A stretch of 64,000 nucleotides of DNA from the IMG/VR virus record IMGVR_UViG_3300042473_001368; one strand, 5' to 3'. Position 1 is the first letter of the stretch; every line of letters begins with the position of its first letter. The notes beneath the pieces were generated by a model. That model searched no databases, had not been told where the DNA came from, and saw nothing but the letters and a program-made list of their open reading frames with translations. The stretch comes from a virus. The position numbers and the translations under genes are program-made. This document shows, piece by piece, positions 1 to 64,000 of this stretch.

Positions 1-2
1 TA

Positions 3-782
3 AATTATTACATTCATTCGTTCAATTTATCTGCAGCTGATACATTTTATGGCTCAGATCCAACATCAGTTTTCTATGGACCTGTTTCATTGATGATGTA
101 CCTCGAGCTAACTGATGGTGCTATTAAGTTATCTAAGTTTGGCTTCACACCGGATGATGAATTCACCGGATATGTTCATATTGAAACATTTGAGAATCAA
201 ATAGCTGATAGAGACTTCTACATCAGAACACAAACAGGAGCACTTTCGAGTTATAACGAGTATCTTACATATGTACAAGCTCAATCATCAACTCCTGGAT
301 TTAATTTTCCTGCTAACATTGATACGACAGCTCCTGAAGTAGGTGGTTATGATTTCAGTACATCAAGATATTCAGCACTACAACTTTATAATAGCACTGG
401 TCAATCAGTAGAGCCAAAATCTGGCGATCTAATCGAAGTGTGGCCTCTTGGCTGTGATAGACCAAATGGTAGAGGCTCTAAGATTTATGAAGTAACAGAG
501 AGAACTGATCAAGATATAGCTACTCTTAACCCTGTTCTTGGTCACTATGTTTACCGTTTAAGAGCTAAGAGATATATGCATTCATTCGAGCCTGGAGCAC
601 CAACAGAGAAACAAAATCAACAAATATTCGACAATGCTTTCTCTGGTATTATATCATCAACTATACCTGGCGTGTCAGCCTCTTCTGCGAAGTCGTACCC
701 AGGCGATATAGATAACACCTCGAGAAACGAGGTGTTTGACATGTCGGTAAATAATACCGATATCTATGGTGAATACTATTAA
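3..782 (+). CDS. gp14: T4 gp14-like neck/head-completion protein (5' partial)
   Basis: Frame is open from base 3 (NYYIHSF..FYGSDP..F). LSKFG..DE and PKSGDLI motifs match the gp14 pattern. Confidence 0.7.
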   Translation, partial: NYYIHSFNLSAADTFYGSDPTSVFYGPVSLMMYLELTDGAIKLSKFGFTPDDEFTGYVHIETFENQIADRDFYIRTQTGALSSYNEYLTYVQAQSSTPGFNFPANIDTTAPEVGGYDFSTSRYSALQLYNSTGQSVEPKSGDLIEVWPLGCDRPNGRGSKIYEVTERTDQDIATLNPVLGHYVYRLRAKRYMHSFEPGAPTEKQNQQIFDNAFSGIISSTIPGVSASSAKSYPGDIDNTSRNEVFDMSVNNTDIYGEYY

Positions 783-1138
783 AGCTTATCTCCTACAATA
801 ATACTGTTGCCTGATAGAGTAAAGTTATGAGTAGGTTGCTTAAGATCAACTTTAACATTATTAGCAGCAGCAACATCTGTAATAAACTCTGATAGTTCTC
901 TGTGCATTGCAAAGATAGCTGGTGCTCTATCTCCAAGCTCGTTTAGGATTTCCTGAGGAGTAAAGCTATCATCCGCCCATACAAGATCAATGCCTCTACG
1001 CTGTACACTAACTAAATCATTAAATGTTTCACATGTCGTATTCACAATTATATTAGCAACAGCTTTGAGTCTCTGTTGTCTCATTTCAGGTGTTACAGTC
1101 GGCGCGGCAGGAATTTTGTTATCAGTTAAGATTGACAT
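779..1138 (-). CDS. hypothetical protein
   Basis: 119-aa ORF abutting neighbours, protein-like composition. Confidence 0.7.
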   Translation of the reverse strand: MSILTDNKIPAAPTVTPEMRQQRLKAVANIIVNTTCETFNDLVSVQRRGIDLVWADDSFTPQEILNELGDRAPAIFAMHRELSEFITDVAAANNVKVDLKQPTHNFTLSGNSIIVGDKL

Positions 1139-1147
1139 ATATGATAT

Positions 1148-2062
1148 TTATGCTTTGTTGTATATATTACTTGAATCGAGAGGGTCTGAGAGAACTGCAT
1201 AGTAAATTGCTTCTTCATCAAACATTTGAGTATATTTGTCGAATGGACACTCAGCAGGAATACCACCGATTTCGAAATCATACAAATATGATTTTCTATG
1301 ACCTTTAGAGTAATCAGCTTTAGGAAGAATATTTGCATGCATATCGTAACCGAATAATGTAGGAGATGTAACATTCCATATTACTTTCGATGGCTTACCA
1401 ATTGCAGCAGCAATATGCTGTAAAGAAGAATCGATAAGAATACGTTCGGTTGATAAGTGTATGATAGCTGCTAAAGTACCTACTGTGCAACGTTCATCTA
1501 ATCTCTCGCAGTTCTCGAGTACAGGGTGATACTGATTACACACATGTAATACATGATAACCTTTCTGTACTAACATATTCACTATTGACTGAGCAATATT
1601 AGGGTGAATATCTCTAGCCCAGTTATACGGTAGCGTATGAACGCTACCTCCGAATGGCTGAAAGACGCAAAGTGGTTTCTGATTACCTAAAAATCGTTTA
1701 CCTGCAATTTCTACCTCTCTAAAATTAAAATTAAGTGATGAACTCTTGTATTGCTTTGTACCAACAAGATTGCACCAGGTTTTAATAAGGTGCAATCTCT
1801 TAAAAATATGATCTTGCTGTCTGTACGGATCCTGAGCGAAGATTTTTGTATCTGTCCTGCCTGAGATATAATCTCTATAGAAATACTCGAGACTGTTGAG
1901 GTCTCTACTCTCACTTACACCTTCATTGCGTTCAAATACTCCAGGATACGCGCTACATACAATAATATCATCGTCTTTATTTTCATGCTTATATGAATTG
2001 ATAACACTAGTAGCAGCTACATGCTTACCTAGTCCTCCTGTTATATGAAAGATTGTTCTCAT
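1148..2062 (-). CDS. glycosyltransferase, GT9/heptosyltransferase-like
   Basis: GGLGK N-terminus, QPFGGS..RD, IDSSLQHIAAA..KPS.VIW..TSP..FGY motifs. Confidence 0.7.
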   Translation of the reverse strand: MRTIFHITGGLGKHVAATSVINSYKHENKDDDIIVCSAYPGVFERNEGVSESRDLNSLEYFYRDYISGRTDTKIFAQDPYRQQDHIFKRLHLIKTWCNLVGTKQYKSSSLNFNFREVEIAGKRFLGNQKPLCVFQPFGGSVHTLPYNWARDIHPNIAQSIVNMLVQKGYHVLHVCNQYHPVLENCERLDERCTVGTLAAIIHLSTERILIDSSLQHIAAAIGKPSKVIWNVTSPTLFGYDMHANILPKADYSKGHRKSYLYDFEIGGIPAECPFDKYTQMFDEEAIYYAVLSDPLDSSNIYNKA

Positions 2063-2691
2063 TGATCGAAATTTGATTTAAAGTTCTGCCTGTCTTGATA
2101 TACAGTGTTGAATGGCTCTGTTTTTTTAACAAGATATTTTCCACCCACTCTATTATTTACAGACATGTGTTGAATGATCTTAGCATAAAAGTTATCAATC
2201 TCCATTCCTGATGGAATAGCCATATTAACAATATCTTCATATATATTTTCGGAAAGAGCGTACGCGTGAGTTGTAACTATCTGATTTCTGAATAACTGCT
2301 CTTCAAGACCACCTAAGTAGAGCATATCAAAATCGTGAAGATGGTTGTAGTTGCCTAATAGCAGATCATCAAGGTTTTTTGAAAACTGAACATCATCTTC
2401 GAAAATAAGAATACGCTTGTAATTATTCTGCTTTGCATCTGCAATACATTTGAGATGTGATAACCTACACCCTAATGCGTTCTTTATATAATTTTCATCC
2501 TTGCGATTAAAATTTCTATATACGCTATCAGGTATCGAACTTAGATCTACATCTACAACTGAGCCCTCTGTACGTTTATAATTTTTAATGCCAAACAATG
2601 CAAAATATTTTAACATGTTGTTATTCCTATCTTCGTCTTTCTCTAGATTTATATAGTAAATCATGTCAAAGATGTTATCTGCAAGACTCAT
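2059..2691 (-). CDS. glycosyltransferase family 25
   Basis: YYINLEKDEDR, GC.LSH, ILIFEDDV, LYLGG, TTHAY motifs. Confidence 0.8.
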   Translation of the reverse strand: MSLADNIFDMIYYINLEKDEDRNNNMLKYFALFGIKNYKRTEGSVVDVDLSSIPDSVYRNFNRKDENYIKNALGCRLSHLKCIADAKQNNYKRILIFEDDVQFSKNLDDLLLGNYNHLHDFDMLYLGGLEEQLFRNQIVTTHAYALSENIYEDIVNMAIPSGMEIDNFYAKIIQHMSVNNRVGGKYLVKKTEPFNTVYQDRQNFKSNFDQ

Positions 2692-2758
2692 GCCGGTATT
2701 TTATATTTAAAATATTACTTATCAACTATAAAATAGACCATCATTGCTTTACTGGTTT

Positions 2759-3562
2759 CAATGTGTAAATAACTACATGGACAAAGAAGTTTTCTTTATT
2801 AACGGAATGCCTCGCTCAGGGTCAACGCTCTTATGCAATATTCTAGCTCAAAACCCAGGTTTTCATACAACACCTACAAGCGGATTATCTGATATTGTGT
2901 CAAACATAAATCATATGTGGCATCAGAATCCGACTATAAAAGCTTCTGAACCCCCTGAAAAACAGTTAAGAGTTATTAAGGATTTAATACAGTCTTATCA
3001 CAGTGATACAGATAGACCTGTAGTGTTCAATAAGTCACGAGGTTGGTGTCCTCTAATAGAGCTCATAGAACTATCTACTGAGAAGCCTATTAAGATTCTA
3101 ACAACAATAAGAAGCTTACCGTGTATAATTGCGTCTTTTGAAAAATTGTACAGAAAAGAATTAAAAAACATAAGTTCTCCTATGCAACGTACTCAAGAGA
3201 TGGGTATTATGTCAACTCGTATAAACGCTTGGACGAATGGTGTAGTTGGTTCAACATTCAATACCATACAAGATGCTTTCCTACGTGGTCATAAAAGTAA
3301 GTTTCATTTTATTGATTACGAAAAACTTACTACATCGCCAGAAATCGCTATGAGAGGTGTTTATGAGTTTTTAGATAAACCTTATTTTAACCACGATTTT
3401 AACAATGTTGTACAATATACATTCGAAAAAGATATTGAACATGGCTTTACTGATCTACACACTATTAGACCTATAATTAAGCCGCAAATTGATGATAGTA
3501 AAGAGATCTTAGGACCGCTTTACGACAATCTTACAGGTTTTCATTATGATTTTCACGGTTAA
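2759..3562 (+). CDS. sulfotransferase family protein
   Basis: GMPRSGSTLL PAPS-binding motif, KSR.W, IDYEKL..SPE; start at MDKEV after a TAAATA late promoter. Confidence 0.8.
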   Translation, partial: QCVNNYMDKEVFFINGMPRSGSTLLCNILAQNPGFHTTPTSGLSDIVSNINHMWHQNPTIKASEPPEKQLRVIKDLIQSYHSDTDRPVVFNKSRGWCPLIELIELSTEKPIKILTTIRSLPCIIASFEKLYRKELKNISSPMQRTQEMGIMSTRINAWTNGVVGSTFNTIQDAFLRGHKSKFHFIDYEKLTTSPEIAMRGVYEFLDKPYFNHDFNNVVQYTFEKDIEHGFTDLHTIRPIIKPQIDDSKEILGPLYDNLTGFHYDFHG

Positions 3563-4792
3563 TTAACTAACTAACGGGATACGGAACCAGCTACCATTAA
3601 TGTTGACGCATAAACTATCAGTTGAATAACCTGTGAAATTTACTGTACCTCCAAGACTTAGTGGATTATTACTTGATCCAAGAACTAGCTGACCCGATCC
3701 TGTGACAATAGCACCAGCTCCAATAGCAATTGAATCACAAACATTAGATACGCTCTGACCAGCATTACAGCCAATAAAAACCGAATTTTTAACATACGTT
3801 GCATTAAGACCTGCAGCGTAACCTATAAATGTAACATGACAGCTATTAGTTGCACAAATTCCCGCACTGTTACCTATAAAATTAGCATGACAGCTAGTAC
3901 TAGCACCTCTACCTGTATATCTACCGATAAATATATTGTTATTTGTATTATTTGATGCTTTACCTGCACTGTAACCTATAAATGTTACATCATTGTTAGT
4001 CGTTGATCCGCAACCTGCGCACCTACCTATAAAATTAGAGTCACAGACAGTACTAGCGTTTCTACCAGCGCATGTACCGAAGACGTTATTATGACACGCC
4101 GTAATCATTCCTACACCAGCATTATTACCTATAAAGTTAGAATCAGTTGTTGCTGTAACACCATTACCTGCATTACATCCTATAAAATTAGAATTACTTG
4201 CTGATGTAGAATTACATCCTGCTCTTTCTCCGATAAAATTAGAAAAACTAGATGATGTTGCACCGTAACCAGCCGCGTTACCTATAAAATTAGAAGAACT
4301 CGCAGAACCCGCTCCGCAGCCAGCCGCGTTACCTATAAAATTAGAAGTACTTGATGATGTTGCACTTCTACCAGCATTATTACCTATAAAGTTAGAATTC
4401 TGAGCTGACGTTGCACCGTTACCTGCATTAAGACCTATGAAATTAGCACACGTAGAACTTGTAGCGTTATTACCAGCACTTCGGCCTACAAAGAAACTAT
4501 CTGAACGAGTCGCACTTATAGGTATGCTACCTATGTTAATTGCACTTGATGCGAATGTCTGAGTCTGAGTAAATGTATTTGCTGCGCTAAGTCGAGCATA
4601 ACCGCTTAAAGAGCTACTGAGAGCATAAGAGCTTAGAGAGCTATTGAGAGCATAAGAGCTTAGTGCAGTACTTGAAATATATAAGGAAATTGAACTTGCT
4701 AAACCTCTTACAGTAACACCTCCCTGAACAAAAACGAGTGTCTCACTTCCTGAAAGTGGTTGCGCGGAGGGTAGTTGTGAAATCTTTGGCAT
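3563..4792 (-). CDS. tail-fibre/adhesin-like protein with ~14-aa NFIG..AG..A repeats
   Basis: MPKISQLPSA..LSG.E N-terminus typical of phage fibres, many NFIG/FIG repeats, late promoter upstream on the minus strand. Confidence 0.65.
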   Translation of the reverse strand: MPKISQLPSAQPLSGSETLVFVQGGVTVRGLASSISLYISSTALSSYALNSSLSSYALSSSLSGYARLSAANTFTQTQTFASSAINIGSIPISATRSDSFFVGRSAGNNATSSTCANFIGLNAGNGATSAQNSNFIGNNAGRSATSSSTSNFIGNAAGCGAGSASSSNFIGNAAGYGATSSSFSNFIGERAGCNSTSASNSNFIGCNAGNGVTATTDSNFIGNNAGVGMITACHNNVFGTCAGRNASTVCDSNFIGRCAGCGSTTNNDVTFIGYSAGKASNNTNNNIFIGRYTGRGASTSCHANFIGNSAGICATNSCHVTFIGYAAGLNATYVKNSVFIGCNAGQSVSNVCDSIAIGAGAIVTGSGQLVLGSSNNPLSLGGTVNFTGYSTDSLCVNINGSWFRIPLVS

Positions 4793-4838
4793 AATAATAT
4801 TTATGGAACTCTTATATAATTAGTATATAATTATTAAA

Positions 4839-5531
4839 ATGGTTAAATTCGATAAAGACACTCACACCTATACCAATGTTATTACTGACGAGAAGTATAT
4901 TTCGTGTACAACATTGCTAGGAAAATATGTAAAACCATTTGATTCCGACTACCATGCAGAAAGAGTAGCAAAACGTGAAGGTGTGTCAAAAGAATTTATA
5001 CTCAATGTTTGGAAGCAGCAAAACGATACTGCGAACGAAAGAGGTACAAAAATTCACAAGCTGCTTGAAGATTATATTGGTGAAGGAGTAACTGATTCAC
5101 TATATAATTGGCTCTACAAATCGTATGATAATGTATGTGCTGAAGTCATTAGCAAGTACAAAACTGTACAGACAGAGCATATGCTTCATAATCACGAATT
5201 TAAGATTGCAGGCACATCTGACCTTATCTTTGATCATGGTGATACATTCACTGTGGCAGACTTTAAGACTAACAAAGCGTTTAAGTTTGAAAATAAGTAT
5301 AATGAATTTCTTTTAGACCCTGTGTCTCACATGATGTATAGTCAATTCACTGTGTACGCCTTACAATTGTCTCTCTATGCTTATATGCATGAGCTCCTAA
5401 GCGGAAAGCGGTGTAGAAAGCTTGTGTCATTATATTTAAAGGATGATAAGATAGTACCTTACCATTTTAACTATTTGAAGACTGATATTATTAACATTTT
5501 GAATCACTACAGCCTAAATAGCTGTAAATGA
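4839..5531 (+). CDS. PD-(D/E)XK (Cas4-like) exonuclease
   Basis: RGTKIH, IAGTSDL, ADFKT, YALQLSLY motifs. Confidence 0.8.
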   Translation: MVKFDKDTHTYTNVITDEKYISCTTLLGKYVKPFDSDYHAERVAKREGVSKEFILNVWKQQNDTANERGTKIHKLLEDYIGEGVTDSLYNWLYKSYDNVCAEVISKYKTVQTEHMLHNHEFKIAGTSDLIFDHGDTFTVADFKTNKAFKFENKYNEFLLDPVSHMMYSQFTVYALQLSLYAYMHELLSGKRCRKLVSLYLKDDKIVPYHFNYLKTDIINILNHYSLNSCK

Positions 5532-5743
5532 AAAAAGATGTTTTACTAAAAAAATTAGATTCACATATCGAAAAGATTCAAGACACACTAGATGATATAT
5601 CATCCTTGCTTGAATTAGATGTTGATGATGAAGAGCTTGCTCAGATGTCTGTGATATTTAAAGAACACGTAGAGGCTGCAATTACAGATAATGATGAGTG
5701 TAGCTACAGTGATATCGCTGATTATATAAGAGAAAATTTATAA
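5528..5743 (+). CDS. acidic hypothetical protein
   Basis: 71-aa ORF coupled to the exonuclease by an ATGA overlap. Confidence 0.65.
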   Translation: MKKDVLLKKLDSHIEKIQDTLDDISSLLELDVDDEELAQMSVIFKEHVEAAITDNDECSYSDIADYIRENL

Positions 5744-5777
5744 GTTGATTTTCTGAGATCATCATTATAATTGTTTT

Positions 5778-6647
5778 ATGGTGAATGTGTTGATCCTAGG
5801 AAATGGCTATGTTGGCAATGAACTTAATAGATTGTTAAATAGATGTAATGTACACTTTAAATCTTTAAAAGATCTTAATTATCACGATCAAGGAACTCTA
5901 CGGAGATACATAGGTAATAACAATATATCCTATGTTATTAACTGTGCTGGTTTTACTGGGCGTCCTAATGTTGATGAATGCGAAGAAAAAAGAGAATTGT
6001 GTACTAAGCTTAATGTAACTGTACCTCTGCAGATCGCAGAATCCTGCAAAGCACTATATGTAAATTATATCCACATCTCATCAGGTTGCATTTATGGCGG
6101 TTATGAAAAAAATTATACAGAAGAAGATACTCCCAATTTTGGTTTCTACGATAGTCATTCTTCGTTTTATAGTAAAACGAAACACCTTTACGAAATATTG
6201 AGTAATGTAGGTCTTACAATAAGAGTAAGAATGCCATTCACGCCATATGCTAGTAATCGAAACTATCTCAACAAACTAATCGCTTATGATACACTTATTG
6301 ATTGCGTAAACTCTAAGACATATTTGCCAGATTTGTGTAATTTTATTCAGTATATTATTGATAATAATATCTACACCAATAATATCGGTGCGGTAAACTT
6401 TGTAAATCCTTCGCCTCTTTGTACTAAGCAAGTAGTTGAGCTAATGGAAGAGTTTAATTTAGTGGATTCATCAACTAAACAGTTCGTGTTAACTGTAGAA
6501 TCTCTCAATGTAAAAGCAAACAGATCAAATTGCGTGCTTGAAAATAAGAAACTTGCTGAATTATATCCAGATTTCTCTATACGTACAGAACGCGAAGCAA
6601 TAAATCATGCTTTGTCTGAAATGAAGGAACTATCAAACACAAAATAA
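5778..6647 (+). CDS. RmlD-like NDP-sugar reductase, NRS/ER (3,5-epimerase/4-reductase)-like
   Basis: ILGNGYVG Rossmann motif, INCAGFTGRPNVDECE, SSGCIY, SFYSKTK, RVRMP. Confidence 0.75.
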   Translation: MVNVLILGNGYVGNELNRLLNRCNVHFKSLKDLNYHDQGTLRRYIGNNNISYVINCAGFTGRPNVDECEEKRELCTKLNVTVPLQIAESCKALYVNYIHISSGCIYGGYEKNYTEEDTPNFGFYDSHSSFYSKTKHLYEILSNVGLTIRVRMPFTPYASNRNYLNKLIAYDTLIDCVNSKTYLPDLCNFIQYIIDNNIYTNNIGAVNFVNPSPLCTKQVVELMEEFNLVDSSTKQFVLTVESLNVKANRSNCVLENKKLAELYPDFSIRTEREAINHALSEMKELSNTK

Positions 6648-7375
6648 TGACAAAAGGAATCGTCCTCGCAGGTGGAAAGGGTACACGTTTGTACCCGCTA
6701 ACGCATAGTATTAGTAAACAGTTACTGCCTGTTTATAACAAGCCTATGATATATTACCCTCTTCAAACTCTAAAAGATATGGGTGTAACTGATGTTCTAA
6801 TCATTGTATCAGATCTTGTACAGTTCATGCTTTTTAATAAGCAGTTAAAGTCTGGTGAAGATTATGGGATGAACATAAAGTATGAGGTTCAAGAGTCGCC
6901 TAATGGCTTACCTGAGGCATTCATTATTGGAGAAGAATTTATTGGCGATGATGATGTTGTGCTTGTCTTAGGTGACAATGTATTCATCACAAATACACCA
7001 CTCAAAGCTTCACCTAATACAATCTTTACATATAGTGTACAGAATCCCTCAGCATATGGTGTTGTAGAGGTTAAAGATAATAAACTTGTACAGATTGTTG
7101 AGAAACCTAAAGAATTTGTGTCGAATGACGCAGTAGTTGGATTGTATTCGTTTACAAATACTGCAGTGAAATTAGCTAAGGAGTTAAAGCCTTCATCTCG
7201 CAATGAATTAGAGATAGTGGACCTCATTAGGAACCTCGATAAATTAGAGGGAGTTAATATTCACAAGTTAGATGGCTTCTGGTTTGATTGCGGAACGCAT
7301 CAAGATTTATTAGAGTGCGCAAATCTGATTGAAGCTATTGAACACAGAACAACACAAATAATTGGATTACACTAA
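6647..7375 (+). CDS. rmlA: glucose-1-phosphate thymidylyltransferase
   Basis: GIVLAGGKGTRLYPLT..ISKQLLPVYNKPMIYYPL, LGDN, EKP, RNELEI, WFDCGT. Confidence 0.95.
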   Translation: MTKGIVLAGGKGTRLYPLTHSISKQLLPVYNKPMIYYPLQTLKDMGVTDVLIIVSDLVQFMLFNKQLKSGEDYGMNIKYEVQESPNGLPEAFIIGEEFIGDDDVVLVLGDNVFITNTPLKASPNTIFTYSVQNPSAYGVVEVKDNKLVQIVEKPKEFVSNDAVVGLYSFTNTAVKLAKELKPSSRNELEIVDLIRNLDKLEGVNIHKLDGFWFDCGTHQDLLECANLIEAIEHRTTQIIGLH

Positions 7376-8380
7376 ATGAAACGTATTATAGTAACAGGCG
7401 GATTTGGCTTTATTGGTTCTCATGTAATTGAAGAGCTTTTAAAGAGAACAGATGTAGAGATTATCGCAAATATCGATAACCTTCAGATTGGTAGTGATCC
7501 TAATAACCTACCGAAAGATTCGAGACTTCAAAACTTTGGCGCTGATATAGCAAATAAGAAAGTAATGGATAGTATTGTTAGGAAGGTTAAACCCACGCAT
7601 ATTATTCACCTTGCGGCAGAATCGCATGTTGACAGATCAATTACAGGTCCGATCAACTTTATAACTACAAATGTATTAGGTACTACAGTTCTTCTTGAAT
7701 GCTTGAGATTGATTGCTCCTACAGCAAAGTTTGTTCATGTATCTACTGATGAAGTTTATGGACATTTAGAGTCGCGAGACGCTGAACCATTTACAGAGAA
7801 AACTCCTTTGGATCCTCGTTCACCATACTCTTCATCAAAAGCTTCTTCTGACCTTATTGCGCTCTCTTATAAGAGTACATATGGTCTTGATATTACAGTA
7901 ACTCGTTGCTGCAATAATTATGGTGAGCGTCAATTCGACGAGAAATTCATTCCTACTATTCTTAAGCATATCGTAGAGAAGAAACAGATTCCAGTTTATG
8001 GTAATGGGCAGAATGTAAGAGAATGGATTTATGTCAAAGACCATGCGAAAGCGCTTCTAGAGGTTCTGTTCAGTAATAAACCAGAAGATGTGTACAATAT
8101 ATTTGGCACAGAGCGCTTATCTAATCTCCAATTAATTAATGTTATCACAGATATTGTTGAGGATGTATATCCAATGTACAAGCAGCAGAATTACATTAAG
8201 TTTGTTGAAGACCGGAAAGGTCATGATTTTTGCTACATGATTGGAACAATTCACGATAACGCAATTGACGCACTTTATAGTCAGCAAGATTTTTATGCGT
8301 CGTTAGAGAAGGTCGTGAAGTTCTACGCAGATAAATTTACATCGCAAAAATACAAAACGAACTCCTATACAATTGTGTAG
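7376..8380 (+). CDS. rmlB: dTDP-glucose 4,6-dehydratase
   Basis: VTGGFGFIGS, HLAAESHVDRSI, HVSTDEVYG, PYSSSKASSD, NNYG, R.GHD. Confidence 0.95.
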   Translation: MKRIIVTGGFGFIGSHVIEELLKRTDVEIIANIDNLQIGSDPNNLPKDSRLQNFGADIANKKVMDSIVRKVKPTHIIHLAAESHVDRSITGPINFITTNVLGTTVLLECLRLIAPTAKFVHVSTDEVYGHLESRDAEPFTEKTPLDPRSPYSSSKASSDLIALSYKSTYGLDITVTRCCNNYGERQFDEKFIPTILKHIVEKKQIPVYGNGQNVREWIYVKDHAKALLEVLFSNKPEDVYNIFGTERLSNLQLINVITDIVEDVYPMYKQQNYIKFVEDRKGHDFCYMIGTIHDNAIDALYSQQDFYASLEKVVKFYADKFTSQKYKTNSYTIV

Positions 8381-8384
8381 TATG

Positions 8385-8651
8385 AGAGTTCTAAGAGTTA
8401 TCACTCCAAAGGAAAATGCACAATGGGATCCAGAAGTAGCGTGCGATGTTCTTATTGATTACTTCTACGAGGTTGATCATGAGAACAAAGGCGTCAAGTT
8501 TGTTGATGTAAAGGGATACGTAGCTAACGAGGATGGCAAATTAACTCTTTGGGAACTTCCATATAATAAGAAACTGCTTATGATTGGCATGATCCTTAAT
8601 AGTCCGCTTGCGCACGAATCTCATTATTTTTTACATAAAGACGAAGAATGA
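8385..8651 (+). CDS. hypothetical protein
   Basis: ORF in a tightly packed operon; likely start MRVLRV. Confidence 0.55.
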   Translation, partial: RVLRVITPKENAQWDPEVACDVLIDYFYEVDHENKGVKFVDVKGYVANEDGKLTLWELPYNKKLLMIGMILNSPLAHESHYFLHKDEE

Positions 8652-8836
8652 AAGAATACGAAAGTACGATTGGTAAGTATCGATTCAAGCTCGATGCTCA
8701 AATGAATAAGATTGAGGTATACTGTCAGTCAAAAGGAGTAGAGCCTTTAGCTCTCATACAAGTGAAGCCTAATTTGCAAGAGAAGGACTTTCATTATGAG
8801 ATCATGCAATGGGCATCAGAAAATAACGCAATATAA
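8648..8836 (+). CDS. hypothetical protein
   Basis: 62-aa ORF, ATGA overlap. Confidence 0.55.
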   Translation: MKEYESTIGKYRFKLDAQMNKIEVYCQSKGVEPLALIQVKPNLQEKDFHYEIMQWASENNAI

Positions 8837-8841
8837 AATAT

Positions 8842-9084
8842 ATGTACTGTAACTGTGGAAATAAGATTGAAGAAGCTCGTCTCGAGCTTAAACTAGAGAA
8901 GTGTAGGGTTTGTGCTTTTGCTGGACCTGATCTACGTCCTAAAGGTCGAATGATTTATAGCCATAAAACCGCTGGTGAGATTGAGATCTTGTCGCATAGT
9001 ACTTGGCAGGAGAATCGTTCACGCTTTCAAGCTAATGGTGCTCGCAGCGCAGTTAAGAATTTTAGTAAAAACGTTTGTAGTTAA
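8842..9084 (+). CDS. small Zn-finger protein (DksA/TraR-like C4 pattern)
   Basis: C.CG..IE.ARL.L....C..CA; TATAAATA immediately upstream. Confidence 0.55.
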   Translation: MYCNCGNKIEEARLELKLEKCRVCAFAGPDLRPKGRMIYSHKTAGEIEILSHSTWQENRSRFQANGARSAVKNFSKNVCS

Positions 9085-9085
9085 T

Positions 9086-9637
9086 ATGAAAAAAGAAAGT
9101 TCATTTAAGGCTCAATGGAAAGCCGAGACAGACTTTATCAATGGTCTTGTCAAAAAATATCCAAATGTAAAATGGAGCCATGGCTCTCCTGAGATTAGCG
9201 ATTGCCCTACGGGCTGGCGACCAATTGTTGAAGACTTGTTTGCTGAGCTCGATACTCTTTCAAGAAATGGTATTGGCTATTACGAGTCTGGTTTGGTCAA
9301 GCGCATTATTGATGAGTGCAATCGTTTTCTCGATAAACTGCACATGCCTCGCAAATTAAGATTTAAAAGAAGATTTGCAAAACATCGTGTCGAAAAACCA
9401 GATATCAAAATTGAACAGCTTAAAGAAAAATTTGCTGAACTGCGAGTCTATTATAGTTATAATGATCAAAGAGCACATGATCGCGTACAAGGTATGATTG
9501 ATCTTGCAGAAAGAATTTGTAGCCACACGTGTCAGGTTAGCGGAGCAGATGGCAAGCTAAGAACTGATGGTTGGTGGGTTGTGCTAAGCGATAAAGAATA
9601 TTTAAAACTTAAAAAGAGAAAATATGGAAAAACGTAA
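9086..9637 (+). CDS. conserved phage hypothetical protein
   Basis: GW.P.V..L, Q.KEKFAELRVY, S...C.V.G..G.L...GW..VL motifs common in phage proteins. Confidence 0.65.
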   Translation: MKKESSFKAQWKAETDFINGLVKKYPNVKWSHGSPEISDCPTGWRPIVEDLFAELDTLSRNGIGYYESGLVKRIIDECNRFLDKLHMPRKLRFKRRFAKHRVEKPDIKIEQLKEKFAELRVYYSYNDQRAHDRVQGMIDLAERICSHTCQVSGADGKLRTDGWWVVLSDKEYLKLKKRKYGKT

Positions 9638-10145
9638 ACAATATGCAATTGGTCAACATGATCTTTGCTGCGAGCATCTAGGAATCGGCAATAGTCACGA
9701 AGATCGATGTGATACTCTTTTTGAGGCAGTGCTTGCTTTGCAAGACGATCTTACAAAGTTTAAAGAACGAGCTGCTGGTCTCGAGACTCTCGCTGGTGAA
9801 TTGATCACGATGTTTCGTGTTAATGTACAGCGTGGCAATATTAACTTAAAGGATGCTGAGCTTGATACTCATTTGACACCATGGATTCAACGATTGCAAA
9901 AGTTAAAACAGATTAAGACACTTGGAAATATGCCAAAAGCATGGTTTGAAGCTAGCGCTAAAATTGAAGCAGATAGCATTATTGTAGGTAATCGATCTGA
10001 GCCAACTCATCCTTACCCGCAGAAATATAGTGTTTGTGATGGGTGCAATAAACGAGTAGAAGTAACTTTTGGTGGATCACATAGCGATTGTAGTTATGTA
10101 TATGGCCGCAGAGGCTGGCGTCAACTTGGCTCGTATGATGGCTAA
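9624..10145 (+). CDS. hypothetical protein
   Basis: 173-aa ORF overlapping the upstream stop. Confidence 0.6.
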   Translation: MEKRKQYAIGQHDLCCEHLGIGNSHEDRCDTLFEAVLALQDDLTKFKERAAGLETLAGELITMFRVNVQRGNINLKDAELDTHLTPWIQRLQKLKQIKTLGNMPKAWFEASAKIEADSIIVGNRSEPTHPYPQKYSVCDGCNKRVEVTFGGSHSDCSYVYGRRGWRQLGSYDG

Positions 10146-10165
10146 ACAAAAAAATAAGAAATAAT

Positions 10166-10360
10166 ATGGAAAATAATAGTAATAATGGGTGGTTTGCATT
10201 AGCACTAACCTTGGTGTTTATTGTGCTTAAATTAACCCAGCAGATTGATTGGTCTTGGTGGTGGGTATTGTCTCCGCTCTGGCTGCCTCTTGCGTTGGTA
10301 CTTTGCTTGGCAGCTATAGTCGTGATATTTATGGCACTATTTGGAGGTTTTATGAGATGA
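10166..10360 (+). CDS. small membrane protein (IDWSWWWVLSPLW family)
   Basis: Two hydrophobic segments with the L.LVFIVLKL...IDWSWWWVLSPLW motif common in phages. Confidence 0.7.
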   Translation: MENNSNNGWFALALTLVFIVLKLTQQIDWSWWWVLSPLWLPLALVLCLAAIVVIFMALFGGFMR

Positions 10361-10710
10361 GCGAAAAACGATTAGACGGCAAAGCAGAGCTTGAAAGAGC
10401 TCTGAAGCTACACCAAGCCAGCGCAGATAATTATCATGTTGGTAATATGTACCCTTTGAAGGATGGTGAAGAGATTGACTTGTCACAGTTAACTATTAGT
10501 TCAAAAAGCATGAGCAAACCTTTAATCAATTGTTATGATGGTTTAAGTGAAGAGTATTTAAATAGCTTGAGTAAAGACGATCTGGTAAATATTTTGCTAA
10601 TTATCACCACCGTTAATCCAGTTAATAGTGGTGAATATTATCCCACTGATTGCTATCTTCCAGATACGCTAGCAGACATAATCAGAAAAAGACATGTACG
10701 GACGACTTAA
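10357..10710 (+). CDS. hypothetical protein
   Basis: Start MSEKRL overlaps the upstream stop (ATGA). Confidence 0.55.
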   Translation: MSEKRLDGKAELERALKLHQASADNYHVGNMYPLKDGEEIDLSQLTISSKSMSKPLINCYDGLSEEYLNSLSKDDLVNILLIITTVNPVNSGEYYPTDCYLPDTLADIIRKRHVRTT

Positions 10711-10897
10711 CAGAAACCAGTCTACACAAATGATTGAGGAAAATGCTAATTGCGCATGTAGGGAATGTAATCCAAATGCATGGTGGATGGTTGTATGCTG
10801 CATTTGCGGCAATAAACGCTGTCCTCATGCTACAAATCATGAAAATGAGTGCACCAACAGCAACGAAACAGGTCAAGCAGGATCAGTTTATAAATAA
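10694..10897 (+). CDS. small Cys-rich Zn-binding protein
   Basis: C.C.EC..MVVC..CGNKRCPHA..H...CT.SNE.GQ.GS motif. Confidence 0.65.
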   Translation: MYGRLNRNQSTQMIEENANCACRECNPNAWWMVVCCICGNKRCPHATNHENECTNSNETGQAGSVYK

Positions 10898-10921
10898 GGA
10901 ACGCTGATATAATTATCTTAT

Positions 10922-11602
10922 ATGGAACTTACAACAGATTTACTAGTCGTAATGGGCGATACTCATGGAGAATGGGGATCTGCTCTTGATGCTATACAAA
11001 GGAATCATATTCGTGATGCAATTATTCTGCACGCTGGAGATGTAGGCATTGGCTTCCTACCTAAAGATGTGCAGGAAGAAATACTTGAGTCTCTTAATGC
11101 AGAGCTCGCAGAAAGAAATGTGCGAATGTTTTGCATTAGAGGCAATCACGATGACCCGCAATACTTTACTGGTGACTATGCATATTCGAATATTGCACTG
11201 ATACCAGACTATACGCGCATGCGAATCAATGGCGAAGAGTTTTTGTTTGTAGGTGGTGCAATTAGTATTGATCGCATCAAGCGTACTACTTATAAGTCTT
11301 GGTGGCCTGATGAAGTACTGGTATATGATGCAGAGCGTGTTACGCCATGTGATGTTCTAGTTACTCATACTGCTCCAAGCTGGGTTGGTCCGAATGATAA
11401 AACTGGTATTGCTTATTACACTGAGAATGACGCCACTCTTTGGGCTGAATGCGTCTCTGAGAGAATTCTCATGAATAAATTAGTTGAAGCATGCGGTGCA
11501 AAGCGTCACTATTGCGGCCACTTTCATATGAGTGCAACTGCAGAAAACAATGGTTGTCGTAGCACAATCCTTAATATCAATGAACTATTAGAACATCGCT
11601 AA
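10922..11602 (+). CDS. calcineurin-like metallophosphoesterase
   Basis: GDTHG, GDVG, GNHD, THTAP, GHFH. Confidence 0.9.
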   Translation: MELTTDLLVVMGDTHGEWGSALDAIQRNHIRDAIILHAGDVGIGFLPKDVQEEILESLNAELAERNVRMFCIRGNHDDPQYFTGDYAYSNIALIPDYTRMRINGEEFLFVGGAISIDRIKRTTYKSWWPDEVLVYDAERVTPCDVLVTHTAPSWVGPNDKTGIAYYTENDATLWAECVSERILMNKLVEACGAKRHYCGHFHMSATAENNGCRSTILNINELLEHR

Positions 11603-11621
11603 GATTATAAATGAAGCTATT

Positions 11622-12044
11622 ATGAGTGAGATAAATAATTTTAATAACTATATACGACTTTATAAGAAAAATATTGCAGAAATTCTTGAAAAGAAGGTTA
11701 AGCCTCTCTTTGAACTTATCGCAATCCTTGAGAAACAAAGGGATGAAATTATTTTAGATTCTCAGTTTACATGGAATGAAAAGACATTTAAAGTTTCAGA
11801 TATGCAATGGTATAACGACTGGATGTATGATGACTGTCCTTATACTCCAGGCTATAAGAGTTTTACAGAGACATTAAAATTGTTGTCTGTTGATAATAAA
11901 AGTGAATTTTTAACACTGCCTGCTAATGAGCATGGATGGTATGATAATTATCACCAACAATTCAAAGACTTCGAGAACTTTTTCATTGATAAATTTGGTG
12001 TTTCATTTAAAATGATACTAAAGAAAGGTGAAGTGAAACAATAA
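11622..12044 (+). CDS. hypothetical protein
   Basis: 140-aa ORF. Confidence 0.6.
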   Translation: MSEINNFNNYIRLYKKNIAEILEKKVKPLFELIAILEKQRDEIILDSQFTWNEKTFKVSDMQWYNDWMYDDCPYTPGYKSFTETLKLLSVDNKSEFLTLPANEHGWYDNYHQQFKDFENFFIDKFGVSFKMILKKGEVKQ

Positions 12045-12045
12045 T

Positions 12046-12282
12046 ATGTCAAAAAAAATACTAGCTACCTCAAAAACGTGCGGACCGTGTCATGTGCTTA
12101 AAGCGCAGTTAAATCGACTGTCTATTGAGATCGAAACCAAAGATCTTACTAATTCAGCAGATTTTCAATGGTTTAGAAAGCACTCTATTAGACATGTACC
12201 GTGTCTCGTTGTAGAGGATGATAATGGTGATATTGAGATTGTTCAAGGAACAGAAGAAATTATTCAGAGACTCAAAGCTTAG
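12046..12282 (+). CDS. glutaredoxin/thioredoxin-like protein
   Basis: CGPC motif and later IRHVPCLV cis-Pro motif. Confidence 0.85.
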   Translation: MSKKILATSKTCGPCHVLKAQLNRLSIEIETKDLTNSADFQWFRKHSIRHVPCLVVEDDNGDIEIVQGTEEIIQRLKA

Positions 12283-12341
12283 GGCTTGAGTCTCTGTTTT
12301 TTGTGAGAAATCTAATTGTTTTTCATAAATAATAATTAGAT

Positions 12342-12530
12342 ATGTTTAATGACCATCTCAGTAAAATTTACGCACTCGGAACAACAGGTCCATTCGCAGG
12401 AATTGCGTTAAGCCACGGACTTATTAACGAGTGGCTTCAAACAGTTTCACTGTCTATGGGTATTTTAACAGGTATAATCGCTGTTTGCACTTTTATTGCA
12501 AAAAATAGTAGAAAAAGCGACAAGAAGTAA
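12342..12530 (+). CDS. small membrane protein, holin-like
   Basis: Hydrophobic helix with basic C-tail, late-type CATAAATA upstream. Confidence 0.45.
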   Translation: MFNDHLSKIYALGTTGPFAGIALSHGLINEWLQTVSLSMGILTGIIAVCTFIAKNSRKSDKK

Positions 12531-12663
12531 TAAATAATTTTCGTGATACGATATTCAAAAAGCTGGACAAGACAGTCAGCGGAGCTCTTCGGAGGTTCGC
12601 CGATGAATTGCATTGTGTTAGTTTTTTGAGATCCGTATAACATAAGCGCAAAAAGCACCAAGG

Positions 12664-12695
12664 AAGCGGATCTCTTAACTGAGATCCGCTTTTTT
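12664..12695 (+). terminator. intrinsic terminator
   Basis: gcggatctc-ttaact-gagatccgc followed by a T run. Confidence 0.85.
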
Positions 12696-13043
12696 AATGA
12701 ACTTCATTATAATGGTGTTGTAATAGAGAAACAAGATAAAGGTTCAAGACGAGGGAGCACCTGAAGCGCCCAAGCGTGCACGATTAGGTGTCACTACAAC
12801 ATAGCGTTTGTAGGTAGTGTATATTGTTTTAAAAATTTCTCAAAAATATAAGTTGTTTTTGTTAACGAACTAGGATATAATGATGATGTCAGCGATGATC
12901 TAAATGATCGACGATGTCAAGGCCAGTACAAAGGTATTGGTTATCCGAATAGGATATTTTCTATTGTTCTTTGACAAGCAAAACACTTAACAGTCAGGGT
13001 TTCGGTCGCCTGACTTTAAAGAAAAGACCGAACATTTTCAAAT

Positions 13044-13118
13044 GGACCGTTCGTCCAACGGATAGGACTAAGGCCTTCTAAGCCTCCAATCTAGGTTCGA
13101 ATCCTAGACGGTCTACCA
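13044..13118 (+). tRNA. tRNA-Arg(TCT)
   Basis: Cloverleaf, loop CTTCTAA, TTCGAA T-loop, CCA. Confidence 0.92.
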
Positions 13119-13120
13119 AT

Positions 13121-13192
13121 GCTGCTATCGTCTATCGGTTAGGACAAATGGTTTTCAACCATTAGAGCGGGGTTCAACTCCCCGTGGCAGCT
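13121..13192 (+). tRNA. tRNA-Glu(TTC)
   Basis: Cloverleaf, loop TTTTCAA, CCA not encoded. Confidence 0.9.
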
Positions 13193-13234
13193 CTCTTTTT
13201 TCAGGTTAAGACATGAACTAGTATAAATACTAGT

Positions 13235-13837
13235 ATGTATTATACGGTTTATAAGATAACAAACTTAATTAACGGTAAAATATATGTTGGTGTTCATAGA
13301 ACATCCAACTTGAATGATTCGTATATGGGATCTGGTATGCTTATTAAGCAAGCGATTACCAAACACGGAGTTGAAAACTTTGAGCGTGAATACTTAGCGG
13401 TCTTCGATAACCCTGAAGATATGTATGACATGGAGTCGAAAATAGTAAATGAAGAATTTATTAACTCTCCATCTTCTTACAACCTTGCTACAGGCGGCTA
13501 CGGAGGCTGTCCTATATCTGGATCAAAAGGAGGCAAAAATTGTGCTGCAAAGTATAAGACGGACCCTGCTCTTGCAGAGGAACGATATTTTAGAAATAAG
13601 CTTCGTTTTGAAGAGTTAAAAAAGCAGGGAAAATGTTTAGGTGGTCCAAAATTTAAAGGGATGAAACACACCGAAGAGACAAAAGCAAAGATCGGGGCTA
13701 GTATTTCTAAAAAATGTCGTGGAGAAAACAACTCTCAGTTCGGGACAATGTGGATAACAGATAAGGTTACAAATAAAAAGATTTCAAAATTCGAACCTAT
13801 CCCAGAAGGCTGGGAAAAAGGTCGTATAATAAAGTAA
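13235..13837 (+). mobile_element. free-standing GIY-YIG homing endonuclease (segB-like position in the tRNA array)
   Basis: VYKITNLINGKIYVG, Y.GSG, F.RE, NUMOD3-like KHTEETKAKIG; TATAAATA promoter. Confidence 0.88.
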
Positions 13838-13854
13838 AAGTATGTTCTTAATAT

Positions 13855-13931
13855 CCTATTGTAGCTCAGTTGGTCAGAGCACTCGGTTGATAACCGATAG
13901 GTCGCAGGTTCAAATCCTGCCAGTAGGACCA
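13855..13931 (+). tRNA. tRNA-Ile(GAT)
   Basis: Cloverleaf, loop TTGATAA, CCA. Confidence 0.92.
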
Positions 13932-13943
13932 AATTTTTCAAAG

Positions 13944-14032
13944 GTACGTGAGGCTACTGTTGGTTGTGTGGCGGCAGACTGTAACCCTGCTCATCAGAAA
14001 CATCGTTGGTTCGATTCCAACCGCGTACACCA
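13944..14032 (+). tRNA. tRNA-Tyr(GTA)
   Basis: Loop CTGTAAC, long variable arm, CCA. Confidence 0.85.
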
Positions 14033-14040
14033 TTTTTATT

Positions 14041-14115
14041 CCGAGGTTAGCATATGTAGTAATGTCCTGCCTTGTGACGGCAGCGAACATGGTGCAAGTC
14101 CATGACCGCGGACCA
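14041..14115 (+). tRNA. tRNA-His(GTG) copy 1
   Basis: ctgcc-TTGTGAC-ggcag, CCA; no G-1, A73. Confidence 0.8.
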
Positions 14116-14120
14116 TTTTT

Positions 14121-14214
14121 GAGCAGCGAGAACTCGGACTAAGTAAAAGGAGGTTCAACTCCTCCATTCTCTGGCTAGTCACTATCAGGATGACAACCTG
14201 ACTGCTCAAATCCA
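14121..14214 (+). ncRNA. structured RNA with an internal T-arm mimic
   Basis: gagcag/ctgctc end pairing, ggagg-TTCAACT-cctcc arm, extra hairpins, ends ATCCA. Confidence 0.45.
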
Positions 14215-14228
14215 CTTTTTTTTAAAAA

Positions 14229-14303
14229 GCACCGTTAGTGTAATGGATAACACGCAAGATTACGACTCTTGTAATAAAGGTTCGAGTCCTTTATGGTGCA
14301 CCA
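14229..14303 (+). tRNA. tRNA-Arg(ACG)
   Basis: caaga-TTACGAC-tcttg, CCA. Confidence 0.92.
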
Positions 14304-14312
14304 ATTTAATAT

Positions 14313-14387
14313 CGGTATGAAGCTTTAATGGTGAAGCGGTTGTCTGAAGAACAACATAAGACGATTCAAGCGCGTCCATGCCGGCCA
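14313..14387 (+). tRNA. tRNA-Phe(GAA), divergent
   Basis: gttgt-CTGAAGA-acaac; imperfect T stem, G73, CCA. Confidence 0.75.
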
Positions 14388-14396
14388 ATTTTCAAT

Positions 14397-14470
14397 CGCG
14401 GGGTAGAGTAGAGGTAACTCAACGGTCTCATAAGCCGTGTACGTGGGTTCGAATCCCACCCCTGCAACCA
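14397..14470 (+). tRNA. tRNA-Met(CAT), initiator-like
   Basis: Loop CTCATAA, C1xA72 mismatch, CCA. Confidence 0.85.
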
Positions 14471-14477
14471 ATTTTAT

Positions 14478-14552
14478 GGAGCATTAGTATATCGGTTAGT
14501 ACGAAGGATTGTCGATCCTTTGGGACGGGTTCGACTCCCGTATGCTCCGCCA
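14478..14552 (+). tRNA. tRNA-Asp(GTC)
   Basis: aagga-TTGTCGA-tcctt, G73, CCA. Confidence 0.92.
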
Positions 14553-14564
14553 AATAACATTTAA

Positions 14565-14640
14565 CGGGCCTGAAGTGTAACCTGGTTGCACGCTTCGTTT
14601 GGGGCGAAGAAGAGGCGTTCGAATCGCACAGGCCCGACCA
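14565..14640 (+). tRNA. tRNA-Pro(TGG)
   Basis: cttcg-TTTGGGG-cgaag, C1-G72, CCA. Confidence 0.88.
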
Positions 14641-14653
14641 ATTTTCAAAACAT

Positions 14654-14727
14654 GCGTTGATCGTCTAATGGTAAGACCTTGGATTCCAAACCCAAAGATG
14701 TGAGTTCGATTCTTACTCAACGTGCCA
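14654..14727 (+). tRNA. tRNA-Trp(CCA)
   Basis: Loop TTCCAAA, G73, CCA. Confidence 0.8.
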
Positions 14728-14729
14728 AA

Positions 14730-14805
14730 CGAGGCGAAGCTTTGATGGCTGAAGCAATCGGTTCTTACCCGATAGAAGCCGGCTCGAGTCCGGACGCCTT
14801 GACCA
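14730..14805 (+). tRNA. tRNA-Lys(CTT)
   Basis: atcgg-TTCTTAC-ccgat, CCA. Confidence 0.82.
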
Positions 14806-14821
14806 ATTTTCAATAAACAAC

Positions 14822-14897
14822 GGGTCTATGATGAAACTGGTTATCATATCTGACTTTTAATCAGACTTTCCGAGTTCGAATCTCGGTGGACCTACCA
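14822..14897 (+). tRNA. tRNA-Lys(TTT)
   Basis: tctga-CTTTTAA-tcaga, CCA. Confidence 0.92.
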
Positions 14898-14905
14898 ATT
14901 TCAAT

Positions 14906-14980
14906 AGGACTTTCGTATAACGGTTATTACTCTCGGCTTTGACCCGATAGATAGATGTTCAATTCATCTAGGTCCTACCA
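14906..14980 (+). tRNA. tRNA-Gln(TTG)
   Basis: Loop CTTTGAC, CCA. Confidence 0.88.
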
Positions 14981-15102
14981 ATTTGCGTCATTGACAGAGC
15001 GAGCTATTCACTCGTGATCATCATTTGAGGCTGGGAAAAGTTGCTGAGACGACGGAGAAGGAATTCTTTAGTTGCAGAACTTAGTACCTAAACATTTTTA
15101 AT

Positions 15103-15193
15103 TCCCAGCGACCCGAGCAGGCGAACGGGCGTGGCTGTTAACCACTGCACCATGAATAATGGAGGCTAGGATCGTTACCTAGGCTGGGAGCCA
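15103..15193 (+). tRNA. tRNA-Asn(GTT) with long variable arm
   Basis: Loop CTGTTAA, ccat/atgg variable hairpin, atypical T-loop ATCGTTA, G73, CCA. Confidence 0.78.
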
Positions 15194-15202
15194 TTTTACA
15201 AA

Positions 15203-15282
15203 GGAGTCGGACTGTTGTCAGCATCCAAATCTGTGAAAAGAGGAGGTTAGGTAATAAGTGGGACGAAACCCACACGGCGCCA
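15203..15282 (+). ncRNA. degenerate tRNA-like RNA ending in CCA
   Basis: ggagtcg/cggcgcc end pairing, gtggg-acgaaa-cccac arm, no valid anticodon stem. Confidence 0.35.
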
Positions 15283-15294
15283 TTTTTTCAATCT

Positions 15295-15376
15295 TTGCAT
15301 AGCGTGTATTGGTTCTGGTAGAGCGCGCATAACTCTGAGCATGTCAGAGAGAATCTACAAAGTATACGCTATGCAA
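15295..15376 (+). ncRNA. long-stem structured RNA
   Basis: 15-bp terminal stem ttgcatagcgtgtat/gtatacgctatgcaa enclosing a ctctga/tcagag hairpin. Confidence 0.5.
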
Positions 15377-15383
15377 TTCTAAA

Positions 15384-15464
15384 TGTCCGCCGGCTGAGAC
15401 TACGCTGATGCACAGTTTGAGTTTAATAGCTCTTAACGATAACGCCGATAATTAGTGGACGCCA
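15384..15464 (+). ncRNA. CCA-terminated RNA with an acceptor-like stem
   Basis: gtccgc/gtggac followed by GCCA; no D, T or anticodon arms. Confidence 0.4.
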
Positions 15465-15512
15465 AATTTCATAGTTGAAGTTCAAAGGAACTAGATTATA
15501 ATAATAATGTAA

Positions 15513-15636
15513 GCAATAGTAGCGAATGGTACAGCAGCGTGTCAGTAGTCAAGATCTCATGGCGGAAACAGGCGGAATACGACAGTACGAGAAACTGGAG
15601 CGTGTTTTTATGGAGGTTCAACTCCTCTCTATTGTT
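15513..15636 (+). ncRNA. tRNA-scaffold RNA with an expanded central domain
   Basis: gcaatag/ctattgt acceptor, TAGC D-arm start, ggagg-TTCAACT-cctct T-arm, ~50 extra nt; own GAAC-N5-TATAAT promoter at 15488-15502. Confidence 0.55.
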
Positions 15637-15750
15637 TAATGCAATCGGCCTCGTGAACAGTGGTGATGCTCTCAGCTTGGATTAAGTTCCTGTCTTCGGA
15701 TTGCTGTGGTCGTATACCTGCGCCTAAAGCTGTTCAAACAATTTTAAAAT

Positions 15751-15843
15751 GCTCCTGTAGGTTAATGGTAAACCACCGGCCTTATACACCGTTTAGCGCT
15801 AGATGTGCGCGAAATCCGGGTTCGAATCCCGGCGGGAGTACCA
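15751..15843 (+). tRNA. tRNA with TAT anticodon (nominal Ile-UAU) and long variable arm
   Basis: Loop CTTATAC, canonical T arm, ~23-nt variable region, A73, CCA. Confidence 0.75.
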
Positions 15844-15853
15844 AATTTTCAAT

Positions 15854-15929
15854 ACGCTTGTAGCTCAGTGGTTAGAGCAAGCCTCTCATAAAGGTTAGGT
15901 CATGGGTTCAAGCCCCATCGGGCGTACCA
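15854..15929 (+). tRNA. tRNA(CAT), elongator Met or Ile2
   Basis: Loop CTCATAA, CCA. Confidence 0.88.
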
Positions 15930-15942
15930 ATTTCTTGAAACA

Positions 15943-16070
15943 TTAACACGCCACACTCTGATCAAGCGACGTGGTAATTATAGATAGACATACAATGCAG
16001 AAGGTTCGATTCCTTGACTCTGGTGAGGTCTGTGTAGTATGGAATGGATCGTGAAATCCTATAGTGTTAA
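15943..16070 (+). ncRNA. structured RNA with an internal T-arm mimic
   Basis: ttaacac/gtgttaa end pairing, aagg-TTCGATT-cctt arm, further hairpins. Confidence 0.4.
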
Positions 16071-16089
16071 TGTATAAATAATTTTTTAT

Positions 16090-16163
16090 GGGGCTATGAT
16101 GTAACGGTAACATACAAGATTTGCAATTTTGTTCTGAGAGTTCGATTCTCTCTAGCTCCACCA
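16090..16163 (+). tRNA. tRNA-Ala(TGC)
   Basis: Loop TTTGCAA, G3.U70, A73, CCA. Confidence 0.92.
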
Positions 16164-16173
16164 AATTTCAATC

Positions 16174-16248
16174 CCCGCTGTAGCTTATACGGTAAAGCCT
16201 ACGCTTGTGACGCGTACTAACTCGGTTCGATCCCGAGCAGCTGGACCA
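16174..16248 (+). tRNA. tRNA-His(GTG) copy 2
   Basis: tacgc-TTGTGAC-gcgta, CCA; no G-1, A73. Confidence 0.82.
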
Positions 16249-16251
16249 AAC

Positions 16252-16325
16252 GCGCTAATAATTTAATGGTAAAATGTCTGTCTTCCAAGCAGAATTCCTG
16301 AGTTCGATTCTCAGTTAGCGTACCA
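16252..16325 (+). tRNA. tRNA-Gly(TCC)
   Basis: tctgt-CTTCCAA-gcaga, A73, CCA. Confidence 0.9.
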
Positions 16326-16330
16326 ATTTA

Positions 16331-16591
16331 ACAACTCTGTAATTCCGTAACATAGCATAGATGATAATGCGCCCGAAAGGGAGAAGGTGCTTAGACCACA
16401 TGAGGAAAAAAGAATTCAGAATTTCGGTGATCTGAATTAAAAGAAAACACCGTACACTTTTAATGCTGAAGTAGCCAAGCGTAATTGTGAGGGGTTCTAT
16501 TTTGCGTCCTATGCGTTTTCTCACCGTTTTAGCGACGATGCAAGTCAAGCCCAATGAGCGGGAAATAACGGATCAGGTTTGAGGTCATCCA
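16331..16591 (+). ncRNA. candidate ~260-nt structured RNA
   Basis: No credible ORF between tRNAs; several hairpins (ccc-gaaa-ggg, aattcag/ctgaatt); ends GTCATCCA. Confidence 0.4.
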
Positions 16592-16607
16592 GTAAAAACC
16601 TTATAAT

Positions 16608-16682
16608 GGCCGCAAAACATAGATGGCGATGTGCTGGTTTTGTACTCCAGATAGGAGGGTTCAAGTCCTTCTGCGGCCTCCA
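16608..16682 (+). tRNA. tRNA-Thr(TGT) copy 1
   Basis: Loop TTTGTAC, CCA. Confidence 0.85.
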
Positions 16683-16691
16683 TATTTTTTT

Positions 16692-16851
16692 GACACAGAC
16701 GGTCTAGCTGTTGTAATTTACGAGACCATAAGAGAGGGTGATTGCGAGTGCGAATGCGTAGTAAGTCTTTTGACCGAAACAAAACAATATCTCGACAAGA
16801 CCGGATACTTGAACAAATTTCTGCCTCTCAAACTTCAGCGTGTGTCATCCA
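16692..16851 (+). ncRNA. candidate ~160-nt multibranch RNA
   Basis: gacaca/tgtgtc closing stem, ggtct/agacc and gagagg/cctctc helices; ends GTCATCCA. Confidence 0.42.
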
Positions 16852-17062
16852 ATTTGTATGAACAGCCGCTTTTCGTGTCTAGGGAAAAGCTCCACAATAT
16901 CAAGGTTATGATATGGCGCTGGTGAAATTCCAGAACGGATTCAAATTTACCTAAACGGGCTCATGAAACATAGGGACGGGCTCTTCCAATAGCGTGATGG
17001 CTATAGTCTTCGGACGAAGAGTATGTATATCTTGCAGAAGTGTTTCACTACAATTTTTTAAT

Positions 17063-17136
17063 GCCTTGTTAGTTCAATGGTAGAACGTCTGTTTTGTAAT
17101 CAGAAGGCGAGAGTTCGATTCTCTCACTCGGCTCCA
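17063..17136 (+). tRNA. tRNA-Thr(TGT) copy 2
   Basis: Loop TTTGTAA, two acceptor mismatches, CCA. Confidence 0.8.
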
Positions 17137-17145
17137 ATTTTCTTA

Positions 17146-17241
17146 CAGTATATAGTGTAGTGATAGCACAACAAATGCGAACTGTGAAAACAGATGTAGC
17201 TAATCAAAATGGTTGCGAGGGTTTGATTCCCTCTGTACTGA
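17146..17241 (+). ncRNA. tRNA-scaffold RNA lacking a normal anticodon arm
   Basis: cagtata/tgtactg acceptor, D arm, gaggg/ccctc T arm; centre holds a ctgt-GAAA-acag hairpin. Confidence 0.55.
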
Positions 17242-17257
17242 CAAATTTTTAAACAAA

Positions 17258-17341
17258 GCGCAGGTGGTGGAATGGTATACACAGCAGTCTTAGAAGCTGC
17301 CGCCGTAAGGCTTGTGGGTTCGAGTCCCACCCTGCGCACCA
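17258..17341 (+). tRNA. tRNA-Leu(TAG)
   Basis: gcagt-CTTAGAA-gctgc, long variable arm, CCA. Confidence 0.93.
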
Positions 17342-17342
17342 T

Positions 17343-18767
17343 TTATCGACTGACCTCTTCCCAGTCCATTGATCCGTAAATGTCATCGCCATCTTTACTC
17401 GCTGCTACAGCTAGAGTTAATTCAAAGGATGTATTTGTAAAGCTATTTCTCTCAAGTTGGAACTTGAACAAAGCTTCTTTAAGAATATCAATAGTAGGAC
17501 TTCCTTGAGCATTGGAAGCAAGATATCCAGAAGCCAATACTCTACCGCCGGACAGACTAGTTCCATCTAGCTTGTATTCTACAGCGGAATTAGCGCTTCC
17601 AGCATCGGTCCATGTACCACCACTAGTTGTCCCTGAAGCAACTGCTCGCCAATTGTAAACTCCTGTACCTAATCCCATTATAGATAATGCAGTTAGAATA
17701 ACAATAGCATCTTGTCTTGCTGATTTTAAACGTATTGAAACTACAGGGTAAAAGGTTCCTTTTACTGTAAGATCTTTAGGAGCAGTTATTTCTGTGCCTA
17801 CTGCTTGTTGCAAGCCTCTTAGCTCATAGCCACCTTCAGATATAACTGTGCTACAAACTTGTTTTAATTTGCTCGGACCTGAAGTTGCAGCTTTATTTTC
17901 AATTTCATATCTGAGCGGTAGTGATCCTGTTGTAATGTATGTTGAATCAATTAGATTAGCGTGATGGAAGTAATGGCAAGGTACAAACTGACCATTGATA
18001 ACAAATCCTGTTCTCACAGTGCCTAATCCGAGCCATTCGATATCCGCGAATAAAATTTGAGCCTTTGTAATATCAAGGGTAAGTCCAGATGGTCCTGATC
18101 CATCTAAGCGATCTACATTCCATTGCGACTGTGGGATACGGTTAGATGAAAGCGAGCCAGAGGTAATGCTGCGTTCAACCATGTAAAGAGTGCTATCGTC
18201 TAACTCTAAGTAGATACCATTATCAACGCCAAAATAACCAACACGTTGTCTAAGATTTGTCTTAGCTTGGTTGAAGGTGAATGTATTTAACAGCTGTAAG
18301 CTCTTACCAGGTTGATATGCAAATACTTTAGTAGTTTCGCGATAAACTTTAGAACCGCTGAGAGCATCAACTTTTAGTTCGACGAGACCTTGAGTTTGAA
18401 TAAATTGCGCAGAAGCAGATGTTGATGTAGATCCTCCTGTTAATGTTGCCCAAAGGTTGTTATCTGCATATCTATGAGACGAGTCAAAAAGAGTCAATGG
18501 ACTTGATGTTCGTGTTCTTCCGAATGCGTCGCTTCCCATGTTTAAGTTGCCTGTATAGTTGCTTGTTGTATCATCAACACTCTTAACTAATACAGCATAC
18601 TTAGGATAGACCTCAACAGAACTTGTTGGAGCAACTCCGGTAGCGTTAGGTGAGTTGTATCGTGTAACAGATACAGCAGGGTATGTTGTATGATTTTTAA
18701 GTTCAACAAACTTACCGTATTCTGCGGTTTGATAATTTGCTACAACAACGGTATTATATTCACTCAT
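17343..18767 (-). CDS. putative virion-associated beta-rich protein
   Basis: ~474 aa, DAFGR.R.S.P.TLFDS motif of large T4-like phages; ATAAATA late promoter upstream on the minus strand. Confidence 0.7.
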   Translation of the reverse strand: MSEYNTVVVANYQTAEYGKFVELKNHTTYPAVSVTRYNSPNATGVAPTSSVEVYPKYAVLVKSVDDTTSNYTGNLNMGSDAFGRTRTSSPLTLFDSSHRYADNNLWATLTGGSTSTSASAQFIQTQGLVELKVDALSGSKVYRETTKVFAYQPGKSLQLLNTFTFNQAKTNLRQRVGYFGVDNGIYLELDDSTLYMVERSITSGSLSSNRIPQSQWNVDRLDGSGPSGLTLDITKAQILFADIEWLGLGTVRTGFVINGQFVPCHYFHHANLIDSTYITTGSLPLRYEIENKAATSGPSKLKQVCSTVISEGGYELRGLQQAVGTEITAPKDLTVKGTFYPVVSIRLKSARQDAIVILTALSIMGLGTGVYNWRAVASGTTSGGTWTDAGSANSAVEYKLDGTSLSGGRVLASGYLASNAQGSPTIDILKEALFKFQLERNSFTNTSFELTLAVAASKDGDDIYGSMDWEEVSR

Positions 18768-18824
18768 CAAAAGTATTTATCATTTTGAGTGGATTATTAT
18801 TAATTTGTTGTTATAATAAGTTGT

Positions 18825-18953
18825 ATGTCGGATAGAACAACAACCAAAACAAGAAAAGCTACAGTAAAACGCGGCAATGTTACTGTTCGTAAGACTGTAA
18901 CAGTAACAAAGACTGTAAAGGCTCCAAAAGAGAAACGGAGACGTAAGAAATAA
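18825..18953 (+). CDS. 42-aa highly basic peptide
   Basis: MSDRTTTKTRKATVKRGNVTVRKTVTVTKTVKAPKEKRRRKK; TATAAT just upstream. Confidence 0.5.
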   Translation: MSDRTTTKTRKATVKRGNVTVRKTVTVTKTVKAPKEKRRRKK

Positions 18954-18962
18954 TTTTTATAT

Positions 18963-19054
18963 GGGTGTGTGGTCGAGTCTGGTTTATGGCGCCGCACTTG
19001 AAATGCGGAGGTGGTGAAAGCTGCCCGTGGGTTCAAATCCTACCGCACCCGCCA
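18963..19054 (+). tRNA. tRNA-Ser(TGA)
   Basis: ccgca-CTTGAAA-tgcgg, long variable arm, G73, CCA. Confidence 0.93.
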
Positions 19055-19151
19055 ATTTAATAAATTGCATGATGAGTCGCGCTCATCTGATCTGGAATAC
19101 GCAGGAGGACGTCCAGTAAGAATAATATATAAACCCTGCACAATTTTTAAC

Positions 19152-19233
19152 GGCTCCGTGGTGGAACGTATACACAGCAAACTTAAAATTTGCCGCCTTA
19201 GGGATTGCGATGTCGAAGTCGCCGGAGCCACCA
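19152..19233 (+). tRNA. tRNA-Leu(TAA)
   Basis: gcaaa-CTTAAAA-tttgc, atypical T loop, CCA. Confidence 0.85.
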
Positions 19234-19243
19234 TTTTAACATT

Positions 19244-19726
19244 ATGCGTAAATTAACATTTAGCGATTGCGAATCGCATGTAGACAAGATTTGTAAGTCG
19301 ATTGTAAAATCGCACTGGCAGCCCGACTATATTGTAGGCCTCAGTAGAGGTGGATTAGTTCCAGGAGTAATGATTAGTCATTGGCTCAATGTACCATTTA
19401 AGCCTCTTGAGGTCTCTCTCAGAGATGGTGGGTATCGTAAGAGTTCAAAGTTTCTTTCAAAAGAAGCGCAATACGGTAGAAACATTCTCATTGTCGATGA
19501 TATTAATGATTCAGGTAAAACATTTAACTGGATTATGAGTGACTGGGAGACTACAATCAGCCAAGGAGGGCATTCGCTCGAAGATGCATGGAACAACAAT
19601 GTAAGATTTGCTGTTCTCGTTAACAAGATCGAGAGTGGCTGCGATGTTAGTATTGATTACTTTGGCGCAGATAACTCATGCGACGTCTCTCCGAAAGAAT
19701 GGTATTCCTTTCCTTGGGAACTTTAA
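19244..19726 (+). CDS. type I phosphoribosyltransferase (purine PRT-like)
   Basis: IVGLSRGGLVP and ILIVDDINDSGKT PRPP-binding motif. Confidence 0.85.
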   Translation: MRKLTFSDCESHVDKICKSIVKSHWQPDYIVGLSRGGLVPGVMISHWLNVPFKPLEVSLRDGGYRKSSKFLSKEAQYGRNILIVDDINDSGKTFNWIMSDWETTISQGGHSLEDAWNNNVRFAVLVNKIESGCDVSIDYFGADNSCDVSPKEWYSFPWEL

Positions 19727-19741
19727 TATAATATCTATAAC

Positions 19742-19816
19742 GCGCGATTAGCTCAGCGGTAGAGCAGATCCTTTACACGGATAAGGTCGGCGGTTCAATC
19801 CCGTCATCGCGTACCA
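19742..19816 (+). tRNA. tRNA-Val(TAC)
   Basis: Loop TTTACAC, CCA. Confidence 0.92.
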
Positions 19817-19835
19817 CTTTTTAATAAATAACATT

Positions 19836-20198
19836 ATGCAATTTACAGCTTTAGTTGAGAAGGTCATAGACGGTGTGACGGAAATGTTTACTCTCTTTAT
19901 AACCAAGAGAGCCGCAGGCGCAAAAAAGATCGAGGATGCTGCACGCAAGAAAGGCATGTACGCAATTCTTACAGCGTATCATTTTGCAGGTAAGGTCAAA
20001 CCTTATGCTGACGCATTAAAATGGGCTAAGAAAGAAGCTAAAGAGGATCACTTCAAAGAGCAGTATAAGGAATTTTACTCCAAGCTGAAGAACATCGATT
20101 CTCTCTCTCAAAAAGAATTTCAAATGATTACAGGATCTCTTGAGGCGTACGGCGAAGTTTATATTCAGTCAAAGACGCCAAAAGATTATTCAAAATAA
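19836..20198 (+). CDS. hypothetical late protein
   Basis: 120-aa ORF after ATAAATA. Confidence 0.65.
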   Translation: MQFTALVEKVIDGVTEMFTLFITKRAAGAKKIEDAARKKGMYAILTAYHFAGKVKPYADALKWAKKEAKEDHFKEQYKEFYSKLKNIDSLSQKEFQMITGSLEAYGEVYIQSKTPKDYSK

Positions 20199-20205
20199 TA
20201 ACAAC

Positions 20206-20279
20206 GAGGCGGTGGGAGAATGGCCATCCAGCGGACTGCAACTCCGTGTATATCAGTTCGAGTCTGATCCGCCTCTCCA
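20206..20279 (+). tRNA. tRNA-Cys(GCA)
   Basis: gcgga-CTGCAAC-tccgt, U73, CCA. Confidence 0.92.
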
Positions 20280-20292
20280 ATTTATAACGAAC

Positions 20293-20366
20293 ACGGGTAT
20301 AATATAATGGTAGTATGCAACGTTGCCAACGTTGATGTTCCGGATCAAAACCGGGTACCCGTACCA
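20293..20366 (+). tRNA. tRNA-Gly(GCC)
   Basis: caacg-TTGCCAA-cgttg, T-loop ATCAAAA, A73, CCA. Confidence 0.85.
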
Positions 20367-20372
20367 CTTTTT

Positions 20373-20449
20373 GCCTCGATATCCCAATTGGTAGAGGAGC
20401 ATGTTTAAGGGACATGATGTTGAGGGTTCGACTCCCTCTCGAGGCACCA
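20373..20449 (+). tRNA. tRNA with AAG anticodon (nominal Leu), short variable loop
   Basis: Perfect catgt-TTAAGGG-acatg arm, 5-nt variable loop, A73, CCA. Confidence 0.75.
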
Positions 20450-20453
20450 ATAT

Positions 20454-20528
20454 ACCACTGTAGTTCAGAGGCAGAACGCGTCGCTCATAACGACGAGGTC
20501 GGGATTTCGAAATTCCCTGGTGGTACCA
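20454..20528 (+). tRNA. tRNA(CAT), elongator Met or Ile2
   Basis: cgtcg-CTCATAA-cgacg, CCA. Confidence 0.88.
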
Positions 20529-20536
20529 AATTTTAA

Positions 20537-20629
20537 GGAACGTTGACAGAGTCCGGTATTGTGCTGTCCTGCTAAGACATGGCCAACCCTATAAAGGTTG
20601 CATTGGTTCAAATCCAATACGTTCCTCCA
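20537..20629 (+). tRNA. tRNA-Ser(GCT)
   Basis: Loop CTGCTAA, long variable arm, U73, CCA. Confidence 0.85.
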
Positions 20630-20709
20630 TTTTCAACAATGTTAAGTGTTTTGAGAGATTTCATAACGAACTAAGATATAATTAAGGAGTAACGAAACAA
20701 TATACCAAA

Positions 20710-21750
20710 ATGACACAAGTACTAGAAAATATCAAAAATACAGTCAAGCAACACACCCTTGTACCTTTTACCGCACGCGAGATTGCGTGCAATAAGCAAG
20801 GCGATAGAGCAACGATCGACGTTGTAACAAACAATACTCGCTTTACCGTAGAGAAACCAGGCGATATTATGTCTGCGATCGGTATTAAGCCTTCTCTTGC
20901 TAAGCGCATTCTTAGCAATCCTACTGAGAACTGGTCTGTCTTCCAAGATGCGATCAGCAATATTGATAAGAATAAAACTTATGGTTTGATTGCGCGTAGC
21001 GATAATGCTGCAATTAGCATTGTTGATACTAAATTGAAAGAGATTCAACAATTGAATTATGACTCTCGCATTGACGACCTTATCAATACTCTTGACGGTA
21101 ATGCAGGCTTTCAATTCCACAATGCGCTCTTCAATCCTCTCGATTGCTCAGTTGATATCAATGTCAACAACCTCTCTCGTGAGCTTGATATGGGCGGTGG
21201 CGATCTTTGGAAGTTCGGTACTGCAGTGAATTTGTCTCTAACCAATCAAACTTATGCGCAATACTTCTTGCGTTTGATTTGTACGAACGGTATGACTACT
21301 CGTGAGAATCTCGCGTATCGTAGCGCAGAGCTTACTAAGCATATTGGTAAGCAATTCGTAAAATATGCGAGCGATGAGAATGCTGTGAGATTGGCTAATG
21401 CTCGTGTATCTAAACTTAAAGGAGCGCGCGCTTCTGTGTATGAATTGAATAGCGTTGCAGGTGCACTTGGTAAAGAAGCTGAGATTTACTTTCCGAATTA
21501 CACTTCTATTATCGAAGATTTCCGCAGCGCTGGATACGATATTAAAGATATTGGCGCTAAGCAAGCGAAGCTTATGTTTACTAACGAGAACCTCTACGAT
21601 GTATTCAATGTTGCAACGTATCTCTCTTCTCATCAACGCGAAGCTATCGGCGATCGTAAAGCGCTTGAGCTTAATAAGGCGGCAGGCGAGATGTTTGTAA
21701 AAGGTCCTGACCTTCAATTCTCTCTGATCGACATTTACAAAGGCAAATAA
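20710..21750 (+). CDS. DUF932-like protein
   Basis: LRLICTNGM motif; own early promoter and a terminator. Confidence 0.6.
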   Translation: MTQVLENIKNTVKQHTLVPFTAREIACNKQGDRATIDVVTNNTRFTVEKPGDIMSAIGIKPSLAKRILSNPTENWSVFQDAISNIDKNKTYGLIARSDNAAISIVDTKLKEIQQLNYDSRIDDLINTLDGNAGFQFHNALFNPLDCSVDINVNNLSRELDMGGGDLWKFGTAVNLSLTNQTYAQYFLRLICTNGMTTRENLAYRSAELTKHIGKQFVKYASDENAVRLANARVSKLKGARASVYELNSVAGALGKEAEIYFPNYTSIIEDFRSAGYDIKDIGAKQAKLMFTNENLYDVFNVATYLSSHQREAIGDRKALELNKAAGEMFVKGPDLQFSLIDIYKGK

Positions 21751-21764
21751 TTCATATTGCGTGT

Positions 21765-21793
21765 GAGGAGACCGACTTTTAGTCGGTCTCCTC
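21765..21793 (+). terminator. hairpin terminator
   Basis: 13-bp perfect stem gaggagaccgact/agtcggtctcctc. Confidence 0.75.
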
Positions 21794-21821
21794 TTAATGA
21801 ACTAGTGTATAATAAGAGAGT

Positions 21822-22070
21822 ATGAAGGTAAGAGGAACAATCCAAGCAGATGTAGAGATTACAGACTTTGAAGCAGCGTGTATTGCAATTAAGGTAATTC
21901 GGATCACTAGAATGTGGCCAGGGCGATATCGTATTGATGAAAACGGCAATGTATGCGAAGAGGTGGTGAATGTAACATCTCATGAATGGTCTGAGACGAA
22001 GATTATCCGTCCTGCGACAGATGAGGATAGATTTACCTGCAAACTTATCCAAGATATTTTAAAGGGCTGA
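21822..22070 (+). CDS. hypothetical protein
   Basis: 82 aa after an early promoter; stop overlaps the RNA 5' end. Confidence 0.6.
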   Translation: MKVRGTIQADVEITDFEAACIAIKVIRITRMWPGRYRIDENGNVCEEVVNVTSHEWSETKIIRPATDEDRFTCKLIQDILKG

Positions 22071-22130
22071 ATATGGTTTCGACGGGAGAGTTTACGCTCT
22101 CCCGGACGGGGTTCGAGTCCCCACGGTCCA
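22064..22130 (+). ncRNA. minimal tmRNA-like RNA (tRNA-like domain only, no tag ORF)
   Basis: GGGCTGAATATGGTTTCGAC 5' signature, gggagag/ctctccc P2 closed by a 6-nt loop, GGAC-GGGG-TTCGAGT-CCCC, G3.U70 and A73. Confidence 0.75.
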
Positions 22131-22149
22131 CTTTTTAACAAAACAAATT

Positions 22150-22488
22150 ATGAGAGAATTATTAAAAATTTTATTAGTCGGGAGCTTAACCTCAGCAATG
22201 TATTACTACGCTGAACAACGTGATGTTCTATTTGCGCAGATTTTAGCATGGTGCTGTATGGCGTTTTCAATGTATATCGCACTTGCTTTGGTTGCGAGCT
22301 ATAAGTTCTATACTCAAACGATGAAAATCTTAGCGGTAAGTCCTTTGTGGCATCGCATCCCAAACTATGGATTTATTACGTTTAACATCCATGCACTATA
22401 CGGATCTGCTTTAGGTTACATCTACCTTATTCTGATTATCTTTTTCGAAGCACTATATTTAATTGCAAAGTTATCAACAGATGAATAA
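22150..22488 (+). CDS. membrane protein
   Basis: Several hydrophobic helices. Confidence 0.6.
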   Translation: MRELLKILLVGSLTSAMYYYAEQRDVLFAQILAWCCMAFSMYIALALVASYKFYTQTMKILAVSPLWHRIPNYGFITFNIHALYGSALGYIYLILIIFFEALYLIAKLSTDE

Positions 22489-22645
22489 AGATCCTATACA
22501 AACAAAAATCGATAGCCTCACGCGCACTCTTGCAGAGCATGAGAAGCTATTAAAGTCTCTCAAACTTCAAACTCAACGAATGGAGCAACTTCTAGCAAAG
22601 CTGCAAAGAGATATTAAATCTCTGAAGAATAAAAACGAACAGTAA
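22481..22645 (+). CDS. small coiled-coil protein
   Basis: Heptad-rich MNKDPIQTKIDSL... Confidence 0.55.
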   Translation: MNKDPIQTKIDSLTRTLAEHEKLLKSLKLQTQRMEQLLAKLQRDIKSLKNKNEQ

Positions 22646-22808
22646 ATGATAACCTTTTTAGTACAATATACAGACCCGTGTTTACAGGTACCTTTAAACG
22701 AGAAGATACAAGCAGAAGATAAAACAGATGCGCGTGATAAGTTCTTTGAACTGTTTACAGATATTGAGCGCGTAGACAAAATTACACGAGTATTGAACGT
22801 AGCATATC

Positions 22809-23303
22809 ATGAGTGAAATTACCTTTAATATAGTTACATCTATCAAGTATGGTACGCATCGCAGTTTGCGAAGTGAAGGAGAATCTCGACGAGATTTGCT
22901 CCTTAGCAATATCGATATGTTATTAAAGGAGTTTATCATTCCTGATTTTCTTATAATCAATTACAGGCCTATTCCTTTACGTCGTAAGATGTTAGGTGCT
23001 GCGTGGCTTGATGGTGAGATAGCAATTATCGATATTGAAGCGCGTCAAGATGATGAGAGCTTTTTCTCTACTCTGTTCCATGAAATGACGCATATAGAGC
23101 AATTTGTAACAGAGAAGCTTTGCGCGCTTGATGATGAACCGGAGCGCGGATATCTTTGGGAAGGTGTAGAGCATGTGCGCCTTAAGACAACAGATGACAG
23201 TTATGATGACCAACCTTGGGAAGCTGAGGCAAATCTCAAAGCAGAAAGAGTCATGAAGAAATTCAATATGAATTTAAACTTTAAAAAGTTCTTGAACGAA
23301 TAA
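22809..23303 (+). CDS. HExxH zinc metallopeptidase-like protein
   Basis: FHEMTHIEQ and QPWEAEA; paralogue of 62071-62526. Confidence 0.75.
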   Translation: MSEITFNIVTSIKYGTHRSLRSEGESRRDLLLSNIDMLLKEFIIPDFLIINYRPIPLRRKMLGAAWLDGEIAIIDIEARQDDESFFSTLFHEMTHIEQFVTEKLCALDDEPERGYLWEGVEHVRLKTTDDSYDDQPWEAEANLKAERVMKKFNMNLNFKKFLNE

Positions 23304-23338
23304 CGAACTAGGATATAATTAGTACATATAAACGATCT

Positions 23339-23563
23339 ATGAAGAAACAAAACGAAACATGGGATGGCTATTTGGCCAATAAACAAGTGCGACCAAAACT
23401 CTACAATGTAACTCTTCGCCGTAAGCGCGATGGTACATTCGAGATTGTGTCGCGTGGTGCTCAGATGCTCAATGTAGTTAATGAGTACAAGCATGATATG
23501 GTTACTGTTAATGCACGCTCGCTTGCTAAAGCGCTGCGCAATAACGGTATTGTAGCTAAGTAA
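23339..23563 (+). CDS. hypothetical protein
   Basis: ORF after an early promoter, followed by a terminator. Confidence 0.65.
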   Translation: MKKQNETWDGYLANKQVRPKLYNVTLRRKRDGTFEIVSRGAQMLNVVNEYKHDMVTVNARSLAKALRNNGIVAK

Positions 23564-23575
23564 CCCTAATCACAC

Positions 23576-23605
23576 AGAGGGTGCGGCTTAGGCTGCACCC
23601 TCTTT
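23576..23605 (+). terminator. intrinsic terminator
   Basis: agagggtgcggc-ttag-gctgcaccctct plus T run. Confidence 0.8.
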
Positions 23606-23797
23606 AAATTTTTTTTACAAAGAACAACTAATGAATAAAAATACAAAACACGCAAGAAGCAAAGGATACTGCAGTATGAAAGATATGAACACTGGCGGTG
23701 ACAAAGTGTACGCTGGTAGTAGATGCGATACTCGCTGGGATAATCCAAACAGCAAGCACCGCAAAGCAAAACAATACAAAGTTAGCAAAGGGTAATT

Positions 23798-24076
23798 ATG
23801 GGTACTACTGCACGTAACGATATTACTGGAATGGCGATTAAGTCTCGGGCGCAAACCGGGGCTTATCGCTCCGGTTGGGATGCTATCTTCGCTAAGAAGA
23901 CTCCTGAGGAATGGATCAATGAACGCCTAGATGGTAAGGTTATTGTTCTAGATCCTGATGGTTGGCGCGAAGATGATACACCTTACGATAAGCCAATTAC
24001 ATACAAGGACTTTTGCAATCGCTTAAGTACCTCTACTATTCAGACAAATCTTTCTTTGTCTGCATTCAATCTATAA
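23798..24076 (+). CDS. hypothetical protein
   Basis: ARNDITG..IKS and DPDGWR motifs common in phage ORFs. Confidence 0.65.
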   Translation: MGTTARNDITGMAIKSRAQTGAYRSGWDAIFAKKTPEEWINERLDGKVIVLDPDGWREDDTPYDKPITYKDFCNRLSTSTIQTNLSLSAFNL

Positions 24077-24101
24077 ACGAACAATAATACAATAAACACA
24101 A

Positions 24102-24659
24102 ATGAAAACTAAACTAATTGCATTAGCATCTCTTGGAGGTGTATTTCTACTTGGCCTAATTCTTATGTTCTCTGCTATTGGCAGTGTAAACAGTTATACT
24201 CGACTCGAAAACCTAGCAAAGGCTACGCAAGTTGATAATAGCAACGTTCTTGATAATACTCGAAAGAGTATTCGTGAAGCTGCTGGTGTGAGTGATAAGG
24301 AGGTTGAAGCTCTCACGAACATTATCACTGGTTATGCAGAAGCTAGAGGCGGTAATACTGCTGGCGAAGGTCAAATGGTAACTGTTGGTATGGTGCAAGA
24401 AGCTGTACCAGGTATCACCGAGATTAAAACGCTAACTAACTTGCAAAATATTGTTGTCGCAGGACGCAAAGATTGGCAGTATAGTCAGACTCGATTGCTT
24501 GAAGTGAAACGACAAGCGGATGATGCTCTTGGTATGTTTCCATCTGGCACTATTCTAAAGATGCTGGGCAAGCGCGAGATTGAAGTCGTGATTGTTACAA
24601 GCGCCGAGACAAAAGAAAACTTTAAGTCTGGAGAAGACAATTCTAACTGGATCAAATAA
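24102..24659 (+). CDS. membrane-anchored LemA-like protein
   Basis: N-terminal TM helix, helical body, MFPSG..L motif. Confidence 0.6.
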   Translation: MKTKLIALASLGGVFLLGLILMFSAIGSVNSYTRLENLAKATQVDNSNVLDNTRKSIREAAGVSDKEVEALTNIITGYAEARGGNTAGEGQMVTVGMVQEAVPGITEIKTLTNLQNIVVAGRKDWQYSQTRLLEVKRQADDALGMFPSGTILKMLGKREIEVVIVTSAETKENFKSGEDNSNWIK

Positions 24660-25756
24660 TGACACTAGGCTACTGGCTATTTCTACTAATGTTAATCCCT
24701 GTAATTGCAGGGATTTTCTGTTGGATCAAATATGATACAATTGATCTGAAAGAACTTGGCGCAGGAGTCGTCGCAGCTATTATAACTATCACAGTTGTGC
24801 TAAGTCTTGGCACATGCAGCATGAAAAGAGATAGCGAGACACTAAGCGGTAGTGTAACAGCTGCTGTTTATATTCCTGAATGGCATGCACGCTGGACTGA
24901 GCTTGAGACATATACAACAACAGATAGTAAAGGCAAGTCGCAATCACATACACGAATTGTAACTCGCAATCGTCATTATCCTCCAGAATGGCACGCAGAT
25001 ACAACTCTTGGTCGTGTAAGCATCACGCAAAGTTTCTATATGCAAATTGCTGAAAAACATGGCACACATAGCGTTCGCGGCGATCGTTATCATTATTATA
25101 GTGGCGATATGAATGATTATATCAGTGATGTGCATGATGATCCAGAATATTGCGATTATCCTATGACGCAGACTCGTTCGTGGTCAAATCCATTAAAGAA
25201 TACACAAGGTTTGCATAGCTATCGAAATATCAGTGATAAGGAAGCAAAGAGCTTAGGCTTACCGCAATACCCTCAAAATGAAACCTTTGGTAGCTCGCGG
25301 ATCATTGGAGATATTCCTATTAACATTTGGAATTGGGATAAACTGAATAGCTATATAGGTCCTGAGAAGCATGTGAATCTGATTCTCGTAAATCTAAAGG
25401 GTGGAGTTGATCAAGCAAAACAACTTCAAGGTTATTGGAAAAATGGTAAAAAGAATGATCTGGTAATTTGCTATGACGGCGAGAAGAATGCTCCAGCACA
25501 ATGGTGTTATGTCTTTGGTTGGAGTAAAAGCGAGCTAGTAAAACTAAACATTCAAAGCCTATTTCTCGAAAAACCAATCAATGACTATTTGCTGCCAGAT
25601 CTAAAAGCTATTGTGCTCGCTAATTATGAAGCGCACGAATGGGTAAAATACAAGGACTCTCCTGTTCTTATTGGCACTGGTTGGGTTGTTGCTGCATTTA
25701 TCATTATGTTAATTAGCCAAGTTGCGCTATATCTTTGCTTCCACGAGAATAATTAA
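24659..25756 (+). CDS. membrane protein with a large extracytoplasmic domain
   Basis: Two N-terminal TMs and one C-terminal TM, W.NGKKNDLVI; coupled to the LemA-like gene. Confidence 0.7.
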   Translation: MTLGYWLFLLMLIPVIAGIFCWIKYDTIDLKELGAGVVAAIITITVVLSLGTCSMKRDSETLSGSVTAAVYIPEWHARWTELETYTTTDSKGKSQSHTRIVTRNRHYPPEWHADTTLGRVSITQSFYMQIAEKHGTHSVRGDRYHYYSGDMNDYISDVHDDPEYCDYPMTQTRSWSNPLKNTQGLHSYRNISDKEAKSLGLPQYPQNETFGSSRIIGDIPINIWNWDKLNSYIGPEKHVNLILVNLKGGVDQAKQLQGYWKNGKKNDLVICYDGEKNAPAQWCYVFGWSKSELVKLNIQSLFLEKPINDYLLPDLKAIVLANYEAHEWVKYKDSPVLIGTGWVVAAFIIMLISQVALYLCFHENN

Positions 25757-25785
25757 GGAACCTCTATATAATTAATTTACAAAGT

Positions 25786-26193
25786 ATGAGAAAACGTTTA
25801 CTTAAATGGTTATTTGGTGATAATGCTTGGGCGGCGGCGGTCCTGCCTCGAACATATCACGACAAAGATGAAATTATTCGTCGCGTGCTTTTTGAGGCTC
25901 TTGTACGCTATGTCGAAGATGAAGATGATTTGAGAATTGGCCGTGACCGCGAATATTATAGTGTTGAATTGCAGAGCAATTTTATGACTCTTGAAGAAAT
26001 AGATGCGCGCATCGCTTGGAGACAACCTCTATATGATGCATATCTTTACATTAAGGAGACTCGGCCAAAACTTCAAGCAGATCTTAATCATAATGATTTA
26101 CGAATCTGTATAACTCTCATCACAGAAATCGAAGAACGTGATCAACAAACAATGGAAACAATAGTCAAATATAGTGGCTATATGTGGACTTAA
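25786..26193 (+). CDS. hypothetical protein
   Basis: 135 aa after an early promoter. Confidence 0.65.
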   Translation: MRKRLLKWLFGDNAWAAAVLPRTYHDKDEIIRRVLFEALVRYVEDEDDLRIGRDREYYSVELQSNFMTLEEIDARIAWRQPLYDAYLYIKETRPKLQADLNHNDLRICITLITEIEERDQQTMETIVKYSGYMWT

Positions 26194-26222
26194 AACGAAC
26201 TTCAATAAAATAATAATATAGA

Positions 26223-27167
26223 ATGAAAAAACAATTACATCTAAAGTGGGCCGTTAGTACAACGCAAATTTTTATCGCTAACCTCGACCCTGAATTCACA
26301 CCGGTGACTGCAGATGAAAAGTTTCATCTTGCGATCAAGCAAAGCACCTTTCTAGGCGGTGAACCATATTTGAGATTTGCTGACTACTTATCTGATGCAA
26401 CTCAAGATCCTAATGCTCAGTTGTTTATTACGCAAAGAGCAGATAGTGTTGAGGACTTTTTCAGAGTTGTAATTGCGGCTGATGCTGCACGTAGAGCCGG
26501 CTTCAAAAACATTAGTCTTGTCTTACCTTATTTCCCTGGTGCTCGTCAAGATCGTGTTTGTAATGAAGGCGAAAGCTTGACTGTTAAGGTCTATGCTGAT
26601 ATGATTAATCGTTGCAATTTTGATGCTGTGTATATCCTAACTCCTCACAGCGATGTTACGCCTGCGCTTATTGATAATGTTGAGCTCATTGACGATCTTG
26701 TCTATGCCGAAAAGGCTGTAGCTGACATCTATCAAAAAACTGGAGTGAATAGCTTTATGATTATCTGTCCAGACGCTGGAGCAGGCAAACGCATTGAAAA
26801 GATTGTCAAACATCTTAAAGCAACGTTTGCGACATTTCATAATTTTGACGTAGTCAATTGCGAGAAAGTTCGTGATCTTGCTACAGGTGAATTGCAAAGC
26901 TTTAAGGTTCATGCTGATCGTAGCCTTAATGGCTATAACTGCATTATCTTTGATGACATTGTGAGCATGGGCGGCACCTTTATTGGACTCAACGCTAAAC
27001 TTGAAGAAGCTGGCGCAGAAAAAGTCTATTTGAGTGTCTCGCACGCAGATTGTCTCAAAGGCGTAGTCAAGATGTGCTCAACCTTCGATGGCGTTTACAT
27101 CACGAATAGCCGCAAAATTGATCGAGACGGTCTTAAGAATCTCACGATTTGGCCAATTGAACTCTAA
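26223..27167 (+). CDS. prs: ribose-phosphate pyrophosphokinase-like (probable NARP1 Adps)
   Basis: F.GGEP, LPYFPGARQDR, PHSDV, PDAGA, K.RD..TG.L, DDI...GGTF, VSH. Confidence 0.88.
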   Translation: MKKQLHLKWAVSTTQIFIANLDPEFTPVTADEKFHLAIKQSTFLGGEPYLRFADYLSDATQDPNAQLFITQRADSVEDFFRVVIAADAARRAGFKNISLVLPYFPGARQDRVCNEGESLTVKVYADMINRCNFDAVYILTPHSDVTPALIDNVELIDDLVYAEKAVADIYQKTGVNSFMIICPDAGAGKRIEKIVKHLKATFATFHNFDVVNCEKVRDLATGELQSFKVHADRSLNGYNCIIFDDIVSMGGTFIGLNAKLEEAGAEKVYLSVSHADCLKGVVKMCSTFDGVYITNSRKIDRDGLKNLTIWPIEL

Positions 27168-27195
27168 ACGAACTATAATATAATCTACTTACAAT

Positions 27196-27519
27196 ATGAA
27201 AACAATAGCACAACAACTTAACGTTAAGTCATTTCCCTTCAGTATCGAAGATTCCAATGGTAAAGAGATTTACTGGGAGAACTCAGATGGATATTGGGAG
27301 AAGCGCGAATACAATTCTAATGGTAATTGGTTTTACTACGAGAACTCCGATGGATATTGGGAGAAGAGTGAATACGATTCTGATGGTAATCGTATTTACT
27401 TAGAGGACTCCAATGGAACAGTCATTGATAATCGTCCTAAAACAGATGTTCAGAAAGCCATTGAACTTCTTACGAAAGAAGGATTGCTGGTAGATGGTAA
27501 GATTGTCATCATCAAATAA
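27196..27519 (+). CDS. beta-hairpin repeat protein (ENS.G.W.K.EY.S.GN) copy 1
   Basis: Internal ~22-aa repeats; paralogue of the next ORF. Confidence 0.75.
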   Translation: MKTIAQQLNVKSFPFSIEDSNGKEIYWENSDGYWEKREYNSNGNWFYYENSDGYWEKSEYDSDGNRIYLEDSNGTVIDNRPKTDVQKAIELLTKEGLLVDGKIVIIK

Positions 27520-27549
27520 TAACGAACCTCAATATAATTATAACATAAT

Positions 27550-27870
27550 ATGAAAACAATAGCACAACAACTCAATGTAAAGGACTTCCCGCTTATCATC
27601 AAAGATTCTAATGGTAAAGAGATTTACCGTGAGGAATCCAATGGAGGTTGGGTCAGACGCGAATACGACTCTAGCAATAGAGAGATTTACCTCGAAAACT
27701 CTGCTGGAAATTGGATTAAAAGAGAATACTCTCTCGCAGGAAGAGAAATTTACTATGAATCTTCTTTCGGAACACTCTATGATGCTCGTCCCAAGACAGA
27801 TGTTCAGAAAGCAATCGATCTTCTTACGAAAGAAGGATTGCTGGTAGATGGAAAGATCCTCAAGCAATAA
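27550..27870 (+). CDS. beta-hairpin repeat protein copy 2
   Basis: Shares MKTIAQQLNVK and RPKTDVQKAI..LTKEGLLVDGKI ends with copy 1. Confidence 0.75.
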   Translation: MKTIAQQLNVKDFPLIIKDSNGKEIYREESNGGWVRREYDSSNREIYLENSAGNWIKREYSLAGREIYYESSFGTLYDARPKTDVQKAIDLLTKEGLLVDGKILKQ

Positions 27871-27897
27871 CGAACCTCAACATAATTAACTTACAAT

Positions 27898-28731
27898 ATG
27901 AATAATACACTAGCACCGCTACTCGTCGACGGCTATAAAGTCGACCATCGCCGTCAATATCCAAGCAACAGCAAGCTTGTCTTTAGTAACCTTACTGCGC
28001 GAGGCTCTCGTGTAGCAGGTCAAAACAAAGTAGTTCTCTTTGGCTTGCAATATTTCATCAAGCGCTATCTCATTGAAGATTGGAATCGCAACTTCTTCGA
28101 GCGACCATTGGATGAGGTAACTGCAAAATACGCACGCCGTTTGCTCGCATATCTTGGACCTAACCAGATCGGCGATCAACACATTCGTGATTTACACGCT
28201 CTTGGCCACTTGCCTCTCGAAATCTGGAGCTTGCCTGAAGGCAGTCTCGTTGATCTTCGTGTGCCAATGTTTGTTGTATGGAATACAGATTCTCGTTTCT
28301 TCTGGCTGACTAATGCTATTGAAACTCTCTTGAGCACTACGATCTGGGGACCTTGCACGAGCGCAACAACTGCATTGATGTATCGTCGAATCTTAAATCG
28401 TTGGGCTCAAAAAACTGCTCCTGAAGCGATTGACTTTGTGCCATGGCAAGGCCACGACTTCTCCTTCCGCGGCCACTTTGGTCTCGAGGCTGCATCGATG
28501 AGCGGAGCTGCTCACTTACTGAGCTTCACTGGTACTGATACATTGCCTGCTATTGATTTCCTCGAGGAATATTATGGCGCTGATGTTGAGAAAGAACTCG
28601 TCGGTGGTTCGGTTGCTGCAACAGAACACAGCGTGATGTGCATGGGTATCGGCGAGTGTGAGGTTTATTTAGATTCTCTCTCTGAAGAGAGTCTTATTGA
28701 ATTTGCTGAGAAGAACGGTTATCGTTTTTAA
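27898..28731 (+). CDS. nadV: nicotinamide phosphoribosyltransferase-like (NARP1 Namat), N-terminal piece
   Basis: D.YKVDH..QYP, FGLQYF, LPEG, ETLLS, HDFSFRG, FTGTDT, SV.ATEHSVMC. Confidence 0.88.
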   Translation: MNNTLAPLLVDGYKVDHRRQYPSNSKLVFSNLTARGSRVAGQNKVVLFGLQYFIKRYLIEDWNRNFFERPLDEVTAKYARRLLAYLGPNQIGDQHIRDLHALGHLPLEIWSLPEGSLVDLRVPMFVVWNTDSRFFWLTNAIETLLSTTIWGPCTSATTALMYRRILNRWAQKTAPEAIDFVPWQGHDFSFRGHFGLEAASMSGAAHLLSFTGTDTLPAIDFLEEYYGADVEKELVGGSVAATEHSVMCMGIGECEVYLDSLSEESLIEFAEKNGYRF

Positions 28732-29503
28732 ATTGATTACACTCATCTTTTGACCAGTTATGCGATCGTCCCATATGTTTATTGAAATTTCCTCCATCTA
28801 AATTTTGTAATGAGCATATGGGACACGAAAGCTTAGGCCTAGCCTGAGCCCGCGCTTTAGCCCACTCTTTATTTTGACCTAGCAGCTTTGCTGCAGCGCT
28901 CATTTTCTGCTTTGTCGATTCACTATGAGATTTGCCGAGAAATGTTGGCTCTCTTGATTCTACCAGCAATTTCCCTCTATCTCCTCGCCAGAAATCTTCG
29001 TTAATTTTGTCCATCTTTAACCTAAACTCAGGAGTAGCCCATAACTCTTTCATTTTTTCTCTCCTATGTTGTCTGTATTCTTCACTTGCTTGTCGCGAAG
29101 AAACCGCTTTTGAAATCTTATTTACATGATCCTCAGAAAGCACCCTACCAATATTGCATATTATAAACGGTTTATTATTATTGTCGTGAGTATTCAAAAA
29201 ATCCTTTCTGGTACGAGCATTAACCTTTTTTAAGAATTTTGATTCAAATATACAAGCTTCAGTGTGCGTCTCAAACTGTTTGTGAATTACAATAGAAATG
29301 GGGGTAATGCCTTTATCTAAAAGATTTTTTACAGATAACGAACTACTATAATATTTAATAAACAGATCTTCAGAAGGTTTTAATTTTAACCTAATATTCG
29401 CACACCTAACACCATAGTAATATTTTAACTCACCGTCAACTTCAAACTTAAGCATATAAGTGTAACATTTAACATCATCATTTGTTTTATTAAGAACTAA
29501 CAT
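28694..29503 (-). mobile_element. free-standing GIY-YIG-like homing endonuclease inside the Nampt-like gene
   Basis: YTYML...YYYGVR...YYSSS, NUMOD3-like GKSHSESTKQKMS, C-terminal CPIC; TATAAATA upstream on the minus strand. Confidence 0.8.
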
Positions 29504-29538
29504 ATAATATTATTTATACTCCACAAGTCCAAAGTATC

Positions 29539-30375
29539 ATGAAAATAACACAAGAAAATAAAAAAGAATTCGCTGAATATTTGACATTTAAGCGATTAAT
29601 TACAGAAACATACCCAACTGGTATCGTAAGTATCGTAAGCGACACGTTTTCATTCTGGAATGTAGTCAATCCTGATGGAGGCATTTGCGCACAGCTTAAA
29701 GATTTGATTATGGCTCGTGATGGTAAGGTTGTCATTCGTCCTGACAGTGGTGATCCAGTGAAGATTGTTACTGGCTATACTGATGAAGAATGGACGGCTC
29801 TTGAATATGCTCGTAGTTATAGTGGAGGTTTGACGATGCCATCGGAACTTGAGCGTAAGGGCATGATTGTGTGCCTTTGGGAAATCTTCGGCGGTACCGA
29901 AACCAGCACTGGATATAAGCAGCTCGACTCTCACATTGGAGCAATCTATGGTGATAGCATTACTCTTGAGCGTGCAGAGGAAATCTGCCAACGCCTCGCT
30001 GATAAAGGCTTTGCATCGACTAACATTGTCTTTGGTATTGGCAGCTTTACCTATCAAGGCGCTGTAACTCCTGATGCAATTGTAACTCGCGACACCTATG
30101 GCTTTGCTGTAAAGAGCACCTATGGTGAAGTTGAGATCAACGGAGATATTGTTGGTAAAGAGATCTTCAAAGATCCTAAGACTGACAATGGTCTGAAGAA
30201 GAGTGCAAAAGGTCTGACCGCTGTCTATGAAACAGCAGATGGCTTTGAGCTCAAAGATCAAGCAACCTGGGATGAAGTTCGCAATTGCGCATTCTATCCT
30301 GTCTTCGCAAATGGCAATCAGTGTGTTGTTGAAACTCTAAGCGAGATTCGTGCTCGCCTTGCTAAAAACTTCTAA
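29539..30375 (+). CDS. nadV: Nampt-like (Namat) C-terminal piece
   Basis: P.GIVSIVSDT, VVIRPDSGDP, IYGDSIT, FGIGSFTYQ, TRDT.GFAVK, KDPKTD.G.KKSAKG. Confidence 0.88.
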   Translation: MKITQENKKEFAEYLTFKRLITETYPTGIVSIVSDTFSFWNVVNPDGGICAQLKDLIMARDGKVVIRPDSGDPVKIVTGYTDEEWTALEYARSYSGGLTMPSELERKGMIVCLWEIFGGTETSTGYKQLDSHIGAIYGDSITLERAEEICQRLADKGFASTNIVFGIGSFTYQGAVTPDAIVTRDTYGFAVKSTYGEVEINGDIVGKEIFKDPKTDNGLKKSAKGLTAVYETADGFELKDQATWDEVRNCAFYPVFANGNQCVVETLSEIRARLAKNF

Positions 30376-30376
30376 T

Positions 30377-30850
30377 ATGAAAAGTATTACACTATTCGCG
30401 CCAAATCTCTTAAGCGTTGATGAGATTATGCGGTATAGCAATAAGCGTAAAGTCTTTCTGGCCGGCAGCATCGAAATGGGTGCTGCCGAGCCATGGCAAG
30501 AGGAACTAGCGTCTCGCTTCGCAGATAACGATATTGTCTTTTATAACCCTCGCCGTCCTGATTGGGACAGCACATGGACTGATACAAGCGACGCATTTAA
30601 CGAGCAGGTAAACTGGGAGATGGATCACCTAGAAGAGGCTGATGAGATCATTCTCTATTTTGATCCAGCTACTAAGAGCCCGATTAGTCTATTGGAGCTT
30701 GGCTTGCATGCTGCTAGCAAAAAAGTAACGGTGTGTTGCCCTGATGGCTTTTGGCGCAAAGGTAATGTTCGTGTTGTCTGCGAGCGATACGATATACCTT
30801 TGATCCACAGCAAAGAAGAGCTCATCGATCACTTGCGCCGTGTCTGGTAA
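30377..30850 (+). CDS. nucleoside 2-deoxyribosyltransferase-like protein
   Basis: VFLAGSIEMG...WQ, NPRR, QV.WE..L, SPISLLELG. Confidence 0.8.
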   Translation: MKSITLFAPNLLSVDEIMRYSNKRKVFLAGSIEMGAAEPWQEELASRFADNDIVFYNPRRPDWDSTWTDTSDAFNEQVNWEMDHLEEADEIILYFDPATKSPISLLELGLHAASKKVTVCCPDGFWRKGNVRVVCERYDIPLIHSKEELIDHLRRVW

Positions 30851-30889
30851 GTATAACGAACTACGATATAATTAAGAGTAATACAAAAT

Positions 30890-31153
30890 ATGAACATCTA
30901 CCATATCTCTCAAACTGAAAATCGCGGCTATGATACCTATAGTGATGCTGTAGTAATTGCGCCTGACGTTGAAACTGCGCGCCGTGTAAACCCCAGTGAG
31001 TACGGCGACGTCTTTATGACTGACGAGGATTGGAAATATACTTATAGCAGCTGGGCGAGCTCGCCTGAAAATGTGAGCGTGACTCTTGTCGGAGTTGCAT
31101 CTGAAAACGAAAAATCGCCTCGCGTTGTTTGCGCAAGCTTTCACGCTGGCTAA
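30890..31153 (+). CDS. conserved phage hypothetical protein
   Basis: YDTYSDAVVIA and V.ASFHAG motifs. Confidence 0.7.
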   Translation: MNIYHISQTENRGYDTYSDAVVIAPDVETARRVNPSEYGDVFMTDEDWKYTYSSWASSPENVSVTLVGVASENEKSPRVVCASFHAG

Positions 31154-31164
31154 TTTACAAAATT

Positions 31165-31458
31165 ATGAAACTTGCATCTATTGAAACTATCAAAACCGTT
31201 GAGCAGCATTCAAATGCTGATGCTCTCGACATTGTAACTGTGCTTGGCTATCGCTGCATCGTTGGACGTGGTGCCTTCTCTCAAGGAGATAAGGTAGTTC
31301 TAATCCAACCTGATACTGTATTGCCTGACGAGCCATGGGCTGAAATGTTCCGTAAACGCAGCAACAGAGTGAAAGCTTGTCGTCTGCGTGGTGAATGGAG
31401 CTATTCAATAGTACTACCGTTATCAATTCTTCAAAATTACGGTGAACTTATCGAGTGA
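31165..31458 (+). CDS. RNA ligase (DRB0094-like), N-terminal piece
   Basis: MKLASI..I....H.NAD.L....V.G...V.....F..GD...I.PD..LP, RVK..RLRG..S. Confidence 0.75.
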   Translation: MKLASIETIKTVEQHSNADALDIVTVLGYRCIVGRGAFSQGDKVVLIQPDTVLPDEPWAEMFRKRSNRVKACRLRGEWSYSIVLPLSILQNYGELIE

Positions 31459-31498
31459 AAGCTATATGATTTTGTGGGGTGTAGTATAAATATGTTAT

Positions 31499-32359
31499 AT
31501 GAACTACACTAAGATATATAACTCACTAATAACTCAGGCAAAAAACAGACAGGTAGATATCAACCAGTATTATGAGCGACACCATATAGTACCTAAATGC
31601 TGTAACGGAGAAGATACAGAATCAAATACGGTACTTTTAACAGGTAGGGAGCATTACATTGCACATCTTTTATTGTGGAAGATGTTTCCGTCTAACAGCA
31701 AACTATTGTTTGCCTTTAGGATGATGTCGCATGCTAACAATAACGGTTTACGAACATATAAGTATAATGCTAGGTTGTACGAAGCTGCACGGCAATCACT
31801 TTCAACGTATCTTAAAACTAATAAAGAGATAGGTAAAAAGGTATCTGAAGCACTTAAAGGTAGAAAGCAAAATGCTGAGCATGTTAAAAAGCGTATGGAT
31901 AGTAGAAAACGAAACGGTAAAAAATATACCACTGAACATATCGAGAAATACCGTAACGGAACTTTACGTGCACTTGCACGGGGCTGGAAACCTAATACAA
32001 CAGGATTGAGATCGCATGTAAAAGGAGAATTTAAACATTCTGATAAAACAAAAAATATTTTACGTCATAAAAGATTGGGTAAAACGTTTGATGAAATATA
32101 TGGACCTGAAAAGGCTCTACAGATGAGACAGCAAAAGAAGGAGTTAGTTGGTATCAGTAATCCGAACTTTCGTATAATAGACGTAGAGTTGGTTAAAGAT
32201 ATGCTCGATAATGGTATACCAATGAAAGAAATTGTTAGAGAGCTAAAATCTAGTTATGTAACAATCTCAAAGAGATTTCAAGATGTTTTTGGAGTTTCTA
32301 TATCCAACTATACAAACTCTAAAGACTTAACAAAAAAACGGATCACGAATAAACATTAA
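31499..32359 (+). mobile_element. free-standing HNH homing endonuclease (MobE-like)
   Basis: MNYTKIY..LI..AK.R, YERHHIVPKC..G, LT.REHYIAH.LL; TATAAATA promoter. Confidence 0.85.
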
Positions 32360-32366
32360 ATAGTAT

Positions 32367-33098
32367 ATGAAACTTAAAATAAGCGGACAAATAATAGACC
32401 TCGTTCCAGGCACTGAAGTCTCTGAGATTATTGGCGTCACCAAATATGAGCCACCTGCTCCTCAAGATCTTAGCGCTGCTGGCTATTTGCCTCGTGGATT
32501 GCCTAAGACTGATGAAGAGCGCTGGCAGAATATTGTTGACTTGCCCTTTGGTGAAGTGTGTGATATTACTCTCAAGATCGATGGCAGCTCGTTAAGTGTC
32601 TATGCTCGTAAACTCGAAGATGGCTCTTGGGAAACCGGAGTAACTTCTCGTAGCTTGCGCCTCAAGCCTGAATGCGATAACAAATACACTCAAGGAGTTG
32701 CTAAGTATGATATTCTCAACAAGCTCCTCGCTTACTGTCAGCAGCATGATGTAAGTCTCAGCTTGCGCGGTGAGCTGTATGGTAATGGCATTCAGGGCTT
32801 CGGCAAAAATCCTCACGGTCAACTTCCGCTTAATTTCGCTGCTTTCAGTGTCTTTAATATGGATAAGCTTGAGTATGCAGGTCCGAGCGACTCGCATTAC
32901 TACGAGAAGATTTGTGCTGAGCTAAACATTCCTGTTGTGCCAATGCTCGAGAAAGGCGTTGTGTTAACTCCAGAGCACATTCAAAAATATAGCGCAGAGA
33001 TTGATAAGATCGATGGTAAAGCTTTTGAAGGCGTTGTAGTTAAGCATGCAGGTGGCTCGTTTAAGATTATTAACCTGCAATATGATGAAAGAAAATAA
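32367..33098 (+). CDS. RNA ligase (DRB0094/Rnl2-like), catalytic piece
   Basis: GVTKYEPP, PKTDEER.QN, motif I KIDGSS, RGELYG.GIQ, EGVV, FKIIN. Confidence 0.82.
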   Translation: MKLKISGQIIDLVPGTEVSEIIGVTKYEPPAPQDLSAAGYLPRGLPKTDEERWQNIVDLPFGEVCDITLKIDGSSLSVYARKLEDGSWETGVTSRSLRLKPECDNKYTQGVAKYDILNKLLAYCQQHDVSLSLRGELYGNGIQGFGKNPHGQLPLNFAAFSVFNMDKLEYAGPSDSHYYEKICAELNIPVVPMLEKGVVLTPEHIQKYSAEIDKIDGKAFEGVVVKHAGGSFKIINLQYDERK

Positions 33099-33366
33099 CA
33101 GCATAACTAAAGAACACGAAGATCTGATTAGTAAATATCGTTGGTCTATTCAAGAGCTTGGTCGTGTGCAGGATCTCTATTACGAGACACTGACAATCGG
33201 ACTAGGCTTGAGTGACAAGGCTGAAGAGTTTTTATTTGATTACATCTATAACAGCGGCGAAGAAACTTCATTTGAAGAATATCTTTCAAAGTTCGGAGAG
33301 CTCAGTTCTCCGAACACTGTTACTAGACCGAACTTTGGTGACTTCGATATCTACAAAACGAACTAA
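33085..33366 (+). CDS. hypothetical protein
   Basis: ORF overlapping the ligase stop. Confidence 0.55.
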   Translation: MKENNSITKEHEDLISKYRWSIQELGRVQDLYYETLTIGLGLSDKAEEFLFDYIYNSGEETSFEEYLSKFGELSSPNTVTRPNFGDFDIYKTN

Positions 33367-33380
33367 CGTATCATTACAAC

Positions 33381-33791
33381 ATGAAATTAGCTATTGAACA
33401 TCGCTACACACATGCTGAAGCTAAGGAAGGAGAGAAGATCGGTCTAGCTGGTCTTCGTGCTCTTAAAAATAGCAAAGGCCAGTGGGTTGTAAGTTTCTCG
33501 AGTACGAATCACAAATACCTTAATGTGGACTACAACATCTCGGGCAATGCACCGTGTGGTGAATCAATAGGATTTGAAGATGACTCAGATGCTTTTGCTG
33601 AAGGCTTCTCTATCGAGACACAAGAAACATATCCTGATGATGGTTGTGATATGCCGCACGATAGTGTAATTCTTTGGATGATTCCTGAGTCTAAGGCAGA
33701 ACAAGAAGAACTATCTGGAGTGGCTGCAATCTTACCTTCTAAGTGGAGCTATTGCGCTTGCATCGTTCCATTCTCAGACGTTGAACTATAA
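33381..33791 (+). CDS. hypothetical protein
   Basis: 136 aa after an early promoter. Confidence 0.6.
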   Translation: MKLAIEHRYTHAEAKEGEKIGLAGLRALKNSKGQWVVSFSSTNHKYLNVDYNISGNAPCGESIGFEDDSDAFAEGFSIETQETYPDDGCDMPHDSVILWMIPESKAEQEELSGVAAILPSKWSYCACIVPFSDVEL

Positions 33792-33829
33792 AATAATATT
33801 TACAAAACGAACTAACATATAATTATAAC

Positions 33830-34291
33830 ATGAACATTGCTCAAGCATTAAAAGAAAAGAATCGTGCAGCTGGTAGAGTTGCTAACCTACAAAATCAACT
33901 GTTTCGACACAACCGTTATCGCAGCGATCAGAGACCTATTGAAGACCCTAAAGTGATTTGGGCGAATCTTCTTAAAGAGCGAGCTCATTTGAATCAGATT
34001 AAATATCTGATTCAGAAAGCAAATGCTGGTATCGCCGCAGAGCTTGTATCTATCGCAGAAGCAAAAGCTATGCTTGTGTTTCTCACTAGTAACGCAAATA
34101 CTGCTGGACTACGAGGCTCTACTGAACAAGTATATGACCGCGCCTCTGGCAATTATGCAGATAGTGCCTATACTATCGAGTATGGTCTTGATGCAGCTGA
34201 CCTCCGCGAGCAAGTCGAACATTATCAAAAGATGATCGAAGACTTACAAGATAAGATTGACAACTACAACGCTGTTACTCAAATCGACTAA
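33830..34291 (+). CDS. coiled-coil protein, DIP1984-family-like (recognised from recall)
   Basis: MNIAQAL.E..R....V..LQ...P.ED...IQKAN, C-terminal ID.YN..T.I. Confidence 0.65.
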   Translation: MNIAQALKEKNRAAGRVANLQNQLFRHNRYRSDQRPIEDPKVIWANLLKERAHLNQIKYLIQKANAGIAAELVSIAEAKAMLVFLTSNANTAGLRGSTEQVYDRASGNYADSAYTIEYGLDAADLREQVEHYQKMIEDLQDKIDNYNAVTQID

Positions 34292-34299
34292 ATAATTTT

Positions 34300-34491
34300 G
34301 TTGGCTCTAAATGGATTGACTTCGATGTACTTAGGAAGTACCAAAATACTACAGCTTCATGCTGTGCATTGATAACGATAAAGATAATAATCACGTAAAT
34401 GCGTGTTAAAACTTAAGTTTCAAAATTTTGTTATTAAATCTCAAAGTTCAAAAATTAAAACTCAGCGTGAAGTTATGAAGTTTAGAGCCAA
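34300..34491 (+). ncRNA. ~190-nt structured RNA with iterated T(C/T)AAA motifs
   Basis: Perfect 12-bp terminal inverted repeat gttggctctaaa/tttagagccaac, inner hairpins, short repeats at 34408-34465. Confidence 0.55.
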
Positions 34492-34657
34492 CATCCTATA
34501 AATATAACCGTATGTCCTTAGAATACTTTTTGTATGTATCGAAGTATGTTAGTATTGGGTTTATTATTGGGTGCATTTTTGGTACTATCTTGTATCATAT
34601 ACTAAAAAAACTATTTTATATAGTCGATAAACTTGAATAAGACCTTATAATAAGTAG

Positions 34658-35056
34658 ATGAAACAAATACTACTTACAATATTATTAGCTCTTTCTTTGT
34701 GCGAGCCTGTGAAAGCTAATGATACAAAGATAGGACTCGCGACATATTACTCAATAAGTACAAATGGAGGATCAACAACATCAAGCGGTGTACCTCTCAG
34801 CGACAATAAACTAACTGCAGCGTCAGTTATCTTCCCTCTCAAATCAAAACTATTGATTACAAATCTCACGAATGGCAAATCTATTACCGTTACTGTAACA
34901 GACACAGGTCCATTTGCAATGAATTCTCAGGGCAGAGCTATTAGACCTCTTCGCGCTCACCCTTCTCGTATCGTAGATGTTTCCCTCGCAGCTGCGAAAG
35001 CTCTCTCCTTCCATGGTAAAGGTATTGCAAAAGTTAAAGTACAAAAATTAAAATAA
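34658..35056 (+). CDS. rlpA: RlpA-like (DPBB) lytic transglycosylase family protein
   Basis: Signal peptide, GLATYY, T.SG......LTAA, NL.NG.S..V.V.D.GPF, RIVD.S..AA..L. Confidence 0.82.
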   Translation: MKQILLTILLALSLCEPVKANDTKIGLATYYSISTNGGSTTSSGVPLSDNKLTAASVIFPLKSKLLITNLTNGKSITVTVTDTGPFAMNSQGRAIRPLRAHPSRIVDVSLAAAKALSFHGKGIAKVKVQKLK

Positions 35057-35175
35057 TATGACATTAGGACTTATTCTATTACTACTCGGCGCATTCACGT
35101 TAGGCGTTGTTGCAGGTGCATTTCTAATTTGCCTGTTTATAAGCAATAAACTTCCGCCTCCACCTAACTGGTAAC

Positions 35176-35871
35176 ATGAGAGAATTATTAGTATTTTTAC
35201 ACAGCGTCGACTTGCTAATACCTGCTATTATTGTTGCTTGTGTATCGTTTGCTGTGTTTATTCATGCATGGATTTTATGGAAGCATCTCCTCACGCCAGT
35301 AATTGATCTACCTAGAGACTTACTTAAACTACAAAAAAAAGAAAAAATGAGCGTATACTTTATTGGTGACCCACATCTTGGTCATCGAAACATTGCAAAA
35401 TATCGTCCTTGGGTTAAGGACACTGCGGACAATACTCGCATCTTTGTATCTCGTTACCTTAGAGAAATTAGGAAAAAGGACATTGTCTTTTTTATGGGCG
35501 ATGTCGCATTTGACGAAGACAGCCTAAAGGTTGTTGGTGAATTGCCTGGTCGTAAGATCTTAATTAAAGGCAACCATGACGACTATGTAAGTACAAGCTT
35601 ACAAAAAGATGTCTTTGAAGAGATTCATGGTATCATTAGCTACAAGAAAATGTGGCTGACGCATGCTCCAATACATCCAGATGAGATGCGAGGACGTGCA
35701 CTTAACGCTCATGGCCATGTGCATATGAGCAGTATCATGCGCCGTAATTGGTATGGCAAAAAGGTTCTCGATGACCGCTATGTCAACACATGCGTCGATC
35801 GCGTCGTAGCAGATAGCAGTGGTTATTACTATTTCACAACTCTCGAACAACTAAAAGAAAAAATAAAATAA
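35176..35871 (+). CDS. calcineurin-like phosphoesterase (domain from Met 35347) with an in-frame TM extension
   Basis: GDPHLGH, GDV, GNHD, THAP, HGHVH. Confidence 0.82.
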   Translation: MRELLVFLHSVDLLIPAIIVACVSFAVFIHAWILWKHLLTPVIDLPRDLLKLQKKEKMSVYFIGDPHLGHRNIAKYRPWVKDTADNTRIFVSRYLREIRKKDIVFFMGDVAFDEDSLKVVGELPGRKILIKGNHDDYVSTSLQKDVFEEIHGIISYKKMWLTHAPIHPDEMRGRALNAHGHVHMSSIMRRNWYGKKVLDDRYVNTCVDRVVADSSGYYYFTTLEQLKEKIK

Positions 35872-36167
35872 TGTATAATATACACACCGGTCAACTTAAT
35901 GAAAAAGTCCAATGCGAAAGAGCTCCAGGCATTAGTGATTCAATCGAGCGGCTCTATAAAGAATGCAACGTCTTACAAGAACAGCTAGCGGTATTTCGTG
36001 ACCGATTAGGACCTTATTTGAAGAAGTCTACTGAAGGGATACCTATCCCCTCTTTAGATATTCCTAAAGGAGCAAGCGAACGTACGCAGGCTCTCTTCGA
36101 TATTGCTGCAAGAATTCGTGAAATGCAATTCTTTATTGATTGCCTTAACCATGACATTGACCTATGA
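35871..36167 (+). CDS. hypothetical protein
   Basis: 98 aa, coupled. Confidence 0.55.
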   Translation: MYNIHTGQLNEKVQCERAPGISDSIERLYKECNVLQEQLAVFRDRLGPYLKKSTEGIPIPSLDIPKGASERTQALFDIAARIREMQFFIDCLNHDIDL

Positions 36168-36502
36168 TTGACTTTCACCAGCATCTAACTCAAATAGCGC
36201 AGCACAGTAAATTAAAAACGAGCTGGAAGATTCGTTATCGTGGTGACTATTTGCGCATGAGTTCTGGCAAGGAAAGTTGGAACGCAAAGGGCTATGCAAA
36301 GGCTGCACTCATTCTTGAGTTTGAAAAGCTGTTGCATGCTCATAGTCGTGGAGCTAATAGTCTTGATGAATATACTAACCTGTTATGGAGCCAAGCGTGG
36401 CCAATCACATGCAGTGTATCAATCGAAGCTCGTTTAAAAGTAGCGAAAGAAGAGTTGCTAAAACTCGTTGAGTTTGTTGAACTAAAAGAAAAAGAAGTTT
36501 AA
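36164..36502 (+). CDS. hypothetical protein
   Basis: 112 aa, ATGA overlap. Confidence 0.55.
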   Translation: MIDFHQHLTQIAQHSKLKTSWKIRYRGDYLRMSSGKESWNAKGYAKAALILEFEKLLHAHSRGANSLDEYTNLLWSQAWPITCSVSIEARLKVAKEELLKLVEFVELKEKEV

Positions 36503-36511
36503 TGATCGAAT

Positions 36512-36691
36512 ATGAATATTGAAGATGACATAATTGATAATATCTGTGATGTTATATGTGATCGTATATGGACTGAGCTCTGGCAACTGACAACCGAGCA
36601 TATACAATTTGGCGTTACAGCTCACGCATCTGCTATATTAACAGCAGACTTTGCAATTGAACAAATTTCAAATAAATTAAAAGAACTATGA
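36512..36691 (+). CDS. MNIE-family small protein (isolated member)
   Basis: Starts ATGAATATTGAA (MNIEDDIIDNICDV...), 59 aa. Confidence 0.5.
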   Translation: MNIEDDIIDNICDVICDRIWTELWQLTTEHIQFGVTAHASAILTADFAIEQISNKLKEL

Positions 36692-37467
36692 AAGTACGAT
36701 TACTAACAAAAACTGAGGGCGCCAAGGGCACAGAATATGAAGGAAAAACTATTGATGAAATTATTGTTGGCATTGCCAGATGCAGCAGCAGTCGCGAGGC
36801 AAATGAGCTTTTCTCTGAGCCTCATAAGTTACTACGTCACTGCCTGAATCATAGCCACTGGAGTGTATTCGGTGAAGCCAATCTTGGCTTTGAAATTACA
36901 ACGAGTCGCGCTATTGGTCGAGAGCTGTTGCGTCACTGGAGTCTAGCTCCGCAGGAATTGAGTCAGCGTTATAAGAGCATCAGCGACTTTGAGCCAATTG
37001 AACTGCGCATGCAAAGCGCAGACAATCGTCAAAGCTCAACAGTGGTATTTGATCCGAGTCTCGATCCATATGATATGTTTGGACCAGTTCCAGCTAGCGG
37101 AGAAATAAATGCTCATCTTGATAGTATCAAAGTGCTCTATAATAAATTGCTAGAGGCTGGTGTTGCGCGTGAGTGTGCTCGCATGATCTTGCCTGAGACA
37201 ACTGAAACAGTGCTCATCTTTAATGGCAAGATTCGCGATTGGATTACAACTCTCAATCAACGCTTGCACAAAACAGCGCAAAAAGAATGTCGTTTAGTTG
37301 CTGAGGAGATTCGTGATATCTTTATTGCTGAGTGTCCAGTGATTAGCAAGATGCTCTACAACTTTGAGGATGCCTATAATTGTCATATCCTAGAGCGAGT
37401 GCTCCTGGAGAAGTATGGAGTCTATGGCATGGTCAAGGAGAATGGCTTCAAGAAACTTAAGAGTTGA
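36688..37467 (+). CDS. thyX: flavin-dependent thymidylate synthase
   Basis: HWSVF, I.TSRAI.RELLRH.S...QELSQRY, RECARMILP, QKE.R..A. Confidence 0.92.
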   Translation: MKVRLLTKTEGAKGTEYEGKTIDEIIVGIARCSSSREANELFSEPHKLLRHCLNHSHWSVFGEANLGFEITTSRAIGRELLRHWSLAPQELSQRYKSISDFEPIELRMQSADNRQSSTVVFDPSLDPYDMFGPVPASGEINAHLDSIKVLYNKLLEAGVARECARMILPETTETVLIFNGKIRDWITTLNQRLHKTAQKECRLVAEEIRDIFIAECPVISKMLYNFEDAYNCHILERVLLEKYGVYGMVKENGFKKLKS

Positions 37468-37497
37468 TCTCATAACGAACTCCGTTATAATTTGTGT

Positions 37498-37623
37498 ATG
37501 AGCCAGTACACAGCACGTGACTTAATCGCTCTTGGGTTTGATCCAAATGATCCACAATTCAAGAGCGATCTCGAAGTCGCCAAGAAAGCAAACTGCGCAA
37601 AATATGGTACTATTTCCTTGTGA
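37498..37623 (+). CDS. short paralogue of 38076-38408
   Basis: MSQYTARDLIALGFDPNDPQFKSDLEVAKKANC; ATG 6 nt after TATAAT. Confidence 0.5.
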   Translation: MSQYTARDLIALGFDPNDPQFKSDLEVAKKANCAKYGTISL

Positions 37624-37832
37624 GCAACCTCCAACAAAACGATGCCTATCAGCCAGTTAATTATGCCTATCTCTCTGGGGCCCTTCAAGGCGGCATGCAA
37701 ATGATCGCACGCGAACTTGTAATGGCTGGACTGCTGCAACACGATGATCTTGCAAAAGCAGAAGAAATTGTTGCTGCTATGATAACTCGCTGTGAAGCTA
37801 GTGAACGTGAATATTCAAAAACCAAAAACTAA
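37620..37832 (+). CDS. hypothetical protein, paralogue of 63658-63867
   Basis: Shared NY.YL.G.L and E.SER.Y. Confidence 0.65.
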   Translation: MSNLQQNDAYQPVNYAYLSGALQGGMQMIARELVMAGLLQHDDLAKAEEIVAAMITRCEASEREYSKTKN

Positions 37833-37837
37833 AACTT

Positions 37838-38071
37838 ATGAAAATTATATTTGAGAAAGAAGAAAATCAAGAAAAGCAATTGACACTTGCTGATGTCGAT
37901 CACAATCAATTCTTTGTGTGTGGGGATGGTTATCTGTGTCAAAAGATCACCGATTCCCGTTACACTACCATTGCTAAAAGCAACGGACAACTTTACAGCG
38001 ATATTTTTTCGTGTGATGCTCATTATCGAATCAAGCGCATTCTTCCTAAGATCGCGAAGATTGAATTTTGA
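37838..38071 (+). CDS. hypothetical protein, paralogue of 55181-55414
   Basis: Shared MKI.FEKE, NQFFVCGDG.LCQK, I.P.IAKIEF. Confidence 0.7.
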   Translation: MKIIFEKEENQEKQLTLADVDHNQFFVCGDGYLCQKITDSRYTTIAKSNGQLYSDIFSCDAHYRIKRILPKIAKIEF

Positions 38072-38075
38072 GACT

Positions 38076-38408
38076 ATGAACATCTATTCAGCAAGCGACT
38101 TGATCGCTCTTGGTTTTGATCCAAGTGATCCACACTTCAAGAGCGATCTCGAAGTCGCAAAGAAAGCAAACTGCAGTCGCAAAGAACTTGTTGATGTTAT
38201 CTTTGCAGCACGTCGAGAAGCAATAAAGACCTTTCATAGTGAGCCTCGCACCTACTCTTTCGATGAAGCAGTTGCTTATCTTAGAGGCTGGCTTTGGAGC
38301 GAGTCAAATCTAGAAGCGCTAACTCACAACGAAGTTTGTGCAATGTTCAAGAATGCTGCAGCGTGTGTTGAATGCGCGAATGATGGAATAGGAAATCGAC
38401 CAACTTAA
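38076..38408 (+). CDS. hypothetical protein
   Basis: MNIYSASDLIALGFDPSDPHFKSDLEVAKKANC. Confidence 0.6.
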   Translation: MNIYSASDLIALGFDPSDPHFKSDLEVAKKANCSRKELVDVIFAARREAIKTFHSEPRTYSFDEAVAYLRGWLWSESNLEALTHNEVCAMFKNAAACVECANDGIGNRPT

Positions 38409-38410
38409 TT

Positions 38411-38578
38411 ATGGCAAGCTCAGGAAAAGGTAAAGGCAGCGTAAAGACTGTTGAATGGTGGAAACATCTTCGTGATCGCAAACGCGCTCAAAATCGTTTG
38501 GTGCGAGAAGATGGCAAAGAACAGATTGAAACAGAATTAGAGGAAGCTGAAGAGGAGGGTGAAGATGAAGAATATTAA
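38411..38578 (+). CDS. small basic/acidic bipartite protein
   Basis: MASSGKGKG..EWWKHLR...EEEGEDEEY. Confidence 0.55.
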   Translation: MASSGKGKGSVKTVEWWKHLRDRKRAQNRLVREDGKEQIETELEEAEEEGEDEEY

Positions 38579-39175
38579 ACACGAAGCGTATAATTTTATA
38601 AGTGTTGCGGTATGGGACGCAGCAGCACATAGTGTAGAGCATGCTGTTGATAATTATGTAAGCGGACTTGCGTGGGGTAGTGCGTGGGACAGCATAAGCA
38701 ATACTATATGGGCTATTGATGATAGTTCAAGAGATACTGTTAACAATACGATAGGCGCCTATGAATATTGAAACTGAAATAAGTTACAATGTGTACTATT
38801 CAGTGCTGTTCTTGGTGCATAGCCCTGTGAGTGGCGCTGTGAATTGTTCTGTGGGTGTTTCTGTGTATAATACTGTGAGGGATGATGTGTGGAATTCAGT
38901 TAGTGATTCAGTTAGCAATGCAATAAAGGAATATGAATATTGAAACTATAACACATGCATCTTTTACAGAAGAAATTACTGAATTATGGGATGATGTTTG
39001 GAATTCAGTAATTTTTAGGACAAATTATAATTTGAATCGCGATGTTGCACTTAATATACGCAATCGTGTAAGTGAATTTGAAATAAGCCTTAGAGACGCT
39101 GGTCAATCTGAAGCTGGCGCATATAGTGGTGCGATGCACCGCACTAGACTAATAACAACAACCATTTTACAATAA
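38565..39175 (+). repeat. MNIE..YEY cassette cluster 1: ORFs 38565-38771, 38761-38943, 38933-39175
   Basis: ORFs joined by ATGAATATTGA stop/start overlaps; SVxx/AVxx tetrad pattern. Confidence 0.75.
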
Positions 39176-39199
39176 CGAACTACAATATAATAAAAACAT

Positions 39200-39586
39200 A
39201 TGGGACTTGACATGTACTTAACTTCGCGCTCAGAAAATGAGCGCGCTAAAGCAAATGATTATGCCGATTGGGCAGTGCTCGCCTATTGGCGCAAATTCAA
39301 TGCACTACACGCTTGGTTTGTGCGCAATGTGCAAGACGACGTAGATAACTGCGGCGATTATGTTGTGACACAATCTAAACTAAGTGAGCTTATAGGCGTT
39401 CTCAAGACGCTGCAGCAGACTCGCGATACAAGCTTGCTGCCAACACAAAGCGGCTTCTTTTTTGGAGATACTAATTACGACCAATGGTATTGGAGCAAGG
39501 TTGCCTCTGCTATTGATACACTATCTAAAATCTTAACAACCTTTGACTTTGAAAACGATGAACTTCTTTATACTTCAAGCTGGTAA
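39200..39586 (+). CDS. conserved phage protein (MGLDMYL family)
   Basis: MGLDMYL, YWRK.N.LH.WF, LPT.SGFFFG..YD.WY. Confidence 0.75.
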   Translation: MGLDMYLTSRSENERAKANDYADWAVLAYWRKFNALHAWFVRNVQDDVDNCGDYVVTQSKLSELIGVLKTLQQTRDTSLLPTQSGFFFGDTNYDQWYWSKVASAIDTLSKILTTFDFENDELLYTSSW

Positions 39587-39593
39587 CCCTCCT

Positions 39594-39800
39594 ATGGACA
39601 ATAAGATCGCTGCGATAATTTTTCTATGCAGTGCTGTATTGGTTGTAACACACATACTTTCCTATGCAGCTGGTGCTAATGCTGAGAGTCCAGGCGGTGG
39701 TGATGCACCAATAATGCTGCCATTCGTATTGGTTATGGTTGCTACAATCGCATCAACATTATTCTCTCTTATTATTATCTTAACAAACATCTTATCTTAA
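39594..39800 (+). CDS. small membrane protein
   Basis: Two hydrophobic helices. Confidence 0.55.
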   Translation: MDNKIAAIIFLCSAVLVVTHILSYAAGANAESPGGGDAPIMLPFVLVMVATIASTLFSLIIILTNILS

Positions 39801-39833
39801 AATAACTAAAAGGAACTACTGTATAATATAATT

Positions 39834-40385
39834 ATGACAAGAGAACTTGCAATTGAAATTGCGACTGCTGCACACGCTGGGCAAAAGCGTAAAAACAGCG
39901 GAGAAGATTATATCGCGCATCCTTTAAAGGTTGCTGAGAACGCAGAACGAATTTTTCGAGAAGAATATGCTGGTGATTTCTTCCCTGATGAAGTAGAAGT
40001 TATTGCAAGAAAAATCTATATTGTCGGTGTGCTGCACGATGTAATTGAAGATACTGAGGTCAATTTGGAAGCAATATCCAATGTCTTTCCCGATATTCAT
40101 ATTCTTCAAGCATTGGCTAAGCTTACTCGACATGAAGGTCAAACCTATTTTGATTTCATCAAAGAAGTTATCGACAATGGCAGCATAATTGCTAAGATTG
40201 TAAAGATTGCCGATATTCGGCACAATATGAGCGACTTGAAGGAAGGCTCTTTGAAAGATAAATATCGCTTTGCTTTGGATAAGCTAACTGATACTTCAAA
40301 AGAACGCAAAGACCTATTGCAGCGAATACAAGCATTAGAAGACGAAATTGATGATATGCATTATCAATCGCAAATGAATTTATAA
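39834..40385 (+). CDS. HD-domain (p)ppGpp hydrolase-like (SpoT/Mesh1 type)
   Basis: AH.GQ.RK.SG..YI.HP..VA, LHDVIEDT, VK.AD..HN. Confidence 0.82.
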   Translation: MTRELAIEIATAAHAGQKRKNSGEDYIAHPLKVAENAERIFREEYAGDFFPDEVEVIARKIYIVGVLHDVIEDTEVNLEAISNVFPDIHILQALAKLTRHEGQTYFDFIKEVIDNGSIIAKIVKIADIRHNMSDLKEGSLKDKYRFALDKLTDTSKERKDLLQRIQALEDEIDDMHYQSQMNL

Positions 40386-40396
40386 AAGAAACTACT

Positions 40397-40933
40397 ATGA
40401 AAATATTTTGGGACATTGACGAGACACTGATTCATTCTCGTGTTTACATTGACAGTAAACATAAGCACACATTCGTCGTTGACGTTTATGACGAACTCTA
40501 CTACACATGCGTGCGACCCTGCTCCAATGACTTGATTAACTATAGTCGAGAATTGGTTGGTGCAGATAATGTTTACATCTTAACTGCAGCGGCTGAGTTA
40601 TATGCGCAGCGTATTAGTAAGAAAGCTGATTGGGGCTTTGCCGAGGATCATATCATTGGTCGGGAAACTATTGAACGCTATAGCATTAATATCCCAAGTT
40701 TGTATGGCAGCAGCACGTATGTATCAGAGCATCCATTAGCTCATCCTGATAATGTCTTGATTGACAACTTGATGCCAGAGTGGAACAATGAAAAGACATC
40801 GTTGATGCGCATTAATCCTAAGACAAACTATTGCAAAGTTGATGATTATATAGGCTATAATTTGGAAGAAGACATCTTTAGAGATAATATTAAACACTTT
40901 TTGAAAACGAGATATGAGAACAAAACAATTTGA
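40397..40933 (+). CDS. HAD/NIF-family phosphatase
   Basis: DIDETLIH motif I, VRP, LTAA...YA, VLIDN. Confidence 0.75.
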   Translation: MKIFWDIDETLIHSRVYIDSKHKHTFVVDVYDELYYTCVRPCSNDLINYSRELVGADNVYILTAAAELYAQRISKKADWGFAEDHIIGRETIERYSINIPSLYGSSTYVSEHPLAHPDNVLIDNLMPEWNNEKTSLMRINPKTNYCKVDDYIGYNLEEDIFRDNIKHFLKTRYENKTI

Positions 40934-41210
40934 ATTGAGTAACGGTGACTTAGCTAATGGCGAGTCAATTGAAGAGATGATTAAAACTCTTGAGAGCCTT
41001 AACAAACGAGCAAAGGAGCTAGGAGCAATTGATACATCTGTCGATTTTTATCGAGGAGACTATGGCTATGTTGAAATTTCAGCAACCCGATACATGACAC
41101 CTGAAGAGGTAGCAAAAGCTGAAGCAGACGATGCAGTCAGAAACCAAAGACAGCTTGACTTTGAGCGTAGACAATACGAAGCTCTTAGAGCAAAATTCGA
41201 AAAGCAATAA
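40914..41210 (+). CDS. hypothetical protein
   Basis: 98 aa with YE.L..KFE C-terminus. Confidence 0.6.
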   Translation: MRTKQFELSNGDLANGESIEEMIKTLESLNKRAKELGAIDTSVDFYRGDYGYVEISATRYMTPEEVAKAEADDAVRNQRQLDFERRQYEALRAKFEKQ

Positions 41211-41444
41211 CGAACTCTAATATAATTAAGGACAGCAAATATGAAACTACTACAAAAAATTAAAAACGTATTCACTCGCCGTCAATCAGTTTATGGTGCT
41301 AAGATCTTTACGCAACGTTCTTGGCTCGATCGTCAAGTAGACGACGCAATCTATAAGCGCGAGATGATGCGCGGCGTTGGACCAGCTATCAAATAACAAA
41401 ACAGTTAATTGAAAACAAAACGAACTACATTATAATTAAAACAT

Positions 41445-42419
41445 ATGAAAGAGAAAATTACTCATATCACTGACGAACAAAAAGCAAAAATGCCACAGTA
41501 TGTGGATAGGTGGATCAAGACCGGTACTAATACTGATCGACTCGATCCAGTCCGTACCGCGAAGACAATTGAGAACTACCGTAAGCTTATTGGTAAGCCT
41601 GTTGATGTTCCTTTGATTATCCTCGATAACCCTCTTGAAGCGTGGGCGGCTTGCCATCTCCTTAGTAACTTCGGAGTGAGCTTTGAGAACCTTAATGCAG
41701 AGCTTGCAGAGGTTTTCAATGGTAACCCTAAAGGCTATGAGATTCCTCGTGCTCGACTGCCATGGCAATGCGGTTCGTTCTTTGTATCGACCTTCTCCTT
41801 CTATGACTATATGTTTGAAGAGCTGGGCGTTGAGATCGACGCAGAGCTTTACGCGAAGTATAAAGTCTGGGAATCGACTTCTGAGCTTGGCTGTATCTAT
41901 CCTTTGGATGAGTATACTATTGTCTCTCAGAAACCAACTGAGATTCATTTGAACGAAGCTCGTGTGCTGCATCGCGATGGTGGACCTGCTATTTCTTATG
42001 CTGGTATGGGTAACCTTAAGATCTATTGCTTGAATGGTGTTACTGTTCCAGAATATATCGCGGTGACTCCTGAAGAGAAACTCGATCTTGAATACTACAA
42101 GACTATCGAGAACGCTGACGTCAAAGCTGAGTTTGTTCGCAAAGCTGGCATTGAACGCTTCAAAGAACTTGGCAAATTGGTCGATGACTATACCAAGTAT
42201 GCTGGAGCCGAATATGAACTCTGGCAGAAGAGTCAATATGAAATCTGGGATATGAGCGCGATCTTCGATGGTCTCGACTATGCTCCTTATTTGATGATGA
42301 CAAATCTCACTACAGGTATTTATCATTTCGAGGGAGTTAGTCCAGCTTGTCGTACTCTTAAAGATGCAATCAAGGAACGCTTAGGCGGACGTGATCTTAT
42401 CATTAAAGCTATTGCGTAA
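41445..42419 (+). CDS. DUF6745-like protein
   Basis: KP.EIH....LH..GGPA..Y..G...Y..NGV.VP, NA.V.AE....GIER, TG..HFEGV.P.C.T...A. Confidence 0.65.
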   Translation: MKEKITHITDEQKAKMPQYVDRWIKTGTNTDRLDPVRTAKTIENYRKLIGKPVDVPLIILDNPLEAWAACHLLSNFGVSFENLNAELAEVFNGNPKGYEIPRARLPWQCGSFFVSTFSFYDYMFEELGVEIDAELYAKYKVWESTSELGCIYPLDEYTIVSQKPTEIHLNEARVLHRDGGPAISYAGMGNLKIYCLNGVTVPEYIAVTPEEKLDLEYYKTIENADVKAEFVRKAGIERFKELGKLVDDYTKYAGAEYELWQKSQYEIWDMSAIFDGLDYAPYLMMTNLTTGIYHFEGVSPACRTLKDAIKERLGGRDLIIKAIA

Positions 42420-43560
42420 GCTTTAGCTTTGATTCGAGAATAGCTTCGATATTGTCGAAATCATAGTATGGAATTCTAACGAGTTCGATATTATGGTCTC
42501 GACAATATCTGTTTTTGCGTTGGTCGCGTTCTTGCGTTTCTTCGAAGGCTTTTTCTCCACCAAAAAACTTGATAGGTTCGAAGTGTTGCTTACCGTCGAA
42601 TTCTATCATTAAGTTAAGAGAAGGTACAAAGAAATCAAAATAGTATCTATAGCTATCATCCTTAATATATTTTTGAATTTTGTATTCACAGTTTAAAGAG
42701 TTGAGATACTTTGAAATCCTCGTCTCGCCTTGAGAGTTGCAGCACGCGACACAACCACTACCTCTCAAATGCCCACCAGGCTTTTGTTGAAACTCGCCAT
42801 GAACAGGGCAGATAATATTGACGGGTGTAATACTGTTAATGTAATATACGTTTTCGTAATTGTAGAAATTATCATGAATTACGCTCGACCGCGCCACAAA
42901 ACTCTTTTGTAGTTTCTTGTTATTATTTGCTCGTACTCGTTCAATGTTGCACTCTTCGCAACCACCAAACCCTCTCGATAATATAGTAGCCTTTGTCTCA
43001 AAGTACTTGTTGTGCTCAAGACACTTTACCCGTACGGTAGATACACTGTTAGCGTACCCTGATTCGGAAAGATCAAACTTATTATCTCCCCAGACGCTCT
43101 TAATAATATTCTCCCATTCTACTTTCCGCTTCGCGTGATTAGATTCAGAATAATTTTTATTTGGTTTGCATTTTTTGCAACCTCTTCCTAATGTATAGTG
43201 CGCAGAGTATGGCATCTTAAATAACCCATGGTCAGGGCAGATTATATCAACAGGCGTATTAGCATTCTTATACACAACTTTCGAATAATCGTATCTATCG
43301 CCATGCTTGTCTCTAAACTTTCCTAAAACATAATCATGGCTATGAGTTATTGGCGCACTATTTTTAATCTTACCGCATGCCTGACAACCAAACCCTCTTA
43401 AATGAGCGCCTGCTCGTTGTTTAAATTCGCCATGCAAAGAACACACAGCTGTTATTATTGTATCGCTATTAACATAGTTGATGTTAACGTATTCATACAC
43501 GCCTTTATGTACTTTTGTTGCTTTTTCGATAAAGCTCTCGTTTGTATGTCTTACAGGCAT
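42409..43560 (-). mobile_element. homing endonuclease-like ORF: CxxHG zinc-ribbon repeats plus a DUF559/PD-(D/E)XK-like nuclease
   Basis: Repeated YDYSKV.Y....IICP.HG.F.....H..G.GC; C-terminal FDFF.....MIEFDG.QHF..D..K..YC....L.RI.Y. Confidence 0.78.
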
Positions 43561-43693
43561 ATAAATTATTTAGTCTACGCACCGTACTTTTCTACGATTA
43601 ACCGTAGATATCGTAACGAACTACTATATAATTAACTCGTAAGCATATGATGTGCTTGCATAATTTAACTCCTAGCCTATAATAAATACGAAT

Positions 43694-44038
43694 ATGAAAT
43701 TAAATCAAAATGAATGTGTGCTTCACGGTGAAGCAATGATTATGCCTGCTTCTCTTCCAGCTGATGCTGTAGAGATCAAGCCATCAAACGATAATTACCA
43801 CATTATCGCAGACAGTGAAACTACTGGCAACCACCATGTCATCGACACGGTTCCTGGTACTCGCTTCTTCAAGAGCGGTAGTCGTACCTTTATGACTAAC
43901 GAGAAAGAGACTCGTGTTCGCTGCGTGCATCCAGCTCGTCACAATGCGATTGCGTTGAGCCCTGGTACATATGAAGTTGGCGAGAATCAACTTGAGTATG
44001 ACCACTTCGCTCAGAACCTACGTAAGGTTCGCGACTAA
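43694..44038 (+). CDS. conserved partner of DUF6745-like proteins
   Basis: HGE..I, IA..ETTG.HH, H..I.L.PG.Y, EYD.F....R.V.D. Confidence 0.65.
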   Translation: MKLNQNECVLHGEAMIMPASLPADAVEIKPSNDNYHIIADSETTGNHHVIDTVPGTRFFKSGSRTFMTNEKETRVRCVHPARHNAIALSPGTYEVGENQLEYDHFAQNLRKVRD

Positions 44039-44061
44039 TATATTTGTAGTGTGTGTAGTAA

Positions 44062-44098
44062 ATAGGGGAGAGTCTTTCGGCTCTTCCCTTATTTTTTT
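44062..44098 (+). terminator. intrinsic terminator
   Basis: ggggagag-tctttcgg-ctcttccc followed by a T run. Confidence 0.75.
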
Positions 44099-44113
44099 GT
44101 AGAGAGCATAAAT

Positions 44114-45127
44114 ATGCTTATGCGTAGAAACGATTTCAAACAGTTAACAAGCCTCTATGAGAGCGTATATGTTGTTAGCGAAGCAAACTTAGCAGATGAC
44201 AAAACTCTTATGGCAGCTCTTGACGAGGCTTTAGGTGAAAAAGGTATTACTGGAAACTCTCCTATCGAAAAATGGTTTAAGACACAGTACCTTAAATGGT
44301 TCAAATCTCCTGAGGGCGATGATAAGAAAAATGTATCACAGCACCAATATGCTGAAGGCGAGCCAGAGTGGATGTCGAGAGAAGGTATTGTAGATTTCGG
44401 TGGCTTCTCGCAGAGTGAGAAGCAGAAACTTTCTCATATGATCGACTACTTCCTCGCGCTTGATGATAGAGAGATCGCAACGATTTACAAAGAACCATAC
44501 GGCGTCATCGTTAATAAGGTTGCTGAGTGGGATCGTAGATTAGCTAAGAAGATGGAGAAATCAGAAATCTCTCCGCTTGTCGAAGGCACTGACTTTAAAG
44601 TTATTCGTAAGACCCAAGACGAAACAGGAGCACCGATGAAGTGGGTTAAGCTTCTAACACCTGCAGCATTTAAGTTTGAAGGTAATTCAATGGGACACTG
44701 TGTAGGTGGTTATAACCCATCTAAGAAAGGTCTCGATATCATCTCTCTATATGATGAAGATAACTTGCCGCATGTTACTATCGAGATTCAAAACAAAGAA
44801 ATAAGACAGATTAAAGGTAAGCAAAACGCTGCCCCTACATCTACATATCAGCCGCCTTGCTACGAGTTTGTTAAATATCTTGTTGACAGAGATGGATACA
44901 AGGTTACTGGTGACGGTGATAACATTGGTATGGCGCATTTTGAAAGTGAGTATTACTTCCGCGATACACAAGAATGGCAAGATATCTTTACTAATAAGAT
45001 CGTGCCTATGCAACAGAGAGCGTTTGATGAAATCAAGAAGCGCATTAAAGTTATTGCTACAGAAGGCTATGAGTATGCTTCAAGCTATATGTATAACCTT
45101 CTCAAAGAAAAGCGCTCAATCTGGTAA
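44114..45127 (+). CDS. PcfJ-like domain protein
   Basis: EG..MGHCVGGY, I.SL.D....PHVTIEI, QIKGK.N; CATAAATA late promoter. Confidence 0.7.
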   Translation: MLMRRNDFKQLTSLYESVYVVSEANLADDKTLMAALDEALGEKGITGNSPIEKWFKTQYLKWFKSPEGDDKKNVSQHQYAEGEPEWMSREGIVDFGGFSQSEKQKLSHMIDYFLALDDREIATIYKEPYGVIVNKVAEWDRRLAKKMEKSEISPLVEGTDFKVIRKTQDETGAPMKWVKLLTPAAFKFEGNSMGHCVGGYNPSKKGLDIISLYDEDNLPHVTIEIQNKEIRQIKGKQNAAPTSTYQPPCYEFVKYLVDRDGYKVTGDGDNIGMAHFESEYYFRDTQEWQDIFTNKIVPMQQRAFDEIKKRIKVIATEGYEYASSYMYNLLKEKRSIW

Positions 45128-45129
45128 AC

Positions 45130-45753
45130 ATGTCTAAGAAAATTATAGAAGGTTATGTTAACTTGACCGGGTACTACCTCGAAGAACTTCCCGATTTCTT
45201 TAAGGATGTAAGTGTAGAAGGCGAGTTTTACTGTAACAAAAATCAATTAACTACGCTAGAAGGCTCGCCTCAAAGCGTAGGCGATCATTTTATATGTACT
45301 AGAAACCGTCTTATATCACTTAAAGGAGCTCCACAAAGAGTAGACGGTGATTTTTTATGCGGAGATAATCGCCTAACCTCACTTGAAGGAGTTCCACTGA
45401 TAATAGGTGGTGATTTTTCCTGTAATAGAAATCAATTAACTACACTCGAAGGCATATCTAAGAGTACTATAGGTGGCGGTTTTTTTTGCGGAGGTAATCA
45501 ACTAACATCGCTTGAAGGATCACCACCGGATATCAATGAATCGTTTAACTGTGAGTCAAATCGTCTTACCTCTCTCAAAGGAGGACCAGGGTATGTTGGA
45601 GGATCATTTATTTGTAGTAATAATAAACTTACTTCTCTGGAAGGTGCACCGCGTGTAGTTGATGGTGATTTCTATTGCAAAAATAATGACGTAAGGTTTA
45701 CAGTAAAACAAGTAAGATCAGTGTGCAGGGTAGAAGGTGATATATATGTCTAA
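45130..45753 (+). CDS. leucine-rich-repeat protein (N.L.SL.G.P..V.G.F.C repeats)
   Basis: About seven 22-aa repeats. Confidence 0.8.
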   Translation: MSKKIIEGYVNLTGYYLEELPDFFKDVSVEGEFYCNKNQLTTLEGSPQSVGDHFICTRNRLISLKGAPQRVDGDFLCGDNRLTSLEGVPLIIGGDFSCNRNQLTTLEGISKSTIGGGFFCGGNQLTSLEGSPPDINESFNCESNRLTSLKGGPGYVGGSFICSNNKLTSLEGAPRVVDGDFYCKNNDVRFTVKQVRSVCRVEGDIYV

Positions 45754-46273
45754 GAAAGTTATAGAAGGGAATGTAGATCTCAGTGATATTTGGGTGGACG
45801 AGCTTCCAGATTTCCTCGCTGTTGATGAGCTACAAGGCAATCTTAGAATTGATCAATATAAATACCCTTCACTTAGATCTCTTAAAAACTCTCCGATCTT
45901 GGTAAACGGTACAGTAGTAATCAATTCTACCAATATTAGAGATCTTCAAGGGTCACCTCAAATGATATTAGGCAATTTTGAACTAGATGCAAACACGGAG
46001 CTAGCTTCTCTCAAAGGTGCACCTCGTTATATCGCAGGTATTTTTTCTGTGCAGTTTTCTGAGCAGCTTAGATCTTTGGATCATGGATGGCCTGAGAAGG
46101 TTAAAGTGGGTAGAGGGTTCCAATTGCACTATTCTGGAGAAATGGATGCGTTTAGAGTAGATGATGTACTCAAATATTACGATGTTGATCCTAAGGATAT
46201 CTTTATAAACGACGCATACGAGGATCCAGATATGTATGACCTGGAAGATGGAGAGTACATTAACGAGTTGTAG
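45746..46273 (+). CDS. divergent LRR paralogue
   Basis: Same MSKK.IEG.V.L N-terminus, SLKGAP repeats. Confidence 0.72.
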   Translation: MSKKVIEGNVDLSDIWVDELPDFLAVDELQGNLRIDQYKYPSLRSLKNSPILVNGTVVINSTNIRDLQGSPQMILGNFELDANTELASLKGAPRYIAGIFSVQFSEQLRSLDHGWPEKVKVGRGFQLHYSGEMDAFRVDDVLKYYDVDPKDIFINDAYEDPDMYDLEDGEYINEL

Positions 46274-46367
46274 TTGAACTCTATGTGAACTACTCTATAA
46301 TATCTTTATGAATGCTGAAGGAGACCCTGGGAATGCCAAGGTCTCTTGAAGTTTATGAAGATAGGTA

Positions 46368-49054
46368 GTGATGAGAGAAGAAACATTAGAATCCAAGAGA
46401 CGCGGCATAAGTGAAGCTAATATTGTGACGAGTGATCTTATATTAGCCACTCTTCGGACAGACAGTGAATGGCTTGCAAATGTCTTAAGTGAAATGGTTA
46501 GCGGTGTAACGCAATATACACGGCTAGCAGGAAGCGAGCTACAAAATCATATAGCGCAGACACTGCAAAATTATTATGAATATGGCAAATAGAGAGCTAC
46601 AGGAAGAAGTAATTAGTAACAGCATAATCACAGCAATTATAGCAGATATGGATGCTCTTGCCGCAGAGCATCCTGACGAGTCACTTGTGATTCACAATAT
46701 TTTTATACCAGTTAACAATCAGGTCGGCTCAAGATTTCTAGCAGAAATTGAAGATAAAGTCTGGAACTATAGATATGGAAGACCTAAAGTTAAATAAGCG
46801 GCCACGGACTACTGAGTTTGAATCGTTTTATGATATGGTTCGCGCCGTACGTGATAACCTCTCCTGCGATCTCGACGACCCTAATTGGTGGCAAGATGTA
46901 TACACACTTTCGCAAATTGAGGCTGGTGTGCATAAAGTTACAGGTGCTATACGGTGGGAGCTTTCCTTAGATAAAACGAACTAGCGTATAATAGATATAC
47001 ACTGCAGGACTATGCATATTAATATTTACGACGAACTACTTACTCGCTGCGGAAACTCTGTGTATAGTTCTATATGGTGGCCTGTAGCAACCAACGTAAG
47101 AGATAAAATTCCTTCGGAAATGTGGGATTTTTATAAAACTACTATTATACGAGATGGTACAACTGGCTCATTAAGCAGAGAAGTAGATAATGAGGTAGGA
47201 AATTATGAATATTGAAACTATAATTGATTGTGATATCGGTCACAGATGTCGTACTGCATTTCGTCAAGAGCTTGAGAATATTTGCAAGGTCAACTTTGAT
47301 GGCCATGAGTATTACGGCCTTTATATTGAGCTGACATATGATATTGACACAGTTACTGACAGCCTATATTTTAATTTTGAAGACACCGCAGATAGCTATT
47401 ACTATGATTGATTTAGGTGAAGAGATAAGATACAAGATACAACTCTCAGCTCGTGACGCGATTACTTCAAAATTGATAGCAGTTAAGCATATGACATTTT
47501 CTGGTTATGGCATGGCTGATGATGAGATGTGGAATGAGATTATCTCGCCAATGACACGTCTTGCTACTGAGCTAAAGGTATGGGGAGAGATTGGACGATA
47601 TGAATATTGAACGCAAAATATATTATGACCCATGCAACTATAGTTGGGGTGATATACAAACAAACGCATTAAAACAAATTCGTAATACAAGAAGCATCGA
47701 GGATATCATGGTTGTGGTCTCGGGTGTTGAAGAGCTATGCGATGAAGTGAGAATGCAAAGCACGCTTGAACTTTTCATTGCTAATCACAATCCTGGTAAT
47801 ATACTAACAACAGAAAATGAAGAAGAACATCCACGGTGAGATTGAAGGCGAGTTGATGGATAATACTCAAGATGCATTATGCGAATTGAGAAGCAGTGTA
47901 TTTGGCAATGGCACATATATGAATAATCCCGTTCATATGCACTATCACGATACAATAAACAATCAGCTATTTCTACAAACAGTATGCACCATTAAACAAA
48001 AGCTTAATGCAGAATTTTTCAGTAGAGACATTGAAGGCATAGCAAAAATTATGAAACAAGCGCATGAAAGATTACAACGACCGCGTATTAGCAGAAGAAA
48101 TCGCTGATTTCGATAAATTCAGAAAAATCACTACAGCGATCTATAGTGCTTGGAACGATAGAGCAGATTATCGTGTATCTAATGCTGTGCTTGTAGGGGT
48201 ATTTGATGGTGTGAATCCGATACAACTTCTTTCATGCGTTGGTGCTAGTCTGAAATATTATGAATATTGAAAGTAAAATAGATTTTCATATGTGGGCTTC
48301 AATTCGAGGCCGTCTGCGCGACTCTTTGGAGAGTTTCATTGACCGGGATGTTGATTATTATGCTCAGCACGATGTGATCGATGAAGTCTTTGAGCCTGTG
48401 TGTCAATCTGCTGATGACAGTGTGAAGAATAGTGTGAGAACAGCAATAGAAGAATATGAATATTGAAAAGAAAATAGTTGATTCTGTGGTGGATGCTGCG
48501 TGCAATTCTGTGTATGGTGCTGTGTATACCAATGTATGTAATTCTGTATCTACTAATGCTAGACATCTCGGTTGGTTTTCTGTATATAGTGCTGTGTGGA
48601 ATCCAGTAGAAGATACTGTTAGTAGCAAAATAAACGAATATGAATACTGAAAAGGAAATATATGACTCAGTTCATGGCTCAGTTTGGAGCTCGGTTTATA
48701 GCTCAGTTCATGGCTCAGTTATTAACTCAGTTCATGACTCAGTTCATGGTTCAGTTTATGGCTCAGTTTATATCTCAGTTTATGACTCAATTTATGGCTC
48801 AATTGACAATGCAATAAACGGATATGAATATTAAAAACGAATTAACAAACTCATGCAATAGTGTGTCAATGAAAGTAGAATTAGATCTTTATAATAGCGT
48901 AAGTAATTGCGCTACACTTACATCAGTGACAACTGTTAAGCTTGCTCTTGTGCATGATCTTTGCAAGGTAATGAATTATGCATCGCCGATTAGTGTAAAA
49001 CACGCTGTAGATAGTGAAATAGAACAATATAGATACAATGCAATTGGGTCCTGA
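46368..49054 (+). repeat. MNIE..YEY cassette cluster 2: about 12 overlapping 60-100 aa ORFs (e.g. 46576, 46775, 47012, 47205, 47404, 47600, 47817, 48064, 48260, 48456, 48640, 48824)
   Basis: Junctions ATGAATA(T/C)T(G/A)A at 47205, 47600, 48260, 48456, 48640, 48824. Confidence 0.75.
48640..48834 (+). CDS. SVxx tetrapeptide-repeat small protein
   Basis: 12 tandem 12-bp units (NNC)TCAGTT(NNN). Confidence 0.75.
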   Translation: MNTEKEIYDSVHGSVWSSVYSSVHGSVINSVHDSVHGSVYGSVYISVYDSIYGSIDNAINGYEY

Positions 49055-49075
49055 AAGACTAAATAGAGCTATAAG

Positions 49076-50569
49076 ATGAAGCCATTCAGAGATTATTTTC
49101 GTAACTATATTATTCTTAACGAATTCACGCAAGCAACTATTGATAAGCTCGTGAAGAAGTTCGAGAAGGATGCTCCTAAAGAAGAAATAGAGCGCGAACT
49201 AAGAGACTTTGAGAAGTATAAAACCAGTCTCGAGCTTAAAGATCCATTCCAATACAAGACATGGGTAGACTTAACACAAGCTGTTCATGGCGCCAAAGGT
49301 AAATCGCAATTCAAAAAGAAAAAGCCACAGAAGCAAGGCGAATCAAAGTATCAAGACAAAGGTACAGATATCCTTGCAGAGGATGATAATGTAATCATCT
49401 ATAGCGGTGACACGCAAGACAAGTGCGTTCTATTAGGGAATGGCTATCCATTCTGTATCTCTAGACCAGTTGGTGGTAATATGTTCAATGACTATAGATT
49501 AACAAAAGAATCGTCGTTCTATTTCATCTTCTTCAAGAATAAGCCAAGAAGTGCGAGAGACCATATTATGGTATTGGATCACACAGCCAATGGCTATGAG
49601 TGGACCTTTGCTGAGAATGATACACAGAAGGTAAGAGGAGGTTGGGATACAATTATAGACAGGTATCCAGAACTAGAACCATACGAAGATCTCTTTGAAC
49701 AACGACCTCTTACAAAAGAAGAGTACGACTTAAGTAGAAGAATCGATATGTTTACAAGCTTCGGTAACCAAAATCCAGAAGAGTTTGAAAGAGCCTTCAA
49801 GTATGAAGAGCGACCTACTGCGTTGAAGCAGATGTTTTCTCTGATGAATGATAAGTTGTGGAATTCTTTGGATTCATTTTTAAGAAATGAGTTCTTAGGT
49901 ACAGGCCCTAACCTTACAAAACATATGATTGACTCTCTAAAACCAAATGAGAGAGAATATTATAAGAAGAGACGCGATCTTATTATGACTCAGACACTAG
50001 GACGTTTGGATCCTGATGATCCTGATTCAGCAGATGTAATATACAATATCGAAGTAAACGAGCTTGATTCTGATCAAACAATTGATTTTCTACTCGAACA
50101 CGACTCAGGCCAGGAACTTATCTATAACTATCTCATGAAGAAGGTGCAGCATGGCGCATCATATAAAGACCTTCCTGAAGGTATTATTTACGAGCTATTG
50201 ATATCGAAAAGATTTGGCTACAATACCGCACGCTATATTGTTGGCTTGAAGAATCTCGACGCGGATATGTTAGACAGCGTATTCGATAATATAGACTCTG
50301 CTGATGCCACAGCATATGCAACAGAGATACTAAAAGGTAAAAATATACCAGCTAAGCTCATTGATAAGATAAAACAAACTAGGTATGGTGTATCGAGCTT
50401 TGCTGATTATTATAAGAAAGTACTTAACCTACCGGCATCTGAACTACCACCGTTGCTATTGCAGTATGCAATGCGCGATGCTAAGGTAGCGGAGGAGATC
50501 TACGCTGTATATGGCGGTAAGGGGCTTCCAGAAGGTATAGTAAACCGCGTAAAAAGTTATCATTACTAA
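49076..50569 (+). CDS. 497-aa hypothetical late protein inserted in the cassette array
   Basis: TAAATA upstream, terminator downstream, MKPFRDYF...LNE N-terminus. Confidence 0.75.
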   Translation: MKPFRDYFRNYIILNEFTQATIDKLVKKFEKDAPKEEIERELRDFEKYKTSLELKDPFQYKTWVDLTQAVHGAKGKSQFKKKKPQKQGESKYQDKGTDILAEDDNVIIYSGDTQDKCVLLGNGYPFCISRPVGGNMFNDYRLTKESSFYFIFFKNKPRSARDHIMVLDHTANGYEWTFAENDTQKVRGGWDTIIDRYPELEPYEDLFEQRPLTKEEYDLSRRIDMFTSFGNQNPEEFERAFKYEERPTALKQMFSLMNDKLWNSLDSFLRNEFLGTGPNLTKHMIDSLKPNEREYYKKRRDLIMTQTLGRLDPDDPDSADVIYNIEVNELDSDQTIDFLLEHDSGQELIYNYLMKKVQHGASYKDLPEGIIYELLISKRFGYNTARYIVGLKNLDADMLDSVFDNIDSADATAYATEILKGKNIPAKLIDKIKQTRYGVSSFADYYKKVLNLPASELPPLLLQYAMRDAKVAEEIYAVYGGKGLPEGIVNRVKSYHY

Positions 50570-50588
50570 GGGAGTCAAATAGTGAGAT

Positions 50589-50625
50589 AAAGAGAGCCTA
50601 TAGAAATATAGGCTCTTTTCTTTTT
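50589..50625 (+). terminator. intrinsic terminator
   Basis: agagcctata-gaaa-tataggctct plus T run. Confidence 0.85.
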
Positions 50626-50840
50626 AACGAACTAGTGTATAATATAATGAAGGGGTATGTATAATAAAATTGACAAGGTAGCAGAGATGATAGAATCTCC
50701 GCCATATTCTCAGGTGAGATCTTGTGTTTTTAGTTGCATAGATGGTGCTGTAAAACAGGATGCGTGGCATTATGTAGTTGCTAACACGCATAACGCAACA
50801 TTCTCTGTAAGAGCTTCTGTTTACGAATCAATTAGGGAAT

Positions 50841-51059
50841 ATGAATATTGAAAAGAAAATAGATGTTTCAGTTTGGAGCTCAGTTTGGGGCTCAGTTTAT
50901 AGCTCGGTTAATGGCTCAGTTAGGAGCTCAGTTTGGACCTCAGTTTGGACCTCAGTTGATAGCTCAGTTAATAACTCAGTTTATGACTCAGTTATTAACT
51001 CAGTTTGGGACTCAGTTTGGAGCTCAGTTGATAATACAATAAAGGAATATGAATATTGA
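50841..51059 (+). CDS. SVxx tetrapeptide-repeat small protein
   Basis: 14 tandem TCAGTT-containing 12-bp units. Confidence 0.75.
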   Translation: MNIEKKIDVSVWSSVWGSVYSSVNGSVRSSVWTSVWTSVDSSVNNSVYDSVINSVWDSVWSSVDNTIKEYEY

Positions 51060-52052
51060 AAAGGAACTAAGGGATAATATTGCGAGATATGTAAATCATG
51101 CTGTGTATATTTCAGTATATAGTCGTATATACGACTCAGCGCCTGAAGTTGAAACAGATGTATATTTTAGGGTACGACTTTCTGTAGGCGATATAGTGAC
51201 GAGTTCGCTCAAGGGTAATACATCAACGCATATTGAAAACTATAGCTATAAGAAGTAAAATGAGCGCACCAGTAGAATATATTGTTGGGAACTGTACCTA
51301 TGGTATTATTGATAATGTAGTATATAATCAAATAATAGTAATATGTGGAGACGCTATTGAGAGAGATCCTTCTATTGTTATTTGGGAGGAGTTCTATAAA
51401 AGTGTGAACGACTCTACAAGTGGCAGTTTACGTAGAACTATTGCTACTAACATTATCAACTATGAATATTAAAAATGAGGTATATGACGATGTATGTCTT
51501 AATGTAGATTACCCTTTGCGGGAAGAGCTAGGTGATTTTTTGTTAGGTTGTGTAAGCAGTGCCGCGTATAACTCTGCGTGGTATTCGTTGTGGGAGTCTT
51601 TACGAGATCCAACAATCAGTCCGCAGAGTTGTACCGATGATGTAGTAGGTGAATATGAATATTGATAGCGAAATACACTATAATGTACGAGACACGGTAA
51701 GGTCTTCTGTAGGCCATGCACTTTGGGATTCTGTGAGCGATATTATTACTCTCCATGTTACATGCTCATTGAGTGCTCCTCTGAGGAATAAGGTTGATGA
51801 TATTGTAAGCGTTGTAAGTGATACTGTATACACAGCAATATATGAAACAAATGAATATTGAAAAGGAAATATGGGAGAGAGCGTGCGAGGGCGAGTGGCA
51901 TTCAGTATCTCAGACTGTGTGGAAAGCTACTCTTCGTAATAATCTAATGGCTAATTGTTTGGTGTCAGAAACTGTACGAAGTGTTGAGTATGCAGTGCGA
52001 GATTCTTTGCAGTCTTCTGTAGAGCAAGCTGTTGATAATACAATAAAGGAAT

Positions 52053-52247
52053 ATGGATATTGAAAAGGAAATAGATCGCTCAGTTGGTGTTACAGTTTTT
52101 GACTCAGTTAGTGTCTCAGTTTGGAGCTCGGTTTATAGCTCAGTTCATGGCTCAGTTTGGAACTCGGTTAGTAACTCAATTTATGGCTCAGTTGGCGTCT
52201 CAGTTTGGGACTCAGTTGATGATACAATAGCAGGATATGAATATTGA
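52053..52247 (+). CDS. SVxx tetrapeptide-repeat small protein
   Basis: 12 tandem 12-bp units. Confidence 0.75.
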   Translation: MDIEKEIDRSVGVTVFDSVSVSVWSSVYSSVHGSVWNSVSNSIYGSVGVSVWDSVDDTIAGYEY

Positions 52248-52431
52248 AAAGGAAATAGATGACTCAGTTTATGACTCAGTTTATGACTCAGTTTGCGACT
52301 CAGTTAGTGACTCAGTTGGTGCCTCAGTTCATGGCTCAGTTATTAACTCAGTTCGTAGCTCAGTTTGGGGCTCAGTTCATATCTCAGTTAGGAACTCAGT
52401 TGATAATACAATAAAGGAATATGAATATTGA
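52237..52431 (+). CDS. SVxx tetrapeptide-repeat small protein
   Basis: 12 tandem 12-bp units. Confidence 0.75.
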   Translation: MNIEKEIDDSVYDSVYDSVCDSVSDSVGASVHGSVINSVRSSVWGSVHISVRNSVDNTIKEYEY

Positions 52432-54292
52432 AACGGAGATAAAAGAAATTACAAGAAATTCCGTGTTTATGAGTGTATATTGCAAGATACACTCGTGTGC
52501 TCATAGTAATATAGCTAAACAAGTTTTACAAGACACTTACATACTGAGTCAAAGGGTGTATGATAGCGCACGGGTAACTGCTATAAAAACCGAAGAACAC
52601 AAAAACAATATAAATGAAAGATATTAACCTCATTGTAGACTTCCGTATATCTAGTAAAGAACACATTGCAACATTAACTATAGCACGCTCTATAGAAAAC
52701 GCTGTCGAGTATGGTGTATGGTCGAGTGCGTGGATAGGAGTAAAAGCACCTGTGCGTGATACTGTAGGCGAATTTTCGACTGTAATAGATCCATTTCTAC
52801 GCCCTAGAGCTGTTAAAACCGTACAATTTTAGTGTAAAAGATTGTAAAAATAACCAAAAGTTTTTACAAAAGTTTTATGAAATAATGCGCATGAAGTTAT
52901 AATAAGCCTATAAAGCTCAAAGGAAAAGGAAGATATATGGAAAGAGGAAATATAGAAATATAAGGAACCAGGATAAAATATATTGAATGAAGGGAGCGAA
53001 ATATGGATATTGCAATAGAAATATTGTATCGTGAGTTCGAAAACAGCATTGAATGGCGTACCGGTATATTCGAAAATTTAGAAAGAAATACAGAGCGTGA
53101 AATAATAAATTATGTGCAAAGCAATAGTTGGTATAATTCAGAAACATCACAACTCACACGAGATCTAAAAGAAAAAATATATGCCGCGTTTTGATAATGA
53201 AGAAGAATGGTTCAAAGCGTGGAGTACTTTGAATGGTGCATGCGCAGTTCAATTGCATAAGTGTATTCATGACTCGATGACGCTCATGACGAGAAACAAT
53301 ATAAAAGTTAATGTGCAGAATACTGTAGGGAGAATTACGAATACTATAAAATATGGACACTCTGAGAAATACCAAGATTAACAACTATGGAACCGTTTAA
53401 AACACCTTACTTTGATTCACCATTTTACGCGTTGTACGATATCAATAACACTATGGAAAGAGAAATATACGCTATCCTCGATACAAAGGTATCATTCATA
53501 GTGCGCTTAACAGTACTTGATAATGTTAGATTTATGCTATCACGTCCGCACGATAGCATTCATAATAGTATACACGACGCTATGCACGAATACTTTAAAA
53601 CCACCACGGCAAAATAATTTACACGACGCGCTGAGAGCAACCTCGTGCTATAACGAACTATAATATAACGAGTGATATGAAAGAACTATATGATTACTGT
53701 GGGTATACTATGTACGATACAATGAGCAAAAGCTTGCTTGAGAGTACTGGTAGCGCTGCGTGGTATGATGTAAGAGATGATGTGTATACTTCTGTGCTAG
53801 ATGTAATGCGACGCACTGTGGAGAATACTGTAGCAAGCGCGATTTATGAATATGAATATTGAAGGGCATTTATATGATATAACCCGGCGCAAAACCTATA
53901 TCAATATAGTCGACCAGCTTTTCGATAAAATATCGAAACCTGTGTTTAGTAGAGTAACAGACGACACTTGGACGCAAGTAGAGATTCCAGTAGGTAACGT
54001 AGTATGGAGCCAGTTGTATGATAATATAGCAAGCACACTTTATGAATACAAGTACTGATATAAAGCAAATCTTAGTTGGTCCAAGCAGCGAGGTATGCGA
54101 CGCAACATGGAACACCCTTTGCACCTCTTTGAATGTCGAGTCTCTCAAAAAGATTGGTAGTGCTTACGAATCAAAAAAAGCGGTAATTGGCGGCGTAAAT
54201 GCAGGGGTGGTTCGGGAGTTGGAAGGAATCCGGAGAATGGGTTTCAGTGTGGACGAGGTTATTGATAACGAACCTCAGTATAATATAGGAGT

Positions 54293-54586
54293 ATGAGTGA
54301 TGTAATGTTACACGGTGTGCTGAATATGTCGCCTGAATTGTGGAGCGATAGTCCTATTGATATCGCTCAGAGACACGCGCGATATGTAGAAGCTTCGAAG
54401 CGTATTTTAGAACTCGAGGAAGATGCCGCGAACCAGCGCAGACTTGCAGACTTAGCGCTAGCGCACAGAGATATAATCATCAAGGAACGCGATACACTGG
54501 AGACAGCTCTTAAAGAAATAAAAATGTATCAGTATTTGATTATGCCACAATGCCAGAAGAAGCTCGAAGAAAATATCGCGAGATAG
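54293..54586 (+). CDS. hypothetical protein
   Basis: 97 aa after an early promoter. Confidence 0.6.
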   Translation: MSDVMLHGVLNMSPELWSDSPIDIAQRHARYVEASKRILELEEDAANQRRLADLALAHRDIIIKERDTLETALKEIKMYQYLIMPQCQKKLEENIAR

Positions 54587-54646
54587 TTTTAGGTATAGCA
54601 GATAAAGCCCTCGCCGAGCTAAAAGGAACCTCAATACAATAACGAC

Positions 54647-54871
54647 ATGAACGACAACGAACTCGTACACGTAGGCGACATCTTTATTAAAAACGACTCT
54701 GGCGATATTTACAGAGTCAAGAAAATTTTGAACGGCGAGATTTTTCCAGATGATCCTTTCTTCAAGGTTGCGTCGCTTATTGATAATCCCGAGCAGGATA
54801 TTTCTGGTGGATTTACCCTATTTCAAGCGCGCGAAGCTAAGCTCCAACTCTATAAACCTGCAAGCTTCTAA
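54647..54871 (+). CDS. hypothetical protein
   Basis: ATG 6 nt after TACAAT. Confidence 0.6.
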   Translation: MNDNELVHVGDIFIKNDSGDIYRVKKILNGEIFPDDPFFKVASLIDNPEQDISGGFTLFQAREAKLQLYKPASF

Positions 54872-54900
54872 CTAAACGAACCTCAGTATAATATAGGAGT

Positions 54901-55155
54901 ATGAACATGACTTACTGTATGTGGCACAACACGAATCAAGACCTGCAACAACTCGTTAATGACCTGCAGGACGCTCTTGATGAAGGTATTCCTTTGAGTG
55001 CGTATATCGAGGAACGCGGCTCTGTTGATGAACGCTATGCAATCAAAGGAGTGCGTAGAAAATGTCAAGAGCTCTTAGATATCCTTGGCACTATGGAATC
55101 TATCGAAGAAGAGCTTATGGAGGACACTGTGACCTTCAACGAATCCAACGACTAA
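54901..55155 (+). CDS. hypothetical protein, paralogue of 55443-55688
   Basis: Y.MW.NT...L.QL, DEG..L..YI..R.S..ER.A. Confidence 0.7.
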   Translation: MNMTYCMWHNTNQDLQQLVNDLQDALDEGIPLSAYIEERGSVDERYAIKGVRRKCQELLDILGTMESIEEELMEDTVTFNESND

Positions 55156-55180
55156 ACGAACCTCGGTATAATATAGGAGT

Positions 55181-55414
55181 ATGAAAATTGTATTTGAAAA
55201 AGAAGATCAGAACAGCAAGCATTTGACATTCAATGATGTAGAAATGAATCAATTCTTTGTATGCGGCGATGGCCATCTGTGTCAAAAGGTCAGTATGAAT
55301 CTCTACAATACCATCGCTGACGAGCGTGGCAAGCTATGCTGTGATAGGTTTTCATGCAGCACTGATTATGTTATTAGACGCATCATTCCGAATATCGCGA
55401 AGATTGAATTTTGA
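55181..55414 (+). CDS. hypothetical protein, paralogue of 37838-38071
   Basis: Shared motifs. Confidence 0.7.
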   Translation: MKIVFEKEDQNSKHLTFNDVEMNQFFVCGDGHLCQKVSMNLYNTIADERGKLCCDRFSCSTDYVIRRIIPNIAKIEF

Positions 55415-55442
55415 TCATAACGAACTCTAATAGACTAAGCAC

Positions 55443-55688
55443 ATGATTAACAGCATCAATCCTGACTCCTACATGTGGCGTAATACTGCATCAGCTCTCA
55501 AGCAGCTCTTAGACAACATCGCTACTGCATATGCCGACGAGGGAATGAACCTCGATGAGTATATCGCATCGCGCAAATCTGATGGTGAACGACAAGCTGT
55601 TCGTATTGTATTCGGCTTAGTAGACGAGCTCGTTGAGGAACTTCAGTGCATGGAAGAAGCGCCTGTAAATTTTCTCGCCAAGCGATAA
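55443..55688 (+). CDS. hypothetical protein, paralogue of 54901-55155
   Basis: Shared motifs. Confidence 0.68.
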   Translation: MINSINPDSYMWRNTASALKQLLDNIATAYADEGMNLDEYIASRKSDGERQAVRIVFGLVDELVEELQCMEEAPVNFLAKR

Positions 55689-55713
55689 TAACGAACCTCG
55701 ATATAATATCATC

Positions 55714-55893
55714 ATGAGCAATCAACAATTCTATTCTTACTGGGCAACTGTAATTGATCAAATGCCTGATGATATCCTCGAGGAGACTGTTCGCATGATC
55801 AACTCGCGGCAACAAATTGGAATACAGGAGATGCTCCGTAATGAACTAGGGTATCGTAACCAGACGGAGATCATAATGGACAACGAAGACTAA
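55714..55893 (+). CDS. hypothetical protein
   Basis: MSNQQFYSYW..., ATG 6 nt after TATAAT. Confidence 0.55.
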   Translation: MSNQQFYSYWATVIDQMPDDILEETVRMINSRQQIGIQEMLRNELGYRNQTEIIMDNED

Positions 55894-55899
55894 CTCAAC

Positions 55900-56001
55900 A
55901 AGTGTGTGGTGTAATGGTAGCACAACCCAAGCAAAGGGCTTCTTGTCCGATAGGATAGGTGGAGTTTCATCGAGGCGCAGGTTCGATTCCTGCCACACTT
56001 A
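55900..56001 (+). ncRNA. tRNA-scaffold RNA with a branched centre
   Basis: aagtgtg/cacactt acceptor, TGGTGTAATGGTAGCAC D arm, gcagg-TTCGATT-cctgc T arm; ~50-nt branched centre. Confidence 0.65.
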
Positions 56002-56033
56002 CTCGGCATTACGAACATCATTACAATAACAAC

Positions 56034-56131
56034 AGCGGGATAACTCAGCCAGGTAGAGTCATCGGAGGAGTAGCAGCATACCAGCAGTGAAAGTTCGGTG
56101 GTCGTTGGTTCAAATCCAACTCCCGCTGCCA
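56034..56131 (+). ncRNA. tRNA-scaffold RNA with an oversized anticodon loop, CCA encoded
   Basis: agcggga/tcccgct, D arm, catcgga/ttcggtg stem with ~27-nt loop, gttgg-TTCAAAT-ccaac, GCCA; own promoter 56013-56027. Confidence 0.68.
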
Positions 56132-56174
56132 TTTTTTGCATAACGAACCTCGATATAATTAACACACACAATAT

Positions 56175-56681
56175 ATGAAAGACTGCATCGCACAACTCGA
56201 CATTCGCCAAGGACAAAATCAACGTACCGTATTCCGTCGCTCTCATAGCGTAACGCCTTCTGCGCGTTACTATGGTTCCTCTAACCTTATCAATGCGACT
56301 GACGAGGTCGGCTCTGAGGCTGGTATCTTCCAAGCACGCTTTAAGTCCAAAGCTTGGTCTAAGTTCACTCAAGCTGCTACGCGCCTTACTGCTAAAACGC
56401 TCCGTGAGAAGCTTGAGCTCTCAAACAATATCTCTATCACCTTCTCTATCTATGCCGGGTGCTCTATGTGTCCTTGCTCTCCTGGGTTCGTTATCCGTCC
56501 TAAGAACGACAATGGCGAAAAGGAACTGCGCGATAAGGAACTTCAAGGAACCACGATCTGGGGCTCCTTGAAGTTCGCGGACCATATCGTAGCGAACTTC
56601 AAGGAGACGAAAGGAACTGAGTTCCTGAACGCGTTCGCGGCCGAAAAGGAACAAAACGAGAAGGAACAAAACGAACAATAA
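56175..56681 (+). CDS. hypothetical protein with a CSMCPCSPGF motif
   Basis: 168 aa after an early promoter. Confidence 0.7.
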   Translation: MKDCIAQLDIRQGQNQRTVFRRSHSVTPSARYYGSSNLINATDEVGSEAGIFQARFKSKAWSKFTQAATRLTAKTLREKLELSNNISITFSIYAGCSMCPCSPGFVIRPKNDNGEKELRDKELQGTTIWGSLKFADHIVANFKETKGTEFLNAFAAEKEQNEKEQNEQ

Positions 56682-56773
56682 TTTTTGTGTGGTAATGTGT
56701 GTGCATATGGAGAGGGAGTGTGTGCTCCCTCTCCGAACACTCCACGTAACGAACTTCAGTATAATTCTAGTGT

Positions 56774-56992
56774 ATGCAAAAGACTAAACACCAACAAGAC
56801 ATTCAAAAAGTCCTCACTAAGCTCGCAAAGATCGATGTTATTACCTACGCCTTTGTATTAACCGCTATCGATAAGTACTGCGATAAAGTCCTCGATGATG
56901 AGGAACACACGCTAAGAGTTATGGAGAACTCGGTCATCGCTGGCGAGGCTTGGATCAGTACTGCAAAGGAAATTGAAGCAGCTCTCAAGTAA
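56774..56992 (+). CDS. hypothetical protein
   Basis: ORF after an early promoter. Confidence 0.65.
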   Translation: MQKTKHQQDIQKVLTKLAKIDVITYAFVLTAIDKYCDKVLDDEEHTLRVMENSVIAGEAWISTAKEIEAALK

Positions 56993-57022
56993 CGAACTTC
57001 GATACAATTAGGAGCAAACAAT

Positions 57023-57247
57023 ATGAAGATCGACAATAACGAATTCAAAGCTCTTATCTCTCTCGCGGCTCTAGCCTACGAAGATGTTAACGAGCCTGCG
57101 CAAGAGATTGGCAAGTTCGTTAATGCGATCGTCATTCCTTTGCTGACCAAGCGCAAGAACTCTCAAGCGTACAAAGATGCGCGAGAGGATCTACTCTCGC
57201 GTGGACGTAATGCTCGCGTGCTTCTCAAGAAAGAAGAAGCACGATAA
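57023..57247 (+). CDS. hypothetical protein
   Basis: ORF after an early promoter, GGAG RBS. Confidence 0.65.
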   Translation: MKIDNNEFKALISLAALAYEDVNEPAQEIGKFVNAIVIPLLTKRKNSQAYKDAREDLLSRGRNARVLLKKEEAR

Positions 57248-57279
57248 CGAACCCCGATATAATTACATACACACAATAT

Positions 57280-58176
57280 ATGCAACTTAAAAACATTACT
57301 CAATCCGGTTTCACTAAGGTATCCAATATCAACATTCCTTCGATCTTCTTCAATCGTCTCTCTACTGGCGTCAAAGAGTTCGATTCGCTCTTCGGAGAAG
57401 GAATCCTTCCTGGGTCGTCTATGACTTTTTGCGGCCAAGCTGGCGTAGGTAAGACTACTATGCTTCTTCAAATGATGGAAGCTCTCGCTGGTAACTACGA
57501 GGTAGGTTACGCTTCGGGAGAGGAGAGTTCGTTCCAGCTCGCCTATACTTGCCGCCGCCTTGGTATCAAGAACGTAGCGATTGCGAACGAGACCGATGTT
57601 GATCGTCTTGTTAAGGCTACAAAGACTCTCGATGTACTCGTTGTCGATTCCTTCCAAGCTCTCTCCTCTACGAAGCAAATGAACTCTCGCGAGTTCGAAC
57701 GCTATGCGGTAAACGAACTTGTTGCTGCTGGCAAGGAGAACGAATGCGTGATTGTGTTCGTAATGCACTTGACTAAGACTGGCGACCTTAAAGGCTCTAC
57801 GCTAGTGCCGCATGCGGTTGATGTGAACTTCAAGATCACTCGCGACGATGAGGGCGACGAGACTGCACGTATCATTAGCGTGTACAAGAACCGCTTCGGC
57901 TCTACGGGAGAGTATCACGCCAATATGACTCGTGCGGGTATCGAAATCTCTGAGCGTAAAGAGATCTCTGCGCCTAAGTCTAAGGTCGATCGCCGCAAAG
58001 AACTTCACGAAGCGATCCTTACTATGGACCCTCCTCTGATTACAAAGGGTGCGCTGATACAAAAATTTGGACTTACTTCGAGTCAATGCTACTTGGTTCT
58101 ACGCGAACTCCAAGATATGGGTAAGCTTATCAAGTACGGTAAAGGAGACTCTGCTACCTGGAAGAAGACACTCTAA
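57280..58176 (+). CDS. radA: RadA/Sms-like RecA-family ATPase (ATPase core plus short C-terminal HTH-like tail)
   Basis: TG..EFD..FG.GI.PGS, Walker A G.AGVGKTT, Y.SGEES, VVDSFQ, H.TK.G...G...H.VD, KNRFG. Confidence 0.8.
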   Translation: MQLKNITQSGFTKVSNINIPSIFFNRLSTGVKEFDSLFGEGILPGSSMTFCGQAGVGKTTMLLQMMEALAGNYEVGYASGEESSFQLAYTCRRLGIKNVAIANETDVDRLVKATKTLDVLVVDSFQALSSTKQMNSREFERYAVNELVAAGKENECVIVFVMHLTKTGDLKGSTLVPHAVDVNFKITRDDEGDETARIISVYKNRFGSTGEYHANMTRAGIEISERKEISAPKSKVDRRKELHEAILTMDPPLITKGALIQKFGLTSSQCYLVLRELQDMGKLIKYGKGDSATWKKTL

Positions 58177-58799
58177 GACCTACTCTTATAATGGCATTCA
58201 AGGCTGCAATACTTCTTTACGTTCTTCTTTGAAGATAGCATCTCGCTGCCGCAATAGTCGCAATGCTTAGAGAACATTCTAGATAACGTTAAGCAACTAC
58301 GGCTACAGTGCTTTGTTGTTCTTGTAGATAATACTTTGAACTTACCACCGCAGCCTGAACAACATCTCGTTACAAATGGTAAGAATGTTTGTTTATAGCA
58401 TTCTTTGCTACAGTATGGTCTATCTCTCGCAACTTGTGATTTGTTTGCGTAAAACTCTTTATTACACTGCTTACAAGCTACAATCTTACCGTTCATTCGG
58501 TGAGCGCTTAATTGACGCCGCATCCATCCATATATCTTATTTGACTTTCTTTGCTTAGAGGTAGTTGAAGATAGAAAAAAGACAGCATACATAAGCTTTA
58601 TATTACCTGGGTATATCTTCACAAGTAGTTGATGGCATACATAATGCTCTTCAGGAGTGAGATCGACTAAGTTGTCTTCATCGTCTGTTCCATTCATACA
58701 TCTTGGTATAATGTGATGACGTTCTTTATAGGTACCAGCTTCTAGTTTGCGCTCTTTAGCTCTTGAGATGATACTATCGTATATTCTTTGGTAATTCAT
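58173..58799 (-). mobile_element. free-standing HNH homing endonuclease with C-terminal CxxC repeats
   Basis: MNYQRIY..II.RAK.R, ERHHIIPRC..GTD...NLV.LTPEEHYVCH.LL. Confidence 0.85.
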
Positions 58800-58854
58800 T
58801 GCAAGTATATTTAGTCAAACAGTTGATGTTCTCTATGTATTACACTAAATAACT

Positions 58855-59010
58855 TTAGAGCTCAGCGCGAGTCTTTTGGTAGTTCATTGCAACCGTCTTC
58901 CATAACAGCGCTGAGCTCTTTCTATTTTCATTCTCTAAGCTCTAAGGCTAGCGCCGCCTCAGTTCCCAAATCTAAAAGTCACACGGCAATGAGATTTGGG
59001 AACTGTTCCC
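58855..59010 (+). ncRNA. candidate late-expressed structured RNA or replication/regulatory site
   Basis: 12-bp and 14-bp perfect inverted repeats downstream of CTAAATA. Confidence 0.4.
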
Positions 59011-59107
59011 AACTCTTAAAAATGAAACGGGGGAGCGCATAGCAAAACACAGTTATCAGCTCCTCGTCGAGCTAAAACGAACCTCGATATAATTACGTAC
59101 ACGCAAT

Positions 59108-59590
59108 ATGAAATCAACACTCCTATTTCTACAACGGTTTACTCCGCCAAAAGGTTATATGATCAACCGCGAGGCGACTCTCGCTGAGCGCAAAGCAATC
59201 GGCCGCAAAGCGCTCGTTGATAGACTCGCGCCTGAGATCTGGAACATGCTCTGGGAACTCAATGATTACACAACTCTTTCTCACTTCGGAAGTATCACTC
59301 ATTGGAGCTACAAAGATGGCAAAGTAGAAGCTTGGGTAAATTGCGGTGCTGTTCACTACTATGGTTTTCAAGAATTCAAAGATATGCTGCTCGACTATGA
59401 GCCTACCTATGTGTTACGAATGCATAAGCTCTGCGCGAAGAATCTACGCGATCAAAAGGCTCTACGCGGCAATGCTCGTAAGGAAGAAGCAATGAAACAT
59501 CTTCGCGAGGTTCAGGTGAAGCCCACAGAACGTAAAGCGACCAAGCCGGTCAAGATCAAGATCGACCTTGAGATCGAAGCTTGGCTCTGA
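59108..59590 (+). CDS. hypothetical protein
   Basis: 160 aa after an early promoter. Confidence 0.65.
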   Translation: MKSTLLFLQRFTPPKGYMINREATLAERKAIGRKALVDRLAPEIWNMLWELNDYTTLSHFGSITHWSYKDGKVEAWVNCGAVHYYGFQEFKDMLLDYEPTYVLRMHKLCAKNLRDQKALRGNARKEEAMKHLREVQVKPTERKATKPVKIKIDLEIEAWL

Positions 59591-59620
59591 GTGCATAACG
59601 AACTCCGATACAATGGGCGT

Positions 59621-59779
59621 ATGAAAAAGAGCCGCAAATTGTCAAAGTCTTTTGACTATAGCCCCATCGCGCTTAGAGCGTTAACGCGCCACAGTTATGC
59701 TCCTCCTGTGAAGAAGTTCAAGGATAAGAAGCATGACGCTAAGAAGTACGGGTGCCGCTCGAAGCAAAACGAACTCTGA
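59621..59779 (+). CDS. small basic protein
   Basis: MKKSRKL...KDKK..KK..CR; ATG 6 nt after TACAAT. Confidence 0.55.
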   Translation: MKKSRKLSKSFDYSPIALRALTRHSYAPPVKKFKDKKHDAKKYGCRSKQNEL

Positions 59780-59791
59780 TACAATACCTCA

Positions 59792-60028
59792 GTGTATAAT
59801 ACCAACAACAAAACATCTGAAGAGCTTTGGGCGATCACTTCTGAAACAGGAGCGATATTGTGGAGCCGTGGCGGCTCCAGCTCTACACCACGGCTTATGG
59901 TTTATGAATCTGAAAAGAAAGCTGAAGCTGCTCTCAAAAGTTCCTGGACAAAGCAAGTTCATAATGCTGATGCAGTCCAGATTCGTAAGATCTATTCCGC
60001 TCCGCAAAACGAACTCCATTATATTTAA
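59792..60028 (+). CDS. hypothetical protein
   Basis: GTG 6 nt after TACAAT. Confidence 0.5.
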   Translation: MYNTNNKTSEELWAITSETGAILWSRGGSSSTPRLMVYESEKKAEAALKSSWTKQVHNADAVQIRKIYSAPQNELHYI

Positions 60029-60040
60029 CGCACACAGCAT

Positions 60041-60262
60041 ATGAAAGACTTCTTCCCACCACAATTTGATCGCAACAAAAACGGCTCACTCTTTGATCGC
60101 GGTAGCGCGGATGCTTACTACCGTCGCGCTTTTGAACCGCATTGGTATCCAGAAGGTACTTACAATGGCGAGAAGATTACGAACTTGACCTCGGAAGAGA
60201 TCGAGGAATACCGCGCAGGGTTCAAATATCAAGAATCGACTGGCGTCTTCAAAGAATATTAA
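60041..60262 (+). CDS. conserved phage protein (DRG.AD.YY.R..PH family)
   Basis: G..FDRGSADAYY.R...PH.Y..GT..G. Confidence 0.75.
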   Translation: MKDFFPPQFDRNKNGSLFDRGSADAYYRRAFEPHWYPEGTYNGEKITNLTSEEIEEYRAGFKYQESTGVFKEY

Positions 60263-60299
60263 TCAAAACGAACTCCGATATAATTAACGCACACAGCAT

Positions 60300-60563
60300 A
60301 TGAAATTACCAACACGTACAAATATTAAGAAGATCCTTAACCGCTACGACCTTTCTCGCAGCTACACGGACAAGCGAGCGAATGGAAACCGGATCAAGAT
60401 CTCGACACGGATGAGCGAAGAATCAATAGAGCTCATTCAAAAGGAACTTTCAAAAGAGTTTCCTCATCTTGACATCGTTGTCAAACTTATTGATTCAAAG
60501 TTCACGTCTTCCGGTGGTTCACGAATCTGCACTGCAATTTACTCTTCCGTCAAGCTCAGCTAA
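60300..60563 (+). CDS. hypothetical protein
   Basis: ORF after an early promoter. Confidence 0.6.
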   Translation: MKLPTRTNIKKILNRYDLSRSYTDKRANGNRIKISTRMSEESIELIQKELSKEFPHLDIVVKLIDSKFTSSGGSRICTAIYSSVKLS

Positions 60564-60613
60564 ACGAACTTCATTATAATTAACTTGTAACCAACAACAA
60601 ACACATTAACATT

Positions 60614-61045
60614 ATGCCATTTACTACAATCGTCGCTCCTGAACAAGTCCGTCAACAATTCACCGCTCTGCGCGATAAGCTCAAAGCTACCGATAAGCTG
60701 CTGATGCAAGCTTGCTGGGATACAGTCCAAGAGCTGCTCTTCACTGCAATGTCTGAAGAAGATCTTGCGAACCGAATCGATAAGCTTCGTGCTGATCAAA
60801 AGGTAGTTAAGGCTGCTCTCAAGCCTGCTGCTAAGAAAGCTCCAAAGAAGGAGGCTAAGAAAGAAGCTCCTAAAGCCAAGAAGGAGAAAGCGCCTAAAGC
60901 TAAGAAGGAGAAGGAAGTTCCTTCTAAGCCAGTAGCTAAGAAGTCCAAGAAGAAACTGCTCAAAGAAGCACCGCTTGTCCTTACTGAAGGAGAGCGCATC
61001 ATCGCTGAGGACGACGATGTTCCTTGCTTCGTCTCGGTAGGCTAA
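60614..61045 (+). CDS. protein with a Lys/Ala/Pro-rich (histone H1-like) tail
   Basis: KKAPKKEAKKEAPKAKKEKAPKAKKEK. Confidence 0.7.
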   Translation: MPFTTIVAPEQVRQQFTALRDKLKATDKLLMQACWDTVQELLFTAMSEEDLANRIDKLRADQKVVKAALKPAAKKAPKKEAKKEAPKAKKEKAPKAKKEKEVPSKPVAKKSKKKLLKEAPLVLTEGERIIAEDDDVPCFVSVG

Positions 61046-61112
61046 GTTATGCGGCCCTGAGCATTTGGCGTAAAAAGGCTCAAAGCTTTACGAACTCTAA
61101 TATAATTAGGCG

Positions 61113-61334
61113 ATGCAAGTAGAACTAAACAAACTGATTGACGACCTGAGTGAAAAGTTTTGGAACAATTGTACCTTTTCAAAGCCAGCGGCTAATGCGA
61201 GGGAAAGTGTTCTCCAAACAATCAAAGCATATTTCATTAAGAAAGATCTTGTGATCGTTTCACGTGTTGAATATGACCGGCTCTTGAAAGAAATTGAAAA
61301 CATAAGAGAGTCAGAAAACGGAACGCCTTACTAA
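61113..61334 (+). CDS. hypothetical protein
   Basis: ATG 6 nt after TATAAT. Confidence 0.6.
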   Translation: MQVELNKLIDDLSEKFWNNCTFSKPAANARESVLQTIKAYFIKKDLVIVSRVEYDRLLKEIENIRESENGTPY

Positions 61335-61358
61335 AACGAACTTCAATATAATATTGGT

Positions 61359-61553
61359 ATGATGAACAACACTACACGCAACACTACTACTCGTTCAAAC
61401 TGGTCTGTCAAATTTGGAGCTGTAAAGTCCGTAGACGCTTCCGAAGTGATCTTCAAAGCAACCGTAAAGGTCAATCCTTATCTGCGCTCTAAGACCTACT
61501 TGAAGCGTCCAGGCATCTCGATGAAGGGTAAAACGAACGCAGAAGCTTACTAA
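61359..61553 (+). CDS. hypothetical protein
   Basis: ATG 6 nt after TATAAT. Confidence 0.55.
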   Translation: MMNNTTRNTTTRSNWSVKFGAVKSVDASEVIFKATVKVNPYLRSKTYLKRPGISMKGKTNAEAY

Positions 61554-61571
61554 CTTGACTAAATAACGTCA

Positions 61572-61982
61572 ATGAAAAGAGATATCGACTTACTCAACGA
61601 AGCGTACAACAAAGTGCGCAAACAATCACAGCTCACTGAAGGCAGAAAGGATGGTAACTTTGACGATTACGAAACTGATCAAATGAGACGTTTTAACGAT
61701 CCGAATTACGATGACGAAGACGATGAACCATTGTCTGACTATGATGCAGGCAAGGTGCGCGTCGGAGACGTCAAAGCATGGGAAGCTCTCTTAGCTGCTG
61801 TTGAAGGTGATGAGAACATCGATGCAGATAGATTCCTACAGATGTGGGCGCAATCAACAAAGCAGAACCCTGCTGGTCTTGATCTCGATAGATGCATCAA
61901 TGACTTCGCATCTGCTTCTGGTATCGGTCTCGCTTTCGATCCTACAGACAATACTCTGTATGTGGACGATTATTACGATTGA
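61572..61982 (+). CDS. acidic late protein
   Basis: CTAAATA upstream; MKRD..LL.EAY N-terminus. Confidence 0.7.
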   Translation: MKRDIDLLNEAYNKVRKQSQLTEGRKDGNFDDYETDQMRRFNDPNYDDEDDEPLSDYDAGKVRVGDVKAWEALLAAVEGDENIDADRFLQMWAQSTKQNPAGLDLDRCINDFASASGIGLAFDPTDNTLYVDDYYD

Positions 61983-62011
61983 TCATTCGCTCAGTACAAA
62001 ACGGTCAAATT

Positions 62012-62039
62012 GGAACCCTCAGTAAATTCTGAGGGTTCC
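62012..62039 (+). terminator. hairpin, probable terminator
   Basis: 11-bp stem ggaaccctcag/ctgagggttcc. Confidence 0.6.
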
Positions 62040-62070
62040 GCGTCTAAACGAACTCCGATATAATTTAGGT

Positions 62071-62526
62071 ATGCTTACGACCACCATCGCAACTTCGATT
62101 CAATACGGAAACTACAAAGCGCTTATGAGCCGCATAGAGCAGATCAAAGCACTCATGAAGCACTACGCTAAAGCGTTCAAAGATGAATTTGATTACAATC
62201 CAAAGGTGGTTGTTCATATGCGCCCCATTAAGGGCCGAGTTGCTGGGAGAGCGTTCTGCAATAACCCTCTCATTGAGATTGACCCTCGTTACAAGTTCCG
62301 TGAAATCATCGAGACCATCGCTCACGAGCTTACTCACTCAGAGCAATACAAACAAGGTCGATTGAAGCACCTTGTAGGTAATCAATCGATCTGGGAGAGC
62401 CGTACGATGAGCCGAGGAACTACATACTCGCAATACTTAGCGCTTCCTTGGGAGGTTGAAGCTCGTAAACGCGCTAAGGAGTTCGTTGACAAGTACTTCA
62501 CTCACAACTACCTCGACGTTGCTTAA
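62071..62526 (+). CDS. HExxH zinc metallopeptidase-like protein
   Basis: AHELTHSEQY and LPWEVEAR. Confidence 0.78.
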   Translation: MLTTTIATSIQYGNYKALMSRIEQIKALMKHYAKAFKDEFDYNPKVVVHMRPIKGRVAGRAFCNNPLIEIDPRYKFREIIETIAHELTHSEQYKQGRLKHLVGNQSIWESRTMSRGTTYSQYLALPWEVEARKRAKEFVDKYFTHNYLDVA

Positions 62527-62554
62527 GCTTAACGAACTCCAATATAATAACATT

Positions 62555-62725
62555 ATGATCAAAGCAATACTACTCGCAACCGTTACGCTCACCGCACTGT
62601 TCCTTCTCATTCAGATCTTCTTTGGCTGGCAGATCGCTGCTGCCTTCGTTGGCGGCTGCGTCGTCACCGATCTGTTCTGGGGCTTGGCGTTGCGTAAGAG
62701 ACTCGCAACGCTGGATGCGCAATAA
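62555..62725 (+). CDS. small membrane protein
   Basis: Two TM helices; ATG 6 nt after TATAAT. Confidence 0.6.
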   Translation: MIKAILLATVTLTALFLLIQIFFGWQIAAAFVGGCVVTDLFWGLALRKRLATLDAQ

Positions 62726-62747
62726 TGAACTTCTGTATAATACTGGT

Positions 62748-62909
62748 ATGACAACATATTGGGAACTAGAAAAAGAGTTGATTGAACAGCATGGTCTTGA
62801 GAAGGTGAATGAAGCACTTGCTCAGCTTGAAGAGGATCTTGGTCAGAATGGCTTTGATGCTTACAGAAGTGGAGAGCATGATCTACTTCTCAACTACTTC
62901 GAGCAATAA
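62748..62909 (+). CDS. hypothetical protein
   Basis: MTTYWELE...; ATG 6 nt after TATAAT. Confidence 0.6.
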   Translation: MTTYWELEKELIEQHGLEKVNEALAQLEEDLGQNGFDAYRSGEHDLLLNYFEQ

Positions 62910-63559
62910 GGAATGAAGCTCGATCGCTTTTCTCGAGCTCTTCTTTTTGCCTCTTTAACATTGCGTATATGCTCTTCGGTTTGTTTTCTACCTTTGAGTG
63001 CTTCCGCCTGTTTCCGTACATGCTCTCGGGTTTGTTTTCTACCTTTCAAAGCTTCGCGTATTTTCTGCTTATGTTCTTCTGACTTTGGAACTCCCTTCAT
63101 CGCACAGCAACCAGCAGGAGCTTGCGACTTACGTAAATTGCGCTCTGTTGAATGCTTCTTACCCTTTAACGCGATACTTATCTTGCGCTTCGTTTCTTCT
63201 GATTGATTGCCACCAGCAATACTTCGACGGTAGCTCTTGTTGATAAACTTGTGTTGTAAATCACTAGTCAAAACCTTCACCAGTACCTTACTCTCCCACA
63301 ACGACGCTGCTTCAGCTGTATCAAACGTTTTACGAATTTGAATGATGTCAGGCTCACCATATAATGTACGGAACTCAGCTACGGTTGCTGATGATGTGAA
63401 GTAGGTTACCCAAAAGTCATCAGGATGACAACCTGTGCTGTGTAAGCACTTATATTTTCTTGAGTATCTTACTCCGTAATAAAACTTATTAAGTTTAGAC
63501 CAGCCTATCAAATAGCAATAGGGACGATAAATAGTATTATGCTGTTGGTTTGTTTTCAT
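62894..63559 (-). mobile_element. free-standing GIY-YIG-like homing endonuclease
   Basis: PY.YLIGW....KFYYGVRY, YFTSS, NUMOD3-like repeats; same family as 28694-29503. Confidence 0.82.
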
Positions 63560-63657
63560 GACAATAGATTGGTTGGGATGTAGGAGTCCGCGAACCATAT
63601 AATTATATTTAGTCTCTTAGTGTTGTTTTGCATAATGAACTTCGGTATAATTGAGGT

Positions 63658-63867
63658 ATGGAAAATAAAGAACATACATCAACCAAGTACGTTTCAGTAA
63701 ATTACAGCTACCTCGCTGGTGTCCTTACTTCTAAGCTCCTCATGATTGCAGGAGAGCTCTTAAAGCAGGGCTTACTGAAGGACGACAAGCTCGACGAAGC
63801 AATAGCGATCGCCCTCAAAGCGATCGCTGATGCAGAGGAATCTGAGCGCAATTACACTCAAGGTTAA
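63658..63867 (+). CDS. hypothetical protein, paralogue of 37620-37832
   Basis: Shared motifs; ATG 6 nt after TATAAT. Confidence 0.65.
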   Translation: MENKEHTSTKYVSVNYSYLAGVLTSKLLMIAGELLKQGLLKDDKLDEAIAIALKAIADAEESERNYTQG

Positions 63868-63889
63868 CGAACTTCGATACAATATTATT

Positions 63890-64000
63890 ATGACAGACAA
63901 AGACGACGCCTACGCTGCTATTGCCATTCTCGTTGCTTGCTTCGCCGGCATCTGCATCTTCATGACCATCTTAACGATTGTTGTGGCTGCTTGCAAATGG
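63890..64000 (+). CDS. membrane protein (3' partial)
   Basis: MTDKDDAYAAIAILVACFAG..., runs off the window. Confidence 0.55.
   Translation, partial: MTDKDDAYAAIAILVACFAGICIFMTILTIVVAACKW

Follow-up and report, generated by a model that had tools for sequence, protein, structure and literature searches.

The 67 nucleotides (nt) at 22064-22130 of the window (the whole 64-kb stretch of viral DNA that was analyzed) are very probably a genuine tmRNA-derived gene that was reduced to its tRNA-like domain (TLD) through an internal deletion in a full-length phage tmRNA gene. An earlier note on this DNA had described the element, which we call the mini-tmRNA, as a stand-alone tmRNA TLD without a tag or pseudoknots, and this description was borne out by the predicted fold, by a covariance model (R1), and by an alignment (A2) with the tmRNA genes of sister phages. 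The 67 nt quoted in that note were located exactly at 22064-22130 on the + strand, and both ends resembled those of E. coli ssrA (NC_000913.3), with GGG(G)CUGA..GG.UUCGACGGGA on the 5' side and GGACG.GGGUUC.A.UCCC...UCCA on the 3' side. The features of the locus are listed in Table 1.

Table 1. Features of the mini-tmRNA locus in the window
Feature	Position	Strand	Basis or remark
82-aa gene of unknown function, upstream of the mini-tmRNA	21822..22070	+	TGA stop codon at 22068-22070, within the 5'-terminal 7 nt of the mini-tmRNA
Mini-tmRNA gene, tRNA-like domain only, 67 nt	22064..22130	+	R1 match, MFE fold, alignment to both ends of the sister full-length tmRNAs
Acceptor stem, 5' strand GGGCUG, pairing with 22124-22129	22064..22069	+	MFE fold, R1
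Stemless D-loop analogue, 13 nt unpaired; GG and UUUCGA correspond to the tmRNA elbow region contacted by SmpB	22070..22082	+	
Helix 2a, 9 bp, UUAC loop	22083..22104	+	MFE fold, alignment A2
GGAC linker 5' of the T arm, conserved	22104..22107	+	Alignment A2
T arm, 4-bp stem GGGG/CCCC, loop UUCGAGU	22108..22122	+	Local match to Rfam tmRNA (positions 348-362), R1
Acceptor stem, 3' strand CGGUCC, and discriminator A22130	22124..22130	+	Sequence, MFE fold
C and T5 run 3' of the mini-tmRNA; could be a weak termination or 3'-processing signal	22131..22136	+	

The MFE fold of 22064-22130 corresponded to the proposed TLD, with -30.6 kcal/mol and a modest z score of -2.4 relative to shuffled sequences. 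The stemless D loop, the G3.U70 pair, and A73 that the earlier note had pointed out were all found in this fold. Specifically, G22066.U22127 was the third acceptor pair and the equivalent of G3.U70, unpaired A22130 was the equivalent of A73, and A22070 lay opposite A22123 in an A.A mismatch that formed the seventh acceptor layer. These features of a tmRNA TLD and the T arm were combined with an acceptor stem of 6 bp plus the A.A mismatch and a T stem of 4 bp. The mRNA-like domain, resume codon, and tag frame were absent from the mini-tmRNA, as were pseudoknots PK1 to PK4; the strands of helix 2a were joined by just a 4-nt UUAC loop, or by 6 nt (UUUACG) when the weak U.G closing pair was counted as open.

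The sequence GGTTTCGAC of the D-loop region showed no variation across the six mini and full-length genes in alignment A2. The GGAC motif was also invariant in A2; in the alignment of the viral mini family (A1), GGA alone was invariant, and the fourth base varied. TTCGAC was invariant across the viral mini family, although the search pattern used to collect that family itself required TTCGAC.

Database models and the wider family of mini-tmRNAs

Routine annotation tools passed over the element. ARAGORN identified 28 tRNAs in the 64-kb window and called no tRNA or tmRNA at 22064-22130, and Rfam gave no match there at the gathering threshold. The earlier note had looked to the Rfam tmRNA and mt-tmRNA models for confirmation, which they did not provide: the tmRNA model (RF00023) yielded a local match to the T arm of just 6.8 bits, compared to a gathering score of 47, and mt-tmRNA (RF02544) was not among the Rfam matches to the window at E values up to 10. 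The mascRNA (16 bits) and rli60 (18 bits) matches that appeared at E values up to 10 were attributed to chance. A tRNA-Ala gene was also considered and rejected, because neither ARAGORN nor Rfam had a tRNA match at the locus, there was no D stem, and the middle hairpin did not have a 7-nt anticodon loop.

The search for the same architecture in other phages that the earlier note had proposed was productive. We scanned IMG/VR for two conserved motifs 8 to 38 nt apart and obtained 22 loci. Among these were 13 unique sequences of 62 to 82 nt, which had a 7-bp acceptor with G3.U70, an A73, and, in most cases, an encoded CCA. The common structure of this 13-member family was supported by covariation: 93% of the cells were paired, eight pairs had changed on both sides, and 0 of 500 shuffles were as good. 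The covariance model R1 was built on these 13 mini-tmRNAs, with the window left out. When applied to the whole 64-kb window, the best R1 match was exactly 22064-22130 (47.0 bits, E value of 3.8e-9), and the second-best match was the phage's own tRNA-Ala (26.7 bits). R1 also recovered the TLD-only tmRNA of mycobacteriophage DS6A at 28478-28557 with 52.9 bits. All 13 family members in A1 had the canonical stack of 7 acceptor plus 5 T-stem bp, whereas the window copy did not.

Contigs of viral and metagenomic origin commonly carry mini forms. In addition to the 13 unique sequences in IMG/VR, at least 51 were present in metagenome matches; the mini form accounted for 51 of 119 among the matches listed in the metagenome scan. 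ARAGORN called none of the 13 IMG/VR mini-tmRNAs (0/13). Tag-less stubs of phages are frequent in viral and metagenomic DNA, yet they are missed by ARAGORN and Rfam.

These results and published work did not agree with the statement of the earlier note that tagless tmRNAs are known mainly from protist mitochondria, because a phage precedent, the "TLD only" tmRNA of DS6A, has been published (JN698994.1; PMC4131195; PMC11915505). DS6A is the only phage for which such an RNA has been published. The DS6A RNA and the window mini-tmRNA are both phage-borne, and they have in common a length of about 70 to 80 nt, G3.U70, A73, a stemless D-loop, a helix 2a that closes on a short loop, a T arm, and no tag frame. 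Both were matched by R1, both were unannotated, and both were missed by routine tools. We found in the window copy each feature that marks the DS6A type, namely, a full TLD that closes at helix 2a, the absence of a coding part, and a location in a phage. The two RNAs also differed: the DS6A RNA is GC rich, with 7 bp in the acceptor and 5 bp in the T stem, and belongs to a temperate actinophage, whereas the window mini-tmRNA, with an acceptor of 6 bp plus A.A and a T stem of 4 bp, lacks CCA, belongs to a large, tRNA-rich freshwater phage, and can be traced to full-length sisters. Thus, a DS6A-type phage RNA was already known, and what is new here is the origin, the occurrence of a full-length and a mini gene at a single locus, and an acceptor/T stack with an atypical 11 layers.

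tmRNAs without a coding sequence (CDS) are also found in jakobid and oomycete mitochondria (RF02544) and in two plastids, as genes of about 65 bp in Mallomonadaceae (PMC11915505). Like the window copy, these organellar RNAs are reduced to the tRNA-like domain and are of similar size; unlike it, they are of independent origin and co-occur with a nucleus-encoded SmpB (PMC11915505). Compared to bacterial SsrA (RF00023), the window mini-tmRNA has similar ends but no mRNA-like domain or pseudoknots. Full-length tmRNAs are found in about 2% of phage genomes (PMC9004378), including the mycobacteriophage Bxz1 group and Bacillus phage G (PMC4131195; PMC9004378).

Origin and structure of the window copy

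The gene upstream of the locus, which encodes 346 aa, had 87 homologues in metagenomes, and we fetched contigs for a range of these. In sister phage L023, in which the 346-aa gene was 89% identical to that in the window, ARAGORN identified a 328-nt tmRNA with the tag GEQQLALAA directly 3' of the homologue of the 82-aa gene. Sister phages L034 and L026, in which the 346-aa gene was 62% identical, carried tmRNAs of 366 nt and 368 nt, respectively, both with longer tags. Homologous genes of 79 to 85 aa occupied the corresponding position in the sister phages and lay directly 5' of the tmRNA in L023 and L034; the 82-aa protein was 52% identical to its L023 homologue. The three full-length tmRNAs have the locus, the flanking 79- to 85-aa gene, and the 5' and 3' ends in common with the mini-tmRNA, and the same T-rich trailer follows the mini and the full-length genes.

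In alignment A2, the mini genes aligned to the 5'-terminal ~27 nt and the 3'-terminal ~34 nt of the sister tmRNAs, with one internal gap of ~260 to 330 columns. The ~260 to 300 nt that the window gene does not have contain pseudoknot 1, the resume codon, the tag frame, and pseudoknots 2 to 4 in the sisters, and the loop letters of the mini gene are the remnant of sequence that flanks both helix 2a strands in the sister genes. Because a full-length tmRNA occupies the same spot in the sister phages and the mini gene is collinear with it, we interpret the mini form as the product of an internal deletion of ~260 nt. The deletion was very probably recent and single and occurred within a freshwater phage lineage, with both strands of helix 2a kept and now closing on a short loop. 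This natural before-and-after pair at one locus shows how TLD-only phage RNAs are born. The full-length gene and the stub also provide matched constructs for work on whether phages supply, block, or bypass host ribosome rescue and tagging.

Other searches defined the extent of this lineage. Relatives L025 and L027 to L031 had no tmRNA in the 2.5 kb on either side of the 346-aa gene, and no independent mini forms were found in the flanks of more distant relatives. A BLAST search with the locus against 50,697 phage records returned no relative, nor did a tblastn search with a 497-aa open reading frame, and a search of IMG/VR for loci related via the 346-aa gene found none. The 67-nt query itself gave weak 30-nt BLAST matches (E value of about 6) in 215 records, 197 of which were Mycobacterium phages; most of the listed Mycobacterium phage matches were annotated there as tmRNA, and the matched part was the 3' half of the mini-tmRNA. 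DNA of the phage was present in many lake, aquatic, and wastewater metagenome runs.

Additional carriers of the mini form were identified via exact-protein look-ups of two flanking small genes and via a 97% identical relative, L032. Nine further independent assemblies, which came from JGI, ENA, and Logan samples and from different pipelines, all had the mini architecture. With the window included, they represented three haplotypes. These differed in the loop, in the length of the T run 3' of the gene (5 or 6 T), and in the 5' strand of helix 2a, where G had changed to A on two independent occasions. Each G-to-A change produced an A.C mismatch in helix 2a of the respective haplotype, within the otherwise invariant GACGGG motif. 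The acceptor, D-loop, and T arm (45 nt) were unchanged in all three haplotypes, and helix 2a was the sole variable part of the RNA. A contig from a freshwater metatranscriptome bridged 22056-22192 with the mini form and had two extra letters (TT) at the T run. Metatranscriptome contigs covered parts of the window, and we did not count the contig over the mini-tmRNA as proof of expression, because such contigs do not give strand, ends, or level, and it could represent read-through RNA or contaminating DNA.

The acceptor/T stack of the window copy departed from that of the sisters, which have a 7-bp acceptor (GGGCCUG/CAGGUCC) and a 5-bp T stem. In the mini-tmRNA, one C was lost from the 5' strand of the acceptor, and the 3' strand reads ACGGUCC. 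A T-stem pair was lost on both strands, which left 4 bp. As a consequence, the coaxial stack of the mini-tmRNA has 11 layers, including one A.A and one U.G pair, compared to the canonical 12. CCA is not encoded after A22130 (A-C-TTTTT), although it is encoded in 25 of the 28 tRNA genes in the window. The missing CCA is not a new defect, since it is also absent from the sister tmRNAs of L026 and L034 (it is present in that of L023). The short stack, the A.A and U.G pairs, and the missing CCA look like decay, and they may impair use by RNase P, EF-Tu, or the ribosome.

Other changes pointed in a different direction. Helix 2a was perfect over 7 to 9 bp in the window, compared to a mismatch in L023, and included one A-U to G-C double change. 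The A67-to-C change restored G-C pairing after the deletion in the 5' strand of the acceptor. These paired changes, together with the loss of the T-stem pair on both strands, suggest that selection once acted to maintain pairing, be it before or after the deletion. Purifying selection could not be demonstrated in the mini lineage, because the lineage is young: relative to L032, 3 of the 67 RNA positions were changed and divergence in the flanks was 2 to 7%, a comparison that has no power for selection.

Candidate functions

By analogy with published work, the most likely function of the mini-tmRNA is that of a decoy that binds SmpB and damps host trans-translation, a reading that we put forward tentatively, at somewhat less than even chances. 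The RNA would be transcribed together with the upstream 82-aa gene. Host RNase P would cut at G22064, the 3' end would be trimmed at A22130, and a host enzyme would add CCA. The intact elbow (GG...UUCGAC, GGAC, and T loop) would then bind host SmpB. Having no message for the ribosome, the mini RNA would mainly compete, tying up SmpB and possibly AlaRS and EF-Tu, and the predicted outcome is that host trans-translation and SsrA tagging are damped during infection. Any SmpB partner would have to be that of the host, since a tblastn search with E. coli SmpB found no homologue in the 64-kb window.

The TLD is the crucial SmpB-binding region of tmRNA, which SmpB both protects and makes easier to charge (PMC3022190). 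According to Mao et al. (2009), as cited in PMC4131195 and PMC11915505, tmRNA is strongly inhibited by a molecule that consists of the TLD alone, whether or not this molecule can be charged, and the cause suggested in the account of that work in PMC4131195 is perhaps SmpB titration. The DS6A TLD-only RNA is thought to act likewise as a competitor (PMC11915505). A decoy role for the window mini-tmRNA would agree with the tmRNA inhibition by a similar molecule described by Mao et al., as related in PMC4131195. Hints that the structure was maintained also favor it: helix 2a is perfect in the window, the changes relative to the sisters are paired, and the acceptor, D-loop, and T arm do not vary among the haplotypes. 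The A.C mismatches in helix 2a of two haplotypes and the decay-like acceptor/T stack argue against it. In addition, the sisters keep a full-length tmRNA, and a switch from supplying to blocking is less parsimonious than a loss of function. If the mini-tmRNA is a decoy, the 11-layer stack bears on how much tRNA geometry a decoy needs.

The decoy reading can be extended to a selected switch, in which one deletion bounded by helix 2a converted a tmRNA into an SmpB-trapping decoy, phage TLD-only RNAs arose repeatedly in this way, and a regulatory loop operates via a non-stop upstream mRNA. We consider it unlikely that all of these elements hold together. Were they to do so, the fate of the upstream mRNA would depend on the pathway that the RNA blocks, which would amount to a built-in regulatory loop.

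A serious rival to the decoy is a young pseudogene. Here, a chance deletion would have destroyed the phage tmRNA and left a functionless 67-nt stub that has had too little time to decay. We regard this as a real possibility, ranking somewhat below the decoy. The mini lineage is shallow, with 96 to 98% nucleotide identity to the most distant member found, and the divergence of the RNA is the same as background. Helix 2a, which is gaining A.C mismatches in two haplotypes, and the 4-bp T stem, the acceptor A.A mismatch, and the missing CCA are what a decaying stub would display. Moreover, the tmRNA gene appears to be dispensable in this clade, because relatives L025 and L027 to L031 do not have it within 2.5 kb of the 346-aa gene. 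What a pseudogene does not readily explain is that the deletion spared precisely both strands of helix 2a and reproduced an architecture that many unrelated phages conserve with covariation and that DS6A also has, that the changes relative to the sister genes are pairwise compensatory, and that the 45 nt of the acceptor, D-loop, and T arm are unchanged in every haplotype.

A productive, tag-less form of ribosome rescue is improbable. In this scenario, the alanylated RNA would enter stalled ribosomes with SmpB and EF-Tu, accept the nascent chain, and release it without a tag, either by drop-off and Pth or by an ArfB-type route, and phage proteins would be spared SsrA-directed proteolysis. The retention of G3.U70 and A73 fits such a role, as does the model in PMC3022190, in which the Ala-TLD and SmpB mimic aminoacyl-tRNA and are accommodated, and CDS-less tmRNAs persist alongside SmpB in jakobid mitochondria and some plastids (PMC11915505). 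However, with an 11-layer stack, an A.A mismatch, and no CCA, an efficient geometry for RNase P, EF-Tu, and peptidyl transfer is doubtful, there is no known release mechanism for a peptidyl-TLD, and the similar molecule described in PMC4131195 is reported there to inhibit rather than rescue. Owing to the short stack and the missing CCA, a productive Ala-adding role is less likely than a decoy.

It is still less probable, and in our view very unlikely, that the element is a structured end of the mRNA of the 82-aa gene, such as a terminator, processing site, or stabilizer, for which the tmRNA ancestry would be irrelevant. The GC-rich structure is followed by a C and a run of 5 or 6 T that begins 2 nt after the acceptor stem, and the mini-tmRNA overlaps the upstream stop codon. 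Nevertheless, a terminator scan made no call at the mini-tmRNA, the RNA-library contig continues past the T run and into the gene that follows, and a plain hairpin would suffice for such a role, which leaves the retention of the D-loop, T-loop, and G.U pair unexplained. Finally, a full-length ssrA that collapsed during assembly, against which the earlier note had cautioned, is next to impossible, because the same junction was present in nine further assemblies from different samples and pipelines, in three natural haplotypes, and the RNA-library contig likewise bridged it.

Genomic context and host

In sister phages L034 and L023, too, the upstream small gene ends at or near the start of the tmRNA. 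In L034 (3837-3846), the TAA of the small gene is 8 to 10 nt into the full-length tmRNA, and in L023, the TAA immediately precedes G1. An smpB-ssrA overlap in Carsonella (PMC4131195) is similar to the overlap of the small-gene stop and the tmRNA observed here. If RNase P cleaved the co-transcript, the mRNA of the small gene would be turned into a non-stop message. The 82-aa gene (21822-22063) showed 87% nucleotide identity to L032, compared to 96 to 98% in the surroundings, and the differences were evenly distributed over codon positions (10/11/10). Either diversifying selection is driving fast evolution of this gene or the gene is under weak constraint. PHROGs and Pfam searches assigned no function to the flanking genes.

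The early promoter that the earlier note had placed at 21799 was not recovered: a consensus scan listed no site, and a TATAAT at 21808-21813 was not preceded by a -35 element at the proper spacing. The sigma-70 consensus would not apply if the host is a member of the Bacteroidota. A perfect 12-bp GC-rich hairpin at 21766-21794 (GAGGAGACCGAC / GTCGGTCTCCTC) was located between the 346-aa gene, which it follows directly, and the TATAAT at 21808. This hairpin is probably the terminator of the upstream unit, though just TT follows it.

With respect to the host, a BLAST search with the sister tmRNA against 301 genomes from the phylum of a Chitinophagaceae metagenome-assembled genome (MAG) yielded short matches to the T arm and tag region alone. 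The tags of bacteria in that phylum (GEENYALAA, GENNYALAA, and others) are similar to the GEQQLALAA tag of the sister phage. This similarity is the basis for the weak guess of a Bacteroidota host.

Several other features were noted during the analysis. The window has a dense array of 27 tRNA genes at 13044-20629, nearly all with an encoded CCA, and Rfam found three tRNA-like genes that ARAGORN had missed, at 14313-14384, 17146-17241 (which ends in ACAA), and 55900-56001. A gene similar to ribose-phosphate pyrophosphokinase genes (Pfam Pribosyltran_N; region 26223-27167 / 27898-30375) was ~30% identical to phage Prs genes. In sister phage L026, an intein was present at 5893-6035 in the gene for the large subunit of ribonucleotide reductase (PF14890 between two PF02867 in precomputed Pfam annotations). 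Lastly, many copies of an element of ~65 nt were found in Eremiobacterota MAGs (Cybelea, Tumulicola, and Vulcanimicrobiota; L036, L043, L046, L049 to L051, and many more), sometimes with two on one contig. This element reads GGTATTCGACGGGAGCGGCCGGGACCCCG...GGGTTCGATTCCCGTTGGCGCTA, is often followed by CCA, resembles a tRNA or a TLD, and has no clear 5' acceptor strand.

What the first reader, a model, noticed from the sequence alone, without database searches (positions are those of the whole stretch)
27898..30375. Nampt/Namat gene in two pieces, split by an antisense homing endonuclease with no intron
Seen: the N-piece ends shortly after TEHSVMC with a short tail (..AEKNGYRF*), and the C-piece restarts with its own ATG just before TFKRLITE.YP.GIVSIVSD. 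The 807-nt gap is almost entirely filled by a minus-strand GIY-YIG-like ORF overlapping the N-piece stop, leaving no room for a group I core; no intein motifs are seen. Established: a comparable genes-in-pieces case is the Aeh1 nrdA split by mobE, which assembles as an active complex. Inference: a two-subunit NAD-salvage anti-defence enzyme.
Basis: partly seen in the sequence, partly recalled or inferred. Interest (0 to 1): 0.7.

Follow-up and report, generated by a model that had tools for sequence, protein, structure and literature searches.

The report
Endonuclease-split phage NAD-rebuilding enzyme gene
In this uncultured T4-like phage the gene for a Nampt/Namat-type enzyme (used by phages to rebuild NAD+ after bacterial immunity destroys it) is cut into two separately translated halves by a backwards-facing selfish endonuclease gene; the cut is real, recurs widely, probably still gives a working two-chain enzyme, and a same-site case was published for Pectobacterium phage CB7.

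Summary
Observation confirmed exactly: N piece 27898-28731 (+), antisense endonuclease 28694-29503 (-), C piece 29539-30375 (+). 22 relatives have one uninterrupted gene joining N residue 256 to C residue 16. No intron model matches; tail (about 21-23 aa) and head (12-15 aa) are too short for a split intein. The endonuclease is SegE-type GIY-YIG + NUMOD3 + zinc finger, with all family-invariant residues. The insert is mobile: an independent metagenome contig (L110) is 99-100% identical over the endonuclease and adjoining flanks but about 89-97% further out, and the close relative L005 lacks it. It is also old: six 40-47%-identical relatives of this endonuclease sit antisense at the same junction of far more diverged Nampt genes, with a conserved N-piece tail. 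Other inserts (HNH/EndoVII type in L026/L027; same-strand HNH in phage CB7) hit the same loop. All 35 N tails are acidic; 59 of 78 C heads are basic. Both halves are under purifying selection, NAD+-contact residues are shared between them, and the C piece has its own phage promoter. Best reading: a two-chain enzyme as in Aeh1 NrdA; activity untested. CB7 was published in 2020 (RT-PCR, no splicing), and this scan has met split Nampt/Namat genes in at least five other genomes. New member of a known kind.

The parts
26223..27167 (+). Prs/Adps-like gene, upstream partner of the NAD+ pathway pair
   Evidence: Pfam Pribosyltran_N and Pribosyltran, phrog_619, TIGR01251. Best solved matches are ordinary PRPP synthetases at about 1e-17, so Adps and Prs cannot be told apart here.
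27898..28731 (+). Nampt/Namat N piece (277 aa). The body runs to about 28665; it carries the catalytic His and the contacts equivalent to D13, Y15, R40, F189, S190, R192, D215 and A242 of SpbetaL1 Namat.
   Evidence: 96.5% aa identity to the intact L005 gene. dN/dS is 0.05 against L110 and 0.07 against L005.
28666..28731 (+). N-piece tail: about 21-23 residues absent from intact homologues, net charge -5. Its last 38 nt overlap the endonuclease 3' end on the other strand.
   Evidence: Junction alignments. The tail motif is conserved in L111-L116 and in P0003, P0026 and P0028.
28671..28694 (+). 9-bp hairpin inside the tail-coding stretch, abutting the endonuclease stop codon; role unknown
   Evidence: It is not followed by a clear T tract on either strand.
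28694..29503 (-). Free-standing homing endonuclease gene: SegE-type GIY-YIG core, NUMOD3 motif, C-terminal CPxC...H...H zinc finger
   Evidence: NUMOD3 and phrog_314. 880 homologues were found. Invariant columns Y29, Y30, G31, R33, E87 and N104 are kept. 14 of 35 homologues hit PF19835 and 24 of 35 hit NUMOD3. L110 carries a copy 99% identical.
29511..29518 (-). T4-late-promoter-like octamer 8 nt before the endonuclease ATG
   Evidence: The same octamer lies 6-8 nt before the other two endonuclease genes of the window, at 13235 and 31499.
29495..29508 (+). Phage promoter motif AACT-N4-TATAAT, 30 nt before the C-piece ATG; it overlaps the endonuclease start codon on the other strand
   Evidence: 32 copies in the window, all on the + strand, against 0.41 expected; 0 of 100 shuffles reach 32.
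29539..30375 (+). Nampt/Namat C piece (278 aa). The head is 29539-29583; the piece carries the contacts equivalent to R306, D308, G360, D361, G390, S391, F392, T398, R399 and D400.
   Evidence: The head is predicted as an N-terminal extension of the first native helix (H5-24, pLDDT 78-90). dN/dS is 0.21 against both L110 and L005.
29584..29690 (+). About 100 nt of C-side flank that travels with the insert: 61-72% nt identity to the endonuclease-free L005, but 98-99% identity to L110 up to about 29620 and about 90% beyond
   Evidence: dS is 1.18 in the first 35 codons after the junction, 0.46 in the rest of C, and 0.14 in the last 35 codons of N.
28271..29620 (.). Tract of 99-100% identity with L110, centred on the endonuclease (a co-conversion-like tract); identity is about 89-97% further out on both sides
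   Evidence: Sliding identity.

Best explanation
A mobile cassette built around a free-standing SegE-type GIY-YIG homing endonuclease gene has inserted, in antisense orientation, into the loop just after the catalytic histidine of a phage Nampt/Namat gene. The cassette supplies everything needed to turn one gene into two. It gives the upstream half an acidic tail of about 21-23 residues and a stop codon. It gives the downstream half a phage promoter, a start codon and a short helical head. The two polypeptides are translated separately and reassemble into the usual dimeric enzyme, here (N+C)2, whose active site is built from residues of both pieces. The tail and head probably help assembly, as shown for the mobE-split NrdA of phage Aeh1. 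The endonuclease, driven by a late-type promoter, cuts uninterrupted alleles in co-infecting relatives and is copied in together with its adaptors and some flanking sequence. Shown here: the anatomy, absence of intron and intein features, mobility, long persistence, purifying selection, and partition of the active-site residues. Inferred: assembly, enzyme activity, the role of the tail and head, and the cleavage specificity.
For: Anatomy and clean complementary coverage of the family profile and of 9W5X. Intact single genes in all 22 relatives of the first scan. The break loop tolerates length changes: L025 has an in-frame insertion of about 100 aa and L009, L010 and L013 have longer loops. 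No Rfam match at E<=1 in the window or in five other split loci. Mobility: L110 has endonuclease and N piece 99% identical but C piece 86-89%, with a 99-100% tract over 28271-29620; L005 (85-94% nt) lacks the insert; split and intact alleles interleave on the N-body tree, with 18 changes of which at least 12 are forced by starred branches. Persistence: six relatives of this endonuclease at 40-47% identity (L111-L116) lie antisense at the same junction, with both flanking pieces seen in five of them; N, endonuclease and C have diverged to similar degrees (39-53%, 40-62%, 54-66%), and the tail motif is conserved. Dozens of free-standing N halves and C halves exist, and 15 pairs share the same longest-contig length. 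dN/dS between split loci is 0.05-0.27 for both halves. NAD+-contact residues listed for SpbetaL1 Namat (PMC12774641) are divided between the pieces and conserved apart from A362 (Ser here) and Y396. The C piece has its own copy of a strongly over-represented phage promoter motif, and lack of an SD is normal in this phage (6 of 54 ORFs). All 35 tails are acidic (mean -5.6) and 59 of 78 heads are basic. Precedents: Aeh1 NrdA tails are essential for activity (PMC3045599); the HNH gene in the CB7 Nampt is not spliced out by RT-PCR (PMC7344957), and CB7 is split in the same loop.
Against: There is no transcript, protein or activity data for this phage. Because the cassette is mobile, part of the divergence used for dN/dS may have built up while the genes were intact. 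The N piece folds poorly alone (mean pLDDT 60.6), and no heterodimer model could be made with the tools. The window's own head has net charge 0, so a simple charge-pairing model fits it less well than other cassette types. The last 30 tail codons of L026/L027 have dN/dS 0.86, though that stretch also encodes the endonuclease end on the other strand. Rfam can miss very divergent introns.
Confidence: 0.75

Rival explanations
1. The insertion inactivated the gene: the two halves are a young pseudogene that has not yet decayed, and the phage relies on other routes to NAD+.
For: No functional data exist. The insert is recently mobile (99-100% tract shared with L110), so this particular allele could be young. 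The N piece alone is a poor fold.
Against: The same endonuclease lineage sits in Nampt genes that differ by about 50% in sequence, with both halves full length wherever the contig reaches and with a conserved tail motif. Dozens of N and C halves have conserved lengths and ends. dN/dS is 0.05-0.27. The catalytic and binding residues are kept apart from A362 (Ser here) and one clamp aromatic. A dedicated promoter precedes the C piece.
Confidence: 0.12
2. The intervening 918 nt is a self-splicing intron (with the endonuclease gene on its antisense strand), or another RNA-level mechanism restores one reading frame.
For: The 5' side ends in T and the insert ends in G, as group I splice sites require, but that is a 1-in-16 coincidence. 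Phage endonuclease genes often sit in introns; CB7 has several that do splice.
Against: No intron family matches at E<=1 in the window or in L026, L027, L110, L114 or L116. Only 35 nt are not endonuclease-coding. The tail and head are conserved as protein across cassettes. The C piece has its own start codon and promoter. In the published same-site case RT-PCR found no splicing.
Confidence: 0.04
3. A 'fractured gene': the tail and head are halves of a split intein that ligates the two pieces by protein trans-splicing.
For: Fractured genes with an endonuclease gene between the enzyme halves are known from phage metagenomes (PMC2677866).
Against: The tail (about 21-23 aa) plus head (12-15 aa) come to fewer than 40 residues, far below the size of an intein (sizes from established knowledge). 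No intein or Hint domain is found in either piece. In fractured genes all three ORFs lie on one strand, whereas here the endonuclease is antisense. The head is predicted as a plain extension of a native helix.
Confidence: 0.02
4. Only one piece is functional on its own (a new, smaller function), and the other is a remnant.
For: The C piece folds moderately well alone (mean pLDDT 73.6).
Against: Substrate contacts and the catalytic His are divided between the pieces. N and C halves co-occur (15 matching contig lengths; all full loci). Both are under similar purifying selection.
Confidence: 0.05

Closest known systems
Pectobacterium phage vB_PatM_CB7 nicotinamide phosphoribosyl transferase CB7_244 / HNH CB7_245 / CB7_246 (Buttimer et al. 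2020, PMC7344957); the annotation notes show the same layout in phage phiTE
   Same: The same enzyme family is split in the same loop just after the catalytic His (N piece 278 aa), with an acidic tail (-3) and a basic head (+2). A Prs-like gene lies upstream. RT-PCR did not detect removal of the endonuclease gene, and the authors proposed two peptides.
   Different: CB7 has an HNH endonuclease on the same strand that overlaps both pieces. Here the endonuclease is a SegE-type GIY-YIG gene on the opposite strand, overlapping only the N-piece end and diverging from the C piece across a 35-nt two-promoter spacer. The phages are unrelated (Certrevirus against an uncultured T4-like phage). CB7 has the canonical Namat clamp motif; this clade has a 7-residue insertion in it.
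Aeromonas phage Aeh1 nrdA-a / mobE / nrdA-b, 'genes in pieces' (Crona et al. 2011, PMC3045599)
   Same: A free-standing homing endonuclease splits an enzyme gene inside the fold that forms the active site. Active-site residues end up on two chains. Unique tails created by the insertion flank the break, and there is no RNA or protein splicing.
   Different: The enzyme is different (ribonucleotide reductase), mobE is an HNH gene on the same strand, and it is a single known locus. Assembly, activity and the need for the tails were shown by experiment there and are only inferred here. Here the tail and head are conserved across a whole endonuclease lineage, and several unrelated inserts use the same loop.
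Fractured genes with split inteins and a free-standing endonuclease gene (Dassa et al. 2009, PMC2677866)
   Same: A phage enzyme gene is broken in two with an endonuclease gene (GIY-YIG in some cases) between the halves, and control elements are brought in by the insert.
   Different: Those rely on split inteins of normal size and have all ORFs on one strand. Here the added peptides are far too short for an intein and the endonuclease is antisense.
SpbetaL1 / Bas63 Namat of the NARP1 pathway (PMC12774641; bioRxiv 10.1101/2024.02.11.579819)
   Same: It is the best solved-structure match (9W5X, E 2e-76 for N and 1e-67 for C). The catalytic core and most NAD+ contacts are conserved, the clamp-loop Arg is present, and a Prs-like gene lies upstream.
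   Different: Those enzymes are single chains. The clamp-helix motif is interrupted here by 7 residues, and the second adenine-stacking aromatic (Y396) is replaced, so ADPR-PP specificity is not established.

Membership tests
Genes in pieces made by a free-standing homing endonuclease (Aeh1 nrdA type) | Relatives encode the protein as one uninterrupted gene | tested here: met
   All 22 loci of the first scan and 78 of 80 loci of the second scan are uninterrupted. L005, at 85-94% nt identity, lacks the insert.
Genes in pieces made by a free-standing homing endonuclease (Aeh1 nrdA type) | An endonuclease ORF lies between the pieces, without an intron or intein | tested here: met
   SegE-type GIY-YIG ORF. 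No Rfam match at E<=1. No intein domains, and the added peptides total fewer than 40 aa. Splicing was not tested on RNA.
Genes in pieces made by a free-standing homing endonuclease (Aeh1 nrdA type) | Separate stop and start codons, with junction tails that intact homologues lack | tested here: met
Genes in pieces made by a free-standing homing endonuclease (Aeh1 nrdA type) | Active-site residues are divided between the two polypeptides | tested here: met
   The NAD+ contacts of 9W5W map to both pieces.
Genes in pieces made by a free-standing homing endonuclease (Aeh1 nrdA type) | The pieces assemble into an active enzyme and the tails are needed | not testable with these tools
   Only indirect support is available: purifying selection, a conserved tail and the charge pattern. 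No multimer prediction was possible.
Nampt/Namat (type II phosphoribosyltransferase fold) | NAMPT_N plus NAPRTase domains, a catalytic His and the nicotinamide/ribose-phosphate contacts | tested here: met
   Pfam, PHROG and NCBIfam matches. Alignment to 9W5X with the core residues conserved.
Namat (NARP1) as opposed to Nampt | Clamp-helix consensus GS-X-Phi-X-Phi-X-Phi-TRD with aromatics at positions 3 and 7 (PMC12774641) | tested here: not met
   Position 3 (Phe) is kept, but 7 residues are inserted and the position-7 aromatic is lost. The insertion is clade-wide: 84 of 197 sequences carry it, intact forms included.
Namat (NARP1) as opposed to Nampt | A clamp-loop stacking residue (Arg/Lys/Tyr) and an adjacent Adps (Prs-like) gene | tested here: inconclusive
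   The Arg equivalent to R40 is present and invariant. A Prs-like gene lies upstream, but it matches ordinary PRPP synthetases and no Adps structure stood out.
GIY-YIG homing endonucleases, SegE type | The two Tyr-containing motifs, the conserved Arg, the catalytic Glu and the Asn | tested here: met
   Y14/Y16, then Y29, Y30, G31, R33, E87 and N104 are invariant or nearly so across 35 homologues.
GIY-YIG homing endonucleases, SegE type | A direct match to the Pfam GIY-YIG models | tested here: inconclusive
   The window's protein itself hits only NUMOD3, but 14 of 35 homologues hit PF19835. The profile against solved structures reached only the I-TevI DNA-binding domain, weakly (E 0.02).
Group I intron carrying an endonuclease gene | A recognisable catalytic RNA core flanking the ORF | tested here: not met
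   only 35 nt lie outside the ORF.
Fractured gene with a split intein | N- and C-intein halves of normal size, in frame with the enzyme halves, and all ORFs on one strand | tested here: not met

The most novel reading that the evidence does not exclude
The tail and head are portable assembly adaptors that belong to the mobile element, not to the host gene. At least four unrelated cassette families each carry a matched acidic tail and a mostly basic helical head, and all of them target the one loop after the catalytic histidine of Nampt/Namat. The nucleases identified so far are SegE-type GIY-YIG, HNH/EndoVII-type, and the CB7 HNH. That would make protein-level complementation a general third way, beside introns and inteins, for selfish endonucleases to render their insertion harmless. 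Here it acts on an anti-defence enzyme, whose allele exchange between phages the cassettes would also drive.
Probability: 0.45. Interest if true: 0.7.

Novelty: new member of a known kind. Interest (0 to 1): 0.5.

Why it matters
Function restored by tails that the mobile element brought in has been shown by experiment only for Aeh1 NrdA. The Nampt/Namat loop offers many natural, independent replicates of that solution, with different nucleases, orientations and tail/head pairs. This makes the rules of such adaptors testable. It also shows that a phage counter-defence gene is a hot spot of endonuclease-driven exchange. For annotation, half-length Nampt ORFs in phage genomes should not be called pseudogenes or fragments.

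Tried and rejected
1. I first read the tail as accidental read-through into inserted DNA (a hairpin plus the antisense endonuclease end). I dropped this when the tail motif proved conserved as protein across L111-L116.

2. I first read the lower identity of the C piece to L005 as a gene-wide discontinuity. The sliding profile shows it is confined to about 100 nt next to the junction and to one hypervariable loop.

3. A possible duplicated junction (a four-residue word present in both the tail and the head, 10 of 12 nt alike) and an 8-nt imperfect direct repeat at the insert ends are too short to separate from chance. I did not pursue them.

4. Two loci found with a back-translated pattern of the window's tail (L108, L109) were chance matches.

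5. The endonuclease gave no relatives in IMG/VR and no solved-structure match as a single sequence.

6. The Alishewanella phage hit that seemed to include the head is an intact gene.

7. The AlphaFold model of the N piece alone is of low confidence, so I did not use its tail structure.

The contigs of the P-series halves, including P0003 with the window's tail type and the third and fourth cassette types, could therefore not be inspected. Their N/C pairing rests on identical longest-contig lengths.

9. The late-promoter octamer is not over-represented in the window as a whole (7 against 6 expected). Only its position before the three endonuclease genes is notable.
Full report
**1. What is there**

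The window holds three ORFs at the stated coordinates:
- a 277-aa ORF at 27898-28731 (+);
- a 269-aa ORF at 28694-29503 (-), which overlaps the last 38 nt of the first;
- after a 35-nt spacer, a 278-aa ORF at 29539-30375 (+).

The two plus-strand ORFs are complementary parts of one enzyme family. They cover positions 9-273 and 259-496 of the 500-position Nampt profile phrog_448. They cover residues 8-253 and 255-489 of the solved SpbetaL1 Namat, 9W5X (the identity of that entry is confirmed in PMC12774641). GC drops to about 0.28-0.32 inside the insert, against 0.44-0.49 in the gene.

**2. The gene is whole in relatives**

A scan of IMG/VR with the C piece gave 22 loci. All have one continuous gene in which N residue 256 is followed, after one residue, by C residue 16. 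L005 is a close relative of the whole region, at 85-94% nt identity. It lacks this insert, and it also lacks the HNH gene that interrupts the nearby RNA ligase gene.

About 21-23 residues at the end of the N piece (the tail) and 12-15 residues at the start of the C piece (the head) have no counterpart in intact proteins. The loop that is broken varies in length among intact relatives, and in L025 it holds an in-frame insertion of about 100 residues. So it is a permissive site.

**3. Not an intron, not an intein**

No Rfam family matches at E<=1 in 27000-31500, nor in five other split loci. Only 35 nt lie outside the endonuclease ORF. Neither piece has intein domains, and tail plus head total fewer than 40 residues. 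In the fractured genes of Dassa et al., all ORFs lie on one strand and the intein halves are of normal size.

**4. The endonuclease**

Pfam sees only a NUMOD3 motif in the window's protein. A search of 1.84 billion representative proteins found 880 homologues. In an alignment of 35 of them, the window's protein keeps every invariant column (Y29, Y30, G31, R33, E87, N104). Of these homologues, 14 hit PF19835 (SegE GIY-YIG) and 24 hit NUMOD3. The close subfamily also shares a C-terminal zinc finger. A late-promoter-like octamer lies 8 nt before its ATG, as it does before the two other endonuclease genes of the window.

**5. The insert is mobile**

An independent metagenome contig, L110, carries the same arrangement. 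Its endonuclease and N piece are 99% identical to the window's, but its C piece only 86-89%. Nucleotide identity is 99-100% from about 28271 to 29620 and about 89-97% further out on both sides. That is a co-conversion-like tract centred on the endonuclease.

Against the endonuclease-free L005, identity is 98-100% up to about 20 nt before the insertion. It then falls to 61-72% for about 100 nt on the C side. dS is 1.18 there, against 0.46 in the rest of C and 0.14 in the last 35 codons of N.

On a tree of the shared N-terminal region (91 sequences), split and intact alleles interleave. Parsimony needs 18 changes, and at least 12 are forced by well-supported branches. Several split alleles have near-identical intact sisters. 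This matches the reported tendency of nuclease genes to sit at boundaries of exchange between phages (PMC10448857, abstract seen).

**6. The arrangement is also old and recurrent**

Six relatives of this endonuclease at 40-47% identity (L111-L116) all lie antisense at the same junction of a Nampt gene. Both flanking pieces are visible in five of them; in L115 the contig ends before the C piece. Their Nampt genes are themselves only 37-67% (N) and 49-51% (C) identical to the window's.

Across these loci N, endonuclease and C have diverged to similar degrees: 39-53%, 40-62% and 54-66%. The N tail keeps a recognisable motif, and the endonuclease 3' end overlaps the N stop in five of six arrangements.

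The protein database holds dozens of free-standing N halves (271-292 aa) and C halves (275-312 aa). They have conserved ends that fall into several tail/head families, and 15 N/C pairs share the same longest-contig length. In L026 and L027 the same loop is occupied by an unrelated antisense HNH/endonuclease VII-type gene, with a different tail and head.

**7. Evidence that the halves still work**

- **Selection.** dN/dS between split loci is 0.05 (N) and 0.21 (C) for window against L110. It is 0.15 and 0.20 for L026 against L027, whose endonuclease gives 0.15. It is 0.23 and 0.27 for L114 against L116. The caveat is that a mobile insert may have entered already diverged genes.
- **Active site.** The NAD+ contacts listed for SpbetaL1 Namat divide between the pieces. 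D13, Y15, R40, F189, S190, R192, D215, A242 and the catalytic His fall on N. R306, D308, G360, D361, A362, G390, S391, F392, T398, R399 and D400 fall on C. All are conserved except A362 (Ser here) and the clamp aromatic Y396.
- **Expression.** The C piece is preceded at 30 nt by a perfect copy of AACT-N4-TATAAT. That motif is present 32 times, all on the + strand, against 0.41 expected. The missing Shine-Dalgarno sequence is normal here, since only 6 of 54 ORFs have one.
- **Charge pattern.** All 35 tails are acidic (mean -5.6 over about 29 residues). Of 78 heads, 59 are basic. The window's tail is -5 and its head is 0.
- **Folds.** The C piece alone folds moderately well (pLDDT 73.6), with its head extending the first native helix. 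The N piece alone folds poorly (pLDDT 60.6), which is uninformative.

**8. Namat or Nampt?**

The best solved match is Namat, the clamp-loop Arg is present, and a Prs-like gene lies upstream. However, the clamp-helix signature of Namat is interrupted by a clade-wide 7-residue insertion and loses its second aromatic. The Prs-like protein cannot be told apart from ordinary PRPP synthetase. The anti-defence role is therefore plausible, not shown.

**9. What is known**

Aeh1 NrdA, split by mobE, assembles as (a/b)2, and the insertion-derived tails are essential (PMC3045599). Buttimer et al. 2020 report that HNH CB7_245 interrupts the nicotinamide phosphoribosyl transferase ORFs. RT-PCR did not show it being removed, and the authors suggest two peptides as in Aeh1. 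That paper's text also lists a differently numbered gene product under the same enzyme name among the spliced ones, which looks like a slip.

In the record, CB7_244/245/246 is split in the same loop, with an acidic tail and a basic head, but the HNH gene is on the same strand. The NARP1 papers do not mention split forms. The scan itself has met endonuclease-split Nampt/Namat genes in at least five other genomes.

**10. Verdict**

The locus is a new member of a known kind: genes in pieces made by a free-standing homing endonuclease, already reported for this enzyme family. Compared with the published case it has a different nuclease family, the opposite orientation and its own promoter for the downstream half. 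The wider pattern is several unrelated cassettes, each with its own charged tail and head, converging on one loop.

Noticed in passing
31129-33098: The RNA ligase gene is also in pieces. An N fragment at 31129-31458 covers phrog_968 positions 9-112, an HNH endonuclease gene lies at 31499-32359, and a C fragment at 32367-33098 covers phrog_968 positions 125-388. In L005 the two ligase parts lie 56 nt apart with no HNH gene.
   Followed up: partly
13235-13837 (+): A third Seg-like endonuclease gene (phrog_314, E 3e-43). Three of the window's seven copies of the late-promoter-like octamer lie 6-8 nt before the start codons of the three endonuclease genes.
   Followed up: partly
whole window, e.g. 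27171-27184, 29495-29508, 30859-30872, 33810-33823: The promoter-like motif AACT-N4-TATAAT occurs 32 times, all on the + strand, against 0.41 expected, usually a few bases before a start codon. Only 6 of 54 long ORFs have an SD-like motif, which points to short-leader or SD-independent translation.
   Followed up: partly
27196-27519 and 27550-27870: Two paralogous ORFs of about 107 aa with internal short repeats lie between the Prs-like gene and the N piece and match no family. This stretch is replaced by other DNA in L005 and is only 60-77% identical in L110.
   Followed up: no
L025:4924-6786 (same contig as L043): An intact Nampt carries an in-frame insertion of about 100 residues in exactly the loop that is split elsewhere. 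Its origin is unknown; it could be a remnant of a former insert.
   Followed up: no
L026:4009-4917 and L027:4009-4917 (-): A LAGLIDADG-like ORF lies directly upstream of the split Nampt N piece, so these loci carry two different endonuclease-type genes side by side.
   Followed up: no
30040-30095 (C piece residues about 168-186): A 7-residue insertion sits inside the Namat clamp-helix motif and the second adenine-stacking aromatic is lost. It is shared by 84 of 197 related sequences, both split and intact, and may mean a different donor specificity in this clade.
   Followed up: partly
29720-29870: A hypervariable, length-variable loop in the C piece is 60-77% identical even to L110, which is otherwise 89-100% identical.
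   Followed up: no
28671-28694: A 9-bp hairpin lies inside the tail-coding sequence, abutting the endonuclease stop codon. There is no clear T tract on either strand, and its function is unknown.
   Followed up: no
30377-30850 (+): A nucleoside 2-deoxyribosyltransferase-like gene (PF15891, E 5e-34) lies directly downstream of the C piece. It may be part of the same nucleotide/NAD module.
   Followed up: no

Follow-up and report, generated by a model that had tools for sequence, protein, structure and literature searches.

We found arrays of short genes in a 64-kb stretch of DNA (64,000 nucleotides, hereafter the window) and interpret them, with moderate confidence, as the split form of a phage DUF6745 protein whose tract genes have become detached. 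The source, probably a freshwater cyanophage, is a large T4-like phage that has not been cultured. In many phages, DUF6745 proteins unite an N-domain, a long hypervariable x-S-V-x tract, and a C-domain in one polypeptide. The DUF6745 gene of this phage would have lost the tract, which would instead be encoded by about 24 stand-alone genes (cassettes) of 59–80 aa, and these mini-proteins are predicted to bind the repeat-less core one at a time. If they do, one scaffold would be made in many surface variants.

Cassette Family and Junction Motif

The motif ATGAATATTGA occurs 18 times in the window at ≤1 mismatch (14 exact matches and 4 with one mismatch), always on the + strand and never on the other strand, whereas shuffled sequence gave 3.4 matches on average and at most 9 (about 3 expected). 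All 18 near-exact junctions of the initial annotation were thereby recovered. The motif is read in two frames, i.e., TAT GAA TAT TGA encodes Y-E-Y-stop at the end of one cassette, and ATG AAT ATT GA encodes M-N-I-E at the start of the next. This dual coding by the same 11 nt, already proposed in the annotation, was confirmed in 15 successive pairs with an exact 11-nt overlap; one further pair overlaps by 14 nt. The motif at 36512 had been described as lacking an upstream cassette ORF, and indeed no cassette overlaps it, as the preceding ORF stops at 36502. The conserved junction extends beyond 11 nt, to roughly GATAATACAATAAAGGAATATGAATATTGAAAAGGAAATAGAT in S-V-rich members.

A profile built from 15 core ORFs identified 24 family members (E < 0.01), each on the + strand and none outside 36512–54058. 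Each has its own ATG and its own stop and is thus not part of the DUF6745 polypeptide. The members, and examples of further ORFs in the same chains, are as follows (HMM E-values in brackets):

36512..36691, +, isolated divergent cassette, 59 aa, MNIE start, without YEY end (6.5e-06); orthologue in L005
38565..38771, +, cluster A cassette 1, 68 aa (6e-23)
38761..38943, +, cluster A cassette 2, 60 aa (4e-20); missing as an exact 172-nt unit in L015
38933..39175, +, third cassette of cluster A, 80 aa, starts with MNIE but has a divergent tail (0.008)
47012..47215, +, array B cassette, 67 aa (1.4e-22); missing in L008, indel mapped
47600..47839, +, divergent array B cassette, 79 aa, starts with MNIE (0.0015); L008 and L005 have orthologues
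48064..48270, +, array B cassette, 68 aa (5e-18)
48260..48466, +, array B cassette, 68 aa (7e-23)
48456..48650, +, array B cassette, 64 aa (3e-24)
48640..48834, +, array B cassette, 64 aa, 12-nt repeats (TRF period 12), missing in L008 (1e-24)
48824..49054, +, array B cassette, 76 aa (9e-07)
50657..50851, +, first cassette and anchor of array C, 64 aa (9e-22); L008 and L009 have orthologues
50841..51059, +, array C cassette, 72 aa, 12-nt repeats, missing in L008 (2e-26)
51049..51258, +, array C cassette, 69 aa (3e-12)
51260..51472, +, array C cassette, 70 aa (6e-07)
51462..51665, +, array C cassette, 67 aa, dN/dS 0.18–0.31 (3e-22)
51655..51861, +, array C cassette, 68 aa (3e-10)
51851..52063, +, array C cassette, 70 aa (4e-24)
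52053..52247, +, array C cassette, 64 aa, 12-nt repeats, within the 184-nt tandem repeat (6e-25)
52237..52431, +, array C cassette, 64 aa, used for folding and docking (5e-28)
52421..52627, +, array C end-anchor cassette, 68 aa (1e-07); orthologue in L009
52614..52832, +, last member of array C, 72 aa, overlapping the previous cassette by 14 nt (6e-05)
53677..53862, +, array D cassette, 61 aa (8e-21)
53852..54058, +, array D cassette, 68 aa, C-terminal YEYKY (2e-22)
47205, 47338, 47817, 53003, 53181, 54042: chain ORFs outside the detectable family

About 10 more small ORFs lie in the same chains without detectable family membership by the profile. The number of about 30 micro-ORFs given initially therefore stands as a count of the chain, but not of the family, which comprises 24. 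The product of 48260..48466 occurs as an identical protein (P0003) in five other samples.

The cassette products share the architecture MNIEKEI-(x-S-V-x)n-IKEYEY, are Ser-rich, contain some Cys, and invariably terminate in Tyr. The annotated tetrads proved real: S occupies position 2 in 55% and V occupies position 3 in 68% of them, with entropies of 2.6 and 1.9 bits, whereas the flanking positions 1 and 4 are variable (3.5 and 3.8 bits). The S-V dipeptide is preserved via lineage-specific codons (TCAGTT, TCTGTG, TCAGTA, and AGTGTA); in four cassettes (48260, 51462, 48064, and 50657), little periodicity remains. Of 33 aligned cassettes, 28 have a residue count divisible by 4, and lengths of 60, 64, 68, 72, 80, and 92 aa, in steps of 4, were seen. 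TRF further revealed 12-nt tandem repeats within cassettes and a higher-order tandem repeat of 184 nt. In-frame stops are absent from the 1,654 cassette codons, compared with 66–219 in the other five frames. Each product is modelled as one long helix, as in the case of 52237..52431 (single helix 3–63, pLDDT 91).

Promoter-Like Motifs and Neighboring Genes

The promoter-like motif AACGAAC-N5-TATAAT was matched 59 times in the window, exclusively on the + strand, against an expectation of about 3. One such motif heads each array. The elements discussed here are:

41419..41436, +, promoter-like motif 9 nt 5' of the DUF6745 start codon, exact match
46975..46992, +, promoter-like motif at the head of array B, exact match
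50626..50643, +, promoter-like motif at the head of array C, exact match
53652..53669, +, promoter-like motif at the head of array D, 1 mismatch
50590..50619, +, terminator-like hairpin ending the array B unit, 13-pair stem followed by a T-run
49076..50569, +, conserved 497-aa gene between arrays B and C, no Pfam or PHROG match

The match at 41419..41436 is also the best sigma-70-like site (11/12). Within the arrays, neither an exact promoter motif nor a terminator-like hairpin was found. Each array would thus form one transcription unit headed by the promoter-like motif, and coupling of translation between chained genes through the 11-nt start/stop overlap is plausible from the sequence. The arrays sit in a plastic accessory region of the T4-like genome, in which several neighbors, including the 497-aa protein, lack a family match. 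The gene for this protein shares 94% nucleotide identity with L008 at a dN/dS of 0.20.

Gain and Loss of Cassettes

Cassette number and cassette sets vary, as revealed by comparison with relatives, and the proposed addition and loss of cassettes at the junction was borne out. In a 96% identical strain (L015), exactly one 172-nt unit is missing, and the crossover maps to the conserved 3' end and the junction. Five unit-sized indels distinguish the window from L008, a relative of about 90% identity, and the ends of all three that were aligned at base level fall in the junction repeat. The same pair of anchor cassettes encloses nine cassettes in the window and three in L009; L008 has at least 10 past the first anchor, up to the contig end. 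More distant relatives carry other cassette sets, while the anchor cassettes keep their position across relatives. These data support a gene accordion, in which the conserved junction of 20–45 nt acts as a direct repeat and whole units are deleted or duplicated by recombination or slippage. Slippage of 12 nt inside a unit changes helix length by 4 residues.

The pooled dN/dS of cassettes is 0.70, compared with 0.14–0.24 in five neighboring control genes. Several cassettes reach 0.9–1.1, values near 1 that also fit weak constraint. In agreement with the divergent middles and fixed ends noted initially, the middles change fast (dN/dS about 0.7) and the ends are fixed. No broken frame was found in the 24 cassettes or in those of relatives.

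A Repeat-Less DUF6745 Core

The following gene lies 4.6 kb upstream of the main array:

41445..42419, +, repeat-less DUF6745 core, 324 aa, predicted docking scaffold, PF20530 and phrog_31813

It matches PF20530 with 32.9 bits (cut-off 27; E 4.9e-08) and phrog_31813 with E 1.1e-06, and has 244 homologues, with PF20530 in nearly all among the matches listed. The AF2 model (pLDDT 92) had its best BFVD match in the DUF6745 protein of Microcystis phage LMM01 (E 8.4e-18) and matched a DUF6745 cluster in the ESM Atlas (TM 0.75/0.82 across 292 residues). Among solved structures, no match to the fold was found, and it therefore provided no functional lead; the literature searched contained no mention of DUF6745. 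The core belongs to this family but lacks the internal tract that is common in it and lies outside the Pfam definition. Its residues 4–78 and 117–312 align to residues 6–79 and 295–486 of P0030, and residues 79–116 form a non-repetitive linker. Judged from the alignment blocks, the tetrad tract of about 195 aa in P0030 is swapped for this 38-aa linker.

The design had initially been considered to resemble no described system. However, the cassette profile matched 2,123 proteins, and by this match the cassettes appear homologous to the internal tetrapeptide tract of DUF6745 proteins. PF20530 is present, C-terminal to the matched tract, in all of P0029–P0033 (the five scanned of the ten best profile matches, 400–600 aa), and three of these five sequences were read and have the order N-domain, (D/N)SVx tract, DUF6745 domain. 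E-values for DUF6745 tracts range from 2.7e-44 to 1e-30, although period-4 low-complexity repeats may match partly via composition, which may inflate the scores. P0029, P0030, P0032, and the LMM01 protein share the x-S-V-x tetrad, in which S-V is conserved and the outer two positions vary. In these proteins, however, the tract is one internal segment, whereas here a tract-less core is accompanied by about 24 separate genes, each of which has a start, a stop, and conserved ends of its own.

Loci with a repeat-less DUF6745 gene contained 24, 16, and 9 cassettes in the DNA examined (the 64-kb window, L011, and L012, the latter two covering about 10 kb on each flank of the gene), while two tract-bearing loci (L013 and L014) yielded none; this complementary distribution comprises three loci versus two, with short flanks. 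The junction design is conserved at a distance in a different sequence, as the junction of L012, ATGAATTTAAATAA, reads YEFK-stop and MNLNN.

Predicted Docking on the Core

The products had initially been proposed as possible binders or decoys against host defence, a generic reading that found no support in that form. Given the tract homology and the repeat-less DUF6745 gene upstream, the phage's own core is the most specific testable partner, rather than a host defence protein, and it is also the partner predicted by modelling. The complex of the core with the 52237..52431 product gave ipSAE values of 0.86, 0.84, and 0.88 in three runs (partner pLDDT ≥ 87; ≥ 70% of contacts common to the runs), while the best of three controls, which were unrelated proteins and not other amphipathic helices, reached 0.00. 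In calibration of the tool, 58 of the 80 solved complexes reached the mark, as did 2 of the 110 mismatched pairs; these counts apply only approximately because our own alignments were used. In the N-terminal half of the helix, contacts are made by residues 14–16, 18–19, 22–23, 26–27, 30–31, and 34–35, i.e., the S-V residues, whereas the outer tetrad positions (1 and 4) are left free. On the core, they lie on helices 16–27, 63–75, and 111–125, which flank the point of tract insertion and include invariant residues. The cassette mini-proteins are thus predicted to clip back onto the repeat-less core; this is one structure model of one cassette, and the helix may have been placed where the homologous tract sits, which would reflect likeness and not binding of that copy. 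The S-V stripe and the conserved ends (MNIEKEI and IKEYEY) would form the docking face, and tetrad positions 1 and 4 a variable, exposed face.

Alternative Explanations

The mini-proteins could also be an independent, fast-evolving family of early genes for host takeover or anti-defence, i.e., self-associating helices or host-protein binders that do not bind the DUF6745 core and have x-S-V-x in common with it by origin or convergence. The plastic location with own promoter-like motifs would suit such a family, as would the high dN/dS, the four cassettes with little S-V periodicity, and the several unrelated genes between the DUF6745 gene and the arrays, which are 2.5–12 kb away from it. We nevertheless consider it unlikely, as the profile match to DUF6745 tracts is strong and specific, arrays accompany repeat-less cores in 3/3 loci and are absent from 2/2 tract-bearing loci, and the complex model passes its controls with conserved residues at the interface.

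Runaway tandem amplification of a gene fragment appears improbable. In this case, the arrays would persist because the junction repeat keeps duplicating them, and their products would have little or no function, consistent with the dN/dS of 0.9–1.1 in several cassettes, the recent 184-nt duplication and 12-nt repeats, and the turnover of units between close strains. By-products would hardly be expected to retain intact frames throughout, clear constraint in some cassettes (dN/dS 0.18–0.31), S-V through synonymous and TCN/AGY codon changes, anchors fixed in position across relatives, or start, stop, and end motifs despite the different junction of L012. Even less credence is given to a RiPP-like precursor library, in which a maturation enzyme would recognise the conserved ends. 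Hypervariable cores between conserved ends, Ser, Cys, and terminal Tyr, and an uncharacterised 497-aa protein embedded between arrays would fit. However, the scan of twenty-odd larger window ORFs detected no member of a radical-SAM, lanthionine synthetase, YcaO, protease, or transporter family, and the products are confidently modelled as one long helix and match the internal tract of a folded protein family.

Comparison with Known Phage Systems

Mycobacteriophage Tweety gp54, like Che8 gp57 and PMC gp51, is a tetrapeptide-repeat protein in which the number of repeats tunes counter-defence against Phrann gp29/gp30 (PMC2884959, PMC9262239). Both gp54 and the cassettes are accessory, with a tetrapeptide repeat built from 12-nt units in which two of four positions vary. 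Repeat number differs among phages related to Tweety, just as cassette length (in steps of 4 residues) and cassette number vary here, and the non-essential gp54 likewise lies in a plastic region. It differs in that its repeat is A-A-x-x (PMC2884959) inside one protein, as opposed to x-S-V-x in cassettes. Since gp54 (L010:145-1266) had no Pfam match at E up to 1, DUF6745 included, it was not assigned to DUF6745. By analogy with this repeat-tuned protein, the cassettes may have a counter-defence role, and the split DUF6745 protein may serve to recognise variable host or rival-phage targets such as defence proteins.

PeSLs, the mobile regulatory cassettes of T4-type phages, are short conserved repeats that flank small accessory genes in plastic regions and at which close relatives have gained, lost, or exchanged gene-sized pieces (PMC2839356, PMC4122927). 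The arrays resemble them in gene-sized indels bounded by a repeat, although a different one. PeSLs place an intergenic promoter and stem-loop at each gene, whereas the array junction is coding on both sides, with one promoter-like motif per array. With 59 occurrences of AACGAAC-N5-TATAAT, this genome also carries a promoter repeat of broadly the same type.

Junction and cassette family

The initial annotation had described about 30 micro-ORFs chained by a dual-coding junction. The 18 junctions that it had located were all recovered in place: ATGAATATTGA, with at most one mismatch, has 18 copies in the window, exclusively on the + strand, while shuffled sequences averaged 3.4 copies and never exceeded 9. 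Dual coding was likewise verified, as the same 11 bases read TAT GAA TAT TGA (Y-E-Y-stop) at the end of one gene and, in the next frame, ATG AAT ATT GA (M-N-I-E) at the start of the following one. Successive cassettes overlap by exactly 11 nt in fifteen pairs and by 14 nt in one, and among the S-V-rich members the conservation of the junction is longer, extending to roughly GATAATACAATAAAGGAATATGAATATTGAAAAGGAAATAGAT. A family profile was built from 15 core ORFs and run on all six frames of the window (E < 0.01). It matched 24 members, every one on the + strand, spanning 36512-54058. About ten further small ORFs lie within the same chains and lack a significant profile match; the figure of about 30 describes the chain, but not the family. 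Both the junction and the gene family are real.

Cassette groups in the window by profile match
36.5 kb, +, singleton cassette (n = 1)
38.6-39.2 kb, +, cassette group, cluster A (n = 3)
47.0-49.05 kb, +, cassette group, array B (n = 7)
50.66-52.83 kb, +, cassette group, array C (n = 11)
53.68-54.06 kb, +, cassette group, array D (n = 2)

Ten cassettes searched against Pfam and PHROGs returned only sub-threshold noise and no family, and the INPHARED phage records held no match for the DNA at 47000-54300, a cassette protein, the 497-aa protein located between arrays B and C, or the window's DUF6745 protein. A protein identical to cassette 48260 (P0003) also occurs on contigs of up to 190 kb. In the literature searched, the arrangement is undescribed.

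Cassette anatomy and coding status

The cassettes follow the consensus MNIEKEI-(x-S-V-x)n-xTIKEYEY. Within the repeat body, Ser occupies position 2 of the four-residue unit (tetrad) in 55% and Val position 3 in 68%; position 1 varies among D/N/S/G and position 4 among W/Y/R/S. The length is a multiple of four residues (60, 64, 68, 72, 80, 92) in 28 of the 33 aligned cassettes, and recognisable 12-nt tandem repeats remain in four. The cassettes at 52053 and 52237 form a 184-nt tandem duplication with 80% identity. AlphaFold2, supplied with the 33-sequence alignment, modelled a single helix over residues 3-63 (mean pLDDT 91); where the model is a lone long helix, high confidence is by itself weak evidence.

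The cassette frame is free of internal stops over 1,654 codons, compared to 66-219 stops in each of the other five frames. Furthermore, the Ser-Val pair is written differently among related loci, i.e., TCAGTT in the window, TCTGTG in L008, TCTGTT in L006, TCAGTA in L013, and AGTGTA in L014; selection thus acts on the protein and not on a DNA motif. Frame integrity and this codon-level evidence together rule out a non-coding DNA repeat. Rfam and tRNA scans found nothing inside the arrays.

Promoters and transcription units

A promoter-like motif, AACGAAC-N5-TATAAT, occurs at 59 sites between 4803 and 63883 of the window, all on the + strand, with about 3 expected. One copy accompanies each array, and no exact copy lies inside any of them.

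Promoter-like motifs at the DUF6745 gene and the arrays
41419, +, 9 nt ahead of the DUF6745 gene
46975, +, immediately ahead of the first cassette of array B
50626, +, immediately ahead of array C
53652, +, one mismatch, immediately ahead of array D

A terminator-like hairpin of 13 pairs (50590-50619) is located downstream of the 497-aa gene that closes the array B unit. From this layout we infer polycistronic transcription of each array as a unit, driven by the promoter class that also serves the DUF6745 gene, and this makes translational coupling via the overlaps plausible. The T4-type late promoter TATAAATA was not found in the arrays, which thus show no sign of late expression.

Beyond 54.2 kb the layout becomes PeSL-like, almost every small gene having a promoter-like copy of its own. 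The motif doubles as coding sequence at 54263-54296, where GATAACGAACCTCAGTATAATATAGGAGTATGA specifies the C-terminal residues and stop (...NEPQYNIGV-stop) of the gene upstream; within its final four bases (ATGA), the start codon of the next gene overlaps that stop. A second gene with the same kind of end (EPRYNIGV) meets a promoter-like motif at 55151-55184.

Gain and loss of cassettes

The proposal of an accordion, with the junction as the site where units come and go, was supported by comparison at three evolutionary distances. Gene order was unchanged in near-identical contigs from four other samples and, judged by the gene list alone, in a fifth. In L015, a locus from a 96%-identical strain, exactly one 172-nt unit is missing (cassette 38761-38943), and the remaining cassette is a chimera of the 38565 body and the 38761 tail, which places the crossover in the conserved 3' end. 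The related locus L008, whose flanks share 88-94% nucleotide identity with the window, lacks the three window cassettes 47012, 48640, and 50841 and carries extra ones that are absent from the window, two in one insertion (L008 2445-2808) and one at 3383-3589. The junction repeat borders three deletions, namely those aligned base by base between L008 and the window. Between the anchors 'MYNKIDKV...' and 'MNIETEIKEITRN...', the window holds nine cassettes and the related locus L009 three; L008 has at least 10 past the first anchor, up to the contig end. The relatives compared do not show a fixed, unvarying cassette order, and sequence comparison supports gain and loss of cassettes at the junction. 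Orthologous cassettes showed a pooled dN/dS of 0.70 (range 0.18-1.13), compared to 0.14-0.24 for five neighbouring control genes.

Other small genes in the region also occur as paralogue pairs, at 37838-38071 / 55181-55414 (MKI[IV]FEKE...IAKIEF) and 37492-37623 / about 38090-38408 (...DLIALGFDP.DP.FKSDLEVAKKANC...), so gene duplication in the accessory region extends beyond the cassette family.

Relationship to DUF6745 proteins

The cassette profile yielded 2,123 matches among 1.84 billion cluster representatives, and the majority of the best were proteins of 400-600 aa with multiple matched stretches. The three sequences read (P0029, P0030, and P0032) begin with an N-domain (about 80 aa), continue with a tract comprising some 40-80 (D/N)SV(W/R/...)-type tetrads, and end in a C-terminal DUF6745 domain; PF20530 is present in all five proteins P0029-P0033. 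A DUF6745 protein, hereafter the core, is also encoded in the window (41445-42419). Alignment pairs core residues 4-78 and 117-312 with residues 6-79 and 295-486 of P0030, and the P0030 tract of roughly 195 residues is replaced by a non-repetitive linker of 38 residues. The core has 244 close metagenome homologues, with lengths of 308-360 aa among the 120 matches listed, indicating that the repeat-less form is widespread.

Five loci were compared for the distribution of free cassettes, i.e., the window and L011-L014, with L011 and L012 covering about 10 kb on each side of the gene. Cassettes accompany the repeat-less cores of the window (24 in 64 kb), L011 (16; core identity to that of the window 77%), and L012 (9; 58%), and free cassettes are absent from the examined flanks of the tract-bearing L013 and L014. 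In L012 the cassettes directly flank the core gene, and their junction differs from that of the window yet is analogous and dual-coding, with ATGAATTTAAATAA giving YEFK-stop and MNLNN. The design therefore predates the lineage of the window.

Predicted docking on the core

Complex prediction was performed as one controlled run set combining core alignment A3 with cassette alignment A2, with a cassette as the partner. The three runs reached ipSAE values of 0.86, 0.84, and 0.88, and none of the three controls scored above 0.00; the partner had a pLDDT of 87 or more, and the runs had 70% or more of their contacts in common. The calibration of the tool is only roughly valid here because of the custom alignments; in it, 58 of 80 solved complexes reached the mark, as did 2 of 110 mismatched pairs. 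Along the first half of the modelled helix, contacts are formed by the S-V residues (14-16, 18-19, 22-23, 26-27, 30-31, and 34-35), with tetrad positions 1 and 4 left out, and the second half is enclosed together with the IKEYEY end. On the core side, modelled contacts lie in helices 16-27, 63-75, and 111-125, which flank the point of tract insertion in the relatives, and include the invariant residues N62, P63, E65, W67, F117, and Y120. The prediction supports binding between cassette and core and fits a cassette with a docking face and a variable exposed face. The model may simply put the helix at the position of the homologous internal tract of the relatives, so it counts as support for binding and not as proof.

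Possible function and nearest known systems

The core model (pLDDT 92) had no usable match among solved structures, with a best Foldseek E of 0.22 and a best VIA-align Z of 4.7 (rmsd 5.6 over 76 residues), a value within the noise expected of helical models. Its fold matched only DUF6745 proteins, namely from Microcystis phage LMM01 (BFVD), a viral Atlas cluster, and a cyanobacterial ESM Atlas cluster (Cyanobacteriota) containing fusions of DUF6745 with leucine-rich repeats. A literature search for DUF6745 found no mention of the family, and one for cyanophage multigene families found nothing relevant.

Among studied proteins, Tweety gp54 comes closest, with 40-48 A-A-x-x tetrapeptides between unique end regions; when its repeat number changes, the phage can escape the Phrann gp29/gp30 defence (PMC2884959, PMC9262239). 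As gp54 lacks a Pfam match, the likeness is one of design, not of family membership. The shuffling most resembles that of the PeSL promoter/terminator cassettes of T4-type phages (PMC2839356, PMC4122927). In the arrays, the repeat is a coding junction and not an intergenic regulatory motif.

The initial annotation had viewed the products as a generic library of decoys. In its place we propose a more specific reading, in which the cassettes are DUF6745 repeat copies that have become detached and diversify, with a predicted role of completing the repeat-less core in trans. The joint reading, 'one scaffold, many blades', is tentative, being somewhat less than evenly likely as a whole. One conserved DUF6745 core would be completed by any of dozens of interchangeable helix subunits; these would diversify rapidly; a single dual-coding junction would couple their translation and also drive cassette gain, loss, and shuffling; protein diversity would arise non-enzymatically, requiring neither reverse transcriptase nor integrase; and the proposed use would be the recognition of targets in conflicts of phage with host or of phage with phage.

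Among phage protein families DUF6745 is very large, with more than 2,000 cluster representatives matched by the cassette profile alone. If the split form operates as modelled, many versions of one complex could be made from a scaffold gene and an expandable library of helix subunits, whose gene junctions would be translational links and recombination sites at once. Phages would then have a further principle for generating diversity, in addition to diversity-generating retroelements, shufflons, and PeSL shuffling. A practical route to DUF6745 function would open as well, with the cassette ends as docking tag and the variable face as what is recognised. Should the products counter host defences, the arrays would amount to a ready-made catalogue of specificities.

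Neighbouring genes and host

ThyX (36688-37467) shares 66-68% identity with ThyX of Anabaena, Nostoc, and Dolichospermum phages and was the only INPHARED match among the queries tried (67% identity, Anabaena/Nostoc phages), which hints at a filamentous cyanobacterium as host. Just upstream of the DUF6745 gene, 39834-40933 encodes an HD-domain phosphohydrolase, assigned by a weak, sub-threshold match to HD_4 (SpoT/alarmone-hydrolase-type HD family), and a NIF-type phosphatase. By analogy with Tweety/Phrann, both may be relevant if the region handles alarmone-based defences. The 3' end of the DUF6745 gene is overlapped by a zinc-ribbon / DUF723 / PvuRts1I-like gene of the homing-endonuclease type (42409-43560, −), and L011 has the same arrangement, with a minus-strand DUF723 gene directly after DUF6745. 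Two leucine-rich-repeat-like proteins are encoded between the DUF6745 gene and array B (45130-46273).

The 497-aa protein between arrays B and C (49076-50569) is conserved, being also present in L008 (dN/dS 0.20), had no match in Pfam, PHROG, or the phage database, and likewise ends in Y-x-Y (SYHY). Regarding other observations, a large tRNA gene cluster occupies 13044-20629 and 55900-56001 (28 genes by ARAGORN and a few more by Rfam); the tRNA at 55900-56001 is intron-sized or has a long variable region.

Follow-up and report, generated by a model that had tools for sequence, protein, structure and literature searches.

Phage genes for two tRNA-framed RNAs that lack a usable anticodon arm

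Why should a phage encode RNAs that have the acceptor, D and T arms of a tRNA and yet no anticodon arm with which to decode? The question is raised by two neighbouring elements, here called E1 and E2, in a stretch of viral DNA of 64,000 nucleotides (IMG/VR record IMGVR_UViG_3300042473_001368), to which, at its full length, we refer as the window. ARAGORN finds 28 tRNA genes in an array at 13.0-20.6 kb of the window and calls neither E1 nor E2, which sit 35 kb from this array in an early-type region of small genes. No close relative of the window was found by blastn among 50,697 deposited phage records. A first-pass annotation had recognised the pair as tRNA scaffolds with rebuilt anticodon domains and had offered two explanations: decoys for anticodon nucleases or tRNA-sensing defence, or miniature intron-containing tRNAs. 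Here we ask what the structure, the genomic setting and the relatives of the two elements say about their function.

Two tRNA frames with a replaced anticodon arm

E1 scores 45 bits against the Rfam tRNA model (gathering threshold 29) and aligns with it from end to end, with a 48-nt insertion replacing the 17-nt anticodon arm. Its acceptor stem of 7 bp (AAGUGUG/CACACUU, positions 1-7/95-101) is followed by U8, by a D arm at 10-24 (stem GUGU/GCAC, loop AAUGGUA) and, after an insert of 53 nt (25-77), by a T arm at 78-94 (GCAGG-UUCGAUU-CCUGC). The discriminator is A, and CCA is not encoded. Folding recovers both hairpins that had been pointed out in the insert. The first, CCC-AAGCAAA-GGG (27-29/37-39), has a stem of just 3 bp and A33 when it is taken as the anticodon arm. 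The approximately 38 nt behind it include the second, UGUCC-GAUA-GGAUA (45-49/54-58), and this part of the insert is probably Y-shaped, with a stem CUUC/GAGG that would carry the second hairpin together with a third, GGUGG-AGUU-UCAUC. The Y-shaped model lies 3.5-4.8 kcal/mol above the minimum free energy (MFE) structure, which is an extended hairpin, but it fits the sites that vary among relatives better than the extended hairpin does, with a single compensatory event behind it.

The MFE fold of E2 is the full cloverleaf, at -29.4 kcal/mol. A 7-bp acceptor stem (AGCGGGA/UCCCGCU, 1-7/88-94) is followed by U8, by a D arm at 10-26 (stem ACUC/GAGU, loop AGCCAGGUA) and by a T arm at 71-87 (GUUGG-UUCAAAU-CCAAC); the discriminator G precedes an encoded CCA, as had been noticed before, and six T residues. 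In the anticodon place stands an arm about 15 bp long with a 6-nt loop. The first-pass annotation had drawn this arm as a 7-bp stem with a loop of about 27 nt containing CAT. The 7-bp lower stem (27-33/61-67) stands, but the supposed loop resolves into an internal loop GGAGUA/GAAAG (6x5), an upper stem of 5 bp (40-44/51-55) and a capping 6-nt loop, AUACCA. Because CAU straddles the border between the upper stem and this loop, it does not occupy an anticodon position. The upper stem of the window's E2 contains one A.A mismatch; in two relatives (L042 and L043) this pair is A:U and the stem is perfect. At the internal loop, window 56064-56072 reads CGGAGGAGU, with two overlapping GGAG motifs that are partly unpaired and invariant across the E2 copies. 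Against the Rfam tRNA model E2 gives a partial match of 17.3 bits (threshold 29), and its relatives give none at E <= 0.01.

Both elements keep U8, A14, G18G19, the 15:48 pair, a UUCRANY T loop and G53:C61. Each has the 7-bp acceptor stem, the D arm with G18G19 and the T arm of a canonical tRNA, and neither has the 5-bp stem with a 7-nt U33 loop that a canonical decoding tRNA carries. The earlier reading of E1 and E2 as tRNA-shaped RNA genes that are unable to decode therefore holds: the three arms are complete within the limits given in Table 1, and no usable anticodon arm is present in either.

Other identities were considered for the two elements and rejected. Neither is a tmRNA: pair 3:70 is G:C in E1 and C:G in E2 (not G3:U70), both D arms are full, and ARAGORN reports no tmRNA. 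The YrlA or Y RNA family (RF02553) matches the region with 18 bits against a threshold of 69, and as this match spans the T arm of E1 and the D arm of E2 it is an artefact. As for allo-tRNAs and (8/4) tRNAs, an 8/4 arrangement can be drawn only in E1 relatives, which carry A94, and the anticodon arm is non-functional. Checked by hand, the internal loop of E2 fits neither a K-turn nor a bulge-helix-bulge (BHB) motif. A coding role for the reverse ORF 55890-56372 and for the small + strand ORFs over E1 and E2 was rejected because these overlapping ORFs disappear from relatives in which E1, or both E1 and E2, are missing. Antisense regulation of anything in the window was ruled out as well, since the longest antisense match of the two inserts within the window is 10 nt, equal to the shuffled expectation.

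Table 1. Features of the E1/E2 region and of a paralogous frame, in window coordinates
Feature	Position	Strand	Remarks
Paralogous frame 17146	17146..17241	+	inside tRNA array; Rfam tRNA 38 bits
Promoter repeat, perfect copy ATAACGAACCTCGATATAAT	55688..55707	+	heads 59-aa ORF; E1 reached by read-through
59-aa ORF	55714..55893	+	no family match; stop codon 6 nt ahead of E1 start
E1, 102-nt tRNA-framed RNA	55900..56001	+	Rfam tRNA score, folds, homologues, frame covariation
Decayed promoter repeat ATTACGAACATCATTACAAT	56008..56027	+	5 mismatches; -10 TACAAT, then spacer AACAAC
E2, 98-nt tRNA-framed RNA	56034..56131	+	cloverleaf MFE, relatives, alignment, tRNA-Met-like frame
T6 run directly after E2 CCA	56132..56137	+	kept in every E2 copy
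Promoter repeat, perfect	56140..56159	+	heads 168-aa gene (56175-56681); right-hand cassette border

E1 and E2 are placed between a 59-aa and a 168-aa ORF (Table 1), in a region that carries a promoter-like 20-mer repeat, ATAACGAAC-N4-ATATAAT. The window has 20 copies of this repeat on the + strand, ahead of small genes, and no conserved -35 element was found upstream of these copies. Exactly 6 nt separate the -10 element from an ATG in six of the 20 (those at 37472, 55688, 59595, 61333, 63632 and 63864), and 8 nt do so in two more. The 6-nt gap would place the transcription start at the seventh base, so that the small mRNAs concerned would be leaderless; the 59-aa ORF, whose ATG follows 6 nt past the -10 element of the repeat at 55688, belongs to them. 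Judged from the sequence, many of the small early-type mRNAs of this phage should thus be leaderless or nearly so. The same phage-specific repeat, which heads the small-gene arrays, suggests that E1 and E2 are themselves expressed early. The T6 run behind E2 is possibly a signal for termination or 3' trimming. Two reverse ORFs lie within + strand gene arrays, one at 42409-43560 (-) with a weak DUF723/PvuRts1I-like N-terminal match and one at 58173-58799 (-) with a weak HNH match; they look like homing-endonuclease-type insertions.

Relatives, cassettes and constraint

Database searches with the region itself returned little. Near and distant blastn searches against the 50,697 phage records gave only T-arm matches to tRNA-Met genes, a protein-based search for the locus in IMG/VR gave nothing, exact and strict patterns of E1 and E2 had no match in IMG/VR, and a relaxed Rfam scan gave chance-level YrlA and plastid matches only. 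In ten metagenome contigs with identical neighbouring genes (L001-L010) both elements are present; the region is 100% identical in all of them, and these contigs are therefore uninformative on covariation. Informative loci were found by way of homologues of the 168-aa neighbour, which range from 96% to 51% identity. Three of these loci (L011, L042 and L043) have E2 alone, in the order perfect promoter repeat, 6-nt spacer, E2 from its A1, CCA, T6 and the next promoter repeat. Neither element is found at the corresponding site of L012-L016, L019, L020, L033 and L035-L041, where the gap is 21-38 nt, and L034 has another small gene there. E2 on the one hand, and the block of the 59-aa ORF and E1 on the other, thus form two distinct accessory cassettes with promoter repeats at their borders. 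The promoter that the first-pass annotation had ascribed to E2 is confirmed in that E2 is a separate unit with a perfect repeat at the same spot in relatives, but the copy in the window itself is decayed, with five mismatches.

Differences among the three variants of E2 are confined to the arm; frame and internal loop are invariant. One G.U pair of the lower stem becomes G:C, and all other changes fall at the apex; in L011 the tip has a 3-nt deletion and three substitutions, and a 5-bp upper stem with a 6-nt loop is still formed. The cloverleaf is the MFE structure in all three variants, with z about -2.6 in the relatives. Since the first base of E2 falls on the seventh-base start position of its promoter repeat, the primary transcript of E2 would already have its mature 5' end. 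The window's own copy, with its degraded promoter and its upper-stem mismatch, could be decaying.

The D loop of E2 (AGCCAGGUAGAG) was also seen on tRNA frames in three IMG/VR contigs, at L167:291-366 (-), L168:8370-8446 (-) and L169:6969-7034 (+), where unrelated regions of 43-54 nt replace the anticodon arm. These are three more anticodon-less tRNA-like RNAs in viral contigs, found with a looser E2-type pattern, and they suggest that RNAs of this kind are widespread. Over genome contigs the D-loop pattern was unspecific, matching mostly archaeal tRNA-like genes with long inserts in the anticodon region (4 of 120 inspected).

Relatives of E1 were found with a pattern on the D arm that E1 shares with the RNA at window 17146; with it, E1 was located in several metagenome contigs as well as one contig of IMG/VR. 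E1 is 93-96% identical in L022, L023, L025, L027, L030 and L031, and the block of identity comprises exactly the RNA together with 3 nt upstream and 1 nt downstream of it. The proteins that flank E1 in these relatives are either unrelated to those of the window or reach at most 39-55% identity, and outside E1 the loci share no stretch of similar DNA longer than 53 nt. In all four contexts E1 starts 5-7 nt past the stop codon of a different small ORF, and in the relatives it is followed by a run of T4 or T8 and then by a sigma-70-like promoter. The high identity of E1 could stem partly from recent horizontal transfer rather than from selection.

Seven sites of E1 vary in total. Two of them form a compensatory change from a G:C to a U:A pair in the hairpin GGUGG-NNUU-UCAUC, two more lie within its 4-nt loop, one lies in the D loop, one turns G.U into U.U in the GAUA hairpin, and one affects the first pair of the T stem. 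The latter is position 94, which is A instead of C in all E1 copies outside the window (including L025:306-407, L027:3748-3849 and L022:4154-4255); in six of the seven related E1 loci the T stem therefore either opens with a G.A pair or is only 4 bp long beside an acceptor of 8 bp, and details of the frame differ accordingly. For both elements the insert structure is based on three variants, and for E1 on a single compensatory pair.

The D arm of E1 recurs with other inserts and with other acceptor and T stems in L024, L026, L028 and at window 17146. In the latter the same AAC follows it, the acceptor and T stems co-vary, and the insert is unrelated. The covariation among homologues that had been asked for is indeed present: among the seven RNAs with this D arm, both partners have changed in 10 of the 16 frame pairs, with 96% of the cells paired, a result reached by none of 500 shuffles, although the search pattern itself fixed the D stem. 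The first-pass annotation had also placed E1 and E2 in a larger set of tRNA-shaped RNAs of this phage, and two further members, at 15513 and 17146, were found again. The former (15513-15640) is a 128-nt tRNA-framed RNA with a large insert, a TATAAT just upstream, an acceptor GCAAUAG/CUAUUGU and a T arm GGAGG-UUCAACU-CCUCU; it is 98% identical in L029, and no sequence relation connects it with E1 or E2. The 34-kb metagenome contig L026 contains, beside ordinary tRNAs, two long tRNA-like RNAs at 1053-1156 (-) and 114-213 (-), of 104 and 100 nt, one of which has the D arm of E1 with an unrelated insert. At 14313-14384 of the window a sequence that ARAGORN leaves uncalled scores 40.6 bits on the Rfam tRNA model; it has CUGAAGA as its loop, encodes CCA and has an unusual T arm; this is probably a real decoder of the tRNA-Phe(GAA) type that the program missed.

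What the replaced arm may be for

We propose, at a probability of about one half, that E1 and E2 are independent accessory genes for non-decoding, tRNA-framed effector RNAs, in which the frame matures and stabilises the molecule and the insert binds a partner. E1 would be transcribed together with the small ORF just upstream and excised like a tRNA, by RNase P and 3' trimming, with CCA added by the host enzyme. E2 would have a promoter to itself and start at its first base; it would keep its 5' triphosphate, have no need of RNase P, end near the T-run and then be trimmed back to the encoded CCA. The tRNA frame would act as a chassis for maturation and stability, and elbow-binding proteins might also hold the RNA by it. 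The working part would be the arm that stands in place of the anticodon arm, and it would bind a host or phage partner in the early takeover phase. For E1 the specificity would reside in the sequence-constrained branched domain, and for E2 in the invariant, purine-rich internal loop on the long arm, the tip of which is tolerant. No RNA-binding or tRNA-enzyme candidate was recognised by Pfam among 20 ORFs of the window (mostly its largest), and no TROVE/Ro60 protein was found among these 20 or in a related contig of 108 kb (G001).

The main alternative, though a doubtful one, is that the frame is itself the effector. The RNAs would then draw away host factors that recognise a tRNA by its acceptor end, its CCA or its elbow, such as defence toxins that cut or modify tRNA 3' ends or tRNA-sensing proteins, and the altered arm would only keep them out of translation and away from anticodon nucleases. 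Frames that are perfectly kept, with stems that co-vary, would be expected of such a decoy, as would the encoded CCA and the initiator-tRNA-like minihelix of acceptor and T arm in E2; the accessory distribution and the early-type array are typical for counter-defence genes, and the phage has at least four such RNAs on different frames. However, a mere spacer should drift, and the insert of E1 is as conserved as the frame across diverged phages while the internal loop of E2 is invariant; moreover, CCA is not encoded in E1. Decoys for the anticodon nucleases themselves, as proposed by the first-pass annotation, are not supported. RloC and PARIS-type enzymes cut a specific anticodon stem-loop. 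PrrC, too, recognises and cuts a specific anticodon stem-loop (PMC3014915), and neither element presents an anticodon loop to cut, given the 3-bp stem with AAGCAAA and A33 in E1 and the arm of about 15 bp with a 6-nt loop in E2. For E2 alone one may think of an initiator-tRNA-shaped ribosome decoy. GGAG is the core of the Shine-Dalgarno site, and the internal loop of E2 shows a Shine-Dalgarno-like GGAGGAG on an initiator-type frame. If produced as soon as infection begins, E2 might block host 30S or 70S ribosomes, either at their anti-Shine-Dalgarno end or in their tRNA sites. Unpaired GGAG is also the target motif at which T4 RegB cleaves (PMC3014915), so E2 might instead soak up a RegB-like GGAG-specific nuclease, or protein S1. 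We hold this proposal to be quite improbable; if it were true, translation would be tilted to the phage's own early, often leaderless mRNAs.

E1 and E2 might also be cis-acting, tRNA-like punctuation that provides RNase P/Z sites, 3' stabilisers or terminators for small early mRNAs, the released RNA itself being without a role. E1 lacks its own promoter and in four contexts lies 5-7 nt past the stop codon of a small ORF, an unrelated one each time, which agrees with this, as do the T-runs after E2 and the E1 relatives. It is nevertheless unlikely, because in relatives E2 has its own promoter, with the predicted start at its first base, and no upstream mRNA to be processed, because any tRNA would do and the constraint on the 53-nt insert of E1 would go unexplained, and because most small genes of the arrays have no such element. 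Decay is a still weaker candidate: the elements would be pseudogenes, for instance of a tRNA-Met and a class II tRNA, with junk in the anticodon region. The frame of E2 is clearly derived from a gene of the tRNA-Met type, in the window the promoter of E2 is weakened and its upper stem mismatched (A.A), and both elements are dispensable in close relatives. However, the bases for tertiary contacts are all intact and the stems co-vary, E1 is 93-96% identical where its flanks are saturated and has a compensatory change in its insert, and in E2 relatives the promoter, the CCA and the T-run are all perfect, which together makes pseudogenes very unlikely. Hardly credible, finally, is the other idea of the first-pass annotation, that the elements are intron-bearing or otherwise processed tRNAs that decode once spliced, perhaps by way of phage RNA repair enzymes. 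CAU does lie near the tip of the E2 arm in all three variants, and the pattern of the E2 D loop with a long gap matches mostly archaeal tRNA-like genes whose inserts are read as introns. But there is no BHB motif, as the loops of E2 are opposed (6x5) and not staggered by a 4-bp helix; a group I core takes approximately 200 nt or more, far beyond the 48 and about 41 nt of the inserts; by inspection, no excision rebuilds a 5-bp stem with a 7-nt U33 loop; and three CAU tRNAs and one Cys-GCA tRNA are present in the phage anyway. We know of no bacterial or phage enzyme that splices such inserts.

Both elements lend themselves to experiment. The near-constant insert of E1 across diverged phages suggests a partner that recognises its sequence and that might be isolated with it. 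In E2, promoter, RNA, CCA and T-run together make up a minimal unit, complete in itself, that can easily be expressed and mutated, and the close relatives with and without each cassette make natural comparisons possible.

Comparison with known tRNA-like RNAs

The nearest counterparts in architecture are RNA1 and RNA2 of phage T5 (NC_005859, misc_RNA T5s03 at 30501-30644 and T5s06 at 32959-33083), annotated there as 'tRNA-like stable RNA with unknown functions'. Like E1 and E2 they are encoded by a phage and, in their predicted folds, combine an acceptor/D/T frame with a large insert, itself folded, at the site of the anticodon arm. They measure 125-144 nt and lie inside the tRNA cluster, whereas E1 and E2 measure about 100 nt and are separated from the tRNA array by 35 kb; E2 further differs from them by its own promoter and its encoded CCA. 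RNAC and RNAD of phage T4 (species 1 and 2 RNAs; NC_000866, 70908-71171) have roles that are likewise unknown (PMC3014915; PMC9697503) and are classed as late RNAs (PMC9697503). Both are small stable RNAs, and RNAC resembles E1 and E2 in its tRNA-like T arm and acceptor end, but the predicted folds of RNAC and RNAD lack the full frame of D arm and elbow, and both lie at the end of the tRNA cluster. Alignment of E1 and E2 with RNAC and RNAD shows the T loop alone in common, and blastn among the 50,697 phage records gave no T5 or T4 match to E1 or E2.

The frame of E2 has its own likeness among phage tRNAs. In phage initiator-type tRNA-Met genes such as those of Acinetobacter phage MD-2021a and Synechococcus phage S-PM2, acceptor bases 2-7 and 66-72 and the T arm are nearly those of E2, and 27 of 29 positions in the 3' half are identical between E2 and the tRNA-Met of phage MD-2021a. 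However, pair 1:72 of E2 is A:U and not a mismatch, its discriminator is G and not A, its D stem has C11:G24, and an extension of about 27 nt takes the place of the CUCAUAA loop. E2 thus misses the determinants for initiation, the P site and MetRS. E1 for its part shares with the allo-tRNAs a long arm at the position of the variable arm, and its relatives can be drawn with the (8/4) arrangement of acceptor and T arm that has been described for some bacterial and phage tRNAs (PMC5389517). Yet allo-tRNAs have working anticodon arms and have been shown to be charged and to decode (Mukai et al., PMC5389517), whereas E1 has only a 3-bp stem with A33. YrlA Y RNAs (RF02553) are also non-coding RNAs with a tRNA-like module, but of a different topology.

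By architecture, and with no sequence homology, we would therefore place E1 and E2 with the 'tRNA-like stable RNAs' of phages T5 and T4; in this comparison they are nothing categorically new. Those RNAs have been known for decades with no function assigned. The constraint on E1 and the simple unit formed by E2 make this old question testable, and a function, if found, would probably account for many phage RNAs of a class that is large but hidden.
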